Of a stretch of 64,000 bases of DNA, positions 1 through 64,000 are shown one piece after another; position 1 is the first letter of the stretch; the number at the start of each line of letters is the position of its first letter. The stretch is from a virus (Duplodnaviria; Heunggongvirae; Uroviricota; Caudoviricetes). The position numbers were made by a program, and so were the translations under genes. The DNA lies in IMG/VR virus record IMGVR_UViG_3300015615_000629, positions 1 to 64,000 of that record. One strand, given 5' to 3'. The notes below the pieces were generated by a model, which searched no databases, was not told the DNA's origin, and saw only the letters and a list, made by a program, of their open reading frames with translations.

Positions 1-97
1 GCCGGCCGGCCTCGTCTTGGAGAACTTGCCGGTCGTGCGGAATCATTACGACACGCCAACCGGGCAAATGTTTTGCAATTTCTTCGATTTTGCTCAT
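1..97 (-). CDS. hypothetical protein (5' part; runs off window)
   Basis: ATG at 97 is 9 nt after the motif at 107; frame open to the window edge (MSKIEEIAKHLPGW...). Confidence 0.6.
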   Translation of the reverse strand, partial: MSKIEEIAKHLPGWRVVMIPHDRQVLQDEAGR

Positions 98-114
98 GGC
101 GATTCAGGTACAGA

Positions 115-429
115 TTAGCAGGAGGGAGGATTTTGGTTATAGTCTTGTTCTTGCAACCAATTCATTAACGATAACGCATCGTCGATTGGTGCTCCAGTCT
201 CATTCAGAATCTCAGCCCCACAATCGGCACAACCGTAATAGTTTACGGTTGCCTCGTCATCCCCACCATCCTCGTAAGAAACTTCGTCCTGGTTGTAATC
301 GAGAAAACACTCATTCTCGACTATTTTAATTGCAGTGATTGGACTGGTTTTGGTAGTGGTACAAGTCAAAACCTCTTCCAATTTCGTGCCACCGCAATCG
401 GGACAAATAAATTTGAGTGAATCAGCCAT
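115..429 (-). CDS. Zn-ribbon hypothetical protein
   Basis: CPDC and CADC pairs; start moved to ATG 429, 9 nt after the motif at 439. Confidence 0.7.
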   Translation of the reverse strand: MADSLKFICPDCGGTKLEEVLTCTTTKTSPITAIKIVENECFLDYNQDEVSYEDGGDDEATVNYYGCADCGAEILNETGAPIDDALSLMNWLQEQDYNQNPPSC

Positions 430-446
430 GCCTACTCCGGTACAGG

Positions 447-524
447 TTAGAGACAGCAGACGCAAATGCAATAAAAATAAATCGCAAATAGCGTCAAGAA
501 AATGAAATGCCCCGCCGTTCTCAT
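447..524 (-). CDS. 25-aa hydrophobic microprotein
   Basis: ATGA overlap with upstream stop; TAA fused to motif. Confidence 0.35.
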   Translation of the reverse strand: MRTAGHFIFLTLFAIYFYCICVCCL

Positions 525-1078
525 GCTGCCTCCTCCATTGGTTCGGGTTGTTCGGCGTCGGACTTCTGATAGGGACGCACCGGAAGAAACGCACAAACAG
601 AATTGCAATGCTTTATCTCCGTTGTTTCCCAACAACAGCATTGCAAACAGTTTAGTTTGACCATTGCCGTAACGCTACCCGCTTCGGCACGGTCAACAAC
701 TGGCAGGAATCGTAGGGTTTTCTCATCGCTACGCAATTCCTTGCGAATTGCCTCGTAGTTCTGATGAATCCAAGGCTTTTTGGCAAACTTTTCCTTGCGG
801 GAACGCTTACCCTTGCCGCCGAATCCTTCCGGTACAGGTGCTCCCTTGACACGACCCCGCTTGCCCTTGGGGGTCTTTAGTTCGATGCTCCAGTCCTTTA
901 CCCGAAGATATACGACTGAAGCAGTGATTTCTTTCAACCCTGCATTCTTCTGAGCATTGTAGTGGTTTGCCACTTGCTCAAAAAGCCCGCTGCGGTTCGA
1001 GAAAGCCGTTTCGTTCTCCAAAGTTTGAATGATTTGGAGAAACAACGGCTTGTCAATGATAATTGTTTTCTTGGACAC
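521..1078 (-). CDS. putative DNA-binding protein, paralog of 14616..15350
   Basis: GGAG SD; shared ...LRVKDWSIELKTPKGKRG pattern; C-terminal Cys cluster. Confidence 0.7.
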   Translation of the reverse strand: MSKKTIIIDKPLFLQIIQTLENETAFSNRSGLFEQVANHYNAQKNAGLKEITASVVYLRVKDWSIELKTPKGKRGRVKGAPVPEGFGGKGKRSRKEKFAKKPWIHQNYEAIRKELRSDEKTLRFLPVVDRAEAGSVTAMVKLNCLQCCCWETTEIKHCNSVCAFLPVRPYQKSDAEQPEPMEEAA

Positions 1079-1121
1079 GTTTTATCTCCCGTTTGGTAGG
1101 GAATTAGGTACAGATTAAAAG

Positions 1122-1191
1122 GGGGCCGGAAAGGAATTTAACCCCTACTTCCCGCATATCCGCGAGCGTGCTAACATTACACCACCGGCCC
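1122..1191 (-). tRNA. degenerate tRNA-like RNA
   Basis: GGGCCGG/CCGGCCC acceptor stem, D arm, CTCGC/GCGGG stem with a 6-nt loop, T loop TTAAATT. Confidence 0.6.
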
Positions 1192-1198
1192 CAAAGAG

Positions 1199-1561
1199 TT
1201 ATGCCGCCCGCTGAACCTCGTAATCGACGGCATCTTGAATCAACTTGGCCGAATCCACGTTAAGCATTCGGTCAAGTTCCGCTTTCAACTGGCTCCGCGA
1301 TAGGCTTTTCTTATCGCGTCCATCGGTAAAGCAGGTCCGCCCCTTGCGTTGGCTGATGGTGAACACAACTTGCTCAGGCAAACGGTTTTCACGCTTGGCA
1401 ATCCAAGGCGTGGTATCTTCGGCTGGCTTCGGCGGTTCCGCCACAGGGCGAAGGGTGATATACCGCCAGCAGAGCATAATGCTCTTATCCTTCCCCTTTA
1501 CCTTTGTCTTGATAAATGCCCGCTTGCCCGAAATGTTGACGTAATACTTACCGATTTGCAT
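1199..1561 (-). CDS. hypothetical protein
   Basis: GGAG SD before ATG 1561 (MQIGKYY). Confidence 0.7.
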   Translation of the reverse strand: MQIGKYYVNISGKRAFIKTKVKGKDKSIMLCWRYITLRPVAEPPKPAEDTTPWIAKRENRLPEQVVFTISQRKGRTCFTDGRDKKSLSRSQLKAELDRMLNVDSAKLIQDAVDYEVQRAA

Positions 1562-1601
1562 GTTTTTTCTCCGGTTAGGTGACGCCAGATTAGGTACAGA
1601 T

Positions 1602-1997
1602 TTAGGCTGCGAACGCCACCTTGATTTGATTTGAAGTAAACTTAAATTCTTTGCCGTCATCCCGCTTGGCATTTATCGGCATCTTGTGTCGGCGAGGAAC
1701 GTAGCCTGTAACGGTGTAAAAGCGACCGTCAAGCCGAAATTGTTTTCCAAGCCATTCAGGCTTTAACCCCTCAAGGCTAGCATAGAGAAGATAATCCTGT
1801 CGCTCTTTGGAGTTTACTTCTCCGTTACTGTTTTTTGTTTGAATTTCAACTTTGAGGGTTGCGAAGTTGGAGGAAAAAGTGCCAGGCTTTATCGCAATTG
1901 ACAACCCATGTTGTTCGGCCACAACTTGAAGGGCCTTTGCAATCTCTTGGTCAAGCAGACGAAGCGAAGCACGGTCGAGTGTGGTGATTGTGTTCAT
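1602..1997 (-). CDS. hypothetical protein
   Basis: ORF; ATG 9 nt after the motif at 2007. Confidence 0.75.
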   Translation of the reverse strand: MNTITTLDRASLRLLDQEIAKALQVVAEQHGLSIAIKPGTFSSNFATLKVEIQTKNSNGEVNSKERQDYLLYASLEGLKPEWLGKQFRLDGRFYTVTGYVPRRHKMPINAKRDDGKEFKFTSNQIKVAFAA

Positions 1998-2032
1998 GGC
2001 AGTTATGGTACAGATAAAGGTTTCCTATAAAC

Positions 2033-2072
2033 AAAAAGAAACGGTTCCAAAGGCGTCCCCTTGGAACCGTTT
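2033..2072 (-). terminator. intrinsic terminator
   Basis: AAACGGTTCCAA/TTGGAACCGTTT stem plus U-tract on the minus strand. Confidence 0.75.
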
Positions 2073-2107
2073 CACTGCAATTTATTCAAGCGTAATTAAG
2101 CCCCTAC

Positions 2108-2278
2108 TTAACCGAATGGAGGGCTTAGTTCGTAATGCTTGTGCTTTCGTCGCGTGGTTAGTTGTGGCCGTACTTGTTCCCGGACGGCCGCACGGGTGAG
2201 TCTAAGTTTGTTGCTTAACTTAGCACGTATGCCAAGCAACCAACAAACCATAGTGTAAAATAAACAGAAGCCTTCCAT
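2108..2278 (-). CDS. 56-aa small protein (not in ORF track)
   Basis: AGGAGG SD, MEGFCLFYTMVCWLLG...; between motif 2312 and a terminator. Confidence 0.5.
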   Translation of the reverse strand: MEGFCLFYTMVCWLLGIRAKLSNKLRLTRAAVREQVRPQLTTRRKHKHYELSPPFG

Positions 2279-2340
2279 CCCACCCTCCTGAGTTAGCCTT
2301 GCCCGTTTTCAGGTACAGATAAAGGGTTCCGCCATTAAAT

Positions 2341-2375
2341 AAAAAAACCCCGTTATTCACGTTGAATAACGGGGT
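2341..2375 (-). terminator. intrinsic terminator
   Basis: ACCCCGTTATTCA/TGAATAACGGGGT stem plus U7. Confidence 0.8.
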
Positions 2376-2736
2376 CGGACATGCCTGCAACTGGTTGAGT
2401 GCTTCGATGGGCCGGCAAGTTCCCAGGGTTTACTTTTTAACCGAACAAACCCCAAACGAGCGTAGGTCAACCCGTATGCTGGGTTCCGAAGCACCGCAAT
2501 TTAACACTTAGGTTGGTTTTCTGCGGAGGATTATCCGTCCGGATAAGTTTAGGGTCTGTCCAAGACCCAGCTGAGTTTTAGGTCGTCCGAAGACCGGATT
2601 CTTTTTAGGTCATACCAGGACCGGATAACCTTATCGCGGCTCCACTTCGTCACTCATCGCAGGCTGCCGCCACACAACTCCAGAGTGCCTCCTCCTTCGT
2701 TGTACCGTCTGGGCATAGACGGACGACTATGATTGC
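2376..2736 (-). ncRNA. candidate structured ncRNA with repeated GGUC-stem hairpins
   Basis: No ORF of 60 aa or more; bracketed by motif 2746 and a terminator; several local and long-range stems. Confidence 0.5.
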
Positions 2737-3491
2737 TCTTGACTTGGTACAGGTTGATTACGGCCAGTCTTCAACTCTTGGGCGTAATTCCTGATTATTT
2801 CGATTGTTTGTTCTCGCCCTTCGACAACCCCCTCAACATAGGCTTTCATGCCGATAATTCGCAAAGCATCGACATTTTCTCTCGCCCGCACAGAAACCGT
2901 ATAACCGCTGCCAAGGCTACCGTTTGCAGCCCTATTGTTCTCAATCGTCAACTTAAAATGCCAACGATTTTCAAACTTTTGCTTAAACGCCTTGGTCTGA
3001 GCCAATTCGGCAGGAACGTTTTCGTGAAGGATTGTTTCCATGCCAATCTCGGTACAGGTTGGGCATAACCAACCATCGGGGTCGCCATAATTGGCATTAG
3101 GATTTTGCAAAAACCAACCATTGATTTCGGCAAGTATCTTGGCTTTCTTGAATGTTTCACCATAAAACACCCGTTCATCGCCGCACTTGCAGCATTCAAC
3201 ATCGCAGCAATCGGAACCGACCGATAACTCATCCCAGCCACACGTTGCACATATCCAAAAGGTGCCATCGGACTTTTCGACGATATCGTTGATGCTGGTC
3301 GAGCGTACTTTCAAGTCGCCAAAAACTTTCACCTTTTCGTTGTCACCCCAATAATGGTCAACATTATTGGTTAGCCAAAAGACCTCCTCAAGGTCGTCAG
3401 TGTCCACTTCGGCTACAAGTTCATAGCCTTCGGGGAATGGCGGTGCCTCAAGAAACCCGCTCCGGTCAACAAAATGATAAAGTTTGCTCAT
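2727..3491 (-). CDS. YodL-like N-terminal domain + Cys-rich segment; internal start at 3041
   Basis: DLEEVF..TN...RSTSINDIV...GW pattern; internal motif 3051 lies 9 nt before in-frame ATG 3041. Confidence 0.6.
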   Translation of the reverse strand: MSKLYHFVDRSGFLEAPPFPEGYELVAEVDTDDLEEVFWLTNNVDHYWGDNEKVKVFGDLKVRSTSINDIVEKSDGTFWICATCGWDELSVGSDCCDVECCKCGDERVFYGETFKKAKILAEINGWFLQNPNANYGDPDGWLCPTCTEIGMETILHENVPAELAQTKAFKQKFENRWHFKLTIENNRAANGSLGSGYTVSVRARENVDALRIIGMKAYVEGVVEGREQTIEIIRNYAQELKTGRNQPVPSQEQS

Positions 3492-3823
3492 GGTGAATTA
3501 GGTACAGGTTTTTTCCAGGCCAATGTTTCGTCCCGACGCTTCTGATGGCTCTTATACGAGGCTTTCTGAAGCACACGTAATTTATAGCCAATCCGTTCCA
3601 ATTCACGGTACAGGTCGGCGTACTCTTCCGGCTTCGCCCGTCTGGTTGTATAAACCAACCCGTAATAGTCAGCACCACTATGCTGACCAACGTGCATGTA
3701 ACTTTGGCAATAAATTCCGTCATTATCCGACGGAACTTCAGGGAATAGAGCGATAATCTGCCCGCTCTTATCCCTAAACTTGCGGAAAACTACAACGGTT
3801 TCTTCGGTGTCTTGCTCAATCAT
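3488..3823 (-). CDS. conserved phage hypothetical protein
   Basis: VVFRKF..IIALFP..SYMHVGQH; motif-led start. Confidence 0.75.
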   Translation of the reverse strand: MIEQDTEETVVVFRKFRDKSGQIIALFPEVPSDNDGIYCQSYMHVGQHSGADYYGLVYTTRRAKPEEYADLYRELERIGYKLRVLQKASYKSHQKRRDETLAWKKPVPNSP

Positions 3824-3852
3824 AACGAATTCGGTACAGGTTGTGAATTGAT

Positions 3853-3960
3853 TAAAAATGCCCCTGCCTTGAATTGTAGCTCGGAAGCCTCATGTTCAAG
3901 GCAGGGGTCTTTTCTAACCGGCGTCTAGGCCGGCAACTTGGCGGTCACTAACCGCCGTGA
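3853..3960 (-). ncRNA. candidate ~110-nt small RNA
   Basis: Starts about 10 nt after motif 3970; two GC hairpins and a 13-bp terminator-like stem with U-tract; no ORF. Confidence 0.45.
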
Positions 3961-3998
3961 GACTTTTACGGTACAGATAAAGGATGTTTTTTCAAAAT

Positions 3999-4036
3999 AA
4001 AAAAAGAGGGGAGAGGGCCGAAACCCTCTCCCCTCT
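3999..4036 (-). terminator. intrinsic terminator
   Basis: GAGGGGAGAGGG/CCCTCTCCCCTC stem plus U7. Confidence 0.85.
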
Positions 4037-4051
4037 CGACACCGGAGAAGT

Positions 4052-5215
4052 CTAGGCGGCAAGGTGCAACACGTTTGCCGCTGCCGTATCCAGGGCCAAC
4101 CGCTCATCGCCGTGAGCGTCAAGGGTCTGGCTGTATGCCGTAATCCCCTGAACCGCAGCCCAAGCACTTAGCGGGTTGTAATTCCACTTTTCAGCGTCCT
4201 CGACACCAAGGCCAATCGCAGCACGCAACACCTTCTGGCCAAGGGCTTGAATACGCTGCTTGTACAGCGTCTTGACGACATCCTCGACATCCTTGCCGAG
4301 CACCAAACCCTTTGCGGCCTGAATCTTGCGAACGTAAGGCGTCGAATCCGCCGACAACGCATCGGCCATCGCCGATTGAATCAACGCCGTGACCTTGACC
4401 ATGTCCAAGTCACCCTTATGAATCAATCGGGTGCGGTTAATCTTGCTGGCATCCCACACGATATGGTTGCTGCAAGTCCAACGGTAGAAGAAACTTGTGA
4501 CCGAAACGCTACCAGCACCGACCTCGCTGTTGCTGATAAACACACCTCGGCCCAAACCGCCATCGGTTCCGTCGTCAATCGGACGGTCATTGTTCACCAG
4601 ATAGGTGAACATATCGTGGTCCGAAAGATACAGGCCAGCGGGGGCAATCTTGTCGCCAACCTGAACAATCGTGCGACAACCCCGAACGTCATCCTCCGTA
4701 GCAAGGCGGCTGCCGGGTTGATTCGGCAAGGCGGGGCGGGCGGGAGGGTTCTTCCAACCCCAATTGTCCGCAAACCGATTCACCACGCGGAGGATATCGC
4801 TATTCCACACACGGGAATAGATTTGCGTCGTCGCGGCATGGAGCGAAGCCCCATCGCTGCCGGCTCGAAGCAAGCATTGGGCATTCCCTTCGCGGGCGGC
4901 GTCGTCAAAGCCGTAATTGATACAGGGGGCCGCCAAGTGAGCGGGAACCTTCCGCATCGATTCGGCGCTCATGCCCGCACGGGCACAGATTTGCGAAAAC
5001 GCATAATGCGTCGGCACTGCTTCGCCCTTGGACGAGCGAATAACGATATCGCCGGCATCGTTCGCAGCCGCACGGAATTCCGCCCAAGGCACCTCGGCCG
5101 TGCGGGAACTTCGCTTGTAAATTTCGGCTTGACGTTCCATTTCGGCCAACGTCCAAAAGCGTTCGTCGGCGGGACGTTCGGCCCATTGTCGGTGAGCCTT
5201 CATTAGTTCGGTCAT
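4052..5215 (-). CDS. DUF932/DUF945-family protein
   Basis: HYAFSQIC and ISNSEVGAGSV..FFYRWTCSN motifs; GGAG SD. Confidence 0.7.
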   Translation of the reverse strand: MTELMKAHRQWAERPADERFWTLAEMERQAEIYKRSSRTAEVPWAEFRAAANDAGDIVIRSSKGEAVPTHYAFSQICARAGMSAESMRKVPAHLAAPCINYGFDDAAREGNAQCLLRAGSDGASLHAATTQIYSRVWNSDILRVVNRFADNWGWKNPPARPALPNQPGSRLATEDDVRGCRTIVQVGDKIAPAGLYLSDHDMFTYLVNNDRPIDDGTDGGLGRGVFISNSEVGAGSVSVTSFFYRWTCSNHIVWDASKINRTRLIHKGDLDMVKVTALIQSAMADALSADSTPYVRKIQAAKGLVLGKDVEDVVKTLYKQRIQALGQKVLRAAIGLGVEDAEKWNYNPLSAWAAVQGITAYSQTLDAHGDERLALDTAAANVLHLAA

Positions 5216-5444
5216 GACTTTTCTCCAAGTGTCGTGTCAGAAACCACGCCGACTTCGGTACAGGTTAACCGTTTGCCGGCCTCTGTCAAGGTTCTGCAAG
5301 CACCGTGCTTGCCACGCCAACTTCAGGTACAGATAAATCTCAGATTTAAGCCTATAAGAGAGGATTTAATCCCTCTCTAAAGAAAAAAGGATTAAAAGCA
5401 TGATCCCATTAAAGAGATTCATACTTTTAATCCTATTAAAAGGC

Positions 5445-5602
5445 CGCCACAACTAGGACTCGAACCTAGAATTCTTCCCTTTGCTTGACTGGTCTGACCA
5501 AGCAAACACAAATCTTCAGGACTCTTATCCTTTAGCGCTACGGATAAGGACCAATCCCTAAATTTGCAAGAAAGCGTGTTGCCAAATTACTACTACTGTG
5601 GC
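5445..5602 (-). tRNA. tRNA-like RNA (possible Cys-GCA) with 84-nt insertion in the anticodon loop
   Basis: GCCACAG/TTGTGGC acceptor, CTTTC/GGAAG anticodon stem, CTAGG-TTCGAGT-CCTAG T arm. Confidence 0.7.
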
Positions 5603-5988
5603 ATTGGTTCAGGTACAGATAAACGTTCCAAAAGCATATCTGTATAGTAATCGGCAGTCTGGTAGATAAATCCCTCTCGTCTTGAATTCTGCATACTTAT
5701 CAACCATTGAACTGTGTTGTGAGCCACCACAACCATCACCTCAGTGACGATAAGTAATTTGTGCCGGTTCATCTCAAGATCATGATCATACTTTGCCCTA
5801 GTAAGATCAAGATGATCGTTTGTGTAAATCTTTACGCCATCAGTTCTTAGCGTAAGAGAAACAAGACTGCCGTCTTGACACAAAGCAAACTTCTCTTTTA
5901 ATTTACACAAACTTTCTTTAGTTATGTGTACCTCGGCACACAAGGCCATGTGTAGACCTTCATGTGTTGCATCACAGAGAAGTTTCAT
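5593..5988 (-). CDS. hypothetical protein
   Basis: ORF in an ATGA-coupled chain. Confidence 0.65.
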   Translation of the reverse strand: MKLLCDATHEGLHMALCAEVHITKESLCKLKEKFALCQDGSLVSLTLRTDGVKIYTNDHLDLTRAKYDHDLEMNRHKLLIVTEVMVVVAHNTVQWLISMQNSRREGFIYQTADYYTDMLLERLSVPEPMPQ

Positions 5989-6224
5989 TCCATGAGTTCC
6001 GCTTGTAGTTTACAGCATTCTAAAGCCGATAGTTCGGCTACCAATGAGCAAGCCTTTTCAGTCCATTCCTTAACTTTTGGTTTAAGAGAGATGGCCTGCT
6101 TAGACAGAGCGGCATCTTTAATGGCTAGAATGTAAAGCCTTGCCCGCTCAAACGTTGGCTCATTAACACTTGCTGCACGAGCCGCCAACGTAACCGCTGA
6201 ATCAGCATAGTTATCAATTATCAT
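5985..6224 (-). CDS. hypothetical protein
   Basis: ATGA-coupled ORF. Confidence 0.65.
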   Translation of the reverse strand: MIIDNYADSAVTLAARAASVNEPTFERARLYILAIKDAALSKQAISLKPKVKEWTEKACSLVAELSALECCKLQAELME

Positions 6225-6442
6225 CCTGCCATTAGCCCTTGAGGAAGAAATGGAGTTTGATTTTTAACTGCCAGCCTAGCATAAGCCTTAGAAAAACTTT
6301 TGCTTGGCCGAAGAGTACGCCACGCCTTACGTTCTGCACGTAAGTAATGTGCAGTTTGTAGACGTAACTCATGTCCTCGTGGGACATTAAGATGATTCGA
6401 CCAGTATCGAATAAACGATCTGGTTGTGAATTTTATATTCAT
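6221..6442 (-). CDS. hypothetical protein
   Basis: Start moved to ATG 6442 (9 nt after motif 6452; ATGA overlap). Confidence 0.6.
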   Translation of the reverse strand: MNIKFTTRSFIRYWSNHLNVPRGHELRLQTAHYLRAERKAWRTLRPSKSFSKAYARLAVKNQTPFLPQGLMAG

Positions 6443-6849
6443 GAGGGTTTTGGTACAGATTCTTCTTTTAGAAAATTCTTCTTCCAATTGTCATCGTGGA
6501 TGCTCACTTCACCCGCCGATTCCGTTGGATTCCCTCTGTTGCAACGCCAAATTTCAATTGTTCCGTTTGGCCGAATTGCATAGTAATAGGCAATGTCGCC
6601 GTGGAAATCCTTGCTAATTCCGATGTTGGTATAACCGTCCTTTAGCTTGGCACACAGCCATGCGGCGGCATATTCAGGGTCATCTAAACCTCTGTTTTTG
6701 TCAAAGTCTAGCAAATGGGGAATGATGGTCGCAAGTACCCCACTCGGCCCCTGCGGATAACCATCGCAATGCCGGTACAGCAAAGCCTCGAAATTGGACA
6801 ATCGAGACTTGTTTTCGTAGTAAAAACCAATTTGACAGCGAGTGCTCAC
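6439..6849 (-). CDS. conserved phage hypothetical protein
   Basis: MSTRCQIG...YRHCDGYP motif. Confidence 0.75.
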   Translation of the reverse strand: MSTRCQIGFYYENKSRLSNFEALLYRHCDGYPQGPSGVLATIIPHLLDFDKNRGLDDPEYAAAWLCAKLKDGYTNIGISKDFHGDIAYYYAIRPNGTIEIWRCNRGNPTESAGEVSIHDDNWKKNFLKEESVPKPS

Positions 6850-6888
6850 AGATTTAATTCCTGGGGTTTGTTTCGTTTGTGGTACAGA

Positions 6889-7059
6889 TTATTCAAAATG
6901 CAAGAACGGATGATCCTTGTCCAATACGTCATCCTCTGGACTGAATTCAAGAGTAGCCTTGAAAAACTCCTCCTCCGGAGTAAAAATTGTTACGTCCGAA
7001 TTCAACTGCGTATCAGACAGTTTCGTAAGTATCGTCAAAGCCAAGTCACGGTATGTCAT
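6889..7059 (-). CDS. 56-aa hypothetical protein (not in ORF track)
   Basis: GAGGA SD; MTYRDLAL...HPFLHFE; stop fused to motif 6881. Confidence 0.6.
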   Translation of the reverse strand: MTYRDLALTILTKLSDTQLNSDVTIFTPEEEFFKATLEFSPEDDVLDKDHPFLHFE

Positions 7060-7087
7060 TTATTTTATCCTCTTGCTTGTTCGTTAA

Positions 7088-7348
7088 TCACAGAATGGCT
7101 CCTGCCAGGGATTCCCGTAAGTGGAGGGCAATTCGTTCCAATGCTTTCTCCATGCCTGCCACATAAGCCATGATATAGGCTGTATAGAGCCTATCTGAGT
7201 TGGGAGAAATCAGCATGTCATCCCCAACCACATGCCAAACGCCCCCGCCAGATTCTAATTTCAAATCGCAGCCATAGGCCGTATTACACGCTTCGATTGC
7301 GTGGCGAGCCAACCGACGCTCTTCATCTTTGAAGGTGCAAAGAATCAT
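7088..7348 (-). CDS. hypothetical protein
   Basis: AAGGA SD. Confidence 0.65.
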   Translation of the reverse strand: MILCTFKDEERRLARHAIEACNTAYGCDLKLESGGGVWHVVGDDMLISPNSDRLYTAYIMAYVAGMEKALERIALHLRESLAGAIL

Positions 7349-7393
7349 ACTTTTAATTCCTTTGGAAGGAGTGTCTGGCCATTACGGTACAGA

Positions 7394-7639
7394 TTAAGAC
7401 AATGTTTTTGCCATTGCAATCAATTTGTTGCCGAATTCAATGGCTTTTTCAGGTGGAAGCCCAATCCATGTCGTAGGCATTCCAAAATCAATAATTACCT
7501 GCCTGCTCTGAGGGTCAACGCCCATTCGCACATTCAATTCGCCCTCGTCATCCGGAGATATCCTGCCATCTGGAAACTGTCCAGTTGGCCCCGGCTCAGA
7601 CTCGAAAAATTCTTTGAAACGCTCGCCTTCACCTGCCAT
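7394..7639 (-). CDS. conserved hypothetical protein
   Basis: GPTGQFPDG..DDEGEL..VIIDFG..WIGL pattern. Confidence 0.7.
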   Translation of the reverse strand: MAGEGERFKEFFESEPGPTGQFPDGRISPDDEGELNVRMGVDPQSRQVIIDFGMPTTWIGLPPEKAIEFGNKLIAMAKTLS

Positions 7640-7642
7640 GTA

Positions 7643-7846
7643 TCACCAATTAATGTATTCTCGCAACTGAGATTCGTCCACCCTTGCCCTCGTCACACCC
7701 TTAATGGTTTTAACTTTATCGTATTCCTTTTCTTGAATCTCCCTGAATTCGCCAAGAAAAGACCAACTGTAATACCCCTTGGGCTCCCGACCTAAAGCAC
7801 GCATGACTTTAGAACGGGCTCGGTGACTTTTAATGCGAATGAACAT
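7643..7846 (-). CDS. hypothetical protein
   Basis: Start moved to ATG 7846; the longer ORF runs through the tmRNA-like gene. Confidence 0.6.
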   Translation of the reverse strand: MFIRIKSHRARSKVMRALGREPKGYYSWSFLGEFREIQEKEYDKVKTIKGVTRARVDESQLREYINW

Positions 7847-7848
7847 AG

Positions 7849-7980
7849 TGGACACGCTGGGAATTGAACCCAGATCCGTCATAGTTGCAGATTTACCACA
7901 AAGTCTTTGTAAACGCATTTAACTTTGTTGGAATCCAATCCAGGCAATCTCTCGGCTATACGTCGATACCTTTCGTGCCC
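7849..7980 (-). ncRNA. ssrA: mini tmRNA-like RNA (132 nt)
   Basis: 5' GGGCACG-AAAGGTATCGAC, 3' CTGGGTTCAATTCCCAG-CGTGTCC-A; G3.U70 and A73 alanine identity; no D stem. Confidence 0.7.
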
Positions 7981-7999
7981 GTGTAAGTTATGGTACAGA

Positions 8000-8350
8000 T
8001 TACTCAGGGTCAGTATCGTAACCACCACAATTTTCAAGAAAATCTGCCAATGAACTTAGCCATTGCAGGAATTCTTTTGGCCCTTCTCCCCACCCGCCGT
8101 CTTCAATGACTTTAGTTAAAGTATCCGGAATATTGACAATAGCCGCACGAAGTTTCTGACTGCATTCTTTTGCAGCGTCAGAATCCATTACATAAGGAAT
8201 TCGTGGGTAATTGTAATCAAATTCCGCATGGCCCGTGTTTGAAAGCGGTAACTCAGCCTCACGAAAAACCAGCCCAAGAAGAATCCTGCCAGCAGAATTT
8301 ACGTCGAATTCTTCAATCTTTCTGTTGTTTGGGTAATAAGTTGTTCCCAT
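8000..8350 (-). CDS. hypothetical protein
   Basis: TGATG-coupled ORF. Confidence 0.7.
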   Translation of the reverse strand: MGTTYYPNNRKIEEFDVNSAGRILLGLVFREAELPLSNTGHAEFDYNYPRIPYVMDSDAAKECSQKLRAAIVNIPDTLTKVIEDGGWGEGPKEFLQWLSSLADFLENCGGYDTDPE

Positions 8351-8583
8351 CAGTCCACCCCAAACAATTCCCGAATCTTGGCCAACACCTTTTCCTTGTG
8401 TTCGGCCCGACTCAAGTTTTCGTCAATGTCCTGAATGTATTCGGCAAATTCCTTTTCATACCATTCGTAAAAGGTTTGCCGTTCAAGCACATCAAGAATC
8501 TTCTCAGCGTCCATTCGTGGCTTAGCCAAACGACGAGCCATCATTTCACACGCTTCTTGTTGTGTTAAAAGTGCGGTTTTCAT
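8350..8583 (-). CDS. hypothetical protein
   Basis: ATG 8583, 9 nt after motif 8593. Confidence 0.65.
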   Translation of the reverse strand: MKTALLTQQEACEMMARRLAKPRMDAEKILDVLERQTFYEWYEKEFAEYIQDIDENLSRAEHKEKVLAKIRELFGVD

Positions 8584-8900
8584 GCTTTCTCCGGTACAGA
8601 TAAAATTTCTTTCCAACCCTTATCCAAATCCTCAAACGTAACTAGCCAACGCTCTTTACGTTTGCCAGTTGAAAAGTCCGCTACGTCTTGTTGTGCTGTA
8701 AATCCATAAAGGTGAGCACAAGGCTTGCCAATATCAAGCCCTAATGCCGCTAACCCTTTACGAAATGTACCGAAGAGTTGACCCAACAAACAGTTACGCT
8801 CATCGTCCATGCGTAACTTATCTTTATTTATTTTGTCCCGCCAGCCAGGAACTTTATTATCTAAAAGTTCCCAGCCGGCAAGGATTCTTTGTTGAATCAT
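8580..8900 (-). CDS. conserved phage hypothetical protein
   Basis: LLD..PGWRDKIN...CLLGQLFG pattern. Confidence 0.7.
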   Translation of the reverse strand: MIQQRILAGWELLDNKVPGWRDKINKDKLRMDDERNCLLGQLFGTFRKGLAALGLDIGKPCAHLYGFTAQQDVADFSTGKRKERWLVTFEDLDKGWKEILSVPEKA

Positions 8901-8913
8901 ACTATTTTAAGGG

Positions 8914-9297
8914 ATGGAAACTTGCCCTATTTGTTTGAAGAAAACTAAAAATAGAACGCTGTGCCCATCCTGCCAAGTGAATTGCCGTCGCCGAGATATG
9001 AAAAAGAAACTTGTTGAATACAAGGGTGGAAAATGTGAGAAGTGCGGTTACGACAAATGTCTCGAAGCACTAACTTTTCACCATAGAAATCCTAAAGATA
9101 AGAGTTTCGTTATCTCTGGAAAACATTCCAAAAAACCTGCCATTCTATTTAATGAAGTGGACAAATGCGATTTACTTTGTCACAACTGCCACAACGAGGT
9201 TCACGCACAAGACCACGTGGAAAAATGGAAACGTTGGGATAATTATGTTGCCAATAAACCTCCTAAAATTAAAAAAGAGGTTATTGGAGCAAAGTAG
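8914..9297 (+). CDS. HNH endonuclease (free-standing homing type)
   Basis: GGKCEKCGY..LTFHH..P..K...KCDLLCHNCH motif. Confidence 0.85.
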   Translation: METCPICLKKTKNRTLCPSCQVNCRRRDMKKKLVEYKGGKCEKCGYDKCLEALTFHHRNPKDKSFVISGKHSKKPAILFNEVDKCDLLCHNCHNEVHAQDHVEKWKRWDNYVANKPPKIKKEVIGAK

Positions 9298-9368
9298 GAC
9301 ACCAGGGAATCGAACCCTATTCATCGCCCAGGATATAAGCCTAGCCACGATCCAACCGTCCGTGTCCC
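9295..9368 (-). tRNA. tRNA with UAU anticodon (Ile-AUA reader), atypical D arm
   Basis: GGGACAC/GTGTCCT acceptor, CTAGG-CTTATAT-CCTGG anticodon arm, TAGGG-TTCGATT-CCCTG T arm. Confidence 0.65.
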
Positions 9369-9374
9369 CTGGAA

Positions 9375-9686
9375 TCAAGCCGCCTCGGCTATTCTTTCTT
9401 CAAAGAATACCGGCCGCTCAACTGTTATGAGAGTTGTCGTCTTAAAAGAACAAGCACGACGCCCCACAAAAGTAATTACTACCGAATACGGACTGTATTG
9501 ATAGCATTCTCCCAACGCTTCCGCCATCAATCGGGCCGCCTTCAAAGCAGAAAACTTCTTCGGCCGACCACTCAAAATGCTCTTTGAACGATCTGCTACC
9601 GATTGATGAAACAAGGTGGTTCCCTTTACGAAACCATACCCCGGAACGTAATCGCCACTCTTCACTCGACAGGCTTCAACTTGCAT
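9375..9686 (-). CDS. hypothetical protein
   Basis: GGAG SD. Confidence 0.65.
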   Translation of the reverse strand: MQVEACRVKSGDYVPGYGFVKGTTLFHQSVADRSKSILSGRPKKFSALKAARLMAEALGECYQYSPYSVVITFVGRRACSFKTTTLITVERPVFFEERIAEAA

Positions 9687-9715
9687 GATGTTACTCCGAA
9701 GAATTCCGGTACAGG

Positions 9716-9892
9716 TTAGGTTTCACGGGCCTCAAGTGCTTCCGCAAATATCTCTTGTTCAAATGTCATCCCTGCAAGGAATGCCCGATACGCAATTTCT
9801 TCAACCTCATGCGGAATCACCTCACATCGGAATTCCTGCCGAAACCATTTCCTAAACCGTTCTTTATATTCCTCCGGCTTGGGTTGAGCCAT
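9716..9892 (-). CDS. 58-aa hypothetical protein (not in ORF track)
   Basis: MAQPKPEEYK...; stop fused to motif 9708. Confidence 0.55.
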   Translation of the reverse strand: MAQPKPEEYKERFRKWFRQEFRCEVIPHEVEEIAYRAFLAGMTFEQEIFAEALEARET

Positions 9893-9913
9893 TGTACCAC
9901 TTTCTGTGTTTTG

Positions 9914-10318
9914 TCAAGTCCCAACAGAACTATACATGCAAGCAGTCGCCAAAAGAATTATCGACTGAGGTAAATCAAATAATGTATTTACCTCTAGAAC
10001 CAGTTGCCCGTTTTCCCTCTTAACCCCTAATCTCTCAAGGAGTTGCGTATCAAACTGTGGATCGCCACCACCCGTCAAATTCCGCCGATATTCCCAAGTA
10101 TCAGCAAAATCTGACAGTATAAATCCTCCATCTTTCTTCACCAAAAACACATCGATGCTTTCACCATTGGGACGAATAAATGGTGTTACAAGTTGAATTC
10201 GTTCGTCATTAGCATCCACAACCTTCCCAACTTGGTAAGAAAGTAAACCCTTTATTTTGTCTCGCAAGGTTTCCACGTTAAAATCCAGTTCTTTGTGTGC
10301 GGTTTTGATGCCAGCCAA
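9914..10318 (-). CDS. DUF1828-like protein
   Basis: TPF..PNGE.I.VF....GFILSD motif. Confidence 0.65.
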   Translation of the reverse strand: MAGIKTAHKELDFNVETLRDKIKGLLSYQVGKVVDANDERIQLVTPFIRPNGESIDVFLVKKDGGFILSDFADTWEYRRNLTGGGDPQFDTQLLERLGVKRENGQLVLEVNTLFDLPQSIILLATACMYSSVGT

Positions 10319-10432
10319 TCGGCAAAATGTTCGTCAAACCCTGCCTCGCCCTCACAAATTAAAAAATTCGGTTTTTCAATTTTAGGATTAAAAAACCAGC
10401 CCGCCTTGTCATGCAAAACCTTTAACGACATT

Positions 10433-10744
10433 TTATTTGCTATCCGTCACTTCAACAGAATGAAGGGTGTTATCTGGCCAGAATGAATCCGAAGTCGTCG
10501 TGATAATCTGAAAAGGAACTTCTTCATCATCTTCATAAAGATGATCACCTACCGAAACAATGTAAGTTTGTTCACTAGGATCCTCCTCGATGTCCGCTTC
10601 GCAGTTTTTCTGCTTGCCTTTCACCCAGCGTTCCAGAACTCCATGAATATCATCTTTATCAGTGCGAACAATAACATGCCGCTTAATTCGCACAGGAATT
10701 AATTGGGTTATTTCAATCGTACAGTAAACCTTACGCTCGCTCAT
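10433..10744 (-). CDS. hypothetical protein
   Basis: GGAG before ATG 10744. Confidence 0.6.
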   Translation of the reverse strand: MSERKVYCTIEITQLIPVRIKRHVIVRTDKDDIHGVLERWVKGKQKNCEADIEEDPSEQTYIVSVGDHLYEDDEEVPFQIITTTSDSFWPDNTLHSVEVTDSK

Positions 10745-10896
10745 TGCTCCGCTCCCAGACATAAGACAGAAGTGTCCCAAACCCAAAAATGACAACAAAA
10801 CACTTGGCTAGGTTCGCGGCACACTCAAACAACGGATGCCCGCCAAAACCTAAAAAAGCGAAAATTACAGTTGTGAAAAAGAAAATCAGTGTCATG

Positions 10897-11136
10897 TTAA
10901 TCGTTAATGATTAAAAGTTTGCCGCCCTTGTCCCCAACAAACCACCAGCCAACATATTCGCCGTCCCTCACATCCCCACTTTCAAAAGTAAAGGTTTCTT
11001 GGTCTTCCGGAAAAGACACAGTTATTTCGTGAACGTTCGCTTTATATTCCGGAAGATGTTGCAACGTACTGATTTCGGCAGTTATTTGCCGTCTGCCTGC
11101 CTTTTCCGTTACTGAAAAATGTTTGGAGTCAATCAT
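10897..11136 (-). CDS. hypothetical protein
   Basis: ATG 9 nt after motif 11146. Confidence 0.7.
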   Translation of the reverse strand: MIDSKHFSVTEKAGRRQITAEISTLQHLPEYKANVHEITVSFPEDQETFTFESGDVRDGEYVGWWFVGDKGGKLLIIND

Positions 11137-11591
11137 GCCGTTTCCGGTACAGGTTCAGCACGTAAGTCCTGCCATGCCAAACCATTCAAATTACTCAACA
11201 GTCTGAACCCATTGAGCCAATCGTCAATTATACTAAACGTATTACGTTTCTCAATCCTAAATCTTTGCACCAATTTAAGATTAAGTGGCACACCATAGTA
11301 ACCCATTAAGCCAGTTGCTGTTACGTCAATTACCTGCTCGCCGTCCACACACCACCCATGTAGAATCGGTACACCTTCAACTTCGGCATATCCTTCTACA
11401 TAAGTCAACCCCTTTTTCTTCGCCAAATGAAAAGCATTATCAAAACAACGATGCGGCGTCATTATACGATAACCTTTTGGCAAAGTATTAGGAGAATATT
11501 CCCGCCCATGCTCAAGTACAAATTGAGCAAATGTAGGAATTGCATATTTTCCCTTGCCCATCTGATGAAGAATTTGTTCAAGATTGCTCAT
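11133..11591 (-). CDS. transglutaminase-like hypothetical protein
   Basis: CFDNA...YVEGYA...HGW...IDVT (Cys-His-Asp) pattern. Confidence 0.55.
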   Translation of the reverse strand: MSNLEQILHQMGKGKYAIPTFAQFVLEHGREYSPNTLPKGYRIMTPHRCFDNAFHLAKKKGLTYVEGYAEVEGVPILHGWCVDGEQVIDVTATGLMGYYGVPLNLKLVQRFRIEKRNTFSIIDDWLNGFRLLSNLNGLAWQDLRAEPVPETA

Positions 11592-12010
11592 TTCTTTTCC
11601 CCTGGATAATGAATCGTTTTCCAAGTATCTTGCAATTCAAGCCGAGCCCTACTTACGTCTTGAAGATGTTCTTGATATTCGGGATCGTCATCTACCACAA
11701 CCTGTTCAGCCGTGGTAACATACGTCCCACGAGCCATCGCTGCAATCACCTTCTTAACCAAATTCAAAGTGTCTTCCGTTACCTGCCCGACACAAACGCC
11801 AAGATCAAGACTCTGTTTGGGAACCCAAATCGCTTGCCCACAACGTAACCATAACGGACGCCCTGGTACAGGTACATCGGCTGGCCCATTCTGTGGATAA
11901 GAATCGCCAGGAACTACCAACATAATAGGTTCTTCATCAAGTTGACGAACCACAAGCCATTCAACGTCCAACTCAATTGCTGAATTAAATACAAATAAGT
12001 CACCAATCAC
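11588..12010 (-). CDS. hypothetical protein
   Basis: GTGA-coupled ORF. Confidence 0.6.
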   Translation of the reverse strand: MIGDLFVFNSAIELDVEWLVVRQLDEEPIMLVVPGDSYPQNGPADVPVPGRPLWLRCGQAIWVPKQSLDLGVCVGQVTEDTLNLVKKVIAAMARGTYVTTAEQVVVDDDPEYQEHLQDVSRARLELQDTWKTIHYPGEKK

Positions 12011-12300
12011 TTCGACACCTTTGTTACTTTGCCGTAAATGCTTGTGGTCCAACCGTTTACGCCACCACGATTGTTTCCTATTTGATATCGCTTGCCCTGG
12101 ATTGCCAATACTTTATGCACGTATTGACGACCAGAAACTTTACACAAAACCATATCCCCAACAGATAAAGAAGAAATATCAGGGGATACAGTAACCAGAT
12201 CGCCACTGTGAATCAATGGCACCATCGAATTGCCCCGAGGCCGGAAACTTACTTCCTTGCCAGCCTCTAAATCAGAAATGTAAGAAGTCGCCCATCCCAT
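12007..12300 (-). CDS. S24/S26-family peptidase-like protein
   Basis: GNSM.PLI.SGD.V and VHKV motifs. Confidence 0.75.
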   Translation of the reverse strand: MGWATSYISDLEAGKEVSFRPRGNSMVPLIHSGDLVTVSPDISSLSVGDMVLCKVSGRQYVHKVLAIQGKRYQIGNNRGGVNGWTTSIYGKVTKVSK

Positions 12301-12318
12301 GAGCAATTTAGGTACAGG

Positions 12319-12702
12319 TTAATGCCACCAAAGAACCACTGGCGTTTCAGGCGGCAACGCCCGTAGGAATCGAATTACTGCTAAATTCCATTTTCCTATG
12401 GTCTTATCTGTTTTAACTTTACGGAATTCCTTTGCACGTACAAATGTTAAAGGATCTCCATAAGGTGTAGTTGTACATACTTCAATCCCTTCATCCCCAT
12501 ACACTTCTACACGCTTGCCTTCCGGAACCGGACTATCTTCCATAACCGCAACTATGTCATTGCCAGCCTCATCCTCCACACCCGTTAGCCCCATTTGAGC
12601 AAACAATTCGTAATTGCGGTCGAAACTTATCCGCTCGTGAAGCAACCACCAATGCGTATTGTCCCACCGAACAGGACAAACTGTTAAATCAACCCCCATC
12701 AC
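12319..12702 (-). CDS. hypothetical protein
   Basis: ORF; stop fused to motif 12311. Confidence 0.7.
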   Translation of the reverse strand: MMGVDLTVCPVRWDNTHWWLLHERISFDRNYELFAQMGLTGVEDEAGNDIVAVMEDSPVPEGKRVEVYGDEGIEVCTTTPYGDPLTFVRAKEFRKVKTDKTIGKWNLAVIRFLRALPPETPVVLWWH

Positions 12703-13057
12703 CTAACTCCAAATTCCTTAACTTATCTTCAAGATTATTTATCGCAACTCGTTGCCGCCGAATATGTTCCACCACTTCTGATTGCTCTGTATCAGGAAAT
12801 ATCACAAACTTGTTTTCTTCTATGACTTCTGTTACCGCCCGTATAAACTCGCTCGAACGGTTATACAGACTCGCTATCTCACCTGCAAACTGTGTACATT
12901 CATCGTAACCCCAATCTGTATTAAACCAACAGACTGCGTCGGAAGCGTCATCCTCGTAAGGGCTTAGAAGAACCCAAGGAGGGCCATCAGGCATACCATC
13001 CGTAGTATCCTGGTCGAAATGAAGGTACAGTTTTTCTATTTGAGCAAGAGAATTCAT
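12689..13057 (-). CDS. hypothetical protein
   Basis: ORF directly after tRNA-Lys. Confidence 0.6.
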   Translation of the reverse strand: MNSLAQIEKLYLHFDQDTTDGMPDGPPWVLLSPYEDDASDAVCWFNTDWGYDECTQFAGEIASLYNRSSEFIRAVTEVIEENKFVIFPDTEQSEVVEHIRRQRVAINNLEDKLRNLELGDGG

Positions 13058-13063
13058 GGAAAG

Positions 13064-13135
13064 TAGGACCGTCGGGACTTGAACCCGCTTCTATAGGTTA
13101 AAAGCCTATTGCATCACCATAAATGCTTCGATCCC
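13064..13135 (-). tRNA. tRNA-Lys(UUU)
   Basis: Cloverleaf with ATAGG-CTTTTAA-CCTAT anticodon arm and TTCAAGT T loop. Confidence 0.85.
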
Positions 13136-13144
13136 AAAGAACCC

Positions 13145-13483
13145 TTAAGCCGCCTTCCACATCTGCTTGGATTCCATTTCGTAAAGAACCGCCTTCCCAC
13201 GCCCAGAAGCACGTAACTTCACAACCGTTGGTGTCTGAAACCAACCATGCTCCCGAATCGGACAATCCGTCTCCCTAATCCCAAAATATCGCATGATCAC
13301 CGCCAAATCACGCAAATCTAAATCCGTTGCGTGAATTCCAATATCCCCATCCAAATTGTGAATGTAATTGCCATTGTACCGAGGCAACCCATCCAACCCT
13401 AACGCTCGCCCACGCTCCTTAAAGATATACTCGTCTACCTCTTCCCATACCTTGTCGTCACGCTGCAAAAAGAATTGATTCAT
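13145..13483 (-). CDS. hypothetical protein
   Basis: ATGA-coupled ORF. Confidence 0.65.
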   Translation of the reverse strand: MNQFFLQRDDKVWEEVDEYIFKERGRALGLDGLPRYNGNYIHNLDGDIGIHATDLDLRDLAVIMRYFGIRETDCPIREHGWFQTPTVVKLRASGRGKAVLYEMESKQMWKAA

Positions 13484-13767
13484 TGAAGAATCTCCATGTC
13501 GTTTAATTCATGGTCGTCAGAAGTTGCAAACCGTACCGTTCGCACCATCGGTACAGGTTCAAACTTTGAACAACCGCATTTCCTGCAATAATTCATCCCG
13601 TTCTCTACAAGCAAACGAGTAGAATATTGCTTGCCACAAAACGTACAAGAACTATACGCTGACTTAGTTCCCTGAAAATATTCTTCCCCCTTCTCCCTAG
13701 CCATTTCCTCCGATTCTGCCTCAACCAATATCCACTTGGCTAAAGTGGCGACGTAATATTGATTCAC
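13480..13767 (-). CDS. Zn-ribbon hypothetical protein
   Basis: CTFC and CRKC pairs. Confidence 0.6.
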   Translation of the reverse strand: MNQYYVATLAKWILVEAESEEMAREKGEEYFQGTKSAYSSCTFCGKQYSTRLLVENGMNYCRKCGCSKFEPVPMVRTVRFATSDDHELNDMEILQ

Positions 13768-14099
13768 TTTTCTACCCTCTTAAATCCTGACTCAGTCCAA
13801 ACATATCGCCAATTATGCGGCTCAGTAATGTAAACAAAACGATCCGCTGGCAATGTCGTCAATTGCTCAAACAAATTCAATATCGCATCTTCAATCTTCT
13901 CCCCACGCCCCATTACACTATAAATGAAAAAGTTATCCCCTACACAGACCTTATCACTCCATACCCCATACTCCCCATTCTGACACCCTATCATCCAATT
14001 CGGCCACAACTCCTGCAAAAGATTAAACTTATTTTCTACAGATGCCTCCTCATTGGATACAATATACAACCCAGGATGCTCAGCATTCGCTACGTTCAT
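13764..14099 (-). CDS. hypothetical protein
   Basis: ATGA-coupled start at 14099. Confidence 0.6.
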   Translation of the reverse strand: MNVANAEHPGLYIVSNEEASVENKFNLLQELWPNWMIGCQNGEYGVWSDKVCVGDNFFIYSVMGRGEKIEDAILNLFEQLTTLPADRFVYITEPHNWRYVWTESGFKRVEK

Positions 14100-14359
14100 G
14101 CCATTACCTTTACTGATGCTAATGGATTGCATTCCACCACCTTGTTCAAATCTTCTGAATTGACATCCCTTACCCAAGCATCAACACTGCTCACGTAATG
14201 GCGTGCTAAAACCTTACTACCCAAAGGTTTACAGAAATTGTAAACCTCATGTCCAGATACAATATCAATTTTCTTGATTCGATACTTGCCAGGAGAAAGA
14301 CCTCCTAACATTACCCACCCATGAACCTCAACAATCGAGCCAACAGATAACTTAGACAT
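14096..14359 (-). CDS. hypothetical protein
   Basis: ORF; start MSKLSVG. Confidence 0.6.
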   Translation of the reverse strand: MSKLSVGSIVEVHGWVMLGGLSPGKYRIKKIDIVSGHEVYNFCKPLGSKVLARHYVSSVDAWVRDVNSEDLNKVVECNPLASVKVMA

Positions 14360-14579
14360 GATATCCAGCCTTTTTAAGTTCTTCCAAACTCTCAGCAGAA
14401 TTCTCATCCAACTGCATGAGTTTGTTCAATCGAGCCAAATCATGCCGAAAAGTAGTTCGCTCAAGATGCTGCCAAAGATTATAATCATTCTCTTCTGCAC
14501 TATCCCCACAGGACATAAGAACAAACAGGTCTTCAAAGACTCTGCTCTTGGCCCGTAGAATGGATTCTTGAATTGTCAT
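14352..14579 (-). CDS. hypothetical protein
   Basis: ATG 9 nt after motif 14589. Confidence 0.65.
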   Translation of the reverse strand: MTIQESILRAKSRVFEDLFVLMSCGDSAEENDYNLWQHLERTTFRHDLARLNKLMQLDENSAESLEELKKAGYHV

Positions 14580-14615
14580 GGCTATTCAGGTACAGATTAG
14601 AAAGGCAAATCTCCA

Positions 14616-15350
14616 TTACCCCATCTGTCCTGCCTTCTCCAATACGTAACCCCTTATACGCTCACGACATACAACATACTCCCCGCTCTGATATGGATGA
14701 AATTGACGAACAAAGTACGTCAAAGCAGGTACAGTATAAAGTTTACCCAAATTCAACCCATCCTCCACCACCAACTCCACCCACTCTTCCACATTCTCCC
14801 CCAACTTAACCGGACAACGACCAGCAGGGGCTACTATCAAATTTCTAGTATGCCCAAATGCCGTCGCACTTACTGCCACCCACTTGTCTATCTCGTCAGG
14901 TGCCAATACCGCCTTCGGCTTTTCAGGAACTGGCTCTTCCGAAACCCTTTCCTTCCTTGGACTTACGTATCCAAAACTCCATTCTTTAATTCTGGAAGCA
15001 ACAACAGAAGGGGAGATACCAACATATTCCTCAGCAATAACCTTACACAATTCTGTAAAGTTAAATTGCCCATTATGTTTGGTAAAGATTGTCGTCAACC
15101 GTTCCCTGTCTACCTCTACTGCCGCCTTTCCACGCTTCCCAACTACAGTCTTTACCTCCAATTCCCAATCCGAAATCCTTAATCCAACAATTGTTGGATT
15201 AATTGGATCGTAATCCTTGTTCTCAGAATTATATCGTTCCGATACCAAACGATATAATTCTGCTAATGTAGACAAAGGACCAGAAGATTCCACATCCTTG
15301 ATGATCTTCTCAAATGATTCCCTGTTTACTACTATCGGTGTTCTTGCCAT
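14616..15350 (-). CDS. tandem-domain putative DNA-binding protein, paralog of 521..1078
   Basis: Two copies of a ...I.P..V..RI..W unit. Confidence 0.7.
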   Translation of the reverse strand: MARTPIVVNRESFEKIIKDVESSGPLSTLAELYRLVSERYNSENKDYDPINPTIVGLRISDWELEVKTVVGKRGKAAVEVDRERLTTIFTKHNGQFNFTELCKVIAEEYVGISPSVVASRIKEWSFGYVSPRKERVSEEPVPEKPKAVLAPDEIDKWVAVSATAFGHTRNLIVAPAGRCPVKLGENVEEWVELVVEDGLNLGKLYTVPALTYFVRQFHPYQSGEYVVCRERIRGYVLEKAGQMG

Positions 15351-15817
15351 TATTGGTCCAATTCGTTCTTAACACATACACGACAACGACTTAGGTTCAC
15401 AAAGTCAATTACTTTTTCGATTTCAACCCGTTGTTCGGTACTCAGGTCATCAGGTTCTTGGTACAGGTCAAGTAAGTCAGGCACATTCAAATTACCCAAA
15501 ATACTATCGAAATGTTCGTTTGTAATTTCCCTAAGAGACTGATTGGCTGCCAGAATGAGTATGCTGCCATCGCTCGAATCTGGGAAATTTTTCTTCTGGT
15601 GCTGAAAATTGGTTTCAGTATAACTTTTGAAATCAGAATCCTCCATTGATTCTTTTATTTCTTCAGGACTGAGACTTTGGTTTTCTAGCCAATTCTCGTC
15701 GTAGAACTCAATGTCGCGATGACACCAACCATCTTCTGCCAATTCCTCACAAATTCTGTCAAGGAATTCGTTAATGGCTTGTTTGGCCAGAGCGTTACAC
15801 TTGTCTTGAATGTCCAT
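15350..15817 (-). CDS. acidic hypothetical protein
   Basis: TAATG-coupled ORF. Confidence 0.65.
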   Translation of the reverse strand: MDIQDKCNALAKQAINEFLDRICEELAEDGWCHRDIEFYDENWLENQSLSPEEIKESMEDSDFKSYTETNFQHQKKNFPDSSDGSILILAANQSLREITNEHFDSILGNLNVPDLLDLYQEPDDLSTEQRVEIEKVIDFVNLSRCRVCVKNELDQ

Positions 15818-15818
15818 T

Positions 15819-16112
15819 TTAACTCAGAATTCTGGGGAACGGTCTGAAAAAATACCCCGCTGCTGCGGCGTAATCTTCTCTTGTTCGTTTATACTTTCGG
15901 GGACGATAAAGAAAAATCACATCCCCAGAATAAAAAACCCTTGTTTTATTCTCTTTGTCCAATACCGTGAATCGGTCAAATATAGGTTTCTTCTTGTCAA
16001 GAATCTCAAACCGCTGTACTGCCACTACCTTAAACACCTGCCGCTTTGCACCCACAAGAAGTAACTTCTTATACTTCCGACTGTATGTTACCCTGTCTCC
16101 TGCTCTTATCAT
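15819..16112 (-). CDS. basic hypothetical protein
   Basis: ORF. Confidence 0.55.
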   Translation of the reverse strand: MIRAGDRVTYSRKYKKLLLVGAKRQVFKVVAVQRFEILDKKKPIFDRFTVLDKENKTRVFYSGDVIFLYRPRKYKRTREDYAAAAGYFFRPFPRILS

Positions 16113-16510
16113 GGCTCTACAATGCCCGTAAACGCACCAGAATCAAATATAATATTGATTCATGGTTTATTTGATACAAAGTACGTTTTGGTTTTCTCTT
16201 TTAATTAAAAAAGCCCCTAGCCGATTTAGAGCGACTTCACGTTCGGTACAGATTTGGCTGGTATCATCAAGATAGCGAGTATCTCTCCCCAACCTTATCG
16301 GTACAGATTAACTCTAAATCGTCTGGGGCTCTTGTCGCGTCCAATCAACCACAACCCGTACATCTAATTTAGAACCGTCTGGCCTGTGAATTCCCAGAAC
16401 AGACCGGCGTCCAAGATAAGACAAATTCCGGATTGGAACGGAATCCCACATCTCACGCAACTACATTAGTCGCCGACTCTTGGCGGTCGTGTTACCTCCA
16501 AAGCAAAAGC

Positions 16511-16539
16511 ATTCTAGCCTAAACTCTTGTCAATGTCAA
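16511..16539 (-). promoter_or_regulatory. host sigma-70 promoter
   Basis: TTGACA-17 nt-TAGAAT. Confidence 0.7.
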
Positions 16540-16545
16540 CTTGCG

Positions 16546-16558
16546 TAAGTTGTTGATT
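16546..16558 (-). promoter_or_regulatory. IHF-consensus site
   Basis: AATCAACAACTTA matches WATCAANNNNTTR. Confidence 0.45.
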
Positions 16559-17057
16559 TATAAGAGTTTAGTGGCTAAGACCATGATTTGGGAGATAGAG
16601 AAACCGAAAAGAGCCCATCCTATAGTTTGTTTCTTTTTGATAAGAAACAAACTGAGTAGAAAGAGCGGTACAGAAATAGCAAAAAGTATTTCGCTGCGAT
16701 TCACGGCTATTCCTTTTTATTTTGTTCTTTAAGTCCGATGATACCGATAACGGTACAGAGTAGGGCAGGCGGCACAAGGGCGAGTGCTTCTGGAAAGTTT
16801 AAGAAAGCGGCTGTAATACAAACCGCAATTAAAGCCAAACCTCCAAGAAAAGCAGTTAAATACATTTTATTTTAATTCCTTTTAAGTAAAAATGTTTGTT
16901 TTTACGGGGAAAATGAGTGAAAACGAGCACGGTCTAGGACTCAAAAACTCCAATTTTTCCTCCTATCCACCCCTCCCCTCCCCAACTTTTTCCCCTCTTT
17001 GTCACACGTTGCCGTGAGCTAAACTAGGAATTTACATGGAAAACGGTACAGGTTTGG

Positions 17058-17822
17058 TTAGCGGATTGGTTTGGAATGTTCGATTTCTTTCTTTGTGAAG
17101 GGGATATTGAGTAAATACCCTCTTACTTCGTTGAGTATGTCGGCTGGATTGGTATGTCGTGTATCGTTTCCATCCCGATTGGCGAGAATATCTTGCAATT
17201 GTTGAACGTGTTGCCAATTTTGAGCGGTTTCATTCTGTTCGGGGGTCATATCCGGCACAGATAGGTCAACCGCAGGCAGGGGTCGTGGGTCGAGTGAATC
17301 GGCACGAGTGGTTTTGTTTGCTAGTTGATATTCATAAATGTTTGTAGCATTAGGCTGAAATGGCTGTTGTTTCAGGATACAATCGGCGTGGTATCCGTTA
17401 TAGATAGAGCCATCTTGACGACGTTGGGGCAAGTCCCATTGTTTCCAGTTCCCTACCAGGGCGACGGGCATTAAGCGTTTGTCTGGCAGAACGTTACAGC
17501 GAACGTATTCATTAAATCCGTTATTATAATGAACAATATCGCCGGTATTGAGGGTATTGTAGAAGTTATCGCAATGGGTAGCGAGTTGTTCCCAGAGGTT
17601 TTCAAAGTTTTTGGAGCCGTTAATTTCTTTGGTGGAGAAGAGTTTAACGGTTCCGAAGAAGTCACAGGGGACGGTTTTGCCATCGATTTCGTAATATTCA
17701 TCGATAACGCATTGCCATGCTTGGGGGCCGGCTTTCTTAACAACCCGCCACAAAGGGTTTCCGTCGGCGTAGGTGGAGCGAAAGGTTTGTCCGACGAGGG
17801 ATTTCTGTAGTGTTTTTGCCAT
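17058..17822 (-). CDS. hypothetical protein
   Basis: 254-aa ORF downstream of motif 17865. Confidence 0.75.
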   Translation of the reverse strand: MAKTLQKSLVGQTFRSTYADGNPLWRVVKKAGPQAWQCVIDEYYEIDGKTVPCDFFGTVKLFSTKEINGSKNFENLWEQLATHCDNFYNTLNTGDIVHYNNGFNEYVRCNVLPDKRLMPVALVGNWKQWDLPQRRQDGSIYNGYHADCILKQQPFQPNATNIYEYQLANKTTRADSLDPRPLPAVDLSVPDMTPEQNETAQNWQHVQQLQDILANRDGNDTRHTNPADILNEVRGYLLNIPFTKKEIEHSKPIR

Positions 17823-17878
17823 GATTTATAATTCCCTTTGGTTTGGTGGTTTGGTAGAGATTTTGGTACAGGTTGGGT

Positions 17879-18172
17879 TTACGAGAGAAGTTGGTTATTA
17901 ATTGGTGGCCAAGTCCAATAGTCGGCGGCTTCTAGGTCGGAGAAGCGAAGAATAGTCCAATTGATAGGGCTATCACTGGGTAGATTCAGGACTTCGGTAT
18001 TTTGGAGGGCGATTTGTAAAGGGGTGGTGAACAGGTCATCGCCTATATGGTAGCAATAGGCGGCGTATCTGAGTTTGTTAAGTGTATCCTCAGACTTAGG
18101 TTGTGACGAGAACACACCTAAACTATAAAGTTCATCTGGTCTGTTGTTGCCTTTGCAATGAATAATAGTCAT
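17879..18172 (-). CDS. hypothetical protein
   Basis: ATG 9 nt after motif 18182. Confidence 0.6.
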   Translation of the reverse strand: MTIIHCKGNNRPDELYSLGVFSSQPKSEDTLNKLRYAAYCYHIGDDLFTTPLQIALQNTEVLNLPSDSPINWTILRFSDLEAADYWTWPPINNQLLS

Positions 18173-18250
18173 ATTGTTTTTGGTACAGATTGACGTAAAC
18201 CTAGTAATTATAAAGGTTTACAGTTTTTGAAAATGTGGTTTTTTAATTTT

Positions 18251-18739
18251 CTAGGTTTGTATTGGCGGGCCGGTGGTTGCTATTAATTGCCAACCGGGGC
18301 AGGTATATTTGAATTGAGCGGTTCCGTTAGCGTCGGTAATTTTGACGAGTTTTTCTGGGTGGGTGAGTTTTAGAAAGTAATCGTTAATAGCGGCTTCTGG
18401 GGTGGAGCCGAAACCGTACACAAAGGTTTCGTCATCGATTTCGGGATCGACGAGTGTGATATCAAGAGAGCGGATAGCCCAGCGTTCGTTAATTGTGCCT
18501 ACGTTGATTGGTAGGATATTAACATTTTGGGTGAGCAGTTGAATGGTGCTGAGTTTTTCTGCTGTTGATTGTGGAGTGTGGTCGATTTTGTTTAAGATAA
18601 TATCGAGGTCATCTTTGGTGAGTCCCTCGACAAGTTTGGTAAGGACAGCGGCCACAGAGGATTTTCTTGTCTCTGGGTCTGAGATGTTGGCGAGTTGGGC
18701 CGAGATACGTTCGAGGGTGGCAGATTGGCGGTGGTTCAT
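18251..18739 (-). CDS. hypothetical protein
   Basis: ATG 9 nt after motif 18749. Confidence 0.7.
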   Translation of the reverse strand: MNHRQSATLERISAQLANISDPETRKSSVAAVLTKLVEGLTKDDLDIILNKIDHTPQSTAEKLSTIQLLTQNVNILPINVGTINERWAIRSLDITLVDPEIDDETFVYGFGSTPEAAINDYFLKLTHPEKLVKITDANGTAQFKYTCPGWQLIATTGPPIQT

Positions 18740-18815
18740 GGCAGATTAGGTACAGGTTGTGATTCATTAGAAATGTTGCCAGACGTATAGCAGCACTATC
18801 TAAATTGAGACTTTT

Positions 18816-19064
18816 CTAAAGTGACCAGTAGCAGCGTTTCTTATTAAGCATACCGCCGCCGATAAGTTTTAGTTTTTTGAGTTCGGCGAGGGTATTGTAG
18901 AAAACCTTTTCGTTTATGAATTTGTAGCCAGCAAATTCTAGGCGGCGTCTTAGTTCGGTGCCTGATAAAGCGACGTTAGGTGTGGTGCCTTTCAGGGCGT
19001 AGAGGATAGCATCTTTATGAATCATACGGCGATTCTTTGGTTTGCGGGAGCGAGCCGTTGGCAC
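18816..19064 (-). CDS. small winged-HTH-like basic protein
   Basis: Helix pattern followed by a ...G.....YWSL wing. Confidence 0.5.
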   Translation of the reverse strand: MPTARSRKPKNRRMIHKDAILYALKGTTPNVALSGTELRRRLEFAGYKFINEKVFYNTLAELKKLKLIGGGMLNKKRCYWSL

Positions 19065-19771
19065 TGATTTTGGTCGATAGCGGGATTTAGGTTAATTTCG
19101 CGTCCATCTTGGATGCCTTTTTCATAGGCAGCATCGGAGCCTTGAAGTCTGGCTAGGGTGAGATTTTTGCGGGTAACGCCATTATTATCAATTTGGTCTT
19201 GAATGAATTTCTTTTGTGCTTCGATGAGTTGGGAGTTTACTACCATGAGGGCGTTTGGATTTTGGTTAATAACGGGTTTGCGTAATTCTTCCATTTTCAT
19301 GGAGAAACCGATTTGCAAACCGTGGTAATAGGTTTTGGCATCGGTACGTTTGAAACCATGTTCTCGTCTGGCTTGTTCCCACAGATTTCGGAAGGTACGG
19401 GAGAGGTAGACGTAGACATGGTTAGCTACATCAACATTTTCTTTTGTCCCGAAGATACGGAGGTGAAATTCGGAGACACGGCGGCCGTGGTTCCAGCCGG
19501 TTTGTTTGGTGAAGTAGGAAACGCGGACGAAAAAGAATTGATTTAGGATAGCGGCGACGGCATCGGTATCCCAGGAGCGTTTTGGGGATTTGTTAATAGT
19601 TTGGTCGGTGAATTGGGAAGGTTCTTGGAGGTCGATGCTTGCGATATTATGTTCGGCCATAAGTTTAGCGGCTTTGGCCATCGCGGCTTCTGCTTCGCCT
19701 TGGGAGGGGTTTCCATCGGCGAGTCGGAAGAGGGCTTGCACGTTTTCGATAATTTGTTCTTTGGTGAGCAT
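19022..19771 (-). CDS. DUF2786-domain protein
   Basis: L.RLA..NP...EA.AA..KA..LM..HNI N-terminus. Confidence 0.8.
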   Translation of the reverse strand: MLTKEQIIENVQALFRLADGNPSQGEAEAAMAKAAKLMAEHNIASIDLQEPSQFTDQTINKSPKRSWDTDAVAAILNQFFFVRVSYFTKQTGWNHGRRVSEFHLRIFGTKENVDVANHVYVYLSRTFRNLWEQARREHGFKRTDAKTYYHGLQIGFSMKMEELRKPVINQNPNALMVVNSQLIEAQKKFIQDQIDNNGVTRKNLTLARLQGSDAAYEKGIQDGREINLNPAIDQNQCQRLAPANQRIAV

Positions 19772-19817
19772 GGTTTATATTCCTTGGTGGTTTTGGGGAT
19801 ATGGAATTTGGTACAGG

Positions 19818-20171
19818 TTAAGTTTTCAGATTCTTTTCGATATCGCTTATTAGTTTATCGGCGGCTTGTTTGTCTGAATCGTCTTCTGAATCGAATTGGT
19901 TAAAGACGACAGCGAGTAATTTACGGATATCGTCAGGATTGGAGATTTTATCCGTAATGGCATCAATTCTTCTCTCGTATCTGTTCCAGAATTCGAGATT
20001 TGTTTGAATATCTTCGAGTCGGTTTTGCAGAAGTTTTACTTGTCCGACGGCGTATTGGACATTAGACAGGCAACGGTGCGGAGTATGATTATCATCACGC
20101 ACAAGGGCATCGGCGATAGTTTTCGCCATTGTGGACAGGTCTGAGAGTCTTTGGCGGGTTTCGGGGTTCAT
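19818..20171 (-). CDS. hypothetical protein
   Basis: ATG 9 nt after motif 20181. Confidence 0.7.
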   Translation of the reverse strand: MNPETRQRLSDLSTMAKTIADALVRDDNHTPHRCLSNVQYAVGQVKLLQNRLEDIQTNLEFWNRYERRIDAITDKISNPDDIRKLLAVVFNQFDSEDDSDKQAADKLISDIEKNLKT

Positions 20172-20395
20172 GGTGATTTTGGTACAGGTTTGGGGTGTTC
20201 GATATAATAAAGTTTTCTGATATCGCTGCTTAGTTGTTCGATATTGGTTTGGAGGGTTTTGACGGCGGCTTCGGCTTGTTGGATATTATCGAGGGCAGTG
20301 GTGATATTTTCAGACTTTGCTTGGAGCACAAGGTCAAGAAGTTTAATTGTTTCGATAGCGGTTTCGGTGAGTTTATGGCTTAGTTGTTCGTTCAT
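20168..20395 (-). CDS. coiled-coil hypothetical protein
   Basis: ATGA-coupled ORF. Confidence 0.65.
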   Translation of the reverse strand: MNEQLSHKLTETAIETIKLLDLVLQAKSENITTALDNIQQAEAAVKTLQTNIEQLSSDIRKLYYIEHPKPVPKSP

Positions 20396-20610
20396 GTTTT
20401 GTCCATATCCTTAAAGGATTGGATAAATTCTTTCGCATTTAGGAGAGAATTTTTGATAGCGGTGATAGTGTTTTCGATATCGCTGGTTAATACTGGGTCG
20501 GCATCATCCAGAGCGATAGTTAATGCGGTTATGGTGACAGCGACTTGAACTGGGGAGAGTGGGACACAGATTTTGCCGGCATCGGTGATAAGTGGGTCTC
20601 TTTGGCTCAT
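20392..20610 (-). CDS. hypothetical protein
   Basis: ATGA-coupled ORF. Confidence 0.6.
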   Translation of the reverse strand: MSQRDPLITDAGKICVPLSPVQVAVTITALTIALDDADPVLTSDIENTITAIKNSLLNAKEFIQSFKDMDKT

Positions 20611-21077
20611 GGTAGTTCGGTAATTTTGAATTGGTTAGTGCCTCTAATTTTTCTTTTCTTCAATTTATTTGAAGCGAAGACATTGTAGAGGCGTTGGGTT
20701 TCTTTTTGGGTAGCGTAATTGGTAGCGTTGGAGAAGGTTTTCCACAAAAAGTGGCAGGCATCCCAGCGTTGGTTTTCGTTTGGGTAGTTAGCGATATGAA
20801 TTAAGAGATTAGATTCATCTCTATAGTTCATATTTTTAGTGATAAGCCATCCTTCGCCAGAGCCATTCCACCATCTGAGGGCGACGTAACCGACTTTGGA
20901 GAAGATATCATATCGGTAGGAATCGCCGGTCCATTTAGAGTGTTGGCCGGCTTGTCTTGCTTGTCCGAATCTTGCGGAGGCGAGGTGGGTCCATTCATTG
21001 GTTTGAACGGAGTTGATAAGGGGCGAGTTTTGGTCTGGGTGGAGATATTGAGCGGGTTCGACAGGTTTGAGGTTCAT
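20607..21077 (-). CDS. hypothetical protein
   Basis: Start moved to ATG 21077 (9 nt after motif 21087). Confidence 0.65.
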   Translation of the reverse strand: MNLKPVEPAQYLHPDQNSPLINSVQTNEWTHLASARFGQARQAGQHSKWTGDSYRYDIFSKVGYVALRWWNGSGEGWLITKNMNYRDESNLLIHIANYPNENQRWDACHFLWKTFSNATNYATQKETQRLYNVFASNKLKKRKIRGTNQFKITELP

Positions 21078-21313
21078 GTTTGGTTTGGTACAGATTTGTT
21101 CTTTAAGGCGAAGAGGGTGAGTGCTTTCGCTGGATATCCGATAGGGTCGAAGAGTCTTACGTCTGGTAATTCGTAGGTTCCCTCGACGGTATGGGATTCG
21201 GGGGCGTTTGGTTGCCAATTGGTTCTATCGTTTTGAAAATAGCCTACACAGAGGTCGGAGATGGGGTCAAACCAGAGTTTGGTTATAATATGTTTGAAGG
21301 GGTCGAGTGTCAT
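21074..21313 (-). CDS. hypothetical protein
   Basis: ATG 9 nt after motif 21323. Confidence 0.65.
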   Translation of the reverse strand: MTLDPFKHIITKLWFDPISDLCVGYFQNDRTNWQPNAPESHTVEGTYELPDVRLFDPIGYPAKALTLFALKNKSVPNQT

Positions 21314-21330
21314 AATTATTTTGGTACAGG

Positions 21331-21783
21331 TTACTTAGGGGTCTTGGATTTCTTGGTGCGGGGCTTACGGTTGGGGTCTGGGTTATAGAACCGCTTTACG
21401 CGGTCGAGAAATTCGTGAGCAGCACGGGTTGCTACGCGAGGGAGTTGTTCTTTAACCTTGAAGGCGTCTTTGGCCTCGTCATTTGACATAAACTTGTGTG
21501 TGTTGTTTGCTTTGAGTTGATTTTCGAGGTGTTCTTGGGGGCGGGCACGATAGATGGCGGTTTCGATACCGCGATTACGTTTGAACACATCTGGGGAGTT
21601 GAGATTGGTTACAGAGTAACCGATTTGGATATCGTTATTTTCCTTGAAGGCGACGAGGACACCGAAGGGGACGTTATTAACGTCACGGAGATAGGCGATA
21701 ATACCTTTATGTTCATTGAGGAACATTTTGGGATTATCGAAGGTTCGGGGCTTGGCTTTGAGTTGGTTGAGGGTAGCGGGCAT
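21331..21783 (-). CDS. conserved phage hypothetical protein
   Basis: GVLVA...IGYS....D.F....GI..A..RA pattern. Confidence 0.7.
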   Translation of the reverse strand: MPATLNQLKAKPRTFDNPKMFLNEHKGIIAYLRDVNNVPFGVLVAFKENNDIQIGYSVTNLNSPDVFKRNRGIETAIYRARPQEHLENQLKANNTHKFMSNDEAKDAFKVKEQLPRVATRAAHEFLDRVKRFYNPDPNRKPRTKKSKTPK

Positions 21784-21799
21784 GGGGATTTACCTTTCT

Positions 21800-22114
21800 T
21801 TAGGAGTGTTTATTTTGGTAGAGGGTAGGATTTTTGATAAAGGCATCGAGCCAATGGTTCACAAACATGTAGAGGAATTCTCTGCCGGTAGATTTTAGGC
21901 AGGATTTCTTCCAATCACGATTATTTTGGTACAGGTTGACGGTTCTGGATTCTGTATGGTTAATAAACCATAGTTGTTGTTCTGTGGAGAGGTTATGGTT
22001 TCGTTGGTTGATACAAGTTTCGGCGACGACTTTTGGGAGCAGGGAGGTTTGGTCGGCGAAGTTATTAAGTGCTTGTTGGTTCATGGGATTATAATTTCGG
22101 GGTTTGCTAATCAT
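21800..22114 (-). CDS. hypothetical protein
   Basis: ORF. Confidence 0.6.
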   Translation of the reverse strand: MISKPRNYNPMNQQALNNFADQTSLLPKVVAETCINQRNHNLSTEQQLWFINHTESRTVNLYQNNRDWKKSCLKSTGREFLYMFVNHWLDAFIKNPTLYQNKHS

Positions 22115-22258
22115 CGGTCCATTCGAGGAACCAAGCGATTGCTTCGGAGCGTCTGATTATGTCCACAAAGAATTGAACATTTTTGGCATCGATGAATCCT
22201 GGTGTGTAGTCGCATACAAATTCGGATTCATCGGGCCATTTGGCGAAAAAGGTACATT

Positions 22259-22456
22259 TCATGTTATTTTGATCACGATTGCTTTGGTTTTAGTAATGTC
22301 ATGCTGATAAATGGTACAGAATTGTCCGATTGTCTCAAAAGCATGACACTGGATTCTGCCTTTGATTCTTGGCCAATAGGAGTTGATTGCGGCATCTCTG
22401 GCGTGGCTTTCCACCAGTTGACGATTGCCGTTTTCTGCTATGAAATATTTTGGCAT
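22259..22456 (-). CDS. hypothetical protein
   Basis: Start moved to ATG 22456 after motif 22469. Confidence 0.5.
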   Translation of the reverse strand: MPKYFIAENGNRQLVESHARDAAINSYWPRIKGRIQCHAFETIGQFCTIYQHDITKTKAIVIKIT

Positions 22457-22505
22457 GGTCAGTTTGTTGGTACAGATTCGATAAATGCTTGCCCGCCAGT
22501 TGAAT

Positions 22506-22781
22506 TTACTTGTTTGAAAAGGCGGCGGCGTCATCGTAGGTGAACAGTCTTGAGTCTGGAAACCAAAATTCGAGTGGCCAGACGCATTTAAGCCATAATC
22601 TGAATTGTTTTGGTTCTGCCGGTTCGACTTCATATCTTTCGCAAAGAAAGAAAACGTCGTGATTTTCGCTGACGGCACAGATTACTTCTGAATATGGCGA
22701 TTCTGGCAGATAGTTGACACGTGTATAGCGTGTTCCTGTCCAAATAAAATCTTCTCCGATTGGAACGTCTTTGGCTTTCAT
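22506..22781 (-). CDS. hypothetical protein
   Basis: ATGA-coupled ORF. Confidence 0.6.
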   Translation of the reverse strand: MKAKDVPIGEDFIWTGTRYTRVNYLPESPYSEVICAVSENHDVFFLCERYEVEPAEPKQFRLWLKCVWPLEFWFPDSRLFTYDDAAAFSNK

Positions 22782-23272
22782 AGGGGTTCGACTTGGGTAT
22801 CGGAGGGCAGGGCGATTACGGTATTTGAATCTTCGTTTAGTACGAAGATAAAATCATCTTCTGAGTATGGGTGAACGGCGGCATTGATTGAGCGGCCGAA
22901 TTGGATACGTCTATAGATTGAGTTATTAAAGGTACAGATTTTTCCGATTGGGAGTTGTCCCGCTTGGATTTTGGTTGGATTTTGGCGGGCGGTCTCGGCG
23001 ATACGTTGGACTGCATCCACAATTTCTTGTGGACTACCTTCTAGTTCAAGTTCGGCATTGGTTCCGTGGGAATAAAGGTACAGATTACCGTCGCGGAGGG
23101 ACGCTTCGACTTGTGGTGCTTTGGCTTTTCGGCTGATGATTTGTACTGTGGTGCGAAGCGGGAGAACAGGAGTTGGTTTGAGCAGCCCATCATCGAGCAA
23201 ATTTTTAACGGCTAATCGAGCCTCTTCGGGTGACTGTTTGCTTTCAAATTCTACAAGAATTTGGTGTTTCAT
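22778..23272 (-). CDS. hypothetical protein
   Basis: ATGA-coupled ORF. Confidence 0.65.
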   Translation of the reverse strand: MKHQILVEFESKQSPEEARLAVKNLLDDGLLKPTPVLPLRTTVQIISRKAKAPQVEASLRDGNLYLYSHGTNAELELEGSPQEIVDAVQRIAETARQNPTKIQAGQLPIGKICTFNNSIYRRIQFGRSINAAVHPYSEDDFIFVLNEDSNTVIALPSDTQVEPL

Positions 23273-23826
23273 TGTATTCTTTTAATGAGGGCCGCAATAG
23301 ATTCCATAGTGGCTCTGGAATCTTCGTCGGCTTGGTGTGGGTTGAATTGGATACCGAGAAAGGTACAGATTGACGTTAGAGAATCGTTTAGGTCTTTTGG
23401 AATAACATTTGATTCTTTAAGAAATTGGACAATAACGCTAAGGTCGAGAGCGTTATAAGCCACAAAGGTATCCCAGGAGCCTTTGCTGAGTAATTTATCT
23501 TGGATATGGCTTACATCGCCGTGGACATTTTTGCCGACTAATGTAAGTTTATTTGTTCCGTTGGTGGAAAGTTCTTTCAGGTAGTTATAGAGTTCGGTGC
23601 CTGCCTTACGGTAGGGAATTGCTTTTTTGGCTAATTCCACAAGGTTTATATTATTTACTTCGAGGGCGTTGGGGTCAACGTGGTAGATGCCATCATCGGG
23701 GATTAGGAATAATTCCTTATTGTTTATAAGGTTAAATTCCTGATTGAATGCTTGCAGGGAGAGGGTTAATAGGCTTTTATCTAAGCCTATTCCTCCGGTT
23801 TCGGCGTCAATGGAGAGGTAGGTCAT
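23269..23826 (-). CDS. DEDDh 3'-5' exonuclease
   Basis: IDAETGG (ExoI), GKNVHGD (ExoII), HQADED (ExoIII). Confidence 0.85.
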   Translation of the reverse strand: MTYLSIDAETGGIGLDKSLLTLSLQAFNQEFNLINNKELFLIPDDGIYHVDPNALEVNNINLVELAKKAIPYRKAGTELYNYLKELSTNGTNKLTLVGKNVHGDVSHIQDKLLSKGSWDTFVAYNALDLSVIVQFLKESNVIPKDLNDSLTSICTFLGIQFNPHQADEDSRATMESIAALIKRIQ

Positions 23827-24149
23827 TTATATTCTTTTATTTTGACGTAGCTGCTTACACGGTAGAACATTACGGCTTTTTGTTCGTAATGTTTAGCGGT
23901 TAAGTCGGCGATATGTTCCATTTGGGAGGCGGTACAGGCGATTCTAACGGGAATCATTCGTTCTGAGAAGAGGTTCCCTTCGGCGTCTACCCATTGGCCT
24001 TTTGCGGGGGTTAGGATTGTCAATCCGTTGGCGATTTCCCTGATTTTCTTATCCCAAACTCTGTGGAATCTGGTTTTGATAGGTCTGCCGTCGTTTCGGA
24101 TGGTGGGCACAAGAATTTCGTATAAATCAAGTTCGATAAAATCGTTCAT
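23823..24149 (-). CDS. conserved hypothetical protein
   Basis: GLTILTPAKGQW...YEQKAV pattern. Confidence 0.7.
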   Translation of the reverse strand: MNDFIELDLYEILVPTIRNDGRPIKTRFHRVWDKKIREIANGLTILTPAKGQWVDAEGNLFSERMIPVRIACTASQMEHIADLTAKHYEQKAVMFYRVSSYVKIKEYK

Positions 24150-24349
24150 ATCAAAGCCAATTCATCCGGATAGAAGAATCGTTCGCATTCATCGTCTATT
24201 TTGACTGTATACATGAGTCCATCGTGTCGGTCTTGAACAGAACCAGTAATGGTTCCTGTATAGCCTATAAGGAAGAGTAAAGGTTTGGCTTTGATTTTGA
24301 CAACTTTAACTTTATCGCCGGTTTTGAACATGTTGGTTAGTCGCAGCAA
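24146..24349 (-). CDS. small SH3-like hypothetical protein
   Basis: FKTGDKVKV..G.TGTI..Y.V...F...EL pattern. Confidence 0.55.
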   Translation of the reverse strand: MLRLTNMFKTGDKVKVVKIKAKPLLFLIGYTGTITGSVQDRHDGLMYTVKIDDECERFFYPDELALI

Positions 24350-24762
24350 CTACAGGCGATTGCGTGTTTAAGGACTGAGGAATTTTTATATCCTTTTAGT
24401 TTCAATCCGACGAGGGTATCGTTGACACAGCAGCAGCCATTGACGCCGCAAAGTTTGATTCTTTTGTTTTGTTGAATATTGGTGGACTTCAAGAAGTCTT
24501 GAATATGTCTTGAGCCATCGTCTTCGAGTTTACCGATATAGAAAACATTACCATATTTTTCGAGTAATTTGGTAATAGTTTTAACGGTATCGGTAGGTTT
24601 GATGGGGCCGACTCCCTCCTCCTTTCTGGCATATTCTAGGACAATAACCATTTCGTTATTGTCGATAGATTTTTGAATTTCTTTTTGCACAGCGGGCAGG
24701 GCGTCTTTATGGGCAGGAAATTCCCGCTGCATATCGACGACAACAAGAATACGAGAATTCAT
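24337..24762 (-). CDS. isochorismatase-like cysteine hydrolase
   Basis: LVVVDMQ and CGVNGCCCV..T motifs. Confidence 0.75.
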   Translation of the reverse strand: MNSRILVVVDMQREFPAHKDALPAVQKEIQKSIDNNEMVIVLEYARKEEGVGPIKPTDTVKTITKLLEKYGNVFYIGKLEDDGSRHIQDFLKSTNIQQNKRIKLCGVNGCCCVNDTLVGLKLKGYKNSSVLKHAIACSCCD

Positions 24763-24763
24763 G

Positions 24764-24982
24764 TTACCGACCCCACATCCAATCATCTTTAGGAAGTTCT
24801 AGGCCACCCCAAGAGCGGATTCGCCAGCCCTTACCGTCGTTGTAATCAGTAATATCAACGGTAAAGAGGGAGTGGCCGTGAACGGTATAGAATTGGAGTT
24901 TTGCGTAATAATCTCCCTCTTGTTCGAGGAAGTTACTTTTCAATCCCAATTCTTTTTCGAGTTTGGTTTTGAATTCCTTCAT
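24764..24982 (-). CDS. hypothetical protein
   Basis: ATG 9 nt after motif 24992. Confidence 0.6.
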   Translation of the reverse strand: MKEFKTKLEKELGLKSNFLEQEGDYYAKLQFYTVHGHSLFTVDITDYNDGKGWRIRSWGGLELPKDDWMWGR

Positions 24983-24999
24983 GGCGAATTAGGTACAGG

Positions 25000-25446
25000 T
25001 TACTCTTCGGAATCGGCGAAGGAGGGCCAAGTGATACAAATACATTTTCCACTTGGGGTTGTTTCATATCCCTCATCAAGGAGGGCATCTTTATCCTCTT
25101 GGGTATATTCATCCCAATTGGAGAGATTATCTTCACACTTTTGGAGAAAGTATGCGTTGGCTTGTTCTACGTCGTGGAAAAGCCGCATGGATTCTGGTAC
25201 ATTGCCGTTAATCACAGTCACGACAATAGTTACGTTTCGGAGGGCTTGTCGGGCAGCGACGGCACCGGAGAAGAATCCGGCCATTTCGTGGTGTTTATCA
25301 TGATGAATATTAAAATCGACCGAATACACAGTTTCGTCGTCTTCGACGGTAACTTTTGGCTTGAAGCAAGCGGCCATTTGCACGAGTGTATTAAACTGTT
25401 TGTTTTTGCCCAATTCAGCAGGAACAGTTACAAAGTTAAGTCTCAT
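25000..25446 (-). CDS. hypothetical protein
   Basis: ORF; stop fused to motif 24992. Confidence 0.7.
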   Translation of the reverse strand: MRLNFVTVPAELGKNKQFNTLVQMAACFKPKVTVEDDETVYSVDFNIHHDKHHEMAGFFSGAVAARQALRNVTIVVTVINGNVPESMRLFHDVEQANAYFLQKCEDNLSNWDEYTQEDKDALLDEGYETTPSGKCICITWPSFADSEE

Positions 25447-25530
25447 TGGTTTTGTCCTTTTGGATAAGGTTGAGAGCGGCCTTTAGGCAGTTTTCACAAA
25501 GGAAAACTTTCATAGCGGATACGGTACAGG

Positions 25531-25734
25531 TTAAACTTCTCGTATCTCCATCCAGCGGATAAACTTATCGGAAACGTATCCGCCATCTTCAATGGATTGG
25601 AGCATGATTTGCCCATCATCTTCAACGGCTTGCACTACCATGAATTTGATACCTTGTTCAAATTCAAGTAGGTAGTGAGCGTTTACCGTTGGGACTAGCG
25701 GCGGTGGATTTTGATAATCGGTGTTCCAATTCAT
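25531..25734 (-). CDS. hypothetical protein
   Basis: ORF; stop fused to motif 25523. Confidence 0.6.
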   Translation of the reverse strand: MNWNTDYQNPPPLVPTVNAHYLLEFEQGIKFMVVQAVEDDGQIMLQSIEDGGYVSDKFIRWMEIREV

Positions 25735-25752
25735 GGCAATTCCAACCAGCGT

Positions 25753-26058
25753 TTAGGGGCGGGTATGTTGTTCTAGGTACAGGTTAAAGGCATCCAAAGC
25801 GATACGGTTGATTAAGGCACTAATCCCCGCCGCTGGCTTGTCATTTAAGCGGTCTTTGCGGCGGATATAGGAGTTTTCAATTTGCCATTTGTTATTTGGT
25901 TGTGCCAATTCGACAAAGATTAGATTGATTCGGATATGATAAGGAATTTCACGAAAGATAAAATTCCCGTTATTTTCGGCGGTGACAATGGCATGACCGT
26001 CCTCCCAAGAATAGATATCAAGATTACCATATTCAGTAGCGACGGTGCCATTATTCAT
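25753..26058 (-). CDS. hypothetical protein
   Basis: ORF. Confidence 0.6.
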   Translation of the reverse strand: MNNGTVATEYGNLDIYSWEDGHAIVTAENNGNFIFREIPYHIRINLIFVELAQPNNKWQIENSYIRRKDRLNDKPAAGISALINRIALDAFNLYLEQHTRP

Positions 26059-26069
26059 TTGAATTAACC

Positions 26070-26117
26070 AAAAAAGAAAAACCCCGCACAGAGTATGGGT
26101 AACTCTGTGCGGGGTTT
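26070..26117 (-). terminator. intrinsic terminator
   Basis: 16-bp stem AAACCCCGCACAGAGT/ACTCTGTGCGGGGTTT plus U-rich tail. Confidence 0.85.
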
Positions 26118-26121
26118 GGAC

Positions 26122-26541
26122 TTACGCGGCGGCTTGGGCAACCGCTTCGGCTTCGCTCGCACTGACTTGGGCGGTCACTTCGGCAACCGTTTCGGTCGTG
26201 GGGGCGGGTTCGCTAACGACGCGGGCCTTACGGGCGGCTCGCTGGGCGGCACGTTCGGCCTTGGCGGCGATTTGCAACTTGCCGGTTCCCTTGGGGCGGC
26301 CGGCTTGCAGAGCGATACCGGCATCCTTGGCGAACTTGCAGAGGGTCACGAGGGTGACCTTCATGGCCTTGGGAATCAGGTCGGTGTTACGCTCGGCACG
26401 CAACGGGCTGCGGGGGCCAGCGGTCAGGCGATTGCGGGCACCGGTCAAACCGTGCTTGCGAATCAGGCTGAGCATGTGGGTCTTGGTCTTTCCGGTATAA
26501 ACCGGGGGACGGCCAGGGCCACGCTTGGTGTTCTGCGACAT
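26122..26541 (-). CDS. AT-hook-containing basic DNA-binding protein
   Basis: AAGGAG SD; KRGPGRPP and AGRPKG motifs. Confidence 0.65.
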   Translation of the reverse strand: MSQNTKRGPGRPPVYTGKTKTHMLSLIRKHGLTGARNRLTAGPRSPLRAERNTDLIPKAMKVTLVTLCKFAKDAGIALQAGRPKGTGKLQIAAKAERAAQRAARKARVVSEPAPTTETVAEVTAQVSASEAEAVAQAAA

Positions 26542-26714
26542 CTTGACATCTCCTTTAGGAAGATTTGGTTGTCGGGTATACACAACCCATTTATACAACC
26601 AGGGTTTCAATTCGCTGACTGAGAATAATCTTCTCGAATAAAGTTCAGCGACTTGTTTTGTTTGCCCCTTCGTATCAGTTACGGTACAGATTAAGTTTGT
26701 CCCGTAACTTTATC

Positions 26715-27032
26715 TTAATGGTCTGCCTGCCAGGGTCCAGGGGCGTCTAAATCCTCTTGGCTTGGCTCATCCTCGTCTATCTCTTCTACCTCTTCATCCT
26801 CTTCGATATTGTCTTTATATTCGCCTGTATACTCGAAAGTATCGTGGTATTCGCCAGCGATATTATCGAGCATGGAAGCAGCACACTCTTCATCGACCCA
26901 AGGATGGTCGATACAATGAAAGAGCAAAGAGCGAATAAAGGTTTTTTGTTCCTCTTTATCTTCGATTTCGAGGATTGTATCTGTAAGATTGTCAATGGTT
27001 TGAGTGATTTCGCGTTCGTCAAGAGTTTTCAT
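26715..27032 (-). CDS. highly acidic hypothetical protein
   Basis: AAGGA SD; D/E-rich. Confidence 0.65.
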   Translation of the reverse strand: MKTLDEREITQTIDNLTDTILEIEDKEEQKTFIRSLLFHCIDHPWVDEECAASMLDNIAGEYHDTFEYTGEYKDNIEEDEEVEEIDEDEPSQEDLDAPGPWQADH

Positions 27033-27072
27033 TGTTTTGTTTCCTTTTCTGTGGTTTACGGTACAGATTAAG

Positions 27073-27291
27073 TTACTTGATTTTTCCGCTCTTATAGATT
27101 TCACGTTGGGCTTTGCCGCCATGTTTCTTACGGTATTCCTTGAGCATATTCGCGGCTTGTGGCCTTGCGGCTCCCACAGCGGTAGTTCCGTGAAATTTAC
27201 TGTAACTTGGCACTTGTTTCGCCGTAGTGGGATAGGTTCGCATCGTCGCGGCGGCGTGCAACAATTTTCTTGTGGTTGATTTCAGGCTCAT
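27073..27291 (-). CDS. basic hypothetical protein
   Basis: ATG 9 nt after motif 27301. Confidence 0.6.
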   Translation of the reverse strand: MSLKSTTRKLLHAAATMRTYPTTAKQVPSYSKFHGTTAVGAARPQAANMLKEYRKKHGGKAQREIYKSGKIK

Positions 27292-27326
27292 GTCAGTTAT
27301 GGTACAGATTAAGTTTGTTGGATATC

Positions 27327-27668
27327 TTATCTTAAACTGAATCTGCCCTTATCGACTTGTTTTGTTAGCCGGAGAATACTAATAAGTTGCTTTGTTTCAA
27401 AACTTTTGAAGTCACGAGTGACACAACCGCCACCGAAAACATCTTCGATGATACCGTCCTGAACAAAGCCAAGAACGGTTAATTTTCCGTTGGTGACTTC
27501 TCGCAGAAAGACACAAAGTTGTAAAACTTCTGAATTTCCGATAGGACCGGTTGTGAAACCGCTGTCCCTTAACTTCGGTTTAATCCAAGCCTTTAATTTC
27601 TTAATGACTTGGCTCCGCAGTTTGCGGTCGAAATTAAGATAGAAATCAAGATATTGTTTGATCTTCAT
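27327..27668 (-). CDS. hypothetical protein
   Basis: ATG 10 nt after motif 27679. Confidence 0.65.
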   Translation of the reverse strand: MKIKQYLDFYLNFDRKLRSQVIKKLKAWIKPKLRDSGFTTGPIGNSEVLQLCVFLREVTNGKLTVLGFVQDGIIEDVFGGGCVTRDFKSFETKQLISILRLTKQVDKGRFSLR

Positions 27669-27686
27669 AGCGGAATTAGGTACAGA

Positions 27687-27950
27687 TTAAGTTTGTCTCG
27701 TGGTAATCCATTTGTTTTGTTCTTCGACCGTAACATTGCATTCGTGCATAAGGGCTTCAAATCCGTCACGAATTTGGTCGATAATTTTCAAGTAATTACT
27801 TGAAGGATCGACTGTAGGGTTTGGCGGGTCATTGTAATGGGCACATGGGCAAAGACTTTCATTCATTCTGTTGAGCAAGTCTAAGCCCATTAGAGCGAAT
27901 TGCCGGCAGACTTGCTTTTCTTTAACATTAAACATGGGGAAACCAGACAC
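27687..27950 (-). CDS. hypothetical protein
   Basis: ORF; stop fused to motif. Confidence 0.55.
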   Translation of the reverse strand: MSGFPMFNVKEKQVCRQFALMGLDLLNRMNESLCPCAHYNDPPNPTVDPSSNYLKIIDQIRDGFEALMHECNVTVEEQNKWITTRQT

Positions 27951-28494
27951 AAGGGTGAATCTTTTTGTTTATTTTCACGGCGTTAAAAAACCGATTCCAA
28001 CCATCTTCAAAGGTTTCATGGTGGAAGCCTGAAAGGATTGAAGGCCAATCGGTTAGATTGTGGGATGTATAAGAGTCAGGAAAATCTCCATAACATTCGT
28101 CAACATAATCTTGGTCGGTTTTGACGGATTCGACAAGTTGGTTTGTCGGCACTTCTACGTAGCCGAATTTTTCGTTGCCGTATTCGTCGATATAGAATTG
28201 GATGTTCTTTTCTAGAATATCCTTCGTTTTAGCACAACATTCATCGTAGTGCCGAGTATTTTGGTTATTGTGGGTTGCCCAAAAATCATCAAGAAAATCT
28301 TCGATGTTTGGTTCCAATTCCCAGGCTTCGCCGTCGATAGCCATGTATTGAACCAAGGCACACTGAGCGGGCTTCGGCAATTCCTTAAACTTTAGGACTT
28401 TGCCTTTATTGGCGTCGATGATTTTGGAATTACGAGGGTGCGGCGTATAACTGCCACAATCGTTGTCGAATTGGCCAGGGTAGGTGGTTTTCAT
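27928..28494 (-). CDS. hypothetical protein
   Basis: ATG 9 nt after motif 28504. Confidence 0.7.
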   Translation of the reverse strand: MKTTYPGQFDNDCGSYTPHPRNSKIIDANKGKVLKFKELPKPAQCALVQYMAIDGEAWELEPNIEDFLDDFWATHNNQNTRHYDECCAKTKDILEKNIQFYIDEYGNEKFGYVEVPTNQLVESVKTDQDYVDECYGDFPDSYTSHNLTDWPSILSGFHHETFEDGWNRFFNAVKINKKIHPCVWFPHV

Positions 28495-28511
28495 GGTGTT
28501 TTCGGTACAGG

Positions 28512-28835
28512 TTAATGGTTGTAGAAAATATCCGCCGTCGCCAATTCGCCTAAGATATATTTCACAGTCTCGGTATCGCCATCATGTAACAGGTGTAGGC
28601 AAGCGAACACAATTCTTTGAATTGCATATTGTGTTTCAAACATGCGGCCGACGTTCTCCATTGCCGCGAACAGGTGTTCCATTGAATGATTTGCCCATTT
28701 ATCTAATTCTGACAGATAAAAGGCATCAGGAGCGGGGTTTTCTAGCCTTTCGGGTTTCATATTGAGGCTAGACATGGCGTGCATAATTTCGGATTGCAAA
28801 CCATAATACGGATTTTTATGTTCCATTGGTTTCAT
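28512..28835 (-). CDS. hypothetical protein
   Basis: ORF; start moved to MKPMEH. Confidence 0.6.
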   Translation of the reverse strand: MKPMEHKNPYYGLQSEIMHAMSSLNMKPERLENPAPDAFYLSELDKWANHSMEHLFAAMENVGRMFETQYAIQRIVFACLHLLHDGDTETVKYILGELATADIFYNH

Positions 28836-29217
28836 TTTTGATTTGCTTTCGTCTGATAGGGATACTTTTAAGAATCCACCACCAATCTTTTTGCGGATTG
28901 CCGTGGTGATACCACACAATAAGTTTAGCTAAATCCTTTTTGAGAGCCATCAAATAAGATTGATTTGTTGGCTCGCAGTTGAAACGGATAGAACTTCCGC
29001 CAACTTCTATAGTTTCGCCGATTCTAAAGCCACGGCGGGGGCGAGATTGCCCGATTTGCCATGCTTGGGCCGGCTCGATTACGCCAGTGATTTGCACAAC
29101 ACCACGCCAAGGTCTGGATTTCTTTACTTCGATAAGTTTACCGAAGTAATTGCCGTTACATGCTGTCCATGCTCGGCATTCTTCCCCGACTCGATTTATA
29201 GCGTCTTTGTAAAGCAT
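28816..29217 (-). CDS. hypothetical protein
   Basis: ATG 9 nt after motif 29227. Confidence 0.7.
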   Translation of the reverse strand: MLYKDAINRVGEECRAWTACNGNYFGKLIEVKKSRPWRGVVQITGVIEPAQAWQIGQSRPRRGFRIGETIEVGGSSIRFNCEPTNQSYLMALKKDLAKLIVWYHHGNPQKDWWWILKSIPIRRKQIKNETNGT

Positions 29218-29234
29218 GGCGAATAAGGTACAGA

Positions 29235-29426
29235 TTAAACCTCTCTGCGATAACCTATGTTTATATTATTTGCTCCTTGTTCTACCACTTCTATAAACTT
29301 ACCTTTAAGACCTGAAAAGTGAAAATGAATATATTCTTCATTTGGAGCAAGACTAATCACAAGCCCTGTATCGAGCGTCACATCAACGCCGTGTTCAGTT
29401 GAAACAACTTTAACTATTTTGGGCAT
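29235..29426 (-). CDS. hypothetical protein
   Basis: ORF; stop fused to motif. Confidence 0.55.
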   Translation of the reverse strand: MPKIVKVVSTEHGVDVTLDTGLVISLAPNEEYIHFHFSGLKGKFIEVVEQGANNINIGYRREV

Positions 29427-29907
29427 CTGGATTGAATCCTGTAATCATCACAAAGCCTTGGCCTGCCATTTGGTCTGCCATAGGGCCTGTAATTCCCATT
29501 CGGGCTGGCGTAATAATGTCCCAAAAGCCTAAAACTTGGCCTACGGCAAAAAGTTTGAAAGCCATCCCTTGGTCGCCAACTTCGGCTCCGACCTCGATAT
29601 AAGAGGGTCCGCCTTTTAGGCGTTCTGGATTAGGATATTCATTTAGAATATCAATTAAATCTTGTCGTCTTTCATTTGCCTTATCTTTATCGACTCCCAC
29701 AACGATAAAATGGCAATCGACTTTAACAAGATTATCTGTTGCGTCGGTAACGGATGGCATCATGTAGAAACTCGCCACCCCGCCCGGCAATTCCCTGTCT
29801 CCGCGTTTGATTGCTTCCACAAGTTGGGGGTCGCCCTCAATCTCCGCTCCCTTGCGAAATTGAGCGGAGCATTCGTTAAGAATCGTGTAAAGACGTTCGA
29901 TTTGCAC
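29410..29907 (-). CDS. conserved hypothetical protein
   Basis: GPSYIEVGA..GDQG.A..LFA.G..LG.W pattern. Confidence 0.75.
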   Translation of the reverse strand: MQIERLYTILNECSAQFRKGAEIEGDPQLVEAIKRGDRELPGGVASFYMMPSVTDATDNLVKVDCHFIVVGVDKDKANERRQDLIDILNEYPNPERLKGGPSYIEVGAEVGDQGMAFKLFAVGQVLGFWDIITPARMGITGPMADQMAGQGFVMITGFNPDAQNS

Positions 29908-30070
29908 GGTTTATTCCTGTGCTATTCTGATGAAGAAAATTGTAAAAGCAACTGTCCCGACTGCAATCGGTATCATAGTTGGCCAAACTATATTGTAATT
30001 GAGAAATACGATGGCAGTGGCGAAACTGACACAGGACAAAAGGCTAATGGCTATAGTAATTTTTGACATG

Positions 30071-30298
30071 TTATGGCCTGTGCGGGCCTGAGATTACGCC
30101 GTTTTTGGGAATTCTTATCTTTCTGATTTCGACTTGGCCTATAGTTTCAAGATAACTATTACCAAAGTTTTCCAGTGCCGATTTTTTGGCTTTGTCGCGG
30201 CTGGTTGCCACAACGATATACATTGATTGAAAGTTTTTATCGCCGTAACCATCCGCTAAGAAATTGATGATTACTTTATAGATGTTATTGAGCGGCAT
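30071..30298 (-). CDS. hypothetical protein
   Basis: ORF. Confidence 0.55.
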   Translation of the reverse strand: MPLNNIYKVIINFLADGYGDKNFQSMYIVVATSRDKAKKSALENFGNSYLETIGQVEIRKIRIPKNGVISGPHRP

Positions 30299-30521
30299 GA
30301 TAGATTCTCTTTAGTTGAATCGTTCCGCCCGAACATCCTACAAATTCAACCCTATAAACAGAGCGGTAGGGGAATTGAATATAGGTTAGCGTACCGAAGA
30401 TTGGCGTTTTATGCACAACAATTTCCTTTGGTACTGTCGTGCATTCGATTTGAATGCGATTTGAGCGTGCCTTGGCTTGAATCGGCAATAACAGCAAAAT
30501 TAAGATAAAAATGGTTTTCAT
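30285..30521 (-). CDS. small secreted protein
   Basis: MKTIFILILLLLPIQAKA signal peptide. Confidence 0.6.
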   Translation of the reverse strand: MKTIFILILLLLPIQAKARSNRIQIECTTVPKEIVVHKTPIFGTLTYIQFPYRSVYRVEFVGCSGGTIQLKRIYHAAQ

Positions 30522-30739
30522 TGGGTTGTATCGAAAGTTTCTAGTTCGTCCTCTTGAAAGTCCATGTTTGCTTGTTGTACTTCGGCCTGTAATTCGGTAC
30601 AGATTACCTCACACTCTTCGGCAAGACGAGAAAACGCCTCTTTATCGCCTTTTTCCCAAGCGACATGGAGTTTAGCCGATATGCTCGTCACGGCGATTGC
30701 GGCGTCAAGCATCTTTTTGCAAATTGTCGGAGCAATCAT
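30518..30739 (-). CDS. hypothetical protein
   Basis: ATGA-coupled ORF. Confidence 0.6.
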   Translation of the reverse strand: MIAPTICKKMLDAAIAVTSISAKLHVAWEKGDKEAFSRLAEECEVICTELQAEVQQANMDFQEDELETFDTTQ

Positions 30740-30801
30740 CGAATGACCACTTTAGCACTATTTTTCTCTGCGTAACCTACATAATTAGCATGAAATTAAA
30801 C

Positions 30802-30894
30802 GGACCCCGACGGGACTCGAACCCGCATTACTTGTTTTTCACAAGCAACCCGAAGATTTAGAATCTTGGACCTTACCAATTAGGCTACGGGGTC
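30802..30894 (-). tRNA. amber suppressor tRNA (CUA) with long variable arm
   Basis: GACCCCG/CGGGGTC acceptor, D arm with GG, TT-CTA-AA loop, 9-bp variable stem, GCGGG-TTCGAGT-CCCGT T arm. Confidence 0.8.
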
Positions 30895-31271
30895 AAAGTT
30901 TTTTCCTTTTCTTCTCTCTTGATTTCTTCAATAATTTCTTTCACAATTTTATCTTTATCGTATTCAGTTTTTAATTTCTCCCTAACTGTCTCGTCTTTGA
31001 TTCGTTTAAGTGCTTCCCCCAAAGCAGTATCGGCAGCCTCGGCATCATCTAGAGTTACATATAAAATACTTAATTCGCTTATAAAATTCACCAAAGCGAA
31101 GTTGTATTTTCTAACGTCACAATAATGATTTCCGATAAGTTTTTCGAGAAAAGCCGCCTGTCGATAAAGATATTCTCCCTCACGCTTTCTGTCGTCTCTG
31201 TTATATCTCCAAATACTTGCTGTTTGTAGCAAATTATTCTTTAATTTGACAATTTCTTCAAGAGGAAGCAT
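30885..31271 (-). CDS. hypothetical protein
   Basis: Start moved to ATG 31271 (the longer start lies inside a terminator); its TAG stop lies inside the tRNA gene. Confidence 0.6.
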   Translation of the reverse strand: MLPLEEIVKLKNNLLQTASIWRYNRDDRKREGEYLYRQAAFLEKLIGNHYCDVRKYNFALVNFISELSILYVTLDDAEAADTALGEALKRIKDETVREKLKTEYDKDKIVKEIIEEIKREEKEKTLTP

Positions 31272-31283
31272 TGCGTTTATCCT

Positions 31284-31326
31284 AAAAAATATCCCTAGCC
31301 CCTTAGACAATCTAAGGGGCTAGGGA
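31284..31326 (-). terminator. intrinsic terminator
   Basis: TCCCTAGCCCCTTAGA/TCTAAGGGGCTAGGGA stem plus U-tract. Confidence 0.8.
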
Positions 31327-31332
31327 ATTTAA

Positions 31333-31968
31333 TTACGCTGCGTTGGACAACTCGATTTGCTCAAGTCCATCCCGCAGGATATCGACGAGAGCCATCATAG
31401 CCTCGTCTTTGCTATCCTTCAAGCGGCACGCAATCTCTTCGGCCAGATCGGTATCGAAGAAAAGGTGAATATTCCCGTTGAAGTGGGACACAACGGCGGA
31501 TTCGTGGTTGAGACCTTTGCCGTACTTCGCAGCCCGCAACATGCTACCGAGGGTAGGTGAAGCGGTCTTGATTTCAAGGCAAAACTTCTCCACGACTTCC
31601 GGCACCATTGGCACGGAAAAATCCTGAAACATTCGCGTAACGAAAAACTGCCAATGATCTTCGCAGATTTCGATACGGTGTGCAAGACTCCCGAGGCAGG
31701 TATCCTCGTTGCCGTAGGATTCCCAATCGCGGATTGTTGCGGCAAATTCATCGGCCAAAGCACGCTGCATAAACAGGTGAGAATGACCTTGAAAATGGCT
31801 CACAACGAAACCGTTGCGATAGGGCTTCTCGGAAGCCAGCAGGTCAATCGCTTCGGCCAAATCGCCGGCACAATTGAGCTGTTCGAGCTTCTCGACAACT
31901 TGGCGGCTCACAACAAGGGACAGGTCATCGCCTGGACGCATCGCGGCCAGATTAAAGATAGGGGGCAT
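31333..31968 (-). CDS. hypothetical protein with internal duplication
   Basis: GGAGG SD; VVSHFQGHSHLF and VVSHFNGNIHLF repeat units. Confidence 0.75.
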   Translation of the reverse strand: MPPIFNLAAMRPGDDLSLVVSRQVVEKLEQLNCAGDLAEAIDLLASEKPYRNGFVVSHFQGHSHLFMQRALADEFAATIRDWESYGNEDTCLGSLAHRIEICEDHWQFFVTRMFQDFSVPMVPEVVEKFCLEIKTASPTLGSMLRAAKYGKGLNHESAVVSHFNGNIHLFFDTDLAEEIACRLKDSKDEAMMALVDILRDGLEQIELSNAA

Positions 31969-32190
31969 TGTTCCTCCATTGAAACAAAAACAAGGACAGT
32001 GTATAGGTCATACAGGAGCCTATACGGGAATGCGAGTTACGGTACAGGTTTGGTTTGAAGCAGTTTTGTGGCCAACTTAGGCCCTATTTTGACAACTTTT
32101 GATTTAACTTTGGGTTTCTTTGCCCATTTGCCCGCTTTCATGGCTTTTACCATTTTCTCGACGCTCAGCATGTTAATTCTCTGGTACAGG

Positions 32191-32409
32191 TTAGAATTCT
32201 GCCTTGTCCCATTGGCTTAGGCCAATCGATCCAGGTAAAACACGAACCTCTGGCGGTGTGTGCGACATCTTTGTAAAGAGTTCATTTGAGTCTGGCTTAA
32301 TATTCAAACTCAAACCCATAGGTTGCACAACAATTGATGCCCTACTCACAGAGTTTGTTATAATTACTGAGCCATCGGGTAAAGATTTAATCTCAAGCAT
32401 TTTTGGCAT
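32191..32409 (-). CDS. hypothetical protein
   Basis: ORF; stop fused to motif 32183. Confidence 0.55.
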   Translation of the reverse strand: MPKMLEIKSLPDGSVIITNSVSRASIVVQPMGLSLNIKPDSNELFTKMSHTPPEVRVLPGSIGLSQWDKAEF

Positions 32410-32560
32410 CCAAATAATCAGAAAGTTCTTTACCTTCTAAAAGTGTCAGGGATGCTATTTTATCTCCAATCTCCCTGATATGGTCTGAAAAATCGCTAGA
32501 CGCTGCCGTTCCTTTTCCGTTATGCGGAGGTGGCGGGGCCATCACAACTTGAGTTTCCAC
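32393..32560 (-). CDS. ribosomal protein bL12 (L7/L12) N-terminal-domain-like small protein
   Basis: GTG 9 nt after motif 32570; 55 aa ending ...FSDHIREIGDKIASLTLLEGKKLSDYLDAKNA. Confidence 0.65.
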   Translation of the reverse strand: METQVVMAPPPPHNGKGTAASSDFSDHIREIGDKIASLTLLEGKELSDYLDAKNA

Positions 32561-32838
32561 TAGTTCTCCGGTACAGATTCGGCCTGTCGTATTTTCTTAT
32601 CCAGAATAATCATAGATTCGGTAGTTGCGTTGCCAAGTGTTTTGTAGTGCATTACACAATGGCAAATATCGGTAGAAAAAGTGGCTTCAAATTCAATCCA
32701 TAAATTTTGAGTATCTCCCCATGTTCCAATAACTTTAGCCCCTGGCGGTAGTTTATCTGCGAAATAACTTGGAGACAACTTATCGGCCGGAACAGCACAA
32801 CCCGCCAACAATACACAAAACAACAACAATTTACGCAT
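32560..32838 (-). CDS. lipoprotein
   Basis: LLAGC lipobox. Confidence 0.7.
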   Translation of the reverse strand: MRKLLLFCVLLAGCAVPADKLSPSYFADKLPPGAKVIGTWGDTQNLWIEFEATFSTDICHCVMHYKTLGNATTESMIILDKKIRQAESVPEN

Positions 32839-33460
32839 TGTTTAATCCAAGTTTCTTGATTTCACGAGAGTTAAGTTGACGTTTGCCCGACGCTACAACG
32901 CTTTTACCATAAGGGATTTGGTAAGTGTTATAGAAGTATTTCTTGAAAAATTCGTCAAATTGACCACGTTTGCTGGCCTTGAATTCCGTAAAGGTCAATT
33001 CGTACCAAACACCATCCATCTTCCAATAAGGCGTGAATTCAACCTTTTGGAATTTGTATTTCTTTTTGTCTTTGAGTTGGTGCAAAATTCCGTTAAGAAC
33101 GTAGAATTCGGGATAACACAGAGCACGGCCAGCGGGATCGACGATCCGTTTCCCTTCACGGCGGCAATCAAGGGTCACAAAATATTCAACGTGCAAACGA
33201 AGATGATAGCCCCTTAAAGTGTGGAGGCTATTGTTGGCACAGATTTCGGAGTAAACCTTATCCCAAGGACGACCAACATTTTTGCTCAGAGCCCGCCGAA
33301 GTGGAGCCAAACGGTCATCTTGCGATTTTCGTTCGGCATCGCCCTTTGGGCGAATGGATACCTTTGTGGGCGAATCTTCATCGAAGTGACGATTCTTGGG
33401 GAAAACGTCAGCCCCTTTGCGGGTCACATCAATGATGATATCTTTCATGTCGGAACGCAT
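32831..33460 (-). CDS. conserved hypothetical protein
   Basis: LAPLRRAL..NVGRPWDKVYSEI motif; GAAGGAG SD. Confidence 0.75.
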   Translation of the reverse strand: MRSDMKDIIIDVTRKGADVFPKNRHFDEDSPTKVSIRPKGDAERKSQDDRLAPLRRALSKNVGRPWDKVYSEICANNSLHTLRGYHLRLHVEYFVTLDCRREGKRIVDPAGRALCYPEFYVLNGILHQLKDKKKYKFQKVEFTPYWKMDGVWYELTFTEFKASKRGQFDEFFKKYFYNTYQIPYGKSVVASGKRQLNSREIKKLGLNNA

Positions 33461-33617
33461 ACTTTTTCTCCTTCTGCCGACTCACGGTACAGATAAAGCA
33501 GAGCGTTTCTGAGACGAAAAAAGTTAATTTTATTTAATATCAGCAATCTTAAAACAATATAAATTTACAGTCGTTCTTGTCCCAGGCTTGGTTTGTGCCT
33601 GCACAACTTAATTTTAT

Positions 33618-34034
33618 TTAAACTTTGGCTTGGGACTGTGGGACAAAAAAGTTGCTATCGTGAAAAATATCTGATTTATGCCTGCACAAAACCTCCCCTT
33701 TAAGAGCATGGTCTTTCCAAAGATTGTAATAAGTTGTAATAAAAGACCTACTAAATTTAGTTGTCCAGAACAAGTCGATAGATGCCAATAATGAATTTTC
33801 TTCATTCCAATGTGGATCAAGTTCTTTTCCTAAGCAAATGTCGCCATTTTCGGTAATATTTGGAAAAAGTATGTACTTTTCTTCTTCGCCAACCAACGCA
33901 AAAACTCTAACATTGAATATATTATCCCTATTCTTAAAACCATAGAATTTTAATGAGGGAAAATTAATTACAAAAATGTCGCCATAAACTGACACAATAG
34001 TTCTGGTTTGGGGTGGGAATTTTTTAGTAACCAT
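33618..34034 (-). CDS. prokaryotic E2-like (family D-like) protein, paralog 1
   Basis: PPQTRT...FPNITENGDICLG...FWTTKF. Confidence 0.6.
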   Translation of the reverse strand: MVTKKFPPQTRTIVSVYGDIFVINFPSLKFYGFKNRDNIFNVRVFALVGEEEKYILFPNITENGDICLGKELDPHWNEENSLLASIDLFWTTKFSRSFITTYYNLWKDHALKGEVLCRHKSDIFHDSNFFVPQSQAKV

Positions 34035-34715
34035 TTATGGTTCTACCGTAAAAGTTTGCAATTCACCCAAGCAAATAAAGCGGGTTTTGGGCTTGTCGTG
34101 ATAGCCCTCTTCTTTGCTATCTGGATTGTAAATCTCCCCAGGTGGCAAGACCAATTCACTTCGGTTCTTATGATGATGCCCGAAAATCCATAAATCGGGC
34201 TGATGATAATTGAAACATTCTTGTAACAATTGGCCGGTGGCCGTAACGGTATCCCTCTCGTGATCGAAAAATACGAGCGTATCAGTGCCGAACAACGTCC
34301 GCACAACTTCTAGCGGAGCATCGTGAGTAACCATAATTTTAGGTTTTGCGGCCCGATAGGCTTCAAGTGCCTCCTGTTGTTGAACATAATTAAGTTCCTC
34401 TTCGGGGAACCAATCAATTTTGAACCGTCGCCATTTACGGTCAATCGACCAAGCACCACGGATGAAAAAGAATTCAACGCCGTTGATGGTTTGGGTGCCA
34501 AAGTCCCCAAGATTGTTGGGGCATTCACCGATAATTTCGTAATTATCGTGGTTGCCACCAAAAAAGCGATGATTCAGACTGATGTCGTTAAAAACATCAT
34601 AGGCGAATGAGAAATCGCCAATCTGTACGGAGTAGTCGCATTGCTCGACGACGCTGCGATAACTCTTGTATCGCCCATGCACATCGCCAATGAAAGTGAG
34701 TTTAGAGGGAGTCAT
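34035..34715 (-). CDS. calcineurin-like metallophosphoesterase
   Basis: GDVHG, GD, GNHD, TH, GHHH motifs. Confidence 0.9.
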   Translation of the reverse strand: MTPSKLTFIGDVHGRYKSYRSVVEQCDYSVQIGDFSFAYDVFNDISLNHRFFGGNHDNYEIIGECPNNLGDFGTQTINGVEFFFIRGAWSIDRKWRRFKIDWFPEEELNYVQQQEALEAYRAAKPKIMVTHDAPLEVVRTLFGTDTLVFFDHERDTVTATGQLLQECFNYHQPDLWIFGHHHKNRSELVLPPGEIYNPDSKEEGYHDKPKTRFICLGELQTFTVEP

Positions 34716-34733
34716 AGGGCTTTCAGGTACAGG

Positions 34734-35132
34734 TTAAAAGGTTAGTTTACCTTGCGGAATTTCGCCAGCAAATATAGAGTTCCAAAACCTATCAATTGAT
34801 TCTAAGGCTATTGCTTGTGGGTCTTTTCCATAAAAGTAAACCGGCCCTAAACAAACAATTCCAGTAAATGCGTCCACATTAGGAAGAAAAGGTGCTCGCC
34901 AAAGAAAAAAGTATTTTCTAAAAAGGACACAAAAGCGTTCCATTTCATAATTATCTTTTATCTTCTTAAGATAAATATCAAATTTTATCGACGGAAACTG
35001 GACATATCTTGTTCTATTATCATATAAACTATCCAAATATAAAACCGTTCGCTTCTTAGGCGGACATATTACAGACAATACATATCTATTTTTGTAGGGC
35101 GGGGAGCACCTTTTTAATTTCTTAAACTTCAT
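34734..35132 (-). CDS. prokaryotic E2-like protein, paralog 2
   Basis: PPKKRT...LPNVDAFTGIVCLG...FWNSIF. Confidence 0.6.
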   Translation of the reverse strand: MKFKKLKRCSPPYKNRYVLSVICPPKKRTVLYLDSLYDNRTRYVQFPSIKFDIYLKKIKDNYEMERFCVLFRKYFFLWRAPFLPNVDAFTGIVCLGPVYFYGKDPQAIALESIDRFWNSIFAGEIPQGKLTF

Positions 35133-35254
35133 GGTATCCTGCCGGCCGTTAAATAACTTATAACATAATCCATATCATGCGAGCCAGCAAACTCAAATCT
35201 TGAAGTCCAAAAGTGCTCAATAACCAATTACTTCGATAAATGTAAGTCCCTTTC

Positions 35255-35929
35255 TCATTTAATTTTCCTCAGAAAATCCCGAACAAATTTTTCCGAACGG
35301 GTTAAAACTTGTTCAACAGCGGCGTCGTCAAACGATTCTCTAATAACTCTTTTAACCGTTCCCAAGGTTTTCTTTACAGAATCCTTGTTCAGGAAATCAT
35401 TTACAAAATCAGGAACCTCTTTGGGCTGGGGAGACAAATGCTCGATAGAAACACCCAAATCAAGTAAGGCATATCTCGCGGCGTCGTTCATGCTCTCTAC
35501 TATAATCACACGAGAATTAAGCATCCAATGCTTCCTAGTTTGGGCGTAACCATCTTGGCCTGCAATCTTGATATTGTTGGTTTGGAGAATCAGAAGAACT
35601 TGTTCGTAAACATCCGGCGAGGTTTGAATTTTATACTTTTCCGTAATAGTTGGTTCATCTACATTGAAAATGGAAACCATACCAGAGCGAGTTTCCACCA
35701 CAATACGATCCAAACTTTGGCGTGCTGCCAATTCGGCAACATCACGCTGATTGCCGCGAAGTGAAGCGATGATTTCTGCTTCGCTCATATCGTCGATAGA
35801 TTCAACAGTCCCGCCACCTTGAACCAATTCCCTCAACTTAATGGAGTATTGGTTGATTCGACGAGCAATAAGGATTTCTTTTGCCTCTTGAAGGGAAATA
35901 ACACCAACCTTAGAAGTTTTCATTTTCAC
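35255..35929 (-). CDS. hypothetical protein
   Basis: 224-aa ORF. Confidence 0.7.
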   Translation of the reverse strand: MKMKTSKVGVISLQEAKEILIARRINQYSIKLRELVQGGGTVESIDDMSEAEIIASLRGNQRDVAELAARQSLDRIVVETRSGMVSIFNVDEPTITEKYKIQTSPDVYEQVLLILQTNNIKIAGQDGYAQTRKHWMLNSRVIIVESMNDAARYALLDLGVSIEHLSPQPKEVPDFVNDFLNKDSVKKTLGTVKRVIRESFDDAAVEQVLTRSEKFVRDFLRKIK

Positions 35930-36725
35930 ATTCCTCTTTGAACCAGGATTCGTTTTGGATAGACGCTATTGCTTCAAAAGTTTTAACTTTTAGTTCTTGT
36001 GGTTTGATATGAGTCGGAAGGCTATCGCCAAAATGCCTGCCACAGGCCGAACAAAGGAAAACCGCAATTTCTCTTAAAGAATAGCCTTCTTCTCTTAAGA
36101 CACCTTCAATAAAACGGTCGTGAATATACATCCTATCGGAATTGCCAATATAACCGTGGCAACCACCAGAATTAATATAATTTTGCAGATATTTGTCAGC
36201 ATAAAGTTCATCAGACAGTCGGCCTTGATATTCGTTAAAATCTGCGTGCCAGTCGGGGATTACATAACCATCCAATTCCCTTAGTCTGTTTTCTAGTTTT
36301 TCTCTTTCTTCCCGCAATTCTTTGTCTAATCCGATTTCTTCCAAGTCGTCTCTATCTTGCCAGCCCATTTTGAGATAATTATCTACAAGAAGCACGTAAT
36401 CGGGGCGTCTTTCATTGCGAAGATTACCCCAATTTGGATTCGGTAGGGAATTCAAGTGCATTTTATAAAAAGTTTCGTCTGCTTCGAGATAAACAGTGCA
36501 TTTGTATTTGTTTTCAATAACTTCTGCGATTTTTTCTCCATTCAAGAATGGAAATTTCTCAGATTGAATAACATAACCTGGAAACACAGGAAAATCGGGC
36601 TCGCAATCGATACCGAGCATCGTATCTTCTGACGAGCAAGCCGCAAAACAACTATGAATTTGTTTGTTGATTCTCATTGTCGAATTTCGTAATGTCTTCG
36701 TAAATCTCGAAATGATTAGTGTCAC
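35910..36725 (-). CDS. hypothetical protein
   Basis: Long ORF; exact start uncertain. Confidence 0.65.
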   Translation of the reverse strand: MTLIISRFTKTLRNSTMRINKQIHSCFAACSSEDTMLGIDCEPDFPVFPGYVIQSEKFPFLNGEKIAEVIENKYKCTVYLEADETFYKMHLNSLPNPNWGNLRNERRPDYVLLVDNYLKMGWQDRDDLEEIGLDKELREEREKLENRLRELDGYVIPDWHADFNEYQGRLSDELYADKYLQNYINSGGCHGYIGNSDRMYIHDRFIEGVLREEGYSLREIAVFLCSACGRHFGDSLPTHIKPQELKVKTFEAIASIQNESWFKEECENENF

Positions 36726-37200
36726 GATTTAAGTTATACGGTCGGCCCTCCTCGCCCTCGACATAAATCAACCAATGATTATCAGACATACTATTTCCAT
36801 GAAAAGCAATTGCTTCGGCATCGCTTTTTTCAATATAATCAGCCCATGTTTTTAGGTGACAGGCATGGGCCGGTACTGGGAACCTTTCAGCAAATTCTCG
36901 TAAATGGCCAGCGAATTTGGAGAAGTTTTCTTGGCGAATCATAGCCGCATCCATAGTGGAAAAAAGCACAATTCGTTCAAAAAATGGCAAATCTTGACGT
37001 TTCCATAGTTGCCATAGCACACAGCCTTTTGGGTCTCTCATAACAGAGGTCATCCAAGAATCATATTCGATATCTGGATTCTTAAGATAAGTGTCGTAAA
37101 GAGCCGTCCAGATACGGGCGGCCCCAAACCAAGAATTGCGGAACGAAATGACGGAATCCGCTAAACCGTCTCGGAATTCAATGATGCTGCAAGTGCTCAT
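36652..37200 (-). CDS. hypothetical protein (leaderless, sigma-70 promoter)
   Basis: ATG 37200 lies 6 nt after TATAAT. Confidence 0.7.
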   Translation of the reverse strand: MSTCSIIEFRDGLADSVISFRNSWFGAARIWTALYDTYLKNPDIEYDSWMTSVMRDPKGCVLWQLWKRQDLPFFERIVLFSTMDAAMIRQENFSKFAGHLREFAERFPVPAHACHLKTWADYIEKSDAEAIAFHGNSMSDNHWLIYVEGEEGRPYNLNRDTNHFEIYEDITKFDNENQQTNS

Positions 37201-37206
37201 GCCTCG

Positions 37207-37234
37207 ATTATAGCACAATGGCTAGAATTGCCAA
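37207..37234 (-). promoter_or_regulatory. host sigma-70 promoter
   Basis: TTGGCA-16 nt-TATAAT with TG extension. Confidence 0.6.
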
Positions 37235-37771
37235 TTAGGCGTTTTGAGCGTGGAAAAGCGGCGAATCCGGAATGTTGGTTTCCAAATAAAACACTGTAAC
37301 ATCGATGCCCCGACGTAACCAACAATCTTCGATTAGAGTCTCAATGAAATTCCAATCGCCACCAGCTAAAGCACTTCCGAACATTGGGGCAATAATTTCA
37401 TATTCGGTTTCGACATCCAATTCATAAGCCACTTGGTCCATACAACTGGCAAGGTGATTATAATACAAAGGTCTTTTGCCACCAAGAGTTTGAGCAACCA
37501 TATTAGCAACAATTACATTATCAGATGCTTGAATAAACTGAGTTTCACCCAAGCCCGCACCTTCCCCTGGATGGAAATGGGCCGAGTTATGTTCTTCTAT
37601 CCACCTTTCATATTCCGGCCTAACATTCGGATATAAATTACAAAGGGGAATAACGAAGCCACTACCCATTCTGCCGTGACAGTTAGCCACGTGACAAATC
37701 ATAAATTTCTTATCTGGACTGTCGGCAATATGTTGAAACAAATCGCCTTTAATGTATGTCAATTTAGCCAC
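37235..37771 (-). CDS. macrodomain (ADP-ribose hydrolase) protein
   Basis: GDLF, HVANC.G.MG.G, P.FG..LAGGDW motifs. Confidence 0.85.
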   Translation of the reverse strand: MAKLTYIKGDLFQHIADSPDKKFMICHVANCHGRMGSGFVIPLCNLYPNVRPEYERWIEEHNSAHFHPGEGAGLGETQFIQASDNVIVANMVAQTLGGKRPLYYNHLASCMDQVAYELDVETEYEIIAPMFGSALAGGDWNFIETLIEDCWLRRGIDVTVFYLETNIPDSPLFHAQNA

Positions 37772-37952
37772 AATTTACTCCTAATCAGAATTCCGCATTT
37801 TAGTCACTTGGGCCTTAATTCCAGCCCGAATAGAAACTGGCGTTCGTCCCTCTTGCTTCTTTTGCTCAACGTATTTGTTGAGCAACTTGGTTGCAGCGGC
37901 CTTTTTGCCAGCAGTATTAGCCTGAAACAACGCTTTAGTAACTTCACAACTC

Positions 37953-38489
37953 TTAATCATTGGTTTTCTCCTTTAATTGTTTGACTACTTCTAAAATTAA
38001 TTCTAATTGCCATGCTTGCCTTTCGGTCATCTCAATATCTTTCAGGTCAGGAAGGTCTGGAACCTTATCTAAATCATGCAATGAGAAAAAATCTGAATAT
38101 TGGTCTGTAATGTGCTGGCTGACCTTGTCACATATTTTACCAATATCACGAGAATTTGAGATTGCAGTTTTCGGGCCGAATTTTCCAATTCTTACCCCTT
38201 CTTCAAAAAGTGCATTGATGGTTTCATAATTGACGGCAAACCCGAAATTAGCATCCACATATTCACTAACTTTGCTTTCAATTTGTTTTTCCTTGCAAGA
38301 CGCTAGTTCTTTCGCAACTTCTTTTTCTTTAAATTCACGGATAGATTCTAACTTCCGTATAGCATCCAGCAAATTTGCTGTAGGTGCCGTATCTACTAAA
38401 TCTTTGAAAAAATTCAATACGCCGAGAATTTCTTTAAGATTAGAATTGATTTCGTTTAGAACATCAGAATTCATTAGTATTTGCTCCAA
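37953..38489 (-). CDS. hypothetical protein
   Basis: ORF. Confidence 0.65.
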   Translation of the reverse strand: MEQILMNSDVLNEINSNLKEILGVLNFFKDLVDTAPTANLLDAIRKLESIREFKEKEVAKELASCKEKQIESKVSEYVDANFGFAVNYETINALFEEGVRIGKFGPKTAISNSRDIGKICDKVSQHITDQYSDFFSLHDLDKVPDLPDLKDIEMTERQAWQLELILEVVKQLKEKTND

Positions 38490-39700
38490 TCAATTTCAGA
38501 GGATTTTGATTTCTTTTTAGATTTGCTTGGCATTTTAATTGGTTTTTCTCCAATGTCCAATGCTAAAGCATTAACACGTTCTAATACCTCTTTATCCAGA
38601 ATATTCACCCTGTTATTTTCTATCTTTAGTATGTCTCTAATATGTTCGTATTCATTATACATATCGACACCTCGGGAAATGGCGTCTTCTATCGATTTTA
38701 CCGTGGCTCCGTATGAAGCCTTGCGATATCGAGTTCGATGCTTGAGGTCAATACAATCAATTTCGCAATCGGGCGTATCGTCCGGAGCACATCTGCGAGA
38801 ATCTAGATCATGATAACTAATTCCTAAATCCCCGACAAACCATGAAAAAGGCACGCCAAAAACAGACTGCCCGCCTTGATAACTTTGGCGATAAAATTGT
38901 GAAACATCTTTAAAATCAGTAGACATAATGGTACAAGGAACGATTAACTCACGGTGAATTGTATCATCGTAGATATCTGGGTATTTTTTGGCGATGTGAT
39001 AGCAATCATCAACATACCCGCCAGTGGGGCGATGTGTATATGTAGAAACAAGCGTTAAACAATCTTTTCTCAAAAGGTATTCATCTGGTTCGTGGCCGGA
39101 TTCTTTTCTTGGTCCAATGTCTCGTCTATAGCCCGTTTGAACAATAATGTCTTTTGGCGGCCTTATCACAAGACAACGCTCTGTATTTGTATTTCGTACC
39201 AATGATTTGGCTGTGTATTCTCGAATATAATATTCGTTGCTTTCAGTACGACAACGGTTTGAATTATATGGCAGTGGCTCAACATCGGTTGGCAATAATT
39301 TAACAAATTTTCGACCAATGTCGTCACCATAGAATTCAAAATGAGATTTAAAATAATATTCATACACAATTAACCATATTTTTAGAGCCTCGTTATCATT
39401 GTGAAAATGGTTTTTCAATTTCCAGTTGCCGGCATTTAATGGGCCAAACGGATACCATTGATAAAGGATGTCGTATTCTTCTTGTTGCTTCATACATTTG
39501 GCAATTAGATACTTGGTAATATCGATGAATTTTTCCAGCACAATATTAGAGAAATATTCTGGTCTTATTGTCTCTAGAAAGAAAAGATATAACCGCAATG
39601 CATCTTTTAGATTTTTTGGGGCACCAACGTTCCTGTACTTTTCAAGATATTTCTTGACTAGATATATTTTTCTATAGGAGTCTAAACGGCTATTGCTCAT
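38474..39700 (-). CDS. hypothetical protein
   Basis: 408-aa ORF coupled to the helicase gene. Confidence 0.75.
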   Translation of the reverse strand: MSNSRLDSYRKIYLVKKYLEKYRNVGAPKNLKDALRLYLFFLETIRPEYFSNIVLEKFIDITKYLIAKCMKQQEEYDILYQWYPFGPLNAGNWKLKNHFHNDNEALKIWLIVYEYYFKSHFEFYGDDIGRKFVKLLPTDVEPLPYNSNRCRTESNEYYIREYTAKSLVRNTNTERCLVIRPPKDIIVQTGYRRDIGPRKESGHEPDEYLLRKDCLTLVSTYTHRPTGGYVDDCYHIAKKYPDIYDDTIHRELIVPCTIMSTDFKDVSQFYRQSYQGGQSVFGVPFSWFVGDLGISYHDLDSRRCAPDDTPDCEIDCIDLKHRTRYRKASYGATVKSIEDAISRGVDMYNEYEHIRDILKIENNRVNILDKEVLERVNALALDIGEKPIKMPSKSKKKSKSSEIDWSKY

Positions 39701-41570
39701 GGTGCCACCTTAGAATAGACCTAACCGCACGCTCTGTATCGGGTGATACAGGTTTTTTTGGTACAGGTTTAACTAGGCGATCTGACAAAAGGTTCCTAAT
39801 CGCCAGCAACTTATCCGGCGTCATTTTGCCTTCAAAAAACAAAGAACGACCAACGGCTGACTTTTCCATAATGTGATCAACGCCATGTTCATCTAATAAA
39901 ATCTTAATATCCGTTACGGGTTTTCCATTTTGGTTATTGAATAATTTACAAAGTTTTTCTAGAAACCTAATTTCTATTTGGCCTATAAGTTCGGGATATA
40001 AAGAATATCGTTCCGCGAGATTGCGACACATTTCTAATACGTTGTCTCGCGTCTTGTTTTCTAAATTCTCATATTCAAATACTAAATTTTCCAAAGCCTC
40101 TTCTCGTGGAACATTTAGGGCGTCCCATAAATAATAACGTTGTCCACCCGCAACCCCAGACGAATTAGACCTATAGAGAATAACTGGATTGAATTCATCG
40201 TCTAGTTCCAAGCACGCCATAATCAAATTGAAGCAATGTGAAAACTGTTCTCTTGAGGTTGTTCCGTCTATCTCCGGAAGACGTTCTAAATAATTGATAA
40301 TACGAACTTCGCGTTTGCCGGGGAACCGTCGCATGGCTCGACCGATAGTCTGCATGTATTCGGTCATAGAGCCATTCGGATACTTGGCATAATGTATTCT
40401 AGCACAAGAAACCCAATCTGTCCCCTCTAGTGCCATTTTGCATGTAACGACATGGCGGATTTGAATCTTTTCTGGCGAGTTTTTGGGTTCGTGACGAAGT
40501 CTTTCCATGTTGCGGTTCTGTGTTTTCTGATTCATAAGATCGATAACTTCATTCCCCTTATATTCCGTTAGGCTGGAGATAAGATTGGTATGAGCATTCG
40601 GATGATTTTTGCGATATTTTCCACCCTTCGGAGGCAAACAATACAAATGACAAGCGTCCTGGTAAGGATCGTTCTTGACGTTTGCGATAATTCTGTCGTT
40701 AGGAGTACCGCCTGGAGCGAATTCTTCAAATTCAATAATAACATTTTCCAACCCCAAAGTTGGCAAGTGTTCGTGCCAATATCTTGTATAAATATCGAAT
40801 TTGTCAAGATCCACCACAACTGGATCTTGATCTCCCCTATAGAATGTGGCGGTTGCTAATCTGATCTTAGCACTTAAAGAGTTCAGTATGATAAAATTAA
40901 CAATACCAGATAAAATATTTTGATAATTTAGATCACACTCGTCCAAGGTAACATTATTGATGTGATGAGCCTCGTCTATAATTAATACTAAGTTTTGTGT
41001 TGCTGTTTTCCTTTCCTCCTCGGATAAACCGTTCCAAACTTGGCACAACAGAGCATGAGTTGCTATAGCATTAAGGCCACTGATAATGTTATCATTTAGA
41101 TTCTTGTGGTGTGTGGTTTTTAATTGTTCTGCTGGTGCAAGCAGCCATTCCTTTAGTCTGTTTTTAGATCGAACAAAATTGTGTTTTGGTAAAATTTTCC
41201 AATCATACTCTGTTCCGTCAACATTTAGCTTAATACATTCCAAATCGTTATGTCCAAATACAAAATTATCCGCTATGTTCCGTTGCGGTGTTACAATAAG
41301 AACCTTTTGGTTGAAATTTGATGAAACGATGTCATGTATACCAAGAGCCACCAAGAGAGTGGTTTTGCCGGCACCGCATGGGGCTCTAGTTATTGTAAAC
41401 TGATTGTTCTTTTGTTGGTTGTATGCTTGTTGTTGCCAGCCATCGCCATGCGAAAGGAATTTGCAAACATTTTCAGTTTCAGTGGTGTCAATTAAGTTGT
41501 GGGCCTCCGGTTCGTAGGATTGATAATTAAAATCCGGACGAATTGTAAAATTTTGATTGGCAGCTCTCAT
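39690..41570 (-). CDS. SF2 (DEAH) helicase
   Basis: APCGAGKT, IIDEAHH, TAT, QTIGRAMR motifs. Confidence 0.85.
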   Translation of the reverse strand: MRAANQNFTIRPDFNYQSYEPEAHNLIDTTETENVCKFLSHGDGWQQQAYNQQKNNQFTITRAPCGAGKTTLLVALGIHDIVSSNFNQKVLIVTPQRNIADNFVFGHNDLECIKLNVDGTEYDWKILPKHNFVRSKNRLKEWLLAPAEQLKTTHHKNLNDNIISGLNAIATHALLCQVWNGLSEEERKTATQNLVLIIDEAHHINNVTLDECDLNYQNILSGIVNFIILNSLSAKIRLATATFYRGDQDPVVVDLDKFDIYTRYWHEHLPTLGLENVIIEFEEFAPGGTPNDRIIANVKNDPYQDACHLYCLPPKGGKYRKNHPNAHTNLISSLTEYKGNEVIDLMNQKTQNRNMERLRHEPKNSPEKIQIRHVVTCKMALEGTDWVSCARIHYAKYPNGSMTEYMQTIGRAMRRFPGKREVRIINYLERLPEIDGTTSREQFSHCFNLIMACLELDDEFNPVILYRSNSSGVAGGQRYYLWDALNVPREEALENLVFEYENLENKTRDNVLEMCRNLAERYSLYPELIGQIEIRFLEKLCKLFNNQNGKPVTDIKILLDEHGVDHIMEKSAVGRSLFFEGKMTPDKLLAIRNLLSDRLVKPVPKKPVSPDTERAVRSILRWHHEQ

Positions 41571-41572
41571 TT

Positions 41573-42163
41573 TTACGCTCGGTAAAGCATGATAGTGATC
41601 AATTGTGATTTTTTAGAGGCACAATAACTAAATGGAAAATATTGATCAAATCTACGCCAAACTCTCGAAGGCAATTTGTTTCGGATACTTTGCAAAGCGA
41701 CCTGCTCTGAAAATCTTTTTCTACTTCTTGAATCATTCAATAATAAGTTAATCCCCATAACACAATCTTCCGGACATCGCATCATGGTTTCAGTAATTGT
41801 ATCTAATGCCTTTTTATTTTCAGCAAAATTTAATGAATCAAAGTACACCATTCCAGCAGAAGCGAATATCGGATTGTCAATTGCTGTATCCCATTCTTCG
41901 TGGAGCCATATAGATTTATTAAACTTCTCTTTATTTGCCAATATGTACTCCAACTCGCGATCCACGCCTACAAATTGAGACTCCCGTATAAATCCATCTG
42001 ACGAGAGGATATTAATCTCGGAATTAGGATAGGTTTGATCGTTGCATAACGTCCAATAAGTTTTATTTGTTGGTAAAGTTTGTCGATTGGTTATTCTCCG
42101 GTATGCATCGATTAGCATACGTCTGGCAGCCGACTTAATTGGATTATCGTATTTGAATTGCAT
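41573..42163 (-). CDS. hypothetical protein, possibly a degenerate Rossmann methyltransferase fold
   Basis: FVGVDRE and MVYFD segments. Confidence 0.5.
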   Translation of the reverse strand: MQFKYDNPIKSAARRMLIDAYRRITNRQTLPTNKTYWTLCNDQTYPNSEINILSSDGFIRESQFVGVDRELEYILANKEKFNKSIWLHEEWDTAIDNPIFASAGMVYFDSLNFAENKKALDTITETMMRCPEDCVMGINLLLNDSRSRKRFSEQVALQSIRNKLPSRVWRRFDQYFPFSYCASKKSQLITIMLYRA

Positions 42164-42168
42164 AATGC

Positions 42169-42642
42169 TTAAGCAGCGACTTTAGAGAAAAAGCAATCAA
42201 CTTCACTGCCTTTCCAATAATTAAGATGCGTTCCGGAAAGGAGTGAAAGTTTACGGAAAAGTTTTCTCCCTACGCCTTTGCGGCGAAATTGTGGCTTTGT
42301 ATAAAAGCCACAATCCAAGGGAGAATGAAAAATGTCATTTGGTAAATTTCTACCGAATGAATAATGTCCCTGTTCGGTTATAAGATGATACCTTTGATAC
42401 ATCTGAAAGTCTCTAAATGAGGTTGGCTCAAACTTCATGCCAAGCCCAATCCATTCATCCCCTTCGACCGCTGCTACGGCTATCTTTATATGTTCGGGAC
42501 GGTTAAACACGTGTCTAAACAGGCCATAATCCATATATAAATGATTCTGTTTTGCCTGTTCAACAAAGAATTTAATTCTTTTCTGATTTTGAGTAAATTT
42601 AAGATTCATTTCTTTTAACCGAGAGGGGCTTGATGGGGTCAA
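42169..42642 (-). CDS. GNAT acetyltransferase
   Basis: YTKPQFRRKGVGRKL motif A. Confidence 0.7.
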   Translation of the reverse strand: MTPSSPSRLKEMNLKFTQNQKRIKFFVEQAKQNHLYMDYGLFRHVFNRPEHIKIAVAAVEGDEWIGLGMKFEPTSFRDFQMYQRYHLITEQGHYSFGRNLPNDIFHSPLDCGFYTKPQFRRKGVGRKLFRKLSLLSGTHLNYWKGSEVDCFFSKVAA

Positions 42643-43183
42643 AGTAATGTTCTAAATATTCTTCTTTAGTTTGCTCTGGAATCTCGACGGTATACATGCC
42701 ATCCGCAGGGTCTCGAATCGCTACGATTCCAACAGGACGTTTGGGTATAACTTCCTGCAAATCCAATCTCATGCCAATATCATGTACCTTAAACCCAAAT
42801 GGCTCATAATAAGGCACAGTTTTTTCTAGGCAAGTAAGCATAATTTTATATGCTTCGTGGTCGATTGCTGTTTGAATAGCCTTTTGTACCAATAATTTGC
42901 CTATTCCGGAGCCACGTTCGGACTTATCGACAACAACATCTTCAAGATGGGCAGCAGTGCCACAGAGATAACTTAGTTTATGTTGAAAATGCATCATTGC
43001 CGTGCCAACGACAACGCCATCTCTATCGGCAACCCAAAGATAATAATCTGGATTGCGTTTAATGTGAGAGCGGAATTTCCCGATAGCATTGGTATAGTTG
43101 TGCTCAAAACCTGGGGAAAGTTGAGCAACAATGCGACAGATGTCGGGAATGTCTTTTTCTTCGGCTTCTCGAATGGTGAGCAT
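42599..43183 (-). CDS. GNAT acetyltransferase (GNA1-like)
   Basis: HLEDVVVD...RGSGIGK and YKIML.C....PYYE.FGF motifs. Confidence 0.85.
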   Translation of the reverse strand: MLTIREAEEKDIPDICRIVAQLSPGFEHNYTNAIGKFRSHIKRNPDYYLWVADRDGVVVGTAMMHFQHKLSYLCGTAAHLEDVVVDKSERGSGIGKLLVQKAIQTAIDHEAYKIMLTCLEKTVPYYEPFGFKVHDIGMRLDLQEVIPKRPVGIVAIRDPADGMYTVEIPEQTKEEYLEHYFDPIKPLSVKRNES

Positions 43184-43201
43184 GGCGAAATCAGGTACAG
43201 G

Positions 43202-43672
43202 TTAGAAAAGCCACACGAGCGGTCTTCGCTTGCCGCCTTTTAGTGATGAACAACGCTGATAAGTAATTCCCTGCCAAAAGAAATCAACGGCTTGCTTGGC
43301 TGCATCCTCCGCTGAAACATAATTATGTCTTGGGCAACTCCCCATACACACCTCATAATTAGAAGTTAAATTACGATCTTCTTTAATTAAAGACCAAGTA
43401 GAATTTAACTGATTGTTTCTCGTGCCCATTCTAAGATAATGAATATAATAAGAAACCACTCTCTCGGAGATAGGAATCTCTAATTTAGTCCAAACTGTTT
43501 TTGAAGAAATTCTTTCTTCTATTTTAGTCCAAATAACCGTCCAGGGTAATCGGCAAGTCCAAGGCTGATAACTTGTTAAAAATGTTCGTACTCTTGGCGG
43601 ATTTTGATAAACAAAGTAATGCTCAATGGTGTCTTGGCTAATTTGGTTCTCAAAATGATATGTTTTATACAA
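43202..43672 (-). CDS. prokaryotic E2-like protein, paralog 3
   Basis: PPRVRT...NLTSNYEVCMG...AVDFFW. Confidence 0.5.
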   Translation of the reverse strand: MYKTYHFENQISQDTIEHYFVYQNPPRVRTFLTSYQPWTCRLPWTVIWTKIEERISSKTVWTKLEIPISERVVSYYIHYLRMGTRNNQLNSTWSLIKEDRNLTSNYEVCMGSCPRHNYVSAEDAAKQAVDFFWQGITYQRCSSLKGGKRRPLVWLF

Positions 43673-43686
43673 AATTAAGTCCTCCT

Positions 43687-43722
43687 AAAAAAATATGCCC
43701 GTGTGAATCACACGGGCATATT
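43687..43722 (-). terminator. intrinsic terminator
   Basis: AATATGCCCGTGTGA/TCACACGGGCATATT stem plus U-tract. Confidence 0.8.
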
Positions 43723-43757
43723 GGGCGTAGCCTAACGGCTCACGGATCCACCAGCCT

Positions 43758-44246
43758 CTACGCAGCAGAAATCTTTTTGCGATTCCTGTTGCGTCTCTTC
43801 CGTTCTCTCATATAAGACATGGTTTCGGACATTACAGCCGCCCCAATAGCATGGGGTAATTTAATAGTAAGCCCTTTTTCAAGGTCGCCTACATTAATCT
43901 GCATTTCAAGCCCACACTTCTTCTGTGTAACAACAATCTTTCCGCTTTGGGCTTTTAGATTACTTTCAGGATCTTTGCACCAATTGGACGCCAACAGATC
44001 GCCATTAAAAGTAATCTGATTATCGGCAGAACGCATTCTAAGAATGCTTGTCAAAGGGACTTTCGATAATTTATCGCCTTTAGCAAACTGCCAAGCAGAT
44101 TCTAAAATACGGAATTCGGCGATGCCGTCTTGTTCGGTAATGGTTTCGACAGACAACACAGTACCTGTTACGGCTGTAATTTCGGTCTCGGTGCGACCGT
44201 GATGCAGCAAAACTACGCAATCTTCACAGAACTCGATCTTCTGCAT
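43758..44246 (-). CDS. hypothetical protein
   Basis: ORF. Confidence 0.7.
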   Translation of the reverse strand: MQKIEFCEDCVVLLHHGRTETEITAVTGTVLSVETITEQDGIAEFRILESAWQFAKGDKLSKVPLTSILRMRSADNQITFNGDLLASNWCKDPESNLKAQSGKIVVTQKKCGLEMQINVGDLEKGLTIKLPHAIGAAVMSETMSYMRERKRRNRNRKKISAA

Positions 44247-44473
44247 TCTTCTCTATCCTCCAGAAACCAGTTTCGATTTTTATACAATTTGTATAGCAAT
44301 CTCTGGATTTTTTGTTGCTTTTGACTAGAAACGCCACTTAATGCTAATTGTAGTTCAGCGGTCAATTCTGGCAAGTCCCCCTGGCCCAAATTGACGAGAT
44401 TTTTCAGGCAATCAACGGTTTGAGCAGACTCCCTGATGTTCTGCATCGTTTTCATAGAAATCGTTTTGTGCAT
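44213..44473 (-). CDS. hypothetical protein
   Basis: AGGAGG SD. Confidence 0.6.
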   Translation of the reverse strand: MHKTISMKTMQNIRESAQTVDCLKNLVNLGQGDLPELTAELQLALSGVSSQKQQKIQRLLYKLYKNRNWFLEDREECRRSSSVKIA

Positions 44474-44514
44474 TTACGCTTCCCTCCTTGAGGCTTTAAT
44501 CTACCTTACTTTCG

Positions 44515-45078
44515 TTAAATTGCAAGCTTTTGCTTGCGAGAATAGGTGTTCCAAATCAATAAATCGAATTCTGCCACACTCATGCCTGACTTATCTGCCA
44601 AATCTAGAAACAGATTTTCGATTTTTTCGTATTTCTTCTCCGACCCTGGCGTATTCCTTGGCACATCATGGCCCTTTTCAGACAAATAACGCAATACATG
44701 AACATCCAAGCCGGCCAAGCGGACGTTTTTCCTGCTATGTATAAGAAAACATCTGGCGGTTTTAGGGCCGATTCCACGAATCGACACTAAATCTTTAACT
44801 GAGCATTTTGCCAAATCTAGATTGGCATTTGCTAGTTCTTTTATCCAGATGGCTTTTTTCTTATAACAACCTAATCCAGCGGCTTTGAGGCGGGACTCCA
44901 ATTCTTTAATTGGAGTTTTTCTGATGAAGGCGAAAGGCGGGCGGTTTCGTAAAAACTTATCCAAACCCCTTGCAGTGGAATTTGCATTGTGTCCAGCGGC
45001 GAAGAGCCAGAATAAAAGCACCTCTTCCGATTCAACTTTATTCAAATTGTAATTTGTTATATTAGAAGGATCAATCAT
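44515..45078 (-). CDS. HhH-GPD DNA glycosylase (8-oxoG N-glycosylase/lyase-like)
   Basis: GIGPKTARCFL and LDVHVLR motifs. Confidence 0.85.
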   Translation of the reverse strand: MIDPSNITNYNLNKVESEEVLLFWLFAAGHNANSTARGLDKFLRNRPPFAFIRKTPIKELESRLKAAGLGCYKKKAIWIKELANANLDLAKCSVKDLVSIRGIGPKTARCFLIHSRKNVRLAGLDVHVLRYLSEKGHDVPRNTPGSEKKYEKIENLFLDLADKSGMSVAEFDLLIWNTYSRKQKLAI

Positions 45079-45079
45079 A

Positions 45080-45499
45080 TTAATTTAATCTATATCGTTG
45101 CATCCCATCCTTTACGGTATTGAGTTGTTGGTCGAAAATTTCGTTTGAATGCATCAACACAGGAAAAAACTTATTTTTATAGTCTTCGCTGTCTAGTTCC
45201 TTAATTTCGTTGGCGATCATCCAAATCTCAAGTGCTCCGAAACCAACAATTTCATCCTTGGGAGCGTCCAACATATCAGGAACTAAAAGAGAAAGAAAGC
45301 CGATTTCAATAAGTTTTTTGTAGAATTCGATAACTTCAGGAATCTCGTATAGTTCCCTTGGGTCATCGTCAAAACCAGCAGTCGTTAAAACAAATCCCTT
45401 TTTGGAAATTTGGACTTGCCGCCACAAGTCGGCGAACATGCCTTTGATTTCGTCGATTGGAGTATCAACACCCAGATTGATAACAAGTAAATCATTCAT
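45080..45499 (-). CDS. hypothetical protein
   Basis: GFDDDPRELYEIPEV motif. Confidence 0.65.
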   Translation of the reverse strand: MNDLLVINLGVDTPIDEIKGMFADLWRQVQISKKGFVLTTAGFDDDPRELYEIPEVIEFYKKLIEIGFLSLLVPDMLDAPKDEIVGFGALEIWMIANEIKELDSEDYKNKFFPVLMHSNEIFDQQLNTVKDGMQRYRLN

Positions 45500-46160
45500 A
45501 GTCTATTCTCTTGTTCTCAACATCAACAGTGAATGTTTCCAAGGAATCCCTTTTGTAAAAAGTAAATTTATTGCCGTTTACTTCTTGGAAAGGAGAATTT
45601 GAATGAGTTATTTTCAAATTACGCAGCAAACCCATAGCAGTTACTAAGTCATAAGCAGCGTATGTATTCGCCTTTTTCCAATATGAGAAAGTTTTCGCTT
45701 TTAGCTGTTGGATGCCCACAATAGAAGTATCACTGTTCCAAAAATAATTCATAATTTTTTCTAGATATTCGTCATCTGCGTAATCTACATAAGAAACATT
45801 TACATTTTCTTCGCCCATGCAAACTTGCATGTCTGAAACATAGTTGCCAAACCAACGGGCATTGAATATCAATGTCTTAGGCGTTAGAGGCATTTTCTTA
45901 AACTGGCCGAATCTCACCGACGGTTTGGTAGTATACGAATCTGAAAAATCCAATTTGATATCGAAGATTGAATAGTTTTTAATATTTACCCAACAAGGTA
46001 CATTGGAACACATGATTGTTCGTGAATGCGGTGGAAATACCAAAATATGATTTATAACATATCTTCGACTAGGCGTATCCAGAATTAGCCCTGTATTTGG
46101 GCCAATCTGTTCCCTATTTGGGATAATACGCTTATTTGTTTCTTTATAAATTGGCCTCAT
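45492..46160 (-). CDS. prokaryotic E2-like protein, paralog 4
   Basis: PPHSRT...GNYVSDMQVCMG...YFWNS. Confidence 0.55.
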   Translation of the reverse strand: MRPIYKETNKRIIPNREQIGPNTGLILDTPSRRYVINHILVFPPHSRTIMCSNVPCWVNIKNYSIFDIKLDFSDSYTTKPSVRFGQFKKMPLTPKTLIFNARWFGNYVSDMQVCMGEENVNVSYVDYADDEYLEKIMNYFWNSDTSIVGIQQLKAKTFSYWKKANTYAAYDLVTAMGLLRNLKITHSNSPFQEVNGNKFTFYKRDSLETFTVDVENKRIDYE

Positions 46161-46747
46161 TTGTTCCTCAAACTCGCCAAAGTTTCGGATGCGTCATAGG
46201 AAAATGGATTTGTAAACAAATTAATAAGTTGTTTGTCCGTGAAGTGCTTGTCGAAGCCTATTTCATTGCTTTCAATTGATATCTTAAGGCTAATCTCGGT
46301 TGCTTTGTTTTTCATTAATTCAATAGAAAGATCGGCCATACCATAACAAATCGAAGCCATTGGCTGTTCCAGGTCACAACCACTTGTCTTAAACAAGGTA
46401 TAATCATCCCGTGTCTTAATCCTTTCCATTCCTAATCTAACAATATCGCTTCGTTCTGGCTTCAATGTAGATTCACCAGGGATGGACTTTGGAATAAATC
46501 CGTTATCTAGCAAGGTTTTGAAGTTTACAACTTTGCTAAATGCAAGGTATTTGAAAGGGGTTTGGCCTTGCAAATTGAATTTAAAATATTGGGGTGGTGC
46601 GGGGATTCTACGAACAAGAATAGACCAGCAACCGCCGCCGACGAGCCATTCAAACCCAGATTGGAGAGCGAATCCGAGAAGAGTTAGGCTATCTTCGGGT
46701 TCGAGAGAGATGGAGACGGTTTCTTTGTCGAAAGTGGTTTGTAACAT
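46157..46747 (-). CDS. hypothetical protein
   Basis: ORF; start MLQTTF. Confidence 0.6.
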   Translation of the reverse strand: MLQTTFDKETVSISLEPEDSLTLLGFALQSGFEWLVGGGCWSILVRRIPAPPQYFKFNLQGQTPFKYLAFSKVVNFKTLLDNGFIPKSIPGESTLKPERSDIVRLGMERIKTRDDYTLFKTSGCDLEQPMASICYGMADLSIELMKNKATEISLKISIESNEIGFDKHFTDKQLINLFTNPFSYDASETLASLRNK

Positions 46748-47053
46748 TATCGGCGAGTAGTGATTTTGAGGAAGGTGTAAATCACACAGTAGACCACGCC
46801 ATAATAGAGCAAACCCGTACCAATGCAAAGGGCCAGCCAGAGCAAAAATGGGCTAAGCCACAATGCTAGGATTACACAGAGAACGATTCCAACAACTTGA
46901 TTGGTGCTCATTTTTCACTTTCAAATCGCCATTCGGCACTACTCTGAACAGGAAAGGGGTCGCCGGGCATTCCCCAATCCTTATGTACTCCAACTACAAA
47001 AACTACCTTACAACCAGCCAAAAACACCAGAAGTAAGATTAACAGCCACTTTT

Positions 47054-47764
47054 TCATGTTTCATCCTTGAAACCAAGTAAAAAATCAACGGTTTGGTCAA
47101 TTTTGCCACAGACAAACTTGAAAAACCGCTTTTCCTTAAGCCTTCTGGCCCACTCTTTTTGGTACAGGTTGTAAATCGCCATGTTGTTCGATTGTGGAAT
47201 TCCAATTTCGTCGCAAATCCGACAACCAACTATCTCCGCTATTAACTCCCTTGTAACTTCGTCAGTCTTATATTTTAATCTTATTTCAGCCCAATGGGAT
47301 AATTCATGAAAAAATGTTGCATAATATTCATTTAACGGCACAGACGACGGTACGGGCACTGTAATGGAGTCCCCGAAGGAATGATTTGGCCAAGTTCCAA
47401 AAGGTTGTGGATAAAAATACTTTCCATTGGCACCAAAATCAAAATTATAGTTGGCTTTAGTCTTTTCTACAAAATGAAGGGCTTTTTTATAATCGGGTTC
47501 TATTTCTTTATAGCGATAGTTTACTGCTAGGGGGATTTCATCGGCGTTGAATAGTCCACGATATCTAGGAGCGGGAAAGCCAAGCGAATTCCATTGAGAT
47601 GCTGTGCCCCACCAACGGGTCTTTGATTCAGCCGATAGGGCGATGCCTCCCCAACCTTTATAGATTTTCTTTGTAATTATGTTCCTTGCCAAACCGGCAT
47701 TTCTGGGGCGTTGCCAAGGAAAACGATTTGCTTCAACTTCTGACAGTAAAAACGCGGGAATCAA
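47054..47764 (-). CDS. ardC: ArdC-like antirestriction protein (ssDNA-binding + zincin domain)
   Basis: PW..P, YYATFFHELSHW and ELIAEI motifs. Confidence 0.75.
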   Translation of the reverse strand: MIPAFLLSEVEANRFPWQRPRNAGLARNIITKKIYKGWGGIALSAESKTRWWGTASQWNSLGFPAPRYRGLFNADEIPLAVNYRYKEIEPDYKKALHFVEKTKANYNFDFGANGKYFYPQPFGTWPNHSFGDSITVPVPSSVPLNEYYATFFHELSHWAEIRLKYKTDEVTRELIAEIVGCRICDEIGIPQSNNMAIYNLYQKEWARRLKEKRFFKFVCGKIDQTVDFLLGFKDET

Positions 47765-48305
47765 GGGAATCTTTCATTGGGGAAAATTCTGGTTCTATTA
47801 GAAAGTCGATAGATCGGTGCTGCAAAATACTATTTAAATAGTAGGCTTTTCGATCTTCTTTTTTTGGTAAGATACCTCTTTTTATCCATCTGGATAATTC
47901 GATGTAAAATTTATCACTATAAGGAGTTTCAAACTCAAACTCTGATTCCCAGAAATGGTTAATCATTTCTGACACATAGACGGGTTCGGCAAGTAGTTCT
48001 GTTGTACTTCTGAGATTCCGATGCGGCCCTGGCATACAAACAATTAACGATGTTCCAATATTAGGCAATGGCAATGGATATAATTTAATCATCCTCTCAG
48101 ATAATCTCTCATACATCCCAAATCGGTAGTCATAAGATAAGAATCTAATATTGTCGAAATTCTCTTGTTTAACCTTAATGATTAATGCGGTTTCTGGAAA
48201 CTTGAGAAAGTTAGGGTAATCCGAAAGGATAATGGTTCTGCCGTGTTCCAGAAACACCTTCACAAAAAGTAACTCTGTATTGAAGGAATTTGAATAGATT
48301 TCCAT
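47733..48305 (-). CDS. prokaryotic E2-like protein, paralog 5
   Basis: GRTII...LPNIGTSLIVCM...HFWESEF. Confidence 0.55.
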   Translation of the reverse strand: MEIYSNSFNTELLFVKVFLEHGRTIILSDYPNFLKFPETALIIKVKQENFDNIRFLSYDYRFGMYERLSERMIKLYPLPLPNIGTSLIVCMPGPHRNLRSTTELLAEPVYVSEMINHFWESEFEFETPYSDKFYIELSRWIKRGILPKKEDRKAYYLNSILQHRSIDFLIEPEFSPMKDSLDSRVFTVRS

Positions 48306-49420
48306 TAGTTTAAGTCCGCCGACCCTCTAAAGTTAATCTTGGGCTTAACGGAATCTGGCATTGCATAAATGCCAATATTCTTAATCTTTCGCTTGTTTAA
48401 CTCGTCCAAACCGGCTTGAGTGATACAAAACCCCTTGCCAGAAGCAACTGTAACCAAAGGGTCGCGGTCGGGAGTGCTGAGCAACAGCGGCGGCATGACG
48501 AATTTTTGCAATTCTTCTTCTTTTACACGAACAACTGCAGTCATTCGATTCATGGAGATTGGACCTTGCTGCCCTAGAGCAACAAGAATCGCCAACCGCT
48601 GCTTGGTCATCCCAAACTCATCAATTCCATGATCTTCGGCAATGATTTTGGCAATATTTTCCCAGCGGTCGGGCTGCATTAAGTATTGTTGTCGCATTTC
48701 ATCCGCAAATGCCAACGCTTCGCGTGGAATCGTTCCAGCATACTTAGCTACCAAACCACATTCTTTTATTGACCAATCTTTGTTCTTAGATTGAACAATT
48801 TGAGCCATTTCGTAGTTGGAGTATAGAGTTAGATTAAGATGCACGAATCGAGTGACAAAGGCATCGAAAAGCAGTCCGATATCGGTAGTGGCGACAATCC
48901 ACGCACACCGAGAAAAGTTAAATTCATATCCTTTTTTGCTTACGACACGAGCATCGTTACGTTCAGTGGCTTTAAGCAAGCCTTGAACGATAGTGCTTTT
49001 AAGCAAATGAATTTCGTCAATAAAGATAATGCACGGTGGAACCTGAAAAATCATATTATCAGGAATCAGCGGCAAACCCCATTCAGCAAGAACGGTGGAG
49101 ATTACCGCAAGAATATCCTCAACCGATTTAACGGATTGAGGATGAATCTCAATGAAAGGGATTTTGAGAATATCAGCAATACGCTTAGCTAGCGTAGTTT
49201 TTCCAACAGAAGCGGGGCCAAGAAGGGCGTAATTCTGTTGGAGCCGATGATTGGGGTCTAGAAACGCCTGAAATAGGCCACGATTAAGAATACGAAGCAC
49301 AGGCCGGTTTCCGATGAAGCCGGCCCATGCCCCATACTCGTTGTCTGGATCTAAATCCAGAGCAATCAATTCATTAGGAAGAGTGTTGAAAAACAACTGT
49401 TGCGGAGCATTGTGGTTCAT
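48305..49420 (-). CDS. ruvB: RuvB-like Holliday junction AAA+ ATPase
   Basis: GPASVGKTTLA, IFIDEIH, ATT..GLL...F..RF, GTIPR, GIDEFG; ATG 9 nt after motif 49430. Confidence 0.8.
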   Translation of the reverse strand: MNHNAPQQLFFNTLPNELIALDLDPDNEYGAWAGFIGNRPVLRILNRGLFQAFLDPNHRLQQNYALLGPASVGKTTLAKRIADILKIPFIEIHPQSVKSVEDILAVISTVLAEWGLPLIPDNMIFQVPPCIIFIDEIHLLKSTIVQGLLKATERNDARVVSKKGYEFNFSRCAWIVATTDIGLLFDAFVTRFVHLNLTLYSNYEMAQIVQSKNKDWSIKECGLVAKYAGTIPREALAFADEMRQQYLMQPDRWENIAKIIAEDHGIDEFGMTKQRLAILVALGQQGPISMNRMTAVVRVKEEELQKFVMPPLLLSTPDRDPLVTVASGKGFCITQAGLDELNKRKIKNIGIYAMPDSVKPKINFRGSADLN

Positions 49421-49437
49421 GCCACTCACGGTACAGG

Positions 49438-50385
49438 TTAGGTGCCTTGAGCGTCAAGAATCTTTTTCTTCAACCTCTCCAAGGCCACGTGGGGAGCCTC
49501 ACGGCTGTAACATTGTCCTGTGACAGGGTTTATGTTCGCCGCAGCAACCCGTGTAGCCCATCCTCTACCATCGAATAGAAAAGCATGCAAAACCTTTTCC
49601 TCCCAAGGAGTTAGGTTCGCACGGCTAATTGCATCGAGGTGTTCGGGGAACAATCCATTTTCCATAGAATCTGGATTATCCAAAAAGATTTCCTTTGGTT
49701 CTTCGTCATCATCGGCCAACGAAGAAGCATTTTTAATCTTATTGAGATTCATGGTAAGTCTGAGTCGTTGTTTTTCATTCAACTCAAGCCGATCACAAAT
49801 CTCTTCAAAGCTAAGATATGCTTCATCGGCGGCAATTCTCTGGTATTTGTATACCAATTTTGCCGCAGACGAACCAAGCGGAATCAATCTGGAACGCCAG
49901 ATATCACGGTTAATAGCGTGGTCAATGCAGTGCCAAGCGTAGGTAAGAAATTTAATTTTCTTACCTTTCTTGTTGACGCCTTTATAGCCATGCACGGCAT
50001 CCAAGAATCCAAGAACAGCCTCCTCGAAGAGGTCATTTTTGGAAATTGGAGTGTTATTCTTGTTAATGCGATACCAATGGTTGGAACGCTTGTGCAAGAG
50101 CCGTGCATAACCGGTCAAAAGTCGCCATTCAAGATTCTTGACCGCCATAAACTTCTCAACATCGGATTTTGGAATAAAATGTCCGAAGACGGTGATATCA
50201 CAAATCCGATCTTTGAGCAGTTTATATAGTTCGACACGGAATTTACGCCGACTGGGCTGCTTTTTGTTTCCCTTGATGATTTTGTGGTGTTGTTCGGCAA
50301 GGGTATTACCGACAATCAGCACTTGCATAATCTGCTTTTTGTCATCAGGGCTAATTTTTTCGTATGGTATCATTGGCTCATTCAT
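49438..50385 (-). CDS. sigma-70-family RNA polymerase sigma factor
   Basis: Region 2 DLFEEAVLGFLDAV..Y...KFLTYAWHCI..AI; AAGGA SD. Confidence 0.8.
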   Translation of the reverse strand: MNEPMIPYEKISPDDKKQIMQVLIVGNTLAEQHHKIIKGNKKQPSRRKFRVELYKLLKDRICDITVFGHFIPKSDVEKFMAVKNLEWRLLTGYARLLHKRSNHWYRINKNNTPISKNDLFEEAVLGFLDAVHGYKGVNKKGKKIKFLTYAWHCIDHAINRDIWRSRLIPLGSSAAKLVYKYQRIAADEAYLSFEEICDRLELNEKQRLRLTMNLNKIKNASSLADDDEEPKEIFLDNPDSMENGLFPEHLDAISRANLTPWEEKVLHAFLFDGRGWATRVAAANINPVTGQCYSREAPHVALERLKKKILDAQGT

Positions 50386-50406
50386 GGCGAGTCCTTTCGG
50401 TCGGCA

Positions 50407-50778
50407 CTAGTATCTTAGTAATCGTCGGCGAATTTTCTGGTACAGGTTGGACAACTCTACCACAAAAAGGTTCGCAGGGTGTTTATTGGCCATAGCCATT
50501 GCTTCGGCATGTCCAATTAAAGCCTCTTCTCTGGTTGCGTATCTTCTTTGAAATTGGTGTAGCTCATCTTGATTGTCACAAAATATCATTGTTTCATAAA
50601 GAATAGGCACATCCCCACGAAAGGAATGGTCAATTCCCAAGAATACAGTGCTTACAAGGCGGCCATTAACTCTATTACGGGCCACCTGTCTATCTTGGCG
50701 TTCAAACCACACCCCGAATTCTTCCGAGGTTGCAGGTACAGGTTTGCCGTCTTTTTCGATCCACAAGAGATTGTTCAT
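50407..50778 (-). CDS. conserved phage hypothetical protein
   Basis: VSTVFLGIDH...LYETMIF motif. Confidence 0.75.
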   Translation of the reverse strand: MNNLLWIEKDGKPVPATSEEFGVWFERQDRQVARNRVNGRLVSTVFLGIDHSFRGDVPILYETMIFCDNQDELHQFQRRYATREEALIGHAEAMAMANKHPANLFVVELSNLYQKIRRRLLRY

Positions 50779-50806
50779 TTTCGTGTCTTGCCCTGTAAAT
50801 AAGTTT

Positions 50807-51508
50807 ATGCACAATCCCTATTCGGCTCGTGTTGACGTACAATATGGTGGCTATCCGGCAATAATCATTGCCCCGCATGGGTTTGACGACCCCAATGTGG
50901 GTTTTATGGCACAAAAAATAGCCGACAGATTAGACTGTTTTTGTGTAATTAACAATGGTTGGCAATGTTCAGCGGAGTTCGATTATACCGCACAAAAAGC
51001 AGATTGCAACTCAATCAAACATTGTCAAGACGAAGTTCTAAATTTCGAATTTTTAAAACCAATCGAACAAATGGCAGAACAATGTAAAGCAAATTTTGGT
51101 TTTTTCTATTGTCTGATTTTGTGTGGGATTTCAGATAATATTAGGCGAATAATCGACAGAAACCTAGATTTGGTAATAGGTTGGGGAATGGGCTCGCCAC
51201 CTAGTTTAAGTTGCATGAGGATCACAAAAGATTCATTTATTAGCCATTTGGAAGATTTTAAACTCACAACTTATGAGGCAGGCTCTGGAAGTCGTTATTC
51301 GGGCAGAAAATACAATTCTTTAAATCAATATGTGTCTACACAAAAAGGTATTACACAAAGCATGCAGGTGGGAATTGTGCGGCATTTAAGGAGAAATAAG
51401 GATATAGCAGAGATAACTGCCTACAAAATAGCAGAATCTTTAAAGGAAACAGTCCGAATTGGGGACAATTATTATGGTCAGGTTAATACAAGAATATGCA
51501 CCTACTGA
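50807..51508 (+). CDS. Zn-amidohydrolase-like (N-formylglutamate amidohydrolase fold) protein
   Basis: IIIAPHG..D motif; TAAATA 5 nt before ATG. Confidence 0.5.
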   Translation: MHNPYSARVDVQYGGYPAIIIAPHGFDDPNVGFMAQKIADRLDCFCVINNGWQCSAEFDYTAQKADCNSIKHCQDEVLNFEFLKPIEQMAEQCKANFGFFYCLILCGISDNIRRIIDRNLDLVIGWGMGSPPSLSCMRITKDSFISHLEDFKLTTYEAGSGSRYSGRKYNSLNQYVSTQKGITQSMQVGIVRHLRRNKDIAEITAYKIAESLKETVRIGDNYYGQVNTRICTY

Positions 51509-51522
51509 GGATAGATATTATT

Positions 51523-51999
51523 ATGGACGACTTCTTAGCACAAATCGAGCAACAAATCCGCGATGTTCGTACAGGACACAATATCCAGCCTGTTCCTTGT
51601 CACAAAAAACACAAAGAAAATAATCTACTTTTCATTGTGGCAATCGGCCTTATGGTGGCTATTGCCATTTTTATGTATAAACACAAAAAGGATGATATTC
51701 GTAATTGGGCAGGGCAATTATTAGTTCAGAAAACAGAAGAAGTTGTCGGTAAAGATGTTACCTCTGTATTAAACGAGATTTTAGCCACTCAAGAGAAGCA
51801 CAAGAATCTACTTCAAATGGTTGGCGACAGATTAGCAGTAATGGGAGCGGTTTTGAATAACAATACTGCTGTTTCGCAGAACAAATATCCTGTTGAAGAT
51901 TACGTTTACATAAGCCGTGATTGGAAGATCAATCAAGTTCCCAAGCACTTAAATGCGGCTCCAAGAGAGCGTGGCATTATCGAACAACATTCTAAGTAA
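51523..51999 (+). CDS. single-pass membrane protein
   Basis: LLFIVAIGLMVAIAIFMY transmembrane segment. Confidence 0.65.
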   Translation: MDDFLAQIEQQIRDVRTGHNIQPVPCHKKHKENNLLFIVAIGLMVAIAIFMYKHKKDDIRNWAGQLLVQKTEEVVGKDVTSVLNEILATQEKHKNLLQMVGDRLAVMGAVLNNNTAVSQNKYPVEDYVYISRDWKINQVPKHLNAAPRERGIIEQHSK

Positions 52000-52411
52000 A
52001 CTGACATGCTTCGACAAAGCTAGCCAGAGATGGCCATTCTTTAATAGAAACTTCTTTTATACCTTTTGTTTTCATTTTGCGTGGCGAGTTTTCCTTGCAG
52101 AAAGCTTGGGCTATATCCTTATCAAAAAACAAACCTAAAAGTTTATTTTCTTTGAAAACTCCAAATAGCGGTATGTTTTTCTTATCGTTCGCATGGCATT
52201 TTTCAAGCAAGTCTTTAATTTGCTTGAATTGCACCCGATAGCGATGAACAAGACAGTCTCGGTCGTGTCCGAGATAACCTTTACCTTTTCCTGGTGCGAG
52301 TCTCGCACCACAGGTACAAACATACTGGGTCGCCAGTCCAAGTATGTTGAACATGGAAACTCGTTCGGATATTGGAATCACCGCATTAGGTGTTTTCTTC
52401 GTCTTTGACAC
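51992..52411 (-). CDS. hypothetical protein
   Basis: ORF with CTCG...H..C. Confidence 0.6.
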   Translation of the reverse strand: MSKTKKTPNAVIPISERVSMFNILGLATQYVCTCGARLAPGKGKGYLGHDRDCLVHRYRVQFKQIKDLLEKCHANDKKNIPLFGVFKENKLLGLFFDKDIAQAFCKENSPRKMKTKGIKEVSIKEWPSLASFVEACQFT

Positions 52412-52616
52412 CGTATTTTGCCTTTAGTTCATTTAGAAACGCTTCGGTTTCTTTAAGGGGCAAAGGGGCGACACGGTTTACATAGGCACGGCAGCGTCTT
52501 TGCAAATCTGCTAGTTCTGCTGTCTCTTCTGCCGTAAGAGAAGCATAGATTTCTTTATGAATTAATTCACCGCGTCGATGATTTAATTCATCGCTCCAAT
52601 CTTTGTCTTTAATCAT
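52386..52616 (-). CDS. hypothetical protein
   Basis: ATGA-coupled ORF. Confidence 0.65.
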   Translation of the reverse strand: MIKDKDWSDELNHRRGELIHKEIYASLTAEETAELADLQRRCRAYVNRVAPLPLKETEAFLNELKAKYGVKDEENT

Positions 52617-53374
52617 TCCACGCTATCCCAGATTTTGTCAGAAACCTTCTGGAAGAAGTTGGAAACCAGATTGTAAAGAGCGTTCCAAAGGTTGCGGAGG
52701 AAATCTTCACACACCCAGAAGAAGAAGTCAATCGGCCAGAATTCAACCCAATTGAAGAATTGATATTTGTAGTCAGTCCATTGGGGCCGGTAATTTACTT
52801 CGCCATAGCTATACCGGGCGCAGCGATAGCGATTTTCGGGATTCTGAAAATGCTCTATGAATTCTTCTTTGGTTCGAGTAGGGTTGGCTTTAAGCCAATT
52901 CTTTCTAAGGGCGACAAACTTGTTGGTTTGTTCCTTGTTGTAAAGCACCCAGCGGAAAAACGCCCAACACAGACCTATCAAGAGCCAGCCAGCAATAATA
53001 GAAGGAATATAGATTATGTTATCTTTAATGAACGTATACAAATCGAGGTTGCCGAAGACATACATCAAGACAAAAAAGCCTAGAAATGTAAATATTGCAG
53101 AAACAGAGCGTTCATTTAGATAAAGGCCAATTAGAATAACAAACCACACGACAGCCAAAACATAGAAAGCAAAACCGCCAACGATGAATAGTGGAAACAA
53201 TGGCAATAATGTGAATTGATGTATGATTTGAGGTTTTTGCTCTTGTTCAGCCTCAACAATCGCGGCAGTTTGAACAACTACAGCGGGTTTGTTTCGCTCG
53301 TAGATACTAATCCCAGCAGCGGCCACGACGACCAACAAAACAAAGAAAAAGCAACCAATTTTTTCATCAAACAT
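52613..53374 (-). CDS. multi-pass membrane protein
   Basis: Several hydrophobic segments. Confidence 0.75.
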   Translation of the reverse strand: MFDEKIGCFFFVLLVVVAAAGISIYERNKPAVVVQTAAIVEAEQEQKPQIIHQFTLLPLFPLFIVGGFAFYVLAVVWFVILIGLYLNERSVSAIFTFLGFFVLMYVFGNLDLYTFIKDNIIYIPSIIAGWLLIGLCWAFFRWVLYNKEQTNKFVALRKNWLKANPTRTKEEFIEHFQNPENRYRCARYSYGEVNYRPQWTDYKYQFFNWVEFWPIDFFFWVCEDFLRNLWNALYNLVSNFFQKVSDKIWDSVE

Positions 53375-53392
53375 TGTTTTTTCCTAAAAGGA

Positions 53393-53431
53393 AATCCCCG
53401 CTCGATTGGGACAACCAATCGAGCGGGGATT
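53393..53431. terminator. intrinsic terminator hairpin
   Basis: 17-bp stem AATCCCCGCTCGATTGG/CCAATCGAGCGGGGATT. Confidence 0.8.
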
Positions 53432-53445
53432 GTTTTCCTAATTTT

Positions 53446-54948
53446 TTACTCGTCGTCGGCAGCCTGATTGTCGGTCGTAATTCCGAGGCTGTCTTCAACA
53501 CGCTCGAACCGCTTGCCAAGTTGCTCAAAGCAAGTCAAAGGCTTGTCGGTTTCACGATTGAGCAACGCCAAATGTTGCTCCATGCCAGCCGAGGCAATTC
53601 CCAAGTCTTCGACTCGGATTTTGACATCATCGACGGTTGAATTTTCATCCAGCCGGCCGATTGCTGCCAACTTGGCACGTTCCACGACTTCCCGCACGAC
53701 AGCGGCATTTTGACCACGAATGGCCTTGGTAGCGAGGACAACATCCTTGTCTTCGCATTCAACCCATTGGCTGCCGTAACGACGCACCAAGGCGACGGTA
53801 GCCTTGTCATCGGGCGGGTCGAGGTGAACAACGGCGTCGATACGGCCAGGGCGGACAAAGGCCGGGTGGATTCTATCAACATTGTTCGTGGTTAGAACAA
53901 CAATGATTTCATCCTTTTTGCCATTGCAACCGTCCAAGGTGTTAAGAATAGAATTCATTTCTGAATTCCGTTCATCCTTAACAGCCTCATCGACGTCTTC
54001 GGCAAAAATTACAGCCGGCGAGTAAAGCCGAGCCAAATTAATTGCCAATTCCAAATCGCGGCAATCTTCGAGGTAAAGGAAAGTCCAACCGTTGTCGTAA
54101 CAAATACGACTCAACATGGTTGCGGTAAGGGTCTTTCCAGTACCGTAATTACCTTCAAGCAAAACGCCACGCTTGAGGGGAATGTTCAATTGACGGCAAA
54201 GTTCGCTTTTACGCACAGGCGTAAAGAGTGAAACTTCAACCAATTGGCCAGTCTTTTCAGGCAAAACCAACTGATCGAGGTCAATCTTTGAAACGTCAAT
54301 GAATCGCGGAGCGAAGTCTGGCGAAAACTTTTGCATCCGTTGGCCATTCTTGCGGAAATTAATCCGGCAAGCCTTGCCACGGTAGATTGAATCCGTTTTG
54401 CAAAAGCTACGGACTTCGTCGGCCACTTCATGGACAAGTTTTTCGTATTTTCGCTTGATGTTGCCGCGAATTACGAAAACGGGCATGCCATTGTGCATGG
54501 CAAAACCACTTTCAAGCCGGCCATCTTCAATGCCAGGAATCTTGAAACTTCCCCATGCAACCTGCGTGGTTTTGCCGGCATCAACCTCGACGCCGACCAT
54601 CGCTGGCGGCTCAGGCCCCCAGAAACCAGGGGTTGGGACAAGATTTGTCCAACCAAATCGCCGTTCCAAAACCTTCATCAAACCAACAGCACCATCGAGT
54701 GGAAACGTTTCAATGGTTTCCGCAATGGCAATCTTGGTTTCCTCTTCCTCTCGCTTGCGTTCAAGCCAATGGATGGCTTCATCGAGGCTCATCGTATCGG
54801 GGATAACGATACGCTTGAGTTTGGCGTCTTTTACGACTTCAGCGTTCTTTTCTTGAACGTTCGCCGCACGGGAAACGCTAGTGAGAATCGCTGCAAGAGC
54901 GGTTTCCACTTCTGAAGTGACGTTGTTGGAATCCTTAACGCGAGCCAT
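53446..54948 (-). CDS. AAA+ ATPase
   Basis: GNYGTGKT Walker A, IFAEDVD Walker B, TTN...RPGRID second region of homology. Confidence 0.9.
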   Translation of the reverse strand: MARVKDSNNVTSEVETALAAILTSVSRAANVQEKNAEVVKDAKLKRIVIPDTMSLDEAIHWLERKREEEETKIAIAETIETFPLDGAVGLMKVLERRFGWTNLVPTPGFWGPEPPAMVGVEVDAGKTTQVAWGSFKIPGIEDGRLESGFAMHNGMPVFVIRGNIKRKYEKLVHEVADEVRSFCKTDSIYRGKACRINFRKNGQRMQKFSPDFAPRFIDVSKIDLDQLVLPEKTGQLVEVSLFTPVRKSELCRQLNIPLKRGVLLEGNYGTGKTLTATMLSRICYDNGWTFLYLEDCRDLELAINLARLYSPAVIFAEDVDEAVKDERNSEMNSILNTLDGCNGKKDEIIVVLTTNNVDRIHPAFVRPGRIDAVVHLDPPDDKATVALVRRYGSQWVECEDKDVVLATKAIRGQNAAVVREVVERAKLAAIGRLDENSTVDDVKIRVEDLGIASAGMEQHLALLNRETDKPLTCFEQLGKRFERVEDSLGITTDNQAADDE

Positions 54949-55037
54949 TTAAACCTCAAATTGGGGAAACGGGTTCTTTTCACAACAGGCACATACTAGC
55001 GTGGAAAATCCGCTCTTCAAGCGACTTTCCCAAGTTT

Positions 55038-55238
55038 TTAGTTGAGCGAGGGATAAGGGACTTCCCACTTTTGATTTGGATTGTCCAATGACTCGACATA
55101 AAGAACGTTTTCTATACGATTTACCTTAAATTTCTCACCGGTAGACATTTGAACGAATCCCCTTGTGGGGTGATCGTTTATCTCGATAAGGCCATTCACA
55201 AGACGCTTTAAATGGTCTGGCATAGCAACTAGTTCCAT
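55038..55238 (-). CDS. hypothetical protein
   Basis: ORF. Confidence 0.5.
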   Translation of the reverse strand: MELVAMPDHLKRLVNGLIEINDHPTRGFVQMSTGEKFKVNRIENVLYVESLDNPNQKWEVPYPSLN

Positions 55239-55630
55239 TTGCCATCCTTGTAAAAAAGAGGGCCGATAATAGGCTTACGTAAAATATGAATTAGAGGCAT
55301 CAATGCCAAAGCTTTCCAATAGGTTAATTCGTGACAATCAATAGTAGGAACAACAGCAAAATTCCACAACAATACCACAGGAACGGCTAAAACAAAATAA
55401 CTCATGAGTAAACAAAATGAGCGTCCAAGTAAAAAGACAGCAGCAGTTGCCTTATTATTTATAATTTCATCCTCATCTCTTTCACTCAAGGAGGGCTTCA
55501 ATGTAATTTTGGTTACAAAAAGCCCCTGTCCCCTAAGCATGGCTTGAGCGTCCTCTTCATTCAAGGCTTGGAGTTCGTTCTTAATCTCCTTGCCCGTGGC
55601 GTCCATTGCTTCAAACTTGTAAATTCGCAT
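55229..55630 (-). CDS. PilC/GspF N-terminal-domain-like membrane protein
   Basis: YKFEAMDATGKE....A..E..A...LR..GLFVTKI followed by hydrophobic segments. Confidence 0.65.
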   Translation of the reverse strand: MRIYKFEAMDATGKEIKNELQALNEEDAQAMLRGQGLFVTKITLKPSLSERDEDEIINNKATAAVFLLGRSFCLLMSYFVLAVPVVLLWNFAVVPTIDCHELTYWKALALMPLIHILRKPIIGPLFYKDGKWN

Positions 55631-55678
55631 TCTGTCCAGCCTTCGCAAGTGAGATTGAAAAACGCCTTACGCAGAATA

Positions 55679-56545
55679 CTAGCACAACAAAGCGGGAATT
55701 TCAACCTTCTGTTCGTTAAAGTTTAGATACTTAACTCCTTCTGTGTCTTCGACTTGCAAGATTGTCCACTTTTTAATGCTGGCGAGATGCTGCATTTTCT
55801 CAGAAACCATAAAAAAGGAAACCGCAGATAAGGTATTGTCGATTTCTACGATAGCAATATCACACTTGGCAATGTATTTGCCGTTAATAACTATTTTTGA
55901 AAAAAGTGGTTTTTCAAGTTCTTTTCTCTTTTTTTCTAATTCTGTTCCCAATTTCTTTTTAGTTAATATTTTACAATTTTCGTTATAAAAATCTCTTAAA
56001 GCCTTAACAGATTCTAAATCTAAGTAACAACTACCTTTTAAGTTGTTACAGATAGAGCACATTACTTGGTAATTGCTTAAACGGTTTTCTCCACCATGAG
56101 CCTTGGCAAGTATATGATCTTTAGTCATTAAGATTAATTTTCCATTTTCAACAGCGTATAGGTTAAAATGGGCAGTTTTATCTAAAGGATGCTTTTCCAG
56201 CATCATTTTCGTGCCTTCTACGCCACAGGCGGCACATTTTCTACTGGAATTAAAGATAAAATATCTTTGAGAATTCATCTTAACGAAATAAGAATTTCCA
56301 TTTGCTTTGAATTCTTTCTTTTCATCAGAATTCGAGATATAAGGCAGGACTTCATCCGGAAGGAATTCTCCAATAACTTTTAAACCGGTTTGACTGATTG
56401 GTTTTTCGATTTTAAGAGAAAATTTTACATTTGGATTGTCTTTAAGTAATTGTTTTAAAAAATTGGTTGCGGTTATTAAACAATCCATAGATGAGTCGCC
56501 AGTAACGTCCCACTTTAGAACCGCAGATGCTTTCAGATCCATCAT
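55679..56545 (-). CDS. HNH endonuclease-domain protein
   Basis: CAACG...TKDHI....GG.N..SNYQ.MC..CN..KG motif. Confidence 0.8.
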   Translation of the reverse strand: MMDLKASAVLKWDVTGDSSMDCLITATNFLKQLLKDNPNVKFSLKIEKPISQTGLKVIGEFLPDEVLPYISNSDEKKEFKANGNSYFVKMNSQRYFIFNSSRKCAACGVEGTKMMLEKHPLDKTAHFNLYAVENGKLILMTKDHILAKAHGGENRLSNYQVMCSICNNLKGSCYLDLESVKALRDFYNENCKILTKKKLGTELEKKRKELEKPLFSKIVINGKYIAKCDIAIVEIDNTLSAVSFFMVSEKMQHLASIKKWTILQVEDTEGVKYLNFNEQKVEIPALLC

Positions 56546-56566
56546 TTACGTTTATATATACAGCAA

Positions 56567-58024
56567 ATGCCCTATACTGAATTCTTTTGTGATGCTACGA
56601 ATGGAAGTAATTTATACGGCGGCAGAATTAATACTGACGCCGAACCAAATACTACACCGATATTTTCGGATGTAACCGGTACAGCTACTTGGAGCACAGG
56701 CAGCAACCAAATTCAAAATTTAACGAGCGTAGCAGGTGTATCGGCTGGGGATTGGGTAGGAATTGCTCCAACGGGCACAGCAGAAAGCGGCGTTACAACT
56801 TCTGTAGGATATTGGGCACAAGTTACCGGAACAACCTCCACAACAATTACCGTTTCGGCAACAATTAAATTTGGCACTGCTCCATCGAATGGAGCTTCTA
56901 TTGATATAAACGTGGGCGGACGTTGGAAAGGGCCTAATAGTGCTGTCATATTCCCATTTGGATATATTACAGCTTCCGCCCAAGCCGCCACAAATAGAGT
57001 TGGCAGAGTTAACTTTAAGAATAATGCTTCTTACGTATGCAACAATGCCACCACATTAACACATAACATTGCAGGCCCTATCGTATTCCAAGGTTATGCA
57101 ACATCTGCTGGAGATTTAGGCAGAGCTACAATCAATGGTTCAACTGGATCGGCGTATAACCTTATTCAATTACAAGGTGGAAATATGTTATTTGCCGATT
57201 TTATTGTAGGAAATACTGGAAATTCAGGTGGCAATGCCTCAACTGGAATCGCAATAACGACGGGCACAGCCGGTGGCACAGGAGCCGCCGTCTTGTTAAG
57301 AGTTTCTGTTACTTCTGCCAGAAGTAGCGGATATAGCTTAGGTGCCTATGGTGGACTTGCAATTGAATGCGAGGCCACTGGTTGTAATGCATCTACTGGG
57401 GTTGGCCTTGGTGGGTTTATATTAGGTGCGTTTGGAGTTATGTGCCTTAGATGCGTTAGTCATAACAATTCAGCGGCAAATACGGCTGGTTTCGTCTTTA
57501 ATACCGGTGCTCCATGTTCTTTTATTGAATGTGTTTCATACAATAACACCTATGGATTCTTACAAAATGCTGGTGGTTTGGCTTATGCTATGCATTCAAT
57601 AATTGACTGTACAACAAATGCGAATAGTAGTCACGCTATATATTCAACACCTGCCGCCGCAACTTCGTTACTTGTTGAAAACTGCTTAATTGGCGGAAAT
57701 GGCAGCACTGGCACTGCTCATGGAATTACAATAACAAATCCAATATTGTTGATTGCTAGAAACAATCAATATTTTAACATATCTGGTAGTAACGTTGCCA
57801 ATAGTTTTCCTAGTAATTATGGAAGTTTCTTAGAAGGCGTAACGACGATTTCTACTTCTAGTTTTATGCGGGATGCAAGTAATGGCGACTATCGACCAGA
57901 AATAACAACAAGACCAGATGGTTGGCAAATATTTCAAGAAAATGGCGTTTCTGTTCCGACAAAGACTTATAAATGTTGCGGAGCCGTTCAGCCAAACAAG
58001 CCAATATTTAATCCAATGCAGTAA
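56567..58024 (+). CDS. beta-helix virion/receptor-binding-type protein
   Basis: G/N/S/T-rich with repeated Cys-containing beta-solenoid rungs. Confidence 0.6.
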   Translation: MPYTEFFCDATNGSNLYGGRINTDAEPNTTPIFSDVTGTATWSTGSNQIQNLTSVAGVSAGDWVGIAPTGTAESGVTTSVGYWAQVTGTTSTTITVSATIKFGTAPSNGASIDINVGGRWKGPNSAVIFPFGYITASAQAATNRVGRVNFKNNASYVCNNATTLTHNIAGPIVFQGYATSAGDLGRATINGSTGSAYNLIQLQGGNMLFADFIVGNTGNSGGNASTGIAITTGTAGGTGAAVLLRVSVTSARSSGYSLGAYGGLAIECEATGCNASTGVGLGGFILGAFGVMCLRCVSHNNSAANTAGFVFNTGAPCSFIECVSYNNTYGFLQNAGGLAYAMHSIIDCTTNANSSHAIYSTPAAATSLLVENCLIGGNGSTGTAHGITITNPILLIARNNQYFNISGSNVANSFPSNYGSFLEGVTTISTSSFMRDASNGDYRPEITTRPDGWQIFQENGVSVPTKTYKCCGAVQPNKPIFNPMQ

Positions 58025-58036
58025 CTAAATAAGTAT

Positions 58037-59629
58037 ATGAAGTTACAAATCGAACGTGGCTCAACTGCCGTTATTTTACATTGTTTTATCCAAGATGCTA
58101 CATCGTCGCTCGGTGCGGGCCTCACCGCCGCCGTCTATAATAGTTCAGGTATTGCTGGAAGGTGGATTAGAACAGGCAGTACAAACACAGCCTTAAGTTT
58201 CGCCGATATAAGTGCATTGGCAACATGGGCCGATCCTGGTTCTAATACCATTGGTTTTAAAGAAATAAGTGCTGCCAATATGCCTGGTTGGTATGAAATT
58301 CATTTACCGGATGCTTTTGTGGCATCAGCGGCTAGCGCGGCAGGCTATTCTTGTAGAAGCGTTGGCATCCAAGTTCGCGGCATTGCCAATATGATGCCAC
58401 TCAATATCGAAATCGAACTTAAGAACAACTTAAGCAACAGTGGTGTGGCCGCCGCAGCCGCAGCCGGAAGTTTGACTTTAGCATCATCAGCCGTGGCCAC
58501 AGACAGTTATTATGTTGGTCAAACAGTTAGAATTATTGGCGGAACGGGTGTTGGACAATCTAGAGTTATTACAGCATATGTTGGATCAACCAGAGTGGCA
58601 ACCGTAGGAACAAACTGGGCTACAACTCCAGATACAACTTCTGTTTATGAAGTCCTTAATATAAGAAATCCTTCGGTAGATTCTAGCGGTGCAGTGCTCG
58701 TTTCTAGCGGAACAGGTTCCAATCAAATAAGTTTAAGTTCTGGTGCAGTTATCGTCCAGAGCGGAACGGGAACCGGACAAGTTGACCTAAGCAGCGGACA
58801 AGTTAAAGTTCAAAATGGTACAAGTTCGGGACAAATTAAAGCCACTAGCGGTTATGTTGGTGTAAACTGGGGCGATGTTGCAAACCCAACAACTTCACTT
58901 GCTTTGACGGGAACAACTATAAGCACAAGCCAAGTAGCCGCGTCAGTAACAGGAAACGTTGGTGGAAATGTAACTGGAACCGTTGCATCTGTCGTCGGAG
59001 CGGTAGGATCGGTTACTGGAAATGTCGGAGGAAACGTCACTGGTTCTGTTGGTTCTGTTGTCGGAGCAGTCGGCTCTGTAACCGGTAACGTTGGCGGAAA
59101 CGTCACTGGTTCTGTTGGTTCTGTTGTTGGTGCCGTAGGATCGGTTACTGGAAATGTCGGCGGTAATGTAACCGGCTCAGTGGGTTCTGTTGCATCGGGC
59201 GGTATTGCAGCGGCTTCTATAGCGAGTTCTGCATTTACAGCAGCCAAATTTGCCGCAGATGCGATTGACTCTAATGCCGTTGCAAATAGTGCTGGAGATA
59301 AGATTGTTGGCAGAATTGCTAATATTTATTTTGCAGATATTGTCTTTACGAAATCAACAGACGATGAATACACAGTAACTTGGTTTAAAGATGGAAATAG
59401 AATTACTTCGGGCATTACTTCTCCAACAATAAATGTTGTAAAAAGATCAGATGGAAGCGATTTAGTTGCTTCTACCGCCATGACTCAAATTGGCAGTACC
59501 GCCAGTTACAAATACGACGAATCCAGCGACAAAACTTCTGCCGGTGAAGCATATTTGGTGATTGTTGGTGCAACTATTGATGCGGGCTCTAGGAGTTTCG
59601 CTAGATTGATTAGCCGCGACAGCAGCTAA
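58037..59629 (+). CDS. virion fibre-like protein with tandem repeats
   Basis: S/T/G/V/A-rich with GTG.GQ repeats; TAAATA upstream. Confidence 0.6.
   Translation: MKLQIERGSTAVILHCFIQDATSSLGAGLTAAVYNSSGIAGRWIRTGSTNTALSFADISALATWADPGSNTIGFKEISAANMPGWYEIHLPDAFVASAASAAGYSCRSVGIQVRGIANMMPLNIEIELKNNLSNSGVAAAAAAGSLTLASSAVATDSYYVGQTVRIIGGTGVGQSRVITAYVGSTRVATVGTNWATTPDTTSVYEVLNIRNPSVDSSGAVLVSSGTGSNQISLSSGAVIVQSGTGTGQVDLSSGQVKVQNGTSSGQIKATSGYVGVNWGDVANPTTSLALTGTTISTSQVAASVTGNVGGNVTGTVASVVGAVGSVTGNVGGNVTGSVGSVVGAVGSVTGNVGGNVTGSVGSVVGAVGSVTGNVGGNVTGSVGSVASGGIAAASIASSAFTAAKFAADAIDSNAVANSAGDKIVGRIANIYFADIVFTKSTDDEYTVTWFKDGNRITSGITSPTINVVKRSDGSDLVASTAMTQIGSTASYKYDESSDKTSAGEAYLVIVGATIDAGSRSFARLISRDSS
58943..59191 (+). 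repeat. 66-bp coding tandem repeat (SVTGNVGGNVTGSVGSVVGAVG) x ~3.8
   Basis: Near-identical protein units with synonymous DNA divergence. Confidence 0.85.
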
Positions 59630-60206
59630 AATATCTAAGAATTTGTTTTCCTCTCCGATCAATTTGCTTAAACTTAGTTTTAAAACTAATGGAAGAGATA
59701 CCTCCAAAAAGCCTTGCGTTACTATGAATTTCAGATAAAGACGCTAAAACTAACGTATAGGCGTCTTGTTTCGTCCAAACCTTACACATCGCATCAATTT
59801 CGGCCGACGAACATGTATGTAAACACATGTCCCAGCCGATTAAATCAGAAACAGTTTTGTCTCCTGTAATTTGAAAGTAAAGTTCTTTCGATGCTTCGGC
59901 ATGACCAGGAAAATGGACTTTGCCAAACTCATCTACCGTTTTTACTTTAGGTTTTCCACAGTCGTGGAATCGCAAGTAAGTGGAAATTGTTTCTAAAGAA
60001 TGTAAATTAGAAAGAATTTCCTGCTTATTTGAATTTAACCAATCGGGTAGTTTCCATTCCTTTTTCAACTCGCAATCATCTTTGAGATGGTAATACAAAT
60101 CGAAAAAGTATTCTTCAACGGAAACTCCGTGCTCGTAAACGGATTGTCCTTTAGTTTGTTCGCACATTAACATGTCACGAACGGTTTGGTCAAGCAGCTA
60201 TGTCAT
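59610..60206 (-). CDS. HD-domain protein with in-frame TAG at codon 3
   Basis: EHG..V, FHDCGK, HFPGHA; AAGGA-7nt-ATG ACA TAG in frame with the ORF-track start at 60173. Confidence 0.7.
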
Positions 60207-60552
60207 TTTTAATTCCTTTGTGTTTAAGAAGTTGAAACTTTTTGAAAAATTTACGACGCTCGCCATAAATGGCTTCGGTCGCAATTGCTGTAATTTTATG
60301 TCCGATGTCAGGCTCGAAAAAGCATTTATGCCTGATATCGGACTCAGCCAAATACTGAGAAACTTTATGTAATTTGGCTTCGTCTGTAACTGAGAGGATT
60401 ATTACAGACGGATGATCCCCATGATTGGGAATTAAAGAATGCCTGCCCGCTTCAATGGCAGCATGACAAGACTGAACAGAGATTTGTTCGGGAGATAAAT
60501 CTTTCCGAACAAAAATATAAATGTATCCGTGATCTACCTACGTGTGTTCCAC
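60190..60552 (-). CDS. peptidyl-tRNA hydrolase Pth2-like protein with in-frame TAG at 60538-60540
   Basis: YIFVRKDLSPEQISVQSCHAAIE...SVIILSV..E..L...EPDIG..ITAIA; no ATG or GTG after the TAG. Confidence 0.75.
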
Positions 60553-60762
60553 GTCTTCTGTTCCTTTTTGTAAGTCTTCGTTTGTTAACTGATCTAGCCA
60601 GCGGTCGTTTTCTGTTAAATGAATCAAGTTTTCTGTGTAAACTACAACCCAACCTGTAGAACATCCGGCAACCGAGTCTATGTGTATTGCCGGATGTTCT
60701 TTAATCCATTCGTCCAAACAAGAGAAACTTTTCCCTTTTATAAATTCTACTTTTTGAGCCAT
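60538..60762 (-). CDS. hypothetical protein (in frame with Pth2 across TAG)
   Basis: ORF track; ends ACG TAG. Confidence 0.5.
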   Translation of the reverse strand: MAQKVEFIKGKSFSCLDEWIKEHPAIHIDSVAGCSTGWVVVYTENLIHLTENDRWLDQLTNEDLQKGTEDVEHT

Positions 60763-60768
60763 ATTTAT

Positions 60769-61344
60769 TTAATTTCCGGCGACCTGCGTTTCAACAGATT
60801 CACCATATTGGGCGTATCCAACTTTTTGGATTCTATCTTTAGTTGCAGCGGTTAAAGCACTGCCACGAGAATAGTCCAAAGAACCGTCAGCCTTCAAAAC
60901 TGGCACGATTCCATTTAAAACCGGTACAGATTTGAATTGGCCTTTGCTGGTGCGAATCTTAATCGTTTCGACAGTAGCAACCGGCTCATTGTAGATTACT
61001 TTGTAACTTACGTCAAGTGCCGATGGGGCATCTGGCGTAGGAACAATTTTCGGCGAGCGGGGAACGCTCGGAACCCTTTGTGGTTGTTGGGGTTGCGTTC
61101 TAGGAGCAGCATAATAATACGGGGCTTGAATTCCATAACCTGGGCTGCAACTTCCCCCATTACAGGAACCGCCACCACATGAACCGCTTCCACAACCACC
61201 AGACCACCCGCCACCACAGCTACCGCTGAAACTTCCGCCACTTCCACAACCTCGGCCACAACCGCGACCGCCATGCCCACAGGCATTTGCGAAAGAAACG
61301 AAAATAGTCAAACAAGACAAAACAACAAGTGCTTTCTTAAACAT
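60769..61344 (-). CDS. secreted Cys/Gly-rich protein
   Basis: GGAGG SD; signal peptide; CGGG repeats. Confidence 0.7.
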   Translation of the reverse strand: MFKKALVVLSCLTIFVSFANACGHGGRGCGRGCGSGGSFSGSCGGGWSGGCGSGSCGGGSCNGGSCSPGYGIQAPYYYAAPRTQPQQPQRVPSVPRSPKIVPTPDAPSALDVSYKVIYNEPVATVETIKIRTSKGQFKSVPVLNGIVPVLKADGSLDYSRGSALTAATKDRIQKVGYAQYGESVETQVAGN

Positions 61345-61391
61345 AAGAACCTCCATCGCTATCTATGGAGGCTAATAACATTTTTCCCAAT

Positions 61392-61425
61392 AAAAAAAGG
61401 CAGGTCATTTAAGACCTGCCTTTTT
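61392..61425. terminator. bidirectional intrinsic terminator
   Basis: AAAAAGGCAGGTC/GACCTGCCTTTTT. Confidence 0.8.
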
Positions 61426-61440
61426 AATGGTTTTGATTGT

Positions 61441-61758
61441 CTAACGGCCGAACTGTTGCAAATACAACTTGCGGGCTTCTGGAATACCGCAGTTGTTGTT
61501 GCGGGCCAAACGGCGAACCCGCTTCCAGTAAAGCACCGAAGCACGACCAACGGCTCTTTTGGCAGCAGGAGTCATTCGACGACGGCCGTCGTCGGTTTCG
61601 GTCGCTTGACCGTTGCTCGGTTCGCTTCCATTTTCGGAGAAAGTAACATCGAGATTCTTCATGCCGAGGCTATCGGCAATCGACCTCAACTCCGAAAAAC
61701 AGTTAAGCAACTTTCCGAGAGTGGCCGCTTCGCTCTTTGCTTTGGTCTTCATTTTCAC
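61441..61758 (-). CDS. basic hypothetical protein
   Basis: GAGG SD; RRMTPAAKRA...W motif. Confidence 0.65.
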   Translation of the reverse strand: MKMKTKAKSEAATLGKLLNCFSELRSIADSLGMKNLDVTFSENGSEPSNGQATETDDGRRRMTPAAKRAVGRASVLYWKRVRRLARNNNCGIPEARKLYLQQFGR

Positions 61759-61767
61759 CTCAAATCT

Positions 61768-62655
61768 TTAAGTAGACGATTCTTCGCCGAGGACTTTCTC
61801 GGCAACCTCAAGCAAAACACGTTGTTTGCCCGGCAAATCTTCGGTTGCCGCAAACAATTTCGACGTTAGAGCCTGTTCGGGCTCAATTACGCTCAAAATG
61901 GCTGCCAGTTGTTCAACCGAATGGGCGTAACTCTTGGCACGATCCAAAAATCCTTTTTGGACTTTGGTTTGTACCGAAGAAACCAAGCAAACCGCTTGCT
62001 CTTCCGGAGTCAGATTGTTAATCACAAACTCCATGATTTTCGTAGAAACCGCTTTTTCCTCTTCCGTGGAAGGGGTGAAAGTGTTTCCACGCCAAGAACC
62101 AACAGCCAATTCTGAGAAAGAACGAAGGCCGGAATTCGGCGTAAAATCAACTTCTTTCTCAACCAGACGCACGGCATCCGGCTTCTCAACACCAAGGTCA
62201 ACCAGAAGGTCAACCAAAGCATCGGCTGGCTCTTGGTCTTCGCCAACTTCGGGCATCTTTACCTTATACTTTTCCTTAACCGCGTAAATTGCCGAATTGT
62301 AAGGCTTGCCGCCAACTTCGGTCTTTACCGTTGGGTTTTCAAGAACACCAAACTGCCACAGCAATTCAGCGTAAAGAGCAAACAAAATGTCCTTAACAAG
62401 GGCATTGTCAGTCTCTTCTTTATCTTTGAAGAGCTTAAGCAATTCCTTTGCGGCTCGCCACTCATTAAAGACAGACGATTGCTCTTCGTCCAACTCCAAT
62501 TCTGGACGTTCTTTTTCCTTCTTTTTGGCTGGCTTTGTCGCAGCCTTACTCACCATCTTGAGGGCATCAAGAGGATTCTTGGGCTTAACGACAGCGATTG
62601 CTGGCTTTTCGGTTTCAGGGGCAGCAACAGGATTTCGAGTGGTGGCCTTAGCCAT
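61768..62655 (-). CDS. hypothetical protein
   Basis: AAGGA SD; 295-aa ORF downstream of motif 62701. Confidence 0.75.
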   Translation of the reverse strand: MAKATTRNPVAAPETEKPAIAVVKPKNPLDALKMVSKAATKPAKKKEKERPELELDEEQSSVFNEWRAAKELLKLFKDKEETDNALVKDILFALYAELLWQFGVLENPTVKTEVGGKPYNSAIYAVKEKYKVKMPEVGEDQEPADALVDLLVDLGVEKPDAVRLVEKEVDFTPNSGLRSFSELAVGSWRGNTFTPSTEEEKAVSTKIMEFVINNLTPEEQAVCLVSSVQTKVQKGFLDRAKSYAHSVEQLAAILSVIEPEQALTSKLFAATEDLPGKQRVLLEVAEKVLGEESST

Positions 62656-62720
62656 GATTTCAATTCCTTGACTTGGGTTGGGTTCCGTAACGCAGTTTAC
62701 GGTACAGGTTGGGCTCCCGT

Positions 62721-62750
62721 AATCCTAGCACAAGAATAATCGATTGCCAA
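62721..62750 (-). promoter_or_regulatory. host sigma-70 promoter
   Basis: TTGGCA-17 nt-TAGGAT with TG extension, just upstream of motif 62701. Confidence 0.5.
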
Positions 62751-62755
62751 GTAGC

Positions 62756-63712
62756 CTATTCGACTTCCAAATAATCTGCCAAACGGTTTGCCGTATCTCG
62801 AATCAAATCAACTTGGTCTAGTCCGGACACTAGACCATCTGGAAATATCTTAGTGCCGTTAAGAGCACCCAACATTGACCCAACTATGGAACCATTAGTA
62901 TCGGTATCGCCGCCAGCACTAATTACATCGTAGAGAGATTCGATTGAATGGGGATTGTTCAAAAAGAAATGGTAGGAAAAGGGTAGGCTATCATATACAT
63001 AACAACCCCCAGCCCCACATTTTTCAATTATTTCATTTGTTGTGAAGGGGCCTTTATCAAAATCAATTCTATCCATAATGTCATCGGTACTTTTATCTCC
63101 AAATAACTTTCCAGTTTCGATCCCAACCCTGACGAAGGCACAAAAAATAGGTTTATTTATCTTCTCAGAAATTAAGCAATAAACCAAGCCATTAGTGTGG
63201 GCAAGGGTGGCGGCGGTACAAACAGATGGCCGGTGCGTCATTAAAGATAAATTAGTGGTAAATTCAAGAAGTTCCACAATTTTTTTTGACTCATCATTCA
63301 CGGCAGCACAATAAACGGCAGCCGGCAAAATTTTCATTACCGTCCCGTTGCCGGCCTTTGTCGAGCCTTTACTTGATTCTTGATAAGAAACGCCATTAAT
63401 TAAATTTCTAATAGCGTTTTTAGTGCCGCTGCCCCAACCATCCGTGGTTTGTTGATAAGCGGCAACATGAGATTTAATTTGAGATTCAATATCTAACCCG
63501 CCAGACAAAATCCCTTCTGCTACGGCGAGCATTAATTGTGTGTCGTCTGTCCAACTACCTAGTTTTCTGTGTTTAAGTTTTTCACGTGTTGGAACAGTAT
63601 AATTAGTTACACGTTCATTAATTTCTTCCTTTTTAAGACCTTCATATGGCATGCCCAAGGCATCGCCAATTGCCAAGCCAAGAAAGGAACCAACTATTTT
63701 GTCACGTAGCAT
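62756..63712 (-). CDS. ADP-ribosylglycohydrolase (DraG/ARH family)
   Basis: GLAIGDALG, WTDDTQ, GNG..M, GGDTDT motifs. Confidence 0.9.
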   Translation of the reverse strand: MLRDKIVGSFLGLAIGDALGMPYEGLKKEEINERVTNYTVPTREKLKHRKLGSWTDDTQLMLAVAEGILSGGLDIESQIKSHVAAYQQTTDGWGSGTKNAIRNLINGVSYQESSKGSTKAGNGTVMKILPAAVYCAAVNDESKKIVELLEFTTNLSLMTHRPSVCTAATLAHTNGLVYCLISEKINKPIFCAFVRVGIETGKLFGDKSTDDIMDRIDFDKGPFTTNEIIEKCGAGGCYVYDSLPFSYHFFLNNPHSIESLYDVISAGGDTDTNGSIVGSMLGALNGTKIFPDGLVSGLDQVDLIRDTANRLADYLEVE

Positions 63713-63911
63713 TTTGAATTTCTGTAATTAGGGAATTAGTCCCAAAATATACAGTTGTTTGATCGTTTGTTACTGAGACAATCGAACCGAGACCATCTAG
63801 GTCTATTTGACTAAGAATGGCTAGAGCGGCCGATTTGTGTCCGTCGCTTTTAATGGATTTTGAATAAGATCCAGACTGAACCAAGTAACTATTTTTTCGC
63901 CATAAGTGCAT
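63702..63911 (-). CDS. hypothetical protein
   Basis: GGAG SD. Confidence 0.55.
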   Translation of the reverse strand: MHLWRKNSYLVQSGSYSKSIKSDGHKSAALAILSQIDLDGLGSIVSVTNDQTTVYFGTNSLITEIQNAT

Positions 63912-64000
63912 AAACTTCTCCAGGTTAGGGAGAAGTTTATCACAATATTAGGATTGTTACAAGACGAAAAACCTGCGGGGGTTGTGAGTTTCCCCACAAC

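Follow-up and report, generated by a model that had tools for sequence, protein, structure and literature searches.

A putative single-box promoter array in the small-gene arc of a jumbo phage and a phage sigma factor as its candidate reader

Introduction

Little is known of how huge phages that lack an RNA polymerase of their own control the timing of about a thousand genes. In the 64,000-nt stretch analysed here (the window), which belongs to a 572-kb circular, T4-like jumbo phage, the nine-base motif AYCTGTACC recurs in front of small genes and structured RNAs. This raises the question of what the motif does and which protein recognises it. The first-pass annotation of the window proposed one single-box promoter per gene, so that many small genes would be separate leaderless transcripts. 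Sigma factors have been noted in such genomes by Al-Shayeb et al., and a term search of that article gave no account of phage promoters (PMC7162821). We arrive at a phage-specific single-box promoter, read by the divergent sigma factor P0001 together with the host core RNA polymerase, as a reasonably probable account of the whole.

Results

By pattern count, the window contains 66 copies of the motif, all as GGTACAGRT on the plus strand, and no AYCTGTACC on that strand; a Markov model gives a chance expectation of 0.2–0.7. The first-pass annotation had estimated about 66 same-strand copies with less than one by chance, and every coordinate it quoted is a motif position. All copies of this array (107..62709, minus strand; putative promoter box at −18..−10) run along the gene strand. 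Its dense part, with 58 copies among small genes (107..34734, minus strand), agrees with the earlier figure of about 58 in 1–35 kb, our count covering 1–36 kb. The dense array crosses the circular junction into genome positions 555–572 kb, where a further 51 minus-strand copies are found. The whole phage carries 128 copies, nearly all within a small-gene arc of ~90 kb. The motif is nearly absent at 75–550 kb, the region of the capsid and terminase genes, and thus does not stand before virion genes in the manner of a T4-late-type (gp55) box, a role taken by another promoter class. The wider context of the copies reads WWA-AYCTGTACC-DDA, followed by a Y|R step nine bases on, and single-mismatch variants stay at background level. 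A pattern scan of other viral contigs returned 18 single, chance-like matches to the exact motif, and no enrichment was seen in 20 capsid-related contigs. As the motif is lineage-specific, relatives had to be sought through the sigma and AAA genes described below.

A genome-wide scan with strand counts and start distances, as the annotation had suggested, recovers both the strand bias and the 9-nt spacing. An ATG lies 9 nt downstream of 43 of the 128 copies; within the window the spacer is 9 nt in 22 copies and 10 nt in 4. The earlier list of 22 spacer-9 starts is correct in its total but not in its members, with the GTG start at 32560 included and 15460 left out. The ATG at 15460 opens an ORF of 2 codons, and the copy at 25523 opens merely 25 codons. 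Ahead of the 9- and 10-nt starts the SD is weak (median −0.8 vs −4.2 kcal/mol, p = 5e-9), in line with the claim that most of them lack an SD, although 7 of 47 such starts genome-wide carry GGAG/GAGG inside the spacer. SD-led starts 21–45 nt away are present, as annotated, at 1107, 1593, 5257, 6881, 9708, 27060, 33486 and 62701. In 29 copies the first A of the motif is also part of an upstream stop codon, and a further pattern, seen in 6, is a position inside a C-terminus (PVP frame) with the stop overlapping the ATG, which bears out the description of a motif that absorbs upstream stops or is encoded as PVP. Predicted leaderless starts make up 37% of copies in this phage and only ~15% in relatives. 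Because the late promoter class TA[ATG]ATA has 53 leaderless starts elsewhere in the genome, they are not special to the motif; the proposal of leaderless mRNAs stands for about a third of the copies, but not as a feature unique to them.

Among the copies that lack such an ATG, a Y|R step occurs at the predicted +1 in 52 of 76 against a background of 0.215 (p = 2e-18), and in 20 of 36 in the window alone (p = 1.5e-5). Two relatives repeat the finding, LR756511 with 55 of 95 and G022:C90 with 33 of 43 (p = 4e-14), which gives three genomes with a strong, if indirect, signature of a fixed distance from box to start. Bacterial start sites usually show this preference, Y(−1)R(+1). Transcription very likely starts ~9 nt after the motif, judged from these sequence patterns. 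Since the Y|R step of the non-ATG copies shares the position of the ATG, the motif is probably a single-box promoter at −18..−10. Upstream of −24 the information content is ≤0.09 bits, and no word beyond T-tracts is enriched at −48..−22. The sole conserved element lies near −10, and a −35 signal is missing, as in the single-box promoters read by phage sigma factors. The original reading of a single box with +1 about 9 nt on is supported by the Y|R step, the missing −35, the copies placed after terminators (see below) and the recurrence in relatives.

These distances also bear on whether the motif could be an oriented operator, similar to the stoperators of mycobacteriophage L5, or a recombination or packaging signal such as Chi or a T4 PeSL-like exchange site. 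Perfect conservation and strand bias would suit either function. In addition, 14 pairs of copies share 22–44 nt of common flank, as expected from cassette duplication, and GTAC, a palindrome within the core, is scarce elsewhere (O/E 0.55). Neither function predicts a fixed distance to ATG or a Y|R step, though, and the orientation tracks genes and not the replichore or a genome strand: in LR756511 the first 19 kb hold 55 copies on the plus strand, and beyond this point the copies are on the minus strand. Exchange at the copies may be a side effect of promoters, as in PeSLs (PMC4122927). We regard an operator or recombination signal as very unlikely.

Two structured RNAs also begin close to a motif copy. 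The tRNA-like RNA (5445..5602, minus strand) has an acceptor stem, a T-arm and a long insert and received no ARAGORN or Rfam call; its first base, 5602, is the predicted +1 of the copy at 5612, which confirms the annotated 9-nt distance. The 135-nt tmRNA-like RNA (7846..7980, minus strand; Rfam RF00023, 47.3 bits) has tRNA-like ends and an interior of ~53 nt. Its Rfam match begins at 7980, 11 nt from the motif as described, and a predicted +1 at 7982 would give it a 2-nt leader.

As an alternative at the RNA level, an endonuclease might cut long transcripts 9 nt after the motif and so produce leaderless mRNAs and mature RNA 5' ends, or the motif might be an element for translation re-initiation. 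A cut of this kind would likewise hold the ATG and the 5' end of the tRNA-like RNA at a constant distance, and the 29 overlaps with upstream stops would suit an RNA-level signal. So would the scarcity of terminators: of the 57 intervals from one copy to the next, only 6 contain an intrinsic terminator. This scarcity leaves the claim of separate transcripts unsupported and points to nested transcripts. Nor is there one promoter per gene, with an own motif copy for merely 38 of 80 genes in 1–36 kb and for 37 of 44 in the neighbouring zone at 554.5–572 kb. Against an RNA-level signal, however, copies directly follow a terminator, 14 of 51 in 554.5–572 kb and 4 of 58 in 1–36 kb. Three such cassettes lie at 2007..4040 (minus strand), with U-tracts at 2041, 2347 and 4005 followed by copies at 2007, 2312 and 3970. 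In 554.5–572 kb all 13 terminators precede a motif copy and no host-type promoter of ≥14 bits is found, so RNA must restart there. At the edge of the zone, which has no other promoter, oppositely oriented copies sit back to back. The bacterial-type Y|R step and the many copies with SD-led starts 21–45 nt away likewise disfavour cutting or re-initiation, and we consider an RNA-level signal very improbable.

For a promoter, the phage offers four sigma-like genes. P0001 (49438..50385, minus strand) encodes a divergent sigma70-family protein of 315 aa that matches PHROG 351 (E = 3e-16) and, weakly, Pfam Sigma70_r2. Its AlphaFold model (pLDDT 91) shows a sigma of full length that includes regions 2, 3 and 4, and the top Foldseek matches are all sigmaA/RpoS chains. 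A word-based search found no homologues, while a full HMMER search found 287 relatives; the family alignment is too variable for locus scans. Of the other genes, a gp55-like one would suit TA[ATG]ATA, a late class of its own that lies outside the arc, a FliA-like one is shortened to 89 aa in this phage, and one of 168 aa was not seen in LR756511. The S21-like search and that with the 168-aa sigma gave no named relatives. The phage thus has a sigma70-family factor, and no RNA polymerase of the multisubunit, T7 or DFDGD type was found, although a very divergent one could escape; a phage RNA polymerase as motif reader was dropped on this ground.

A motif copy lies 53 nt upstream of the SD-led P0001 start (50439..50447, minus strand), an arrangement that would create positive feedback. 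A second copy is located further upstream (50735..50743, minus strand), inside ORF 50407–50778. At 50982..51009 (minus strand), 624 nt upstream of the start, a weak host-type promoter TTGCAA-N16-TATAAT scores 14 bits, above the 90th but below the 95th percentile of the per-kb null; it is a possible primer of the first sigma synthesis. The sigma stop is overlapped by another copy (49430..49438, minus strand), 9 nt before the leaderless ATG of a RuvB-like AAA ATPase (48305..49420, minus strand). This gene is a conserved neighbour of the sigma gene by synteny, and an ArdC-like gene (47054..47764, minus strand) completes the conserved sigma-AAA-ArdC neighbourhood.

Thirteen relatives with the P0001 sigma family each have their own TGTAC-core variant, and in 13 of 13 a motif copy is placed ahead of the sigma gene or of the operon that contains it. 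This sample comprises 11 genomes picked by the sigma gene, all with a TGTAC-core motif, and 2 picked by the AAA gene, both with motif and sigma, so that most were selected via sigma, and kin share traits. Three large relatives carry dense, oriented arrays like the one described here. In G025, picked by the AAA gene, the sigma gene is 60 kb away and still has a motif copy upstream, plus a TTGACA-N16-TATGCT promoter; most relatives showed no host-type promoter at a distance of up to 1 kb from the sigma gene. Because of this co-occurrence and the elimination of the other sigma genes, P0001 is the likely reader, as far as gene content can tell.

Alternatively, the promoter could be read by the host holoenzyme with a MotA/AsiA-like activator or appropriator, by a host alternative sigma or by another phage sigma, and P0001 would merely be a driven gene. 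The test for co-variation is negative: distances of motif profile and sigma sequence are uncorrelated (Mantel r = 0.14, p = 0.22, n = 12), also for sigma regions 2.3–3.0 (r = −0.02), and no significance is reached when the motif is compared with AAA distance or when partial Mantel tests are used for either protein; the identities of 21–49% are probably saturated. Two phages have a motif and no P0001-family gene on the contig, namely G028 (323 kb, 64% complete) with 35 same-strand GGTACGGTT copies and G026/G027 (21–33% complete) with a TGTAC motif; these contigs are, however, incomplete. Next to the distant sigma homologues of G009 and G021, such a motif is missing. The box of several relatives, TG-TACnnT, resembles the −10 hexamer of sigma70, and the small-gene arc resembles an early region. 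Early regions normally require no prior phage protein. In this phage, by contrast, the T at −7 is not conserved (A57/T44/G26), there is no −35 and TG directly adjoins TA, which does not match the promoters of group 1 host sigma70, where a TAnnnT hexamer goes with a −35 TTGACA or a TGn extension, and its host-type promoters form a separate class of different look and placement. Motif flanks are constant within one phage and differ among phages, which argues for a phage-encoded reader. A different reader is a less probable but serious alternative.

Discussion

With P0001 as the reader, host core RNA polymerase would recognise AYCTGTACC at −18..−10 without a −35 box and begin RNA at the purine nine bases downstream. 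Where this purine is the A of ATG, a leaderless mRNA would result; otherwise the transcript would carry a short SD leader or be a structured RNA. The ~120 copies would yield staggered, mostly nested transcripts over the ~90-kb arc. A little sigma, made first from a probable host-type promoter, would amplify the programme through the promoter of its own gene. The class would be early to middle, between host-sigma and gp55-type late promoters. We hold this timing and priming to be as open to doubt as to belief.

By analogy, the motif would work like the promoters of phiEco32 gp36 or T4 gp55. The T4 late promoter TATAAATA is a −10-only element read by the phage sigma gp55. Our phage is T4-like and has a putative −10-only promoter with a phage sigma as its candidate reader, but here the gp55-like gene and the TA[ATG]ATA class are separate, and P0001 is a full-length sigma by model. 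The promoters of SPO1 gp28 are bipartite, unlike the motif with its missing −35 signal and the sigma gene that bears its own promoter. Similar to our proposal, gp28 serves a middle class between host-sigma early and late transcription (PMC3594737). The phiEco32 gp36 consensus AATGTA is centred at −11.5 (PMC12276001). These middle/late promoters resemble the proposed one in using a single box, host core and a phage sigma, and AATGTA shares TGTA. In contrast, TGTA here is placed at −15..−12 in a longer, invariant box, which marks the small-gene arc and not late genes; a tblastn search with P0001 gave no phiEco32 match among 50,697 phage records. The PeSLs of T4-like phages are promoter-terminator units that recur among small variable genes and have flanks in common (PMC4122927). 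Motif copies with their terminators resemble them as putative units of this sort, but PeSLs carry early promoters read by host sigma70. Phage phiYS40 reportedly uses host sigma-type promoters, whereas the box described here is phage-specific. The predicted leaderless mRNAs have a parallel in this Thermus phage, in which many middle and late mRNAs begin at AUG (PMC3594737).

No description of the motif or the sigma family was found in the literature searched, and both appear undescribed. More tentatively, a clade of 0.4–0.6-Mb phages may use a private promoter code for the small-gene, probably host-takeover, region, in which the sigma of each lineage recognises no TAC-core variant but that of its lineage and boosts expression of its own gene. 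If true, nature would provide here at least 14 sigma-promoter pairs that are orthogonal to one another and function with a bacterial core polymerase. Orthogonal variants would reveal how bases upstream of −10 are recognised by sigma regions 2–3 and could serve as expression parts. The case supplies a named sigma, a sharp target and clade-wide variants, and is therefore testable in vitro with no need to grow either phage or host. In addition, the box would locate precisely the start codons and RNA 5' ends of >100 unknown small genes and RNAs per genome.

Some minor observations concern annotation and taxonomy. An alternative genetic code was considered and dropped, as TAG and TGA terminate called genes. 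For LR756511, the table of Al-Shayeb et al. gives no dominant phylum. Two MAGs that are unrelated to each other both include the P0007 contig.

Probable promoter function of the motif

The phage genome, of which the window covers bases 1-64,000, is circular, comprises 572,026 bp and uses the standard genetic code. An exact scan of the window for AYCTGTACC yields 66 copies in one orientation and 0 reversed, with 0.2-0.7 expected, and reproduces the hand count of the first-pass annotation (about 66, none opposite). Genome-wide there are 128 copies, nearly all within a single arc from 555 kb over the circular junction to ~70 kb, and their density peaks where genes are smallest. Because variants with one mismatch occur at background level, the nine bases are strictly read. 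An ATG follows at a spacer of 9 nt in 43 copies and of 10 nt in 4. Shine-Dalgarno pairing is weak before these ATGs; GGAG or GAGG lies within the spacer in 7/47 of the starts, and for these, translation from a read-through transcript is also conceivable.

The best independent promoter test is provided by copies without a nearby ATG. Bacterial start sites usually prefer a pyrimidine followed by a purine, and this step is found at the ATG-equivalent position in 52/76 of such copies, compared to a fraction of 0.215 at other offsets (p=2e-18). The window alone shows it in 20/36 (p=1.5e-5). Translation cannot account for this step in copies lacking an ATG. No -35 signal was found upstream of motif copies. 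Between 554.5 and 572 kb, where we find no host-type promoter, each terminator is followed by a motif copy (13/13). The step, the missing -35 signal and the terminator succession all favor the promoter proposed in the first-pass annotation, and we consider the motif very likely to be one.

The proposal of one promoter per gene holds for 37 of 44 genes in 554.5-572 kb and, within 1-36 kb, for no more than 38 of the 80 genes on the minus strand, where a gene is counted if a motif lies ≤90 nt from a start; gene calls are from our own caller and approximate. The idea of separate transcripts is not upheld, as an intrinsic terminator, by our own approximate rule, is present in only 6/57 copy-to-copy intervals in 1-36 kb. 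The array is likely to produce overlapping RNAs with staggered 5' ends rather than a separate RNA for each gene.

Two structured RNAs on the minus strand lie next to the motif. A tRNA-like RNA (5445-5602), which has an acceptor stem, a D-arm, a T-arm and, in the anticodon region, a structured insert of ~100 nt, starts at 5602, exactly on the predicted start base; neither ARAGORN, also with introns allowed, nor Rfam calls it. A tmRNA-like RNA of 135 nt (7846-7980) with tRNA-like ends begins two bases after the predicted start base, and its interior of ~53 nt leaves too little room for a tag region of normal size.

At the arc edge, a duplicated 42-nt unit contains two back-to-back opposite-strand motif pairs (genome 555409/555436 and 555670/555697); the plus-strand members of these pairs are directed antisense to small genes. 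In the gene-free stretch 16112-16560 (-) the local GC skew switches sign; a terminator-like hairpin and two motif copies lie there together with a strong host-type promoter at 16539.

Three predicted promoter classes divide up the genome: the motif, a host type and a late type. Host-type promoters (TTGACA-N16/17-TAnnnT, often with TGTGC ahead of the -10) occur frequently beyond 36 kb, and the dense arc has almost none. The late-type TA[ATG]ATA box lies 4-5 nt upstream of 53 ATGs outside the arc and of 0 inside. Leaderless starts, which had been tied to the motif, are therefore a genome-wide habit.

The candidate sigma factor

Neither a beta/beta-prime domain nor a T7-type polymerase nor a catalytic motif of the DFDGD type was found in the phage genome. 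It contains four sigma-like genes. A 184-aa, gp55-like sigma would suit the late promoter class. A FliA-like sigma (L002:1465-2958, genome ~153.3-154.8 kb) is cut to 89 aa and lacks region 4, in contrast to its full-length relatives; immediately upstream of it is a 387-aa ORF that resembles TnpB by eye. A 168-aa sigma is not seen in the related genome LR756511, although that genome has the array. The remaining candidate is P0001, a divergent sigma70-family protein encoded inside the arc (49438-50385, minus strand). Two motif copies precede its gene and a third overlaps the stop codon. The P0001 family comprises 287 divergent proteins, and the confident structure model of P0001 finds its matches among sigmaA/RpoS chains from transcription complexes. 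In an alignment made by eye, the sigma70 residues reading -10 and -35 appear replaced or variable, consistent with a new promoter specificity. We regard P0001 as the probable reader of the motif.

A host-type promoter that could give the first sigma molecules is clear in the relative G025 and weak in this phage (51009), and most relatives have none within 1 kb of the sigma gene; alternatively, the first sigma may be injected. The genes for sigma, a RuvB-like AAA ATPase and an ArdC-like protein (47054-50385) remain neighbors in most relatives.

Motif variants in relatives

Ten loci were fetched via P0001-family members, whose identity to P0001 is 28-33%. At every one of them a motif recurs on the gene strand that combines the TGTAC core with flanking bases specific to that relative, for example AAGTTTGAT-TGTAC-CAT, GAGTTAGGA-TGTAC-CTAG and TGATTTAG-TGTAC-GGT, and a copy lies upstream of the sigma gene or its operon in 10/10. 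LR756511, a curated complete genome of 595 kb (PMC7162821), has 134 copies of AGCTGTAC versus 8 control matches; they track gene direction on both strands, and the pyrimidine-purine step and leaderless ATGs recur. Back-to-back pairs also occur there (635/717, 19104/19176), and several in G025. On a 546-kb contig, a variant of its own occurs 50 times and the step falls one base later. This phage contig (L107/L162) is filed in both an archaeal and a Bacteriovoracaceae MAG, so that the archaeal label of the family member P0007 is a binning error.

Fetching loci via the neighboring AAA gene is less biased. L182 contains both sigma and motif, L213 a sigma with a TCTAC variant, and G025 has 73 copies with the sigma 60 kb away, which retains an upstream motif copy followed by the host-type promoter. 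Around distant RuvB-like genes, no TGTAC context recurs.

Several observations speak against the pairing of sigma and motif. Motif distance and sigma distance do not correlate (r=0.14, p=0.22), and no motif array adjoins the distant P0001 homologues in G009 and G021. In G028 (64% complete), a GGTAC variant occurs 35 times, and G026/G027 contain a TGTAC motif; none of these contigs carries a P0001-family member. Contig incompleteness may account for these cases, as in G025 a long distance separates the sigma gene from the AAA gene.

The box of several relatives consists of TG plus TACnnT. TACnnT is like the -10 hexamer of sigma70, and the TG stands one base nearer to it than in extended -10 promoters of the host. 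The final T is lost in the phage studied here.

Iteron-like short repeats were also seen: about seven CTACTATGTCGTC units in G009 (59.8-61.6 kb), tandem GTGTACTAC units in G021 (0.4-2.3 kb) and, in L188, GTCGGCCAATCT repeated to a total of 14 copies.

Comparison with known systems

As a single-box promoter the motif resembles those of T4 gp55 and of phiEco32 gp36, the latter being AATGTA at -11.5 (PMC12276001). The predicted leaderless mRNAs recall those of phiYS40, and the cassette-like repetition recalls the promoter/stem-loop cassettes (PeSLs) of T4-like phages. However, the motif does not pass the sequence tests that define each of these systems, and we found no description of it or its sigma family in the literature. 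Together with its relatives it represents a clade-wide, fast-diverging promoter family that we infer, with reasonable confidence in P0001 as reader, to be paired with an undescribed phage sigma. This pairing is open to direct in vitro testing.

Further genome features

The major capsid protein is T4-type. There are 40 tRNA calls. The tRNAs with CTA, TAT and TCA anticodons (window 30802-30894 and 9294-9368, minus strand; genome 286239-286310) are possible suppressors, though many called genes end in TAG or TGA. An 84-aa gene weakly similar to ribosomal protein S21 lies at L169:1459-1713 (genome ~170.9 kb). Some four-base palindromes are strongly avoided in genome 75-550 kb, with observed/expected ratios of 0.07 for GCGC, 0.37 for AGCT, 0.42 for CGCG and 0.55 for both GATC and GTAC.

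What the first reader, a model, noticed from the sequence alone, without database searches (positions are those of the whole stretch)
5445..5602. tRNA with an 84-nt structured insertion in the anticodon loop
Seen: complete acceptor, D, anticodon-stem and T elements. Loop UU-GCA-AA is followed by 84 nt (5479-5562) containing hairpins CUUAUCC/GGAUAAG and UUUGCUUG/CAAGCAAA before the 3' anticodon strand. The 5' G is 9 nt after motif 5612. Established: bacterial tRNA introns are self-splicing group I/II and far longer, while short 37/38 introns need archaeal/eukaryotic endonucleases. The discriminator is G, not the U73 of tRNA-Cys. Inference: an unusually short intron or a tRNA-scaffolded ncRNA.
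Basis: partly seen in the sequence, partly recalled or inferred. Interest (0 to 1): 0.7.

Follow-up and report, generated by a model that had tools for sequence, protein, structure and literature searches.

The report
tRNA-shaped phage RNA carrying folded module
A 572-kb phage encodes a 158-base RNA with the outer shape of a tRNA whose anticodon loop is replaced by a conserved three-armed fold, so it is most likely a new stable non-coding RNA, not a tRNA with a tiny intron.

Summary
On the minus strand (5602 to 5445) lies a 158-nt RNA gene with a 7-bp acceptor stem, a perfect T arm, a weak D arm and a 5-6-bp anticodon-type stem interrupted by 84 nt.

A related uncultured phage (four ENA contigs) has the same gene in the same slot. 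Its ends are identical and its insert has diverged strongly, yet every helix is kept. All 46 pairs stay paired, and 23 changed on both sides, against 1-4 in slid controls.

The 'anticodon' is not kept: GCA here, GUG or GUA there, with A at position 33. No deletion register gives the same tRNA in both phages. The three-way-junction linkers vary, and no bulge-helix-bulge is shared. What is conserved is a GGUC bulge, a complementary GACC loop and a palindromic AGCGCU loop.

A phage promoter-like motif places the 5' end at G1 in both phages, and GCC plus a U-run follows G73.

Best reading (about 0.65): a tRNA-derived scaffold carrying a folded payload and acting unspliced. The partner is unknown. 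A protein-spliced intron remains possible (about 0.12).

No other members were found and no expression data could be obtained. The scan has no look-alike of this sequence. It has noted analogous tRNA inserts in other phages, but those are not homologous to this one.

The parts
5608..5623 (-). Phage promoter-like motif TTTATCTGTACCTGAA, followed by a 5-nt spacer (5603-5607) before G1 of the RNA
   Evidence: The core TCTGTACC occurs 74x on the minus strand and 7x on the plus strand. 68 of the 74 lie at the genome ends. An ATG sits exactly 5 nt after the motif in 20 of 74 copies (1.4 expected). The relative has the same motif and the same 5-nt spacing before G1.
5445..5602 (-). 158-nt tRNA-shaped RNA gene (G1 = 5602, discriminator G158 = 5445)
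   Evidence: Sequence reading. Model R1 recovers the 163-nt homologue at 71 bits, E about 7e-18. Covariation is shown.
5596..5602 (-). Acceptor stem, 5' strand (RNA 1-7). It pairs with 5446-5452 (RNA 151-157).
   Evidence: 7 pairs. The sequence is invariant between the two phages except G7.U becoming G7-C.
5576..5593 (-). D-type arm (RNA 10-27) with GG in the loop. The stem is weak, with A12 bulged.
   Evidence: RNAalifold pairs 10-27, 11-26, 13-25 and 14-24, with one U-A to A-U switch. The 5' 28 nt are nearly identical in the relative.
5569..5574 (-). Anticodon-type stem, 5' strand (RNA 29-34). It pairs with 5474-5479 (RNA 124-129).
   Evidence: 5 pairs plus a U.G pair kept in both phages. 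Two pairs changed on both sides.
5479..5562 (-). Functionally the module runs from about RNA 35 to 123.
   Evidence: The insert is 40% identical to the relative's 89-nt version, with paired columns 31% and unpaired columns 54% identical.
5508..5567 (-). Helix P (RNA 36-43 with 88-95), which buries the GCA triplet. It encloses helix H1a (45-50 with 80-85), the GGUC bulge and hairpin H1.
   Evidence: Helix P: 6 of 8 pairs changed on both sides and 2 on one side, none broken. H1a: 6 pairs, all kept.
5549..5552 (-). Conserved 4-nt bulge GGUC (RNA 51-54), inside the conserved AUUGGUC
   Evidence: Invariant in both phages while the adjacent stems diverge. It is exactly complementary to GACC in the H2 loop. 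The tertiary pairing is inferred, not shown.
5524..5548 (-). Hairpin H1 (RNA 55-79): a 7-bp stem and an 11-nt loop with the palindrome AGCGCU (5534-5539)
   Evidence: All 7 stem pairs changed on both sides and stayed paired. The loop core AGCGCU is invariant.
5480..5506 (-). Hairpin H2 (RNA 97-123): a 10-bp stem and the 7-nt loop CAGACCA (5490-5496) containing GACC
   Evidence: 4 of the 8 modelled pairs changed on both sides. RNAalifold extends the stem to 10 bp with a 7-nt loop in both phages. GACCA is invariant.
5453..5469 (-). T arm (RNA 134-150) with loop UUCGAGU
   Evidence: 5 pairs, 3 of them changed on both sides. The loop matches the tRNA consensus.
5438..5444 (-). Conserved 3' trailer GCC plus a U-run directly after the discriminator. 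It is the likely 3'-end or processing signal.
   Evidence: Identical in the relative, where the next promoter motif starts about 10 nt later. The simple terminator scan found no canonical terminator.
5322..5337 (-). Next copy of the promoter-like motif, serving the downstream DUF932 gene (4052-5215). It marks the RNA as a separate unit.

Best explanation
This is a gene for a stable, non-decoding, tRNA-derived RNA. It is a natural 'tRNA scaffold' that works unspliced.

Shown:
- The RNA has a tRNA-type acceptor stem, T arm, GG-containing D region and anticodon-type stem.
- That stem does not end in a 7-nt loop. It opens into a three-way junction bearing a long arm (helix P, helix H1a, a GGUC bulge, hairpin H1 with an AGCGCU loop) and a second arm (hairpin H2 with a loop containing GACC).
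- A second phage keeps the whole fold through compensatory changes.
- The triplet at the anticodon position lies inside helix P and is not conserved.

Inferred:
- Transcription, or 5' processing, directed by the phage motif makes G1 the 5' end, so RNase P would not be needed.
- The conserved GCC plus U-run sets the 3' end.
- The GGUC bulge pairs with the GACC loop, locking the two arms side by side into a rigid module that displays the palindromic AGCGCU loop.
- The tRNA body gives stability, tRNA-type end processing and access to tRNA-binding proteins, while the module is the payload.

My most likely guess for its action (weak, about 1 in 4): it binds and titrates a tRNA-recognising host or phage protein, such as an anticodon-directed defence nuclease or a translation or modification factor, while offering no cleavable or decodable anticodon loop.
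For: - A homologue sits in the same slot (131-aa ORF, RNA, DUF932 gene) on ENA contigs L089-L092.
- Model R1, built from the window copy alone, hits it full length at 71 bits.
- All 92 pair cells are paired. 23 of 46 pairs changed on both sides, against 1-4 in slid controls, which pair only 41-50% of cells. 0 of 500 shuffles reach the observed values.
- RNAalifold independently predicts the same fold.
- The insert is 31% identical in paired columns and 54% in unpaired columns. GGUC, AGCGCU and GACCA are invariant.
- The loop at the anticodon position reads UUGCAAA here and UAGUGAG in the relative. Junction linkers differ (2/1/1 nt against 6/4/1 nt).
- Deleting the insert in silico gives different tRNA identities in the two phages.
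- The RNA ends are 100% conserved although the upstream protein is only 35% identical.
- The motif and its 5-nt spacing to G1 are conserved and match the motif-to-ATG spacing in 20 of 74 copies.
- The genome already has a conventional tRNA-Cys(GCA) at 341765-341843.
Against: - There are no expression data.
- Only two distinct sequences exist, and the alignment used for pair counts was fitted to the model's structure.
- The GGUC/GACC contact rests on conservation and complementarity only (chance about 0.02 for one sequence).
- With the insert removed, ARAGORN accepts the remainder as a tRNA in both phages, so a spliced product would be tRNA-like.
- The phage encodes two PF09414 RNA-ligase-family proteins.
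- Short unexplained introns in megaphage tRNAs are on record (PMC6784885).
- No partner or target is known.
Confidence: 0.65

Rival explanations
1. It is an intron-containing tRNA gene. Proteins (an unknown endonuclease plus a ligase) cut out about 84 nt at or near position 37/38 to give a working tRNA, as proposed for the 'enigmatic' introns of Lak megaphage tRNAs.
For: - The insert sits where tRNA introns sit, and the anticodon pairs with the insert as in many pre-tRNAs.
- After in-silico removal ARAGORN calls a tRNA.
- In this phage's copy only, UUGC/GCAA gives a relaxed bulge-helix-bulge with cuts predicted at 37/38.
- A 5-nt direct repeat GCAAA flanks the insert.
- The genome has two PF09414 ligase-family genes.
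- There is precedent in PMC6784885.
Against: - The product would be Cys/Phe/Leu here but Tyr/His in the relative, with an identical acceptor stem and G73. G73 fits none of the bacterial Cys, Tyr, His, Leu or Phe rules (my knowledge).
- The relative's loop has A at position 33 in most registers.
- The relaxed bulge-helix-bulge excludes the covarying helices P and H2 and is absent from the relative.
- No EndA, RtcB or Rnl1 hit was found (the Rnl1 control rang in no genome, so that blank is uninformative).
- Selection has kept an elaborate fold and loop motifs that an excised spacer would not need.
- A normal tRNA-Cys(GCA) already exists.
- No insert-less allele was found.
Confidence: 0.12
2. It is a charged tRNA-like adaptor. 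The full-length RNA receives CCA and an amino acid and acts on or near the ribosome, or in a non-ribosomal transfer. In that sense it is loosely tmRNA-like.
For: - The acceptor stem, G73 and the 5' 28 nt are conserved at the sequence level, unlike the other stems. That suggests recognition by a synthetase or another acceptor-end enzyme.
- A mini-tmRNA-like RNA gene lies 2.2 kb away behind the same motif.
Against: - There is no G3.U70, no tag reading frame and no tmRNA model hit at the locus.
- The identity set is unrecognisable.
- Nothing was tested directly.
Confidence: 0.08
3. It is a cis-acting processing, stability or termination element. A tRNA-like structure at the 3' end of the upstream 131-aa gene's mRNA would punctuate early transcripts, with no function in trans.
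For: - The upstream ORF's stop codon lies inside the RNA's 5' end in both phages.
- The U-run follows directly.
- tRNA-like punctuation is known in other systems (my knowledge).
Against: - A dedicated promoter-like motif sits 5 nt before G1 in both phages.
- The conserved three-way junction with its invariant loops is far more than a processing signal needs.
Confidence: 0.07
4. The insert is a new small self-cleaving or self-splicing ribozyme.
For: - A three-way junction with a loop-to-bulge contact resembles hammerhead-type architecture.
- CUGAAGA in this copy matches the hammerhead CUGANGA box.
Against: - That box reads CUGGGUG in the relative, and all junction linkers vary.
- No ribozyme family hit appears even at E up to 10.
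- At 84-89 nt it is far below group I size.
Confidence: 0.03
5. It is a decaying tRNA pseudogene disrupted by an inserted element, or a chance resemblance.
For: - The 5-nt direct repeat GCAAA at the insert borders looks like a target-site duplication.
- tRNA finders do not call the locus.
Against: - 23 compensatory pair changes with no broken pair.
- The ends are 100% conserved next to a protein that is 35% identical.
- The promoter spacing is conserved.
- The insert is single-copy in the genome.
Confidence: 0.02

Closest known systems
'Enigmatic' short introns in Lak megaphage tRNAs (Devoto et al. 2019, PMC6784885)
   Same: A huge phage. A short (well under 200 nt), structured insert in the anticodon loop of a tRNA-shaped gene. 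No known splicing route. Not classifiable with Rfam.
   Different: The Lak cases are otherwise normal tRNAs with an assignable anticodon. Their insert sequences are near-identical across genomes, and insert-less alleles exist. Here the anticodon is not conserved, the insert sequence diverges while its fold is kept, and no insert-less allele was found.
Engineered tRNA scaffold for recombinant RNA (Ponchon and Dardel 2007; from my knowledge, not checked here)
   Same: The design is the same: a foreign folded RNA replaces the anticodon loop on top of the anticodon stem, and the tRNA body provides stability and processing.
   Different: That is a laboratory construct. This is a natural phage gene with its own promoter-like motif.
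tmRNA (Rfam RF00023) and the 135-nt mini-tmRNA-like RNA of this same window (7846-7980)
   Same: An acceptor plus T-arm tRNA-like domain with a large internal non-tRNA domain. It is phage-encoded and sits behind the same motif.
   Different: The candidate keeps an anticodon-type stem. It has no G3.U70, has G73 and not A73, has no tag frame, and gives no RF00023 hit.
YrlA / bacterial Y RNAs (tRNA-mimicking module; Chen et al. 2014, cited from earlier notes and my knowledge)
   Same: A non-coding RNA with a tRNA-like module joined to a protein-binding helix. Some are phage-encoded.
   Different: In YrlA the RNA's 5' and 3' ends form the Ro-binding stem and the tRNA-like part is internal. Here the ends form the acceptor stem. 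There is no Rfam hit.
Phage T4 stable RNAs C and D (species 1 and 2; from my knowledge)
   Same: Phage-encoded stable RNAs of about 120-140 nt, associated with tRNA genes, tRNA-like at their ends, and of unknown function.
   Different: No sequence or model was available to compare. No three-way-junction module in the anticodon position has been described for them, as far as I know.

Membership tests
Canonical decoding tRNA (Rfam RF00005; ARAGORN) | Recognised by tRNA models as a cloverleaf | tested here: not met
   There is no RF00005 hit at the locus at the gathering score or at E up to 1. ARAGORN finds nothing with or without introns of 0-400 nt. ARAGORN calls a tRNA only after the insert is deleted in silico.
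Canonical decoding tRNA (Rfam RF00005; ARAGORN) | 7-nt anticodon loop with U33 and an anticodon conserved among orthologues | tested here: not met
   The loop reads UUGCAAA here and UAGUGAG in the relative, which has A at position 33. No deletion register gives the same anticodon in both.
Canonical decoding tRNA (Rfam RF00005; ARAGORN) | Acceptor stem, T arm with a UUCRA loop, GG in the D loop | tested here: met
   Models R1 and R2 hit genuine tRNAs at 20-35 bits.
Group I intron in a tRNA anticodon loop | About 200 nt or more with a P1-P9 catalytic core | tested here: not met
   The insert is 84-89 nt. No group I hit appears at E up to 10.
Archaeal/eukaryal protein-spliced tRNA intron | Bulge-helix-bulge motif at the exon-intron borders, conserved among orthologues | tested here: not met
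   This phage's copy has only a relaxed version (2-nt bulge, UUGC/GCAA, AAA bulge, 2 pairs), and it conflicts with the covarying helices. The relative has none.
Archaeal/eukaryal protein-spliced tRNA intron | Splicing endonuclease and RtcB-type ligase available | tested here: not met
   PF01974 and PF01139 are absent from the complete phage genome, while the controls rang. The host is unknown and was not tested. Two PF09414 ligase-family genes are present.
Lak-type 'enigmatic' phage tRNA intron | Insert in the anticodon loop of a phage tRNA-shaped gene | tested here: met
Lak-type 'enigmatic' phage tRNA intron | Assignable, conserved tRNA identity, and alleles without the insert | tested here: not met
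   The identity differs between the two phages. No insert-less allele appeared in any collection scan.
tmRNA | G3.U70 and A73, a tag reading frame, an RF00023 match | tested here: not met
   The third acceptor pair is C3-G and the discriminator is G73. RF00023 hits only 7846-7980, not this locus.
YrlA / Y RNA | 5' and 3' ends form the Ro-binding stem; a match to the Rfam model | tested here: not met
   The ends form the acceptor stem. No Rfam match appears at E up to 10.
Hammerhead and other small self-cleaving ribozymes | Conserved catalytic core in the junction | tested here: not met
   The junction linkers are not conserved. CUGAAGA here reads CUGGGUG in the relative. There is no Rfam hit.

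The most novel reading that the evidence does not exclude
Phages use a natural tRNA scaffold. A tRNA body, made without RNase P from a promoter that starts at G1, carries a rigid pseudoknotted three-way-junction payload. That payload traps or redirects a tRNA-recognising host factor, for instance an anticodon-nuclease defence or a translation or modification enzyme. This would be a new class of phage counter-defence or takeover RNA.
Probability: 0.25. Interest if true: 0.8.

Novelty: new variant of a known kind. Interest (0 to 1): 0.58.

Why it matters
Huge phages carry many tRNA-shaped genes that standard finders skip, and short inserts in them have been labelled 'introns' without any known splicing route in bacteria. 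This case shows, by covariation between two phages, that at least one such insert is a selected fold sitting on a tRNA body whose anticodon is not conserved. That points to a functional chimeric RNA and away from a spacer to be removed.

If confirmed, it would add a new family of phage non-coding RNAs and a natural counterpart of the engineered tRNA scaffold. It would also caution against counting such loci as decoding tRNAs or as evidence of bacterial tRNA splicing.

The conserved GGUC/GACC and AGCGCU motifs give direct handles for experiments.

Tried and rejected
- Default and intron-mode ARAGORN, and Rfam at gathering and permissive thresholds, gave no call at the locus.
- A megablast of 8 kb against GenBank phages found nothing.
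- Flanking proteins as bait in IMG/VR gave no relatives.
- The 131-aa protein in the 5.8-billion-protein set matched only itself.
- Exact and degenerate DNA patterns found no real homologue. These were the T arm plus acceptor, the four conserved motifs, and the conserved ends, searched in IMG/VR, JGI metagenomes and GTDB genomes. The one metagenome hit, L093, is a GC-rich chance match without a T arm.
- The nearest named relative, LR756511.1 (terminase 46% identical), was fetched whole. It lacks the promoter motif, the flanking genes and the RNA. The equivalent slot holds an ordinary tRNA-Leu(UAA).
- Model R2 over 26 other viral records found only normal tRNAs.
- A distant DUF932 homologue (L094) has no RNA upstream, so the RNA is not generally linked to DUF932.
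- Reading the insert as a nested tRNA or mini-cloverleaf, as earlier notes describe for other phages, does not fit. By hand I found no acceptor-like closure of its two ends.
- The hammerhead reading was rejected because the core is not conserved.
- The bulge-helix-bulge reading was rejected.
- The simple terminator scan found nothing downstream.
- DUF932 against PDB sequences gave nothing.
- A paper search for PRJEB19935, the project code in the record names of two of the ENA contigs, returned no paper.
- Two literature searches found no description of this RNA.

Full report
**What is there.** The window is the first 64 kb of a complete 572,167-bp phage genome with terminal repeats. The feature lies on the minus strand, 5602 to 5445, and is 158 nt long. 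It has these parts:
- A 7-bp acceptor stem.
- U8.
- A D region with GG.
- A 5-bp anticodon-type stem.
- The loop UUGCAAA.
- A 4-nt variable region.
- A consensus T arm.
- Discriminator G.

The D stem is the weak point. ARAGORN, with or without introns, and Rfam do not call the locus.

A genome-wide scan for T-arm plus acceptor modules showed that acceptor pairing within 330 nt arises by chance fairly often, so that feature alone proves little. The same scan also found other oversized tRNA-shaped genes in this phage.

**Context.** The phage has about 40 tRNA genes, all on the minus strand. They include a conventional tRNA-Cys(GCA) at 341765-341843 and two suppressor tRNAs.

A motif with the core TCTGTACC occurs 74 times on the minus strand and 7 times on the plus strand, and 68 of the 74 lie at the two genome ends. 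In 20 of the 74 an ATG lies exactly 5 nt after the 16-nt motif, where 1.4 would be expected. That looks like a phage promoter, or less likely a processing site, that creates leaderless 5' ends. G1 of the RNA sits at that same position. The mini-tmRNA-like RNA at 7846-7980 is preceded by the same motif at 7 nt. Downstream of G158 come GCC and a U-run, then AU-rich hairpins, then the next motif copy serving a DUF932 gene.

**The decisive comparison.** The DUF932 neighbour has one close relative, 87% identical, on four short ENA contigs. Two of those contigs hold a complete 163-nt homologue of the RNA in the same slot, and the other two hold identical partial copies. The motif and the 5-nt spacer length are kept.

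The first 13 nt and the last 7 nt, plus the GCC-U trailer, are identical. This holds even though the upstream protein is only 35% identical. The insert is 89 nt and only 40% identical.

A covariance model built from the window copy alone finds the relative at 71 bits over its full length. On the resulting structural alignment:
- All 92 pair cells are standard pairs.
- 23 of 46 pairs changed on both sides.
- With partners slid by 1-3 columns, only 41-50% of cells pair and 1-4 pairs show double changes.

RNAalifold predicts the same fold on its own. It adds a D-type helix with A12 bulged, a sixth U.G pair on the anticodon-type stem, and a 10-bp H2 with a 7-nt loop. Two caveats apply: there are only two distinct sequences, and the alignment was fitted to the model.

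**Not a decoding tRNA.** The triplet at the anticodon position lies inside helix P, and helix P is rebuilt from different letters in the relative. The loops read UUGCAAA and UAGUGAG. I deleted the insert in silico at all eight registers that leave a 7-nt loop. The result is Cys, Phe or Leu here and Tyr or His in the relative, with no shared identity, while the acceptor stem and G73 do not change.

The linkers of the three-way junction differ (2/1/1 nt against 6/4/1 nt). That argues against both a catalytic core and a fixed cleavage site. A relaxed bulge-helix-bulge can be drawn in this phage's copy only, and it conflicts with the covarying helices. The genome has no hit to tRNA-splicing endonuclease, RtcB or Rnl1, although the Rnl1 control rang in no genome, so that blank is uninformative. 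It does have two PF09414 ligase-family genes.

**What selection keeps.** In the insert, paired columns are 31% identical and unpaired columns 54%. Three elements are invariant:
- The GGUC bulge between H1a and H1, inside AUUGGUC.
- The palindrome AGCGCU in the 11-nt H1 loop.
- GACCA in the H2 loop.

GGUC and GACC are exact complements. I infer a bulge-to-loop contact that holds the two arms side by side, as in other three-way-junction folds. This is not shown, because neither side varies.

**Search for relatives and known families.** No further member was found in IMG/VR, JGI metagenomes or GTDB genomes by pattern. None was found in LR756511.1, the nearest named relative, which I fetched whole. 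None was found in 25 terminase-related viral records searched with the two-sequence model. In those records the models hit only ordinary tRNAs at about 16-35 bits, which confirms the tRNA ancestry of the body. Rfam gives nothing consistent at E up to 10.

The scan's own index has no look-alike sequence. It lists analogous tRNA inserts in other phages, not homologous to this one, and those notes pointed me to Devoto et al. 2019, which I read.

**Interpretation.** The best reading (0.65) is a tRNA-derived scaffold RNA that functions unspliced. The phage motif sets the 5' end at G1 and the U-run sets the 3' end. The tRNA body supplies stability and recognition, and the three-way-junction module is the payload. 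Its target is unknown. My leading guess is titration of a tRNA-recognising protein.

The rivals are a protein-spliced intron (0.12), a charged tRNA-like adaptor (0.08), a cis-acting processing element (0.07), a small ribozyme (0.03) and a pseudogene (0.02).

No read-level evidence could be obtained, so expression and the absence of splicing remain untested.

**Novelty.** This is a new, very small family (two versions) within the known kind 'tRNA-like non-coding RNAs'. It has an architecture that I know only from engineered tRNA scaffolds.

Noticed in passing
window 7846-7980 (-); LR756511.1 2250-2383 (+): A 132-135-nt mini-tmRNA-like RNA (Rfam RF00023, 47.3 bits, internal domain almost entirely missing) lies behind the same promoter-like motif. 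A 134-nt homologue exists in the 595-kb phage LR756511.1, which also has a full-length tmRNA (341280-341632). The mini form is therefore a conserved separate gene, not a degraded tmRNA.
   Followed up: partly
G000:C1:286702-286830 (-); LR756511.1 289134-289258, 291102-291229, 291311-291437 (-): A family of tRNA-shaped RNAs of about 125-129 nt with an insertion of about 55 nt after the D region. They share a hairpin and an ACAAAC motif. There is one copy here, next to the tRNA(UCA), and three in the relative.
   Followed up: partly
G000:C1:321585-321686 (-): A tRNA with anticodon UAU and an unusual 31-nt variable region that folds into two hairpins. ARAGORN calls it only in intron mode, and then as His.
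   Followed up: no
G000:C1:318063-318133 and 339308-339377 (-): Two acceptor plus T-arm modules of about 70 nt with the same AAAAG/CUUUU T stem. ARAGORN calls neither. They may be D-arm-poor tRNAs.
   Followed up: no
whole genome, minus strand; e.g. window 118, 2018, 8604, 14600: The promoter-like motif TTTATCTGTACCT(G/T)AA is confined to the genome ends (68 of 74 copies). It lies exactly 5 nt before an ATG in 20 copies, which implies leaderless or near-leaderless mRNAs. LR756511.1 has no copy of the core. The ENA relative has many.
   Followed up: partly
window 5593-5623 (-): The upstream 131-aa ORF ends inside the RNA's 5' end (CCA CAG TAG). Its conserved C-terminus LSVPE is the promoter motif read as codons. 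TAG TAG TAA follow in frame, in a genome that carries an amber suppressor tRNA.
   Followed up: partly
window 5563-5567 and 5480-5484 (-): A 5-nt direct repeat GCAAA flanks the insert, and UUGCAA is itself a palindrome. In the relative the flanks are GUGAG and GUAAG. This may be a remnant target duplication, or simply the two strands needed for helices P and H2. It is unexplained.
   Followed up: partly
window 4052-5215 (-): The downstream gene encodes a DUF932 (PF06067) family protein, judged from the precomputed Pfam label of its homologues; my own Pfam scan of this protein gave no hit. It has hundreds of homologues at about 40% identity on plasmid-, phage- and genome-derived contigs. Its 105-nt leader carries a second, degenerate motif copy and a repeated GUYGGCGUGG.
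   Followed up: partly
G000:C1:68421-68879 and 124044-124514 (-): Two PF09414 RNA-ligase-family genes (109.5 and 82.5 bits), in a genome without RtcB or a splicing endonuclease.
   Followed up: no

Follow-up and report, generated by a model that had tools for sequence, protein, structure and literature searches.

The locus described here raises two questions, namely whether a phage RNA gene of only 132 nt that has the ends of a tmRNA is genuinely derived from tmRNA, and what such a short molecule could do in the infected cell. It is situated in the window, i.e. the whole stretch of DNA analyzed, which covers the initial 64 kb of a virus record of 572,167 bp that possesses direct terminal repeats and is rated complete.

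A tmRNA-derived gene without pseudoknots

Read on the minus strand from 7980 to 7849, the RNA, hereafter called mini-tmRNA, has the arrangement GGGCACG-A-AAGGUAUCGACG ... CUGGGUUCAAUUCCCAG-CGUGUCC-A, in which 87 nt separate AAGGUAUCGACG from the terminal CUGGG UUCAAUU CCCAG CGUGUCC A. The acceptor consists of 7 bp (G1-C72, G2-C71, G3.U70, C4-G69, A5-U68, C6-G67 and G7-C66) with the discriminator A; on the 3' side CUA follows directly after the discriminator, i.e. CCA is not encoded. The D-arm analogue contains GGUAUCGAC, and the model alignment identifies with high posterior probability the deformed D arm GGnnUCGAC, with neither a D stem nor an anticodon arm. The positions of all elements are compiled in Table 1.

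Table 1. Positions in the window of the mini-tmRNA, its sequence parts and the neighboring open reading frames
Feature	Position	Strand	Remarks and basis
Upstream ORF, 116 aa	8000..8350	(-)	stop 19 nt before G1 of the RNA; no Pfam family
mini-tmRNA gene	7849..7980	(-)	132 nt, G1 to discriminator A73; Rfam tmRNA, model R1, sequence reading
Acceptor stem, 5' strand GGGCACG, with G3 of G3:U70	7974..7980	(-)	7/7 pairs with 7850-7856
D-arm analogue AAAGGUAUCGACG, tmRNA-type GGnnUCGAC, no D stem	7961..7973	(-)	aligned to tmRNA consensus GGaUUCGACg
P2 connector helix, 5' strand (CGUAUAG ... AGAUU)	7946..7962	(-)	minimum-free-energy fold; partner 7877-7893 (CUAU-G-ACG, AAUCU)
Hairpin 1, UGGA-UUGGAU-UCCA, at the place of PK1 in full-length tmRNA	7929..7942	(-)	predicted fold only, no comparative support
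Hairpin 2, ACAAAGU / ACUUUGU, 17-nt loop UAAAUGCGUUUACAAAG	7898..7928	(-)	predicted folds
Candidate frame GCG UUU ACA AAG ACU UUG UGG UAA (AFTKTLW, stop)	7893..7916	(-)	coordinates confirmed
P2 connector helix, 3' strand (AAUCU ... CUAUGACG), then GGAU (consensus GGAC)	7877..7893	(-)	folds, family alignment
T arm CUGGG-UUCAAUU-CCCAG, GGUUCNANUCC-type loop	7857..7873	(-)	Rfam, R1, family alignment
Acceptor stem, 3' strand CGUGUCC (U70), and discriminator A73	7849..7856	(-)	sequence reading, pairing
Downstream ORF, 67 aa	7643..7846	(-)	AUG 7846-7844, 3 nt past the discriminator; no Pfam family

The Rfam model for tmRNA (RF00023) matches 7846-7980 of the minus strand end to end with 47.3 bits (gathering score 47, E 1.3e-15). 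This pass is marginal, 0.3 bits over the threshold, and only the tRNA-like domain and P2 contribute to the score. The pseudoknot ring (PK1 to PK4) is absent, 288 positions of the model being replaced by 53 nt. A second covariance model, R1, was built from 11 other mini-tmRNAs with the RNA at 7849-7980 excluded; it assigns 55.5 bits to this RNA (E about 4e-12, the E-values of R1 being rough) and only 19.6 and 17.6 bits to two true tRNAs of the window. The R1 match is confined to the tRNA-like domain plus the outer P2, a 72-nt interior being skipped. ARAGORN called only tRNAs and no tmRNA, both in the window and in the whole genome, and no second tmRNA match above noise was found in the complete 572-kb genome, i.e. 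the mini form is alone. The preliminary description had claimed a 132-nt mini-tmRNA with the alanine identity set G3:U70 plus A73 and a short segment in place of the pseudoknot ring, and all three claims were borne out by the sequence and the model scores; the programs it had named for a check disagreed, since Infernal with the Rfam tmRNA model passed narrowly and ARAGORN called none. The minus-strand stretch 7980-7849 is confirmed as a tmRNA-derived RNA gene without pseudoknots and without an AA tag.

What remains between the two halves of the tRNA-like domain is simple. The predicted P2 (CGUAUAG/CUAU-G-ACG, then AGAUU/AAUCU) encloses only two hairpins, and the fold of the whole molecule is modestly better than those of shuffles (z -2.3); the inner AGAUU/AAUCU helix of P2 is a prediction for this RNA alone. 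Hairpin 1 looks like a degenerate T arm, the T arms of the relatives' tmRNAs being its best local, though not significant, match. It also agrees with the mini-tmRNA's own T arm at 11 of 15 positions (CUGGAUUGGAUUCCA compared with CUGGGUUCAAUUCCC), which could be due to a degenerate internal copy or to coincidence. The loop of hairpin 2 contains AAUGC-N6-AAAGAC, common also to two other loci (L122 and L178). R1 failed to align the interior of the mini-tmRNA to the 'type A' interior of other mini-tmRNAs, hence the loop motif is treated as a lead and not as a finding. A pattern scan with the interior motif returned only L122 and one full-length tmRNA. For the 'type A' mini-tmRNAs themselves, a PK1-like pseudoknot (stem S1) was considered and dropped after inspection by hand, because the variable base of CUNG in A3 is uncompensated upstream.

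Neither a promoter-like nor a terminator-like site was found at 7500-8400, which makes it probable that the RNA is excised from a longer transcript. A tRNA-type 3' cleavage would leave the 67-aa ORF on a nearly leaderless mRNA (CU-AUG, window 7844-7849).

Likeness to tRNA-Ala and dependence on host proteins

A BLAST search of the mini-tmRNA against its own genome gave one notable match, in which positions 106-134 agree with the 3' end of tRNA-Ala(GGC) at 27 of 29 positions. This tRNA gene is situated outside the window at genome positions 114771-114842 (G000:C1), and the part of the window compared is 7847-7875. The T arm with the two preceding bases (AUCUGGGUUCAAUUCCCAG) is identical in both RNAs (19/19), and they also have in common the first four acceptor pairs including G3.U70, the discriminator A73 and the CU trailer, while acceptor pairs 5 and 7 show compensatory differences. 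The remaining phage tRNAs match the mini-tmRNA at 15 of 25 positions at most. The likeness points to an exchange of sequence between the two genes or to their joint selection, and the T arm may have been copied from, or may be shared with, the phage tRNA-Ala. In consequence, whatever charges and processes tRNA-Ala should accept the mini-tmRNA too.

The same likeness could be taken to mean that the RNA is not tmRNA-derived at all but a tRNA-like element descended from tRNA-Ala, for example a decoy for tRNA nucleases or a processing signal for the downstream mRNA. Besides the 27 of 29 identical positions at the 3' end, the AUG located 3 nt past the discriminator is in line with such an origin, because cleavage there would yield the nearly leaderless mRNA mentioned above. 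However, the 5' half has no D stem and displays the tmRNA-specific GGUAUCGACG as in the full-length tmRNAs of related phages, an anticodon arm is absent, and tmRNA is the model that is kept within the Rfam tRNA clan. Moreover, the acceptor stem of tmRNA generally resembles that of bacterial tRNA-Ala, as exemplified by the E. coli sequences. An origin from tRNA-Ala alone is regarded as very improbable.

The G3:U70 pair is completely conserved in tmRNA and represents the determinant for AlaRS, while SmpB binds the tRNA-like domain (PMC3985003). Neither SmpB nor AlaRS is encoded in the phage genome, and smpB is likewise absent from all six related records examined. Hence, charging and SmpB binding would have to make use of host proteins. 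The phage possesses an ORF resembling CCA-adding enzymes, and its tRNAs are also without an encoded CCA. Its genome contains 40 tRNA genes, including some with the CUA and UCA anticodons (window 30802-30894; G000:C1:286239-286310). It also encodes an RF1-like protein of 226 aa with PPT and GGQ motifs in which domain 1 is missing (G000:C1:88248-88928); an interpretation of this RF-1-domain match as an ArfB-type rescue factor was rejected, since the protein is RF1-like (PxT, GGQ) without domain 1.

Full-length relatives and the class of short tmRNAs

The large terminase of the phage (L215:586-2388, minus strand) has relatives with 50-56% identity on contigs of up to 634 kb, and many relatives are also present in IMG/VR. 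Six related huge-phage records (TerL 47-53% identical) are complete to at least 50%, and four of them contain full-length tmRNAs. These four records (G001, G002, G003 and G005) belong by terminase to the clade of the mini-tmRNA phage and are, like it, without a phage smpB. Their tmRNAs are 353-383 nt long, score 134-143 bits, and contain pseudoknots as well as tags that end in LAA or MAA, whereas the mini-tmRNA has 132 nt and 47 bits and neither of these features. According to ARAGORN, which finds the tmRNA in three of these four records, the tags read AENDLRLAA, GNTSGLRMVGDRPALRLAA and GTVNYAMAA; the tag of G002, read by eye, is DEVSYAMAA. The record G001 is classed as a provirus and its tmRNA could belong to flanking host DNA; the other three tmRNAs are situated inside linear phage records. 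GGUAUCGAC is common to the mini-tmRNA and the full-length tmRNAs of G002 and G003, and the CCACUA 3' end to the mini-tmRNA and those of G002 and G005. Since the terminase relatives carry full-length tmRNAs with AA-ending tags, the simplest reading is that the mini-tmRNA represents a reduced derivative of the full-length degron-tag tmRNAs of related huge phages. The interior shows no significant local alignment with the relatives' full-length tmRNAs (p 0.2-0.5), from which it follows that the reduction would not be recent and that the surviving segment cannot be named. A placement of the interior by MAFFT was dismissed as a clue to that segment for the same non-significant local alignment.

An identical copy of the mini-tmRNA was found in a strain from another sample (L311), which is 98.9% identical over the aligned flanks. 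These flanks contain 14 mismatches in 1278 bases, hence zero differences in 135 nt are expected 21% of the time, and the identity of the copies is no evidence of selection on the mini-tmRNA. In the collections searched, all other copies were identical and no divergent close relative was detected, nor were related loci found via the two flanking proteins. Among 5.8 billion proteins, the upstream 116-aa protein is matched only by identical copies, all of them belonging to its own phage species, and a BLAST search of window 7000-9500 against GenBank phages gave no match. Nearby, about 474 bp of the window (8901-9374) are replaced by about 88 bp in the other strain (L311:143-230); this segment holds a zinc-ribbon/HNH-like ORF (8914-9297, plus strand) and a tRNA-Ile(UAU) gene (9294-9368) and looks like a mobile cassette composed of a tRNA and an endonuclease-like gene.

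Comparative support for the structure came from exact-pattern scans, in which only the tRNA-like 5' motif, the T loop and a short gap were fixed and the 3' acceptor strand was left unspecified. They yielded seven stretches in IMG/VR, i.e. 2 with a gap of 70-100, 1 with a gap of 40-70 and 4 with a gap of 100-130, and in addition 56 stretches in metagenomes and 26 in GTDB genomes. A first, wide DNA pattern had been discarded, because its matches were mostly chance hits on tRNAs. Although the scans ignored the 3' strand, 35 distinct RNAs of 105-137 nt have 7/7 acceptor pairs and G3:U70. This census is a biased lower bound, because the alignment is model-fitted and the scans demand exact motifs; the invariance of GG and UCGACG in the family alignment is by design, as both were demanded by the scan pattern. 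Among the 47 distinct sequences aligned by means of the model, pairing is found in 93% of the cells, compared with 66% in column shuffles and 44-53% after displacement of the partners by 1-3 columns. Changes on both sides occur at 26 of 31 pairs. The acceptor reaches 99% pairing; its pairs 4-6 show compensatory changes, and the third pair is G:U in 44 of 47 sequences. Covariation across the family is also evident in the outer P2 helix (8/9 pairs changed on both sides), and the T stem is 100% paired. CGGA, in the region of the 3' strand of P2, is nearly invariant. The acceptor, outer P2 and T helices were also recovered by a MAFFT/RNAalifold run. Judged from this covariation, the mini-tmRNAs are a real, structured class, and the phage RNA is not a singleton.

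The viral contigs L122-L128 have the tRNA-like-domain frame in common with the mini-tmRNA, and forms of 68-81 nt that consist of the tRNA-like domain only adjoin tRNAs in viral contigs. Two such tmRNA-like RNAs, for example, are located directly upstream of tRNAs (L128:3084-3151 and L125:3031-3110); the former has G3:C70 and the discriminator U and may thus not accept alanine.

Given the full-length tmRNAs in the relatives, the mini-tmRNA might also be a decaying, functionless remnant of a full-length phage tmRNA after internal deletion. A similar deletion is known from the metagenome contig PPYE01046245.1 (100 kb; L150:6088-6222), in which an E. coli-type ssrA has its first PK1 stem fused to the UAAGCAUGUAG region, resulting in a 135-nt tmRNA with the tag gone, and selection on the phage copy is, as mentioned, not demonstrable. 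However, the determinants of the tRNA-like domain are all intact, the acceptor and T stems are without mismatch, the RNA exactly fills the intergenic gap, and the absence of residual similarity in the interior speaks against a recent deletion. In addition, reduced tmRNAs with strongly covarying helices are present in dozens of unrelated contigs from phages and metagenomes, which argues that the reduction is selected. Decay is consequently considered improbable.

Candidate tag frame, proposed function and known reduced tmRNAs

The preliminary description had pointed to an open frame encoding AFTKTLW behind a resume-like context, UUAAAU-GCG. Its coordinates (7916-7893) and the lack of an AA end are correct; the open frame as such, however, is not above chance, because a GCN-to-stop frame of 2-20 codons occurs in 91% of dinucleotide-preserving shuffles of the interior and one of at least 7 codons in 62%. 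A second frame, AWIGFQQS, starting at position 36, is equally open. The resume context fared better in part. UUAAAU|G at GCG resembles the contexts that precede the real tags of the relatives, CUUAACU|G in G002 and G003 and CCUAACU|G in G005, and U(-5)A(-4) stand ahead of GCG as do the conserved U85/A86 in E. coli tmRNA, where the nearly invariant A86 determines the frame (PMC2481249). The combination UUAANU|Gnn plus a closed frame was found in 3.6% of the shuffles and a looser pattern in 18%, but both patterns were picked post hoc.

Hence, one alternative to be weighed is a working, minimal, pseudoknot-free tmRNA of 132 nt, in which hairpin 1 would stand in for PK1 and which would resume translation at GCG (7916), add A-AFTKTLW and stop at UAA (7893), again without a degron. 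[quoted passage not shown] However, besides the chance frequency of the frame and the post hoc choice of the pattern, ARAGORN detects neither tmRNA nor tag, and in the predicted fold the frame crosses the 3' strand of the 7-bp hairpin 2, while its UAA shares bases with the inner P2 helix and is separated from the tRNA-like domain by only about 14 nt. The interior is not significantly similar to the relatives' tag region, and the other copies, all identical, lend the frame no support from codon-wise conservation. Furthermore, the comparison of 41 mini-tmRNAs revealed no common peptide; 10 of them are without a GCN-to-stop frame, and in several members of the best-defined subgroup the frame from the conserved GCC continues, by our own reading, into the tRNA-like domain without a stop. 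It is therefore doubtful that the AFTKTLW frame is genuinely used as a tag, and the minimal working tmRNA as a whole likewise appears unlikely, albeit clearly less so than decay or an origin from tRNA-Ala.

On balance, we favor the view that the phage encodes a miniature degron-less tmRNA, reduced from a longer ancestor, that diverts host ribosome rescue or titrates SmpB. According to this proposal the mini-tmRNA would be released from a longer transcript in the same way as the phage tRNAs, its 5' end being cut by RNase P and its 3' end being trimmed and completed with CCA. It would then be charged with alanine by the host AlaRS, bound by the host SmpB and EF-Tu, and could enter stalled ribosomes. 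Because the mini-tmRNA cannot add an ssrA-type degron, the net effect would be that ribosome rescue is diverted or SmpB titrated, and proteins from stalled ribosomes in the infected cell would escape marking for ClpXP-type degradation. The products of stalled ribosomes would carry no ssrA-type degron under either reading, whether the RNA acts as a competitor or its short frame is used. Two features of the interior count against this proposal. Its 72-85 nt are much more than a pure decoy needs, as exemplified by the about 20 nt in the RNA of phage DS6A, and the resume-like context with the closed frame speaks against diversion and fits the minimal working tmRNA discussed above.

The closest published case comes from Mycobacterium phage DS6A, whose unannotated tmRNA (tmRNA Website ID 11587) is TLD-only, i.e. 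CDS-less (Hudson et al. 2014, PMC4131195; PMC11915505). A similar TLD-only molecule is reported to inhibit tmRNA strongly in E. coli, perhaps via SmpB titration (PMC4131195 citing Mao et al. 2009; PMC11915505). R1 locates the DS6A tmRNA at 28478-28560 with 41.1 bits, and its CUCCACUA end is the same as in the mini-tmRNA. Both RNAs are phage-borne and unannotated, and both have a 7-bp acceptor with G3:U70, the GGnnUCGAC motif, a GGAC-type junction, a T arm and a 3' end without encoded CCA (CUCCACUA / GUCCACUA); an AA degron tag is present in neither. They differ between the P2 strands, where DS6A has about 20 nt and the mini-tmRNA 72-85 nt with the inner helix and two hairpins, and in the resume-like context with a closed 7-codon frame, which is a feature of the mini-tmRNA. 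The phage lineages also differ, with genomes of 60 kb for DS6A and 572 kb for the phage studied here. With two hairpins and a closed 7-codon frame in an interior of this length, the mini-tmRNA is thus an intermediate form and not TLD-only. The inferences of the preliminary description, i.e. rescue without a mark for ClpXP and sequestration of SmpB, would agree with the published TLD-only tmRNA (PMC4131195, PMC11915505), and by this analogy the better-supported variant appears to be that the mini-tmRNA competes with the tmRNA of the host for SmpB and stalled ribosomes, which has also been suggested for the RNA of DS6A. Its third suggestion, sequestration of AlaRS, found no specific support.

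Reduced tmRNAs have also been reported from cells and organelles. For the WWE3 genome RBG_19FT_COMBO_53_11 it has been noted in the 2025 tmRNA database that the tmRNA 'may lack' a tag frame (PMC11915505). The tmRNAs of CPR bacteria (WWE3, Saccharibacteria, Patescibacteria) comprise 133-136 nt and thus belong to the size class of the mini-tmRNA, with which they share the frame of tRNA-like domain plus P2; their 5' end GGGGUAGAAAGGUGUCGACG is also close to GGGCACGAAAGGUAUCGACG of the mini-tmRNA. In contrast to the phage RNA, they reside in cellular genomes and are presumably the cell's own tmRNA, their interior consists of a large-loop hairpin followed by a small one, and R1, which aligns part of their interior but none of that of the mini-tmRNA, gives them 68-77 bits. 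In these CPR tmRNAs of 133-136 nt a frame recurs that starts at position 30 and ends in a hairpin loop, e.g. AAPGDSQPSKLPQKAES and ATPGENQPSKLPQKVAS (L149:355-487, L154:8301-8433, L158, L161, L130 and L144, and from GTDB L188, L202, L204 and L210); its stop positions vary and it overlaps helices. CDS-less tmRNAs are furthermore known from jakobid and oomycete mitochondria and from Mallomonadaceae plastids (PMC3985003, PMC11915505). Like the mini-tmRNA, they have kept the tRNA-like domain and lost the tag frame and the pseudoknots; however, they are often permuted or in two pieces, measure about 65 nt in plastids, and are thought to serve the organelle's own rescue and not interference with a host.

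Full-length tmRNAs are known in huge phages, where they were found by ARAGORN (Al-Shayeb et al. 2020, PMC7162821; Bacillus phage G, PMC12484599), and a full-text literature search for reduced tmRNAs gave no paper on intermediate phage forms. New is the intermediate size of the mini-tmRNA and its occurrence as a reduced counterpart of full-length tmRNAs within one phage clade. Since such surveys used ARAGORN, which misses the mini form, the tmRNA repertoire of phages is undercounted and its reduced members have remained unannotated.

Collectively, one terminase clade extends from full-length tmRNAs with degron tags to a degron-less form of 132 nt and represents a natural experiment on the parts of tmRNA that a phage needs. 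If the short frame were used, it would mark a lower size limit for a template of trans-translation and uncouple ribosome rescue from proteolysis. If, instead, SmpB titration or competition for stalled ribosomes holds true, the mini-tmRNA would be a phage countermeasure to the tagging and proteolysis of incomplete proteins by the host. Such a countermeasure would be relevant in view of the suppressor tRNAs for amber and opal codons that the phage possesses as well; we speculate that read-through by these suppressors to the ends of mRNAs would otherwise expose phage proteins to tagging, and a benefit of blocked tagging for the phage is our conjecture on what its reduced tmRNA may be for.

Follow-up and report, generated by a model that had tools for sequence, protein, structure and literature searches.

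A family of headless bL12 proteins in giant, probably planctomycete-infecting phages, with a predicted role at the ribosomal stalk

A short gene behind a promoter-like motif

The window analysed here, 64,000 nucleotides in length, opens a virus record of 572,167 bp that is 100% complete and has direct terminal repeats. On its minus strand lies a 55-codon ORF (32393..32560) that runs from a GTG at 32560 to a TGA stop ending at 32393 and encodes a Pro-rich extension followed by the N-terminal domain (NTD) of ribosomal protein bL12, with neither hinge nor head. The GTG is located exactly 9 nt after CTGTACC (32576-32570), as the initial annotation had stated; the heptamer ends a promoter-like AAYCTGTACC motif (32570..32579, minus strand) which is also a breakpoint in related phages. 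The protein sequence quoted in that annotation agrees with the DNA except for one residue: EGKKLSDYL should read EGKELSDYL, Lys having been given for Glu45, and the correct version is nearer to host bL12. The codon score exceeds 0 solely in the frame of this ORF (0.147 vs −0.28 to 0.01 in the other frames), and the first residues of homologues fall at this position too (METQ...), so that the start is well supported by motif spacing, codon score and the METQ homologues. A 92-aa lipoprotein-like gene lies upstream (32560..32838, minus strand), its TAG sharing one base with the GTG of the 55-aa gene; no homologue of it was seen beside family members in the family loci compared. Fusion of the 2 ORFs by read-through or frameshifting was rejected, since the frames differ and the homologues begin at the METQ position. 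An SD-like GGAGA, 4 nt before the GTG (32565..32569, minus strand), would be usable solely on transcripts begun farther upstream. Because the start codon is GTG and leaderless starts in E. coli require AUG (PMC4611024), the gene may use this GGAGA or be coupled to the overlapping upstream stop.

Across the genome, AYCTGTACC is present in 126 copies on the minus strand vs 3 on the plus strand, with 122 copies falling within 0-75 kb and 550-572 kb; copies in the window include those at 32047, 32189, 32576, 33492, and 34732. An ATG-led ORF begins at exactly 9 nt from 41 copies, vs about 2.3 expected, and a purine occupies this position in 88%. The pattern points to a phage promoter that would yield largely leaderless transcripts from a small-gene region spanning the genome ends, and the motif-linked genes may be expressed early. 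Several homologues of the 55-aa gene have SD-led starts.

Together with a 72-aa ORF (32191-32409), the 55-aa gene makes up an accessory module (32168..32573, minus strand) that is replaced in a close relative, a status which the initial annotation had missed. In this related phage, a single joining contig from run X1, with a depth of about 5, connects 32167 to 32574 with 56 other letters in between, and loose ends at 32167 and 32570 were found in run X3. Given the junction of 32167 to 32574, the 2 genes appear to have been swapped at the motif and not to be essential. Elsewhere in the window, 2 ORFs resembling the prokaryotic E2 family D (33618-34034 and 34734-35132, minus strand; below cut-off) flank a metallophosphoesterase gene. 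Genome-wide recoding is not indicated, as long ORFs terminate at all 3 stops; ARAGORN called tRNAs with CTA and TCA anticodons at 30802-30894 of the window (minus strand) and at G000:C1:286239-286310 (minus strand).

A planctomycete-type bL12 hairpin without hinge or head

The initial annotation had read the ORF as a planctomycete-style bL12 NTD, an identity borne out by sequence, profile and fold comparison as well as by a family of 61 proteins. The HMMER comparison with Ribosomal_L12_N (PF16320) which it proposed as a check did return a match (E=0.001, profile positions 2-24 of 48), but at 19.1 bits this falls below the gathering cut-off of 25 bits. A profile of 30 planctomycete-type NTDs scored the ORF at 51.9 bits, a value which is partly circular because the profile was assembled from hits to the phage family; the best of 5,000 shuffles reached 9.1. 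Among the genome's 3,372 ORFs, the 55-aa ORF is the sole strong match to this profile (all others ≤10.5 bits), and the only longer proteins retrieved with the 55-aa query were full-length L7/L12.

The AlphaFold2 model contains 2 helices, at residues 26-36 and 40-52, with pLDDT above 90. Lack of a structural match to the bL12 NTD had been named in the initial annotation as grounds for rejecting its reading; in a comparison with 48,161 solved chains, the NTDs of mitochondrial bL12m and Thermotoga bL12 ranked 1 and 2, with the modest Z scores (3.7 and 3.3) that a hairpin would be expected to give. The superposition on Thermotoga 1dd3_C aligned 30 residues at an rmsd of 1.5 and 37% identity (Z 3.3). 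Foldseek against the PDB gave 2 rows only, both mitochondrial ribosome chains (E 1.8 and 6.8), and nothing at E≤0.001 with either model; phmmer and hmmsearch against PDB sequences produced weak rows only. The top rows of the ESM Atlas, all under 0.9 and taken as leads only, were L12_N clusters and one viral cluster. By model, superposition and alignment, residues 26-55 (32396..32485, minus strand) correspond to bL12 residues 1-30 (Thermotoga numbering). The ORF stops after residue 55 and matches neither PF00542 nor TIGR00855, the genome's only PF00542 match being 76 kb off in another protein. Neither the hinge nor the factor-recruiting C-terminal domain follows the stop, just as had been claimed. 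These data show that residues 26-55 form a planctomycete-type bL12 NTD hairpin without hinge or head.

A bL12 head does occur in a 409-aa MoxR-type AAA ATPase fusion encoded at G000:C1:108063-109292 (minus strand; equivalent to L003:1177-2406), which carries the head (PF00542, E 9e-24) together with an RNA polymerase alpha C-terminal domain (PF03118, E 2e-15) and whose gene adjoins a possible vWA gene.

Within the family, conservation of the hairpin core equals or exceeds that seen in hosts. Gly32, Asp33, Ile35, Leu38, Ala43, Leu46, Tyr49, and Leu50 are retained at 82-100% (Gly32 and Leu38 100%, Leu46 98%, Ile35 97%, Asp33 and Tyr49 95% each, Ala43 89%), and Gly32, Asp33, and Tyr49 constitute a planctomycete-type signature. 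Relative to hosts, positions 40, 44, 47, 48, 51, and 54 (bL12 15, 19, 22, 23, 26, and 29), which lie on one face of helix 2, are relaxed (permutation p about 0.001-0.002). Mean identity is 58% among phage proteins, 67% among host proteins and 54% between the two, and because the family is more divergent than the hosts (58% vs 67%), the relaxation is partly expected. bL12 positions 15 and 29 (ORF 40 and 54), hydrophobic or aromatic/His in all hosts sampled, are kept in 38 and 9 of the 61 members, respectively, position 29 being H/F/Y/W in these 9 vs 100% of the hosts. Of these two positions, the 55-aa ORF retains 15 but not 29; it is host-like through residue 50, minus only the His-Gly-Ile end. 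It ends in Asn54-Ala55-stop where hosts have His/Tyr-Gly, and the motif that closes helix 2 (aromatic/His-Gly-hydrophobic) is absent. In the L10-L12 structure, we take the relaxed face to line the uL10 groove and the kept residues to make up the hairpin and the dimer core. On this assumption, stable entry into the stalk may be weak. Loss of the His/Tyr-Gly-Ile end and relaxation of the helix-2 face weaken the plain stalk mimic reading of the initial annotation, and the residue pattern tilts towards pairing with host bL12 over stable, independent stalk entry.

Residues 1-25 (32486..32560, minus strand) form an extension, about 40% of the protein, on which the initial annotation was silent. Alignment of the family defines it as TQ-x4-5-PP-x-N, followed by small residues and aromatic-x-Asp: Pro-Pro is present in 59 of the 61 members, the first such pair 17-22 residues ahead of the Leu/Ile-Gly-Asp anchor, usually with Thr-Gln before it and Asn after. 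An aromatic residue near position 24 is found in 54 members, and Ile28 and Asp26 are well kept; the central stretch is variable, with low complexity. With pLDDT of about 63 over residues 1-20 (low confidence), the model suggests that residues 1-25 are probably flexible. Host bL12 has no Pro-Pro extension. A leader common to other phage proteins was considered and rejected, since no other ORF of the 572-kb genome carries the extension.

Family, host and relation to known bL12 proteins

An exhaustive search of 1.84 billion representatives retrieved mostly short proteins like the 55-aa ORF, and a profile search enlarged the family to 61 proteins of 46-76 aa, every one of which ends 3-31 residues past the last core Leu. 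The family profile, run against 5.8 billion proteins, also retrieves full-length L7/L12 (E about 1e-8). PF16320 is matched by 13 of the 18 members tested (best E 7.6e-8), and several members already bear a precomputed Pfam label. All long family loci read are phage-like, with intact neighbours on contigs of up to 634 kb, and 3 loci are IMG/VR viral records; the designation as a phage family refers to about a dozen loci, those of the minority of the 61 members that were traced to DNA. The loci compared have genes in common with the 572-kb phage, and because neighbourhoods differ in nearly every locus, the family gene appears to move. One locus, L104, holds RRF, 2 tRNA synthetases and a Ro60-like gene. 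No match to the uL10 gene (rplJ) was found in the 572-kb genome or the family loci tested; a control locus with a true rplJ-rplL pair (L111) was detected. Scans of viral contigs with the short query returned nothing or 1-2 loci. In a profile search of 401 Planctomycetota genomes, with at most 16 candidates scored in each, the short form was not found, a result which supports "not found" and not absence; 84 genomes gave a single match apiece, in every case within a reading frame of at least 130 aa, consistent with rplL.

A tree of the 33-column core was unresolved as to a single origin and the direction of loss. One protein, P0012 (L007:655-1182), is a full-length bL12 with the Pro-Pro extension of the family and a hinge rich in Pro and Glu; its locus is phage-like, and its gene adjoins one for a pyrimidine-dimer glycosylase. 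By its sequence, P0012 links the family to real bL12 and suggests descent from a captured whole gene. A differently arranged 59-aa ORF is encoded by L095 (about 300-477, plus strand), a 15-kb viral contig of 65% GC unlike the giant phages; here, the bL12 hairpin comes first and a Pro-rich stretch lies behind it.

On a set of bL12 proteins, the family profile scored 33-50 bits with 20 proteins from Planctomycetota and at most 23 with the rest, including Brocadia. Planctomycete-type bL12 (33-50 bits) was also seen in 3 MAG contigs labelled Anaerolineales, Fibrobacteraceae, and Alcaligenaceae (L060, L028, and L042), possibly mis-binned. Judged from the 55-aa gene, the host is likely a planctomycete. 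The planctomycete marker families PF07595 and PF07596 have no match in the 572-kb genome, and the bL12 head found in the MoxR fusion says little about the host.

Bacterial bL12 of the planctomycete type (rplL, PF16320; PDB 1dd3 and 1rqt) has the same 2-helix hairpin, as a full 30-residue domain with a hydrophobic core, and the same Gly-Asp...Ala...Tyr-Leu signature. The phage family differs from it in lacking the hinge and C-terminal domain, in having about 15 extra N-terminal residues with Pro-Pro, in mostly lacking the His/Tyr-Gly-Ile end, in its relaxed helix-2 face, and in being phage-borne and not beside rplJ. Thus, with no hinge, head or rplJ linkage, the 55-aa protein may function as a truncated bL12 would, but it does not belong to the rplL family. 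A second set of headless proteins, the lipoproteins P0056, P0009, P0023, and P0060, consists of a lipobox and 2 tandem planctomycete-type bL12 NTD repeats (the gene at L102:6001-6396 is in a cellular-looking locus), and was modeled as a confident 4-helix structure (pLDDT above 90 for 68 residues). They share the headless hairpin with the phage family and differ from it in the signal peptide and lipobox, the 2 repeats, the retained His-Gly-Ile and the cellular-looking context. To our knowledge, they are not a described family.

Phage bL12 genes as such are known (Mizuno et al. 2019, PMC6375957), and L7/L12 is also on record for huge phages (Al-Shayeb et al. 2020, PMC7162821). The examples from cultivated phages in Mizuno et al. 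come under Ribosomal_L12 and are described by residues contacting uL11, EF-G, and EF-Tu, that is, by the head (PMC6375957). In the literature searched, published phage bL12 are head-domain or full-length proteins, and an anchor without a head is the mirror image of the head-domain type; both are pieces of bL12 encoded by accessory phage genes in variable contexts, and the 55-aa protein is virus-encoded as they are but has no Ribosomal_L12 head domain. An IMG/VR contig (L115:1995-2360) encodes a full-length bL12 of non-planctomycete type, with no rplJ-sized ORF just upstream. An NTD-only family was found neither in PHROGs nor in NCBIfam, no GenBank phage matched, and no paper on such a family was found in the open literature searched. 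The headless bL12 family of about 60 proteins, phage-borne wherever checked, is thus apparently undescribed.

Possible roles at the ribosomal stalk

Residues 1-37 of bL12 form the dimerizing NTD; the antiparallel 4-helix dimers attach to uL10 helix 8 along segments of 10 residues, and it is the heads that bring in IF2, EF-Tu, and EF-G (PMC3299993). With one bL12 dimer fewer in E. coli, subunit joining by IF2 is 2-fold slower and EF-G steps are slowed 1.5-fold, dipeptide formation (EF-Tu steps) being unaffected, and variation in dimer number has been proposed as a way of tuning translation (PMC3299993). Isolated NTDs bind L10 in the L10-(L12 NTD)6 crystal complex, and the single-dimer E. coli strain JE105 slows the IF2 and EF-G steps (PMC3299993). 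These reduced stalks have the effect proposed here for the phage protein, but they are laboratory constructs, not natural regulators, and keep the terminal aromatic residue, unlike most phage members. A dedicated natural regulator of the number of bL12 on the stalk was not found in the literature searched.

The reading we favour, to which we give about an even chance, is that of a headless bL12 which related giant phages took from a planctomycete host and retain as an accessory, probably early gene, and which pairs with host bL12 or uL10 and lowers the number of heads on the stalk. The hairpin of the phage protein would still be able to pair with those of bL12, and the dimers could be mixed (phage/host) or phage homodimers. 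A mixed dimer might bring one head, not two, to uL10 helix 8, or else be unable to load and drain free bL12; by either route, infected ribosomes would have fewer factor-binding heads, and the Pro-rich extension would be shown at the stalk base. Since fewer heads slow IF2 and EF-G and spare EF-Tu in E. coli, the expected effect would be tuning of translation, not shut-off. The phage invests in translation, with 40 tRNA calls, an IF3 that scores above its cut-off and a weak match to bS21 (G000:C1:163850-164104 and 170865-170981, minus strand). Planctomycete uL10 tails have, by inspection, apparently 3 segments; a complex prediction run without controls on 2 copies with the family alignment and a planctomycete uL10 C-terminal helix gave a score of 0.08, under the mark of 0.32, and carries no weight for or against binding. 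Against head depletion stand the need of a phage for fast translation, which makes a pure inhibitor costly, the conserved extension, which competition alone leaves unexplained, the replacement of the gene in a close relative, and the tandem-NTD lipoproteins, which show reuse of the NTD away from the ribosome.

The extension would be accounted for if the hairpin were only an address and TQ...PP.N recruited a phage or host protein, such as a protease, modifying enzyme or factor, to bL12/uL10, an adaptor that would have the binding step in common with the favoured reading and a different purpose. Absence of the extension from hosts, its fixed distance from the hairpin in 59 of 61 members, its occurrence on full-length P0012, and the well-kept Ile28, Asp26 and aromatic at about residue 24 all fit such a role. 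We nevertheless regard it as unlikely: there is no co-conserved partner gene, the neighbours changing almost from one locus to the next, the extension has a variable, low-complexity middle, and in the L095 ORF the Pro-rich sequence comes after the hairpin, not before. The link to the ribosome might also have been lost altogether, with a self-pairing hairpin presenting the Pro-rich peptide to an unrelated target. Such repurposing, which would fit the relaxed helix-2 face and the loss of the His-Gly-Ile end, has parallels in the off-ribosome tandem-NTD lipoproteins and in the same phage's reuse of a bL12 head with the RpoA C-terminal domain in its MoxR ATPase, yet similarity to the host NTD is high (54% phage-host vs 58% phage-phage) and the planctomycete signature is intact, so that the protein would hardly escape pairing with the plentiful bL12 of its host; we consider repurposing doubtful.

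That the hairpin acts together with a phage bL12 head from another gene, as a split bL12, is very improbable. Diverged head-like genes do lie about 2 kb downstream in L104 (10092-10466) and L096 (7127-7564), and the 572-kb phage has the head inside the MoxR ATPase, but a linker or recognisable complementary surface is absent, the head genes are strongly diverged and not adjacent, none was found in a 259-kb record (G406, 50% complete), and head-only genes are common in phages by themselves (PMC6375957). A Pfam score below cut-off and replacement in a close relative could suggest that the ORF is what remains, without function, of an rplL once captured, or that its gene call is truncated. Yet core residues, start region and length range are shared by 61 diverged members, genes of the family are embedded in contigs as long as 634 kb where the neighbouring genes are intact, and the 55-aa gene stands at the genome's favoured spacing behind the motif. 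Family conservation already largely refutes this explanation, and its chance is very small.

The favoured head depletion could be part of a broader strategy in which giant phages of planctomycetes regulate ribosomes via stalk composition: an early headless bL12 would enter or deplete the stalk, slow IF2 joining on leadered host mRNAs more than on the phage's apparently leaderless transcripts, and display a peptide at the GTPase centre. We hold this to be improbable. The leaderless bias, speculative in itself, is weakened by the likewise IF2-dependent initiation on leaderless mRNAs (PMC4611024) and by the SD-led starts of several homologues.

The proteins constitute a conserved headless bL12 family of giant, probably planctomycete-infecting phages, with a predicted role at the stalk. 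The family complements the known head-only phage bL12 genes and offers a marker of the host for the giant phages of Planctomycetota, a group about which little has been described. Even if binding fails, it documents the reuse of the bL12 hairpin as a module. With a conserved phage anchor of 55-70 residues that lacks the head, the idea of stalk tuning becomes directly testable with one small protein. If true, regulation of stalk valency would be a natural mode of control, which in the literature searched has so far been shown only with engineered ribosomes.
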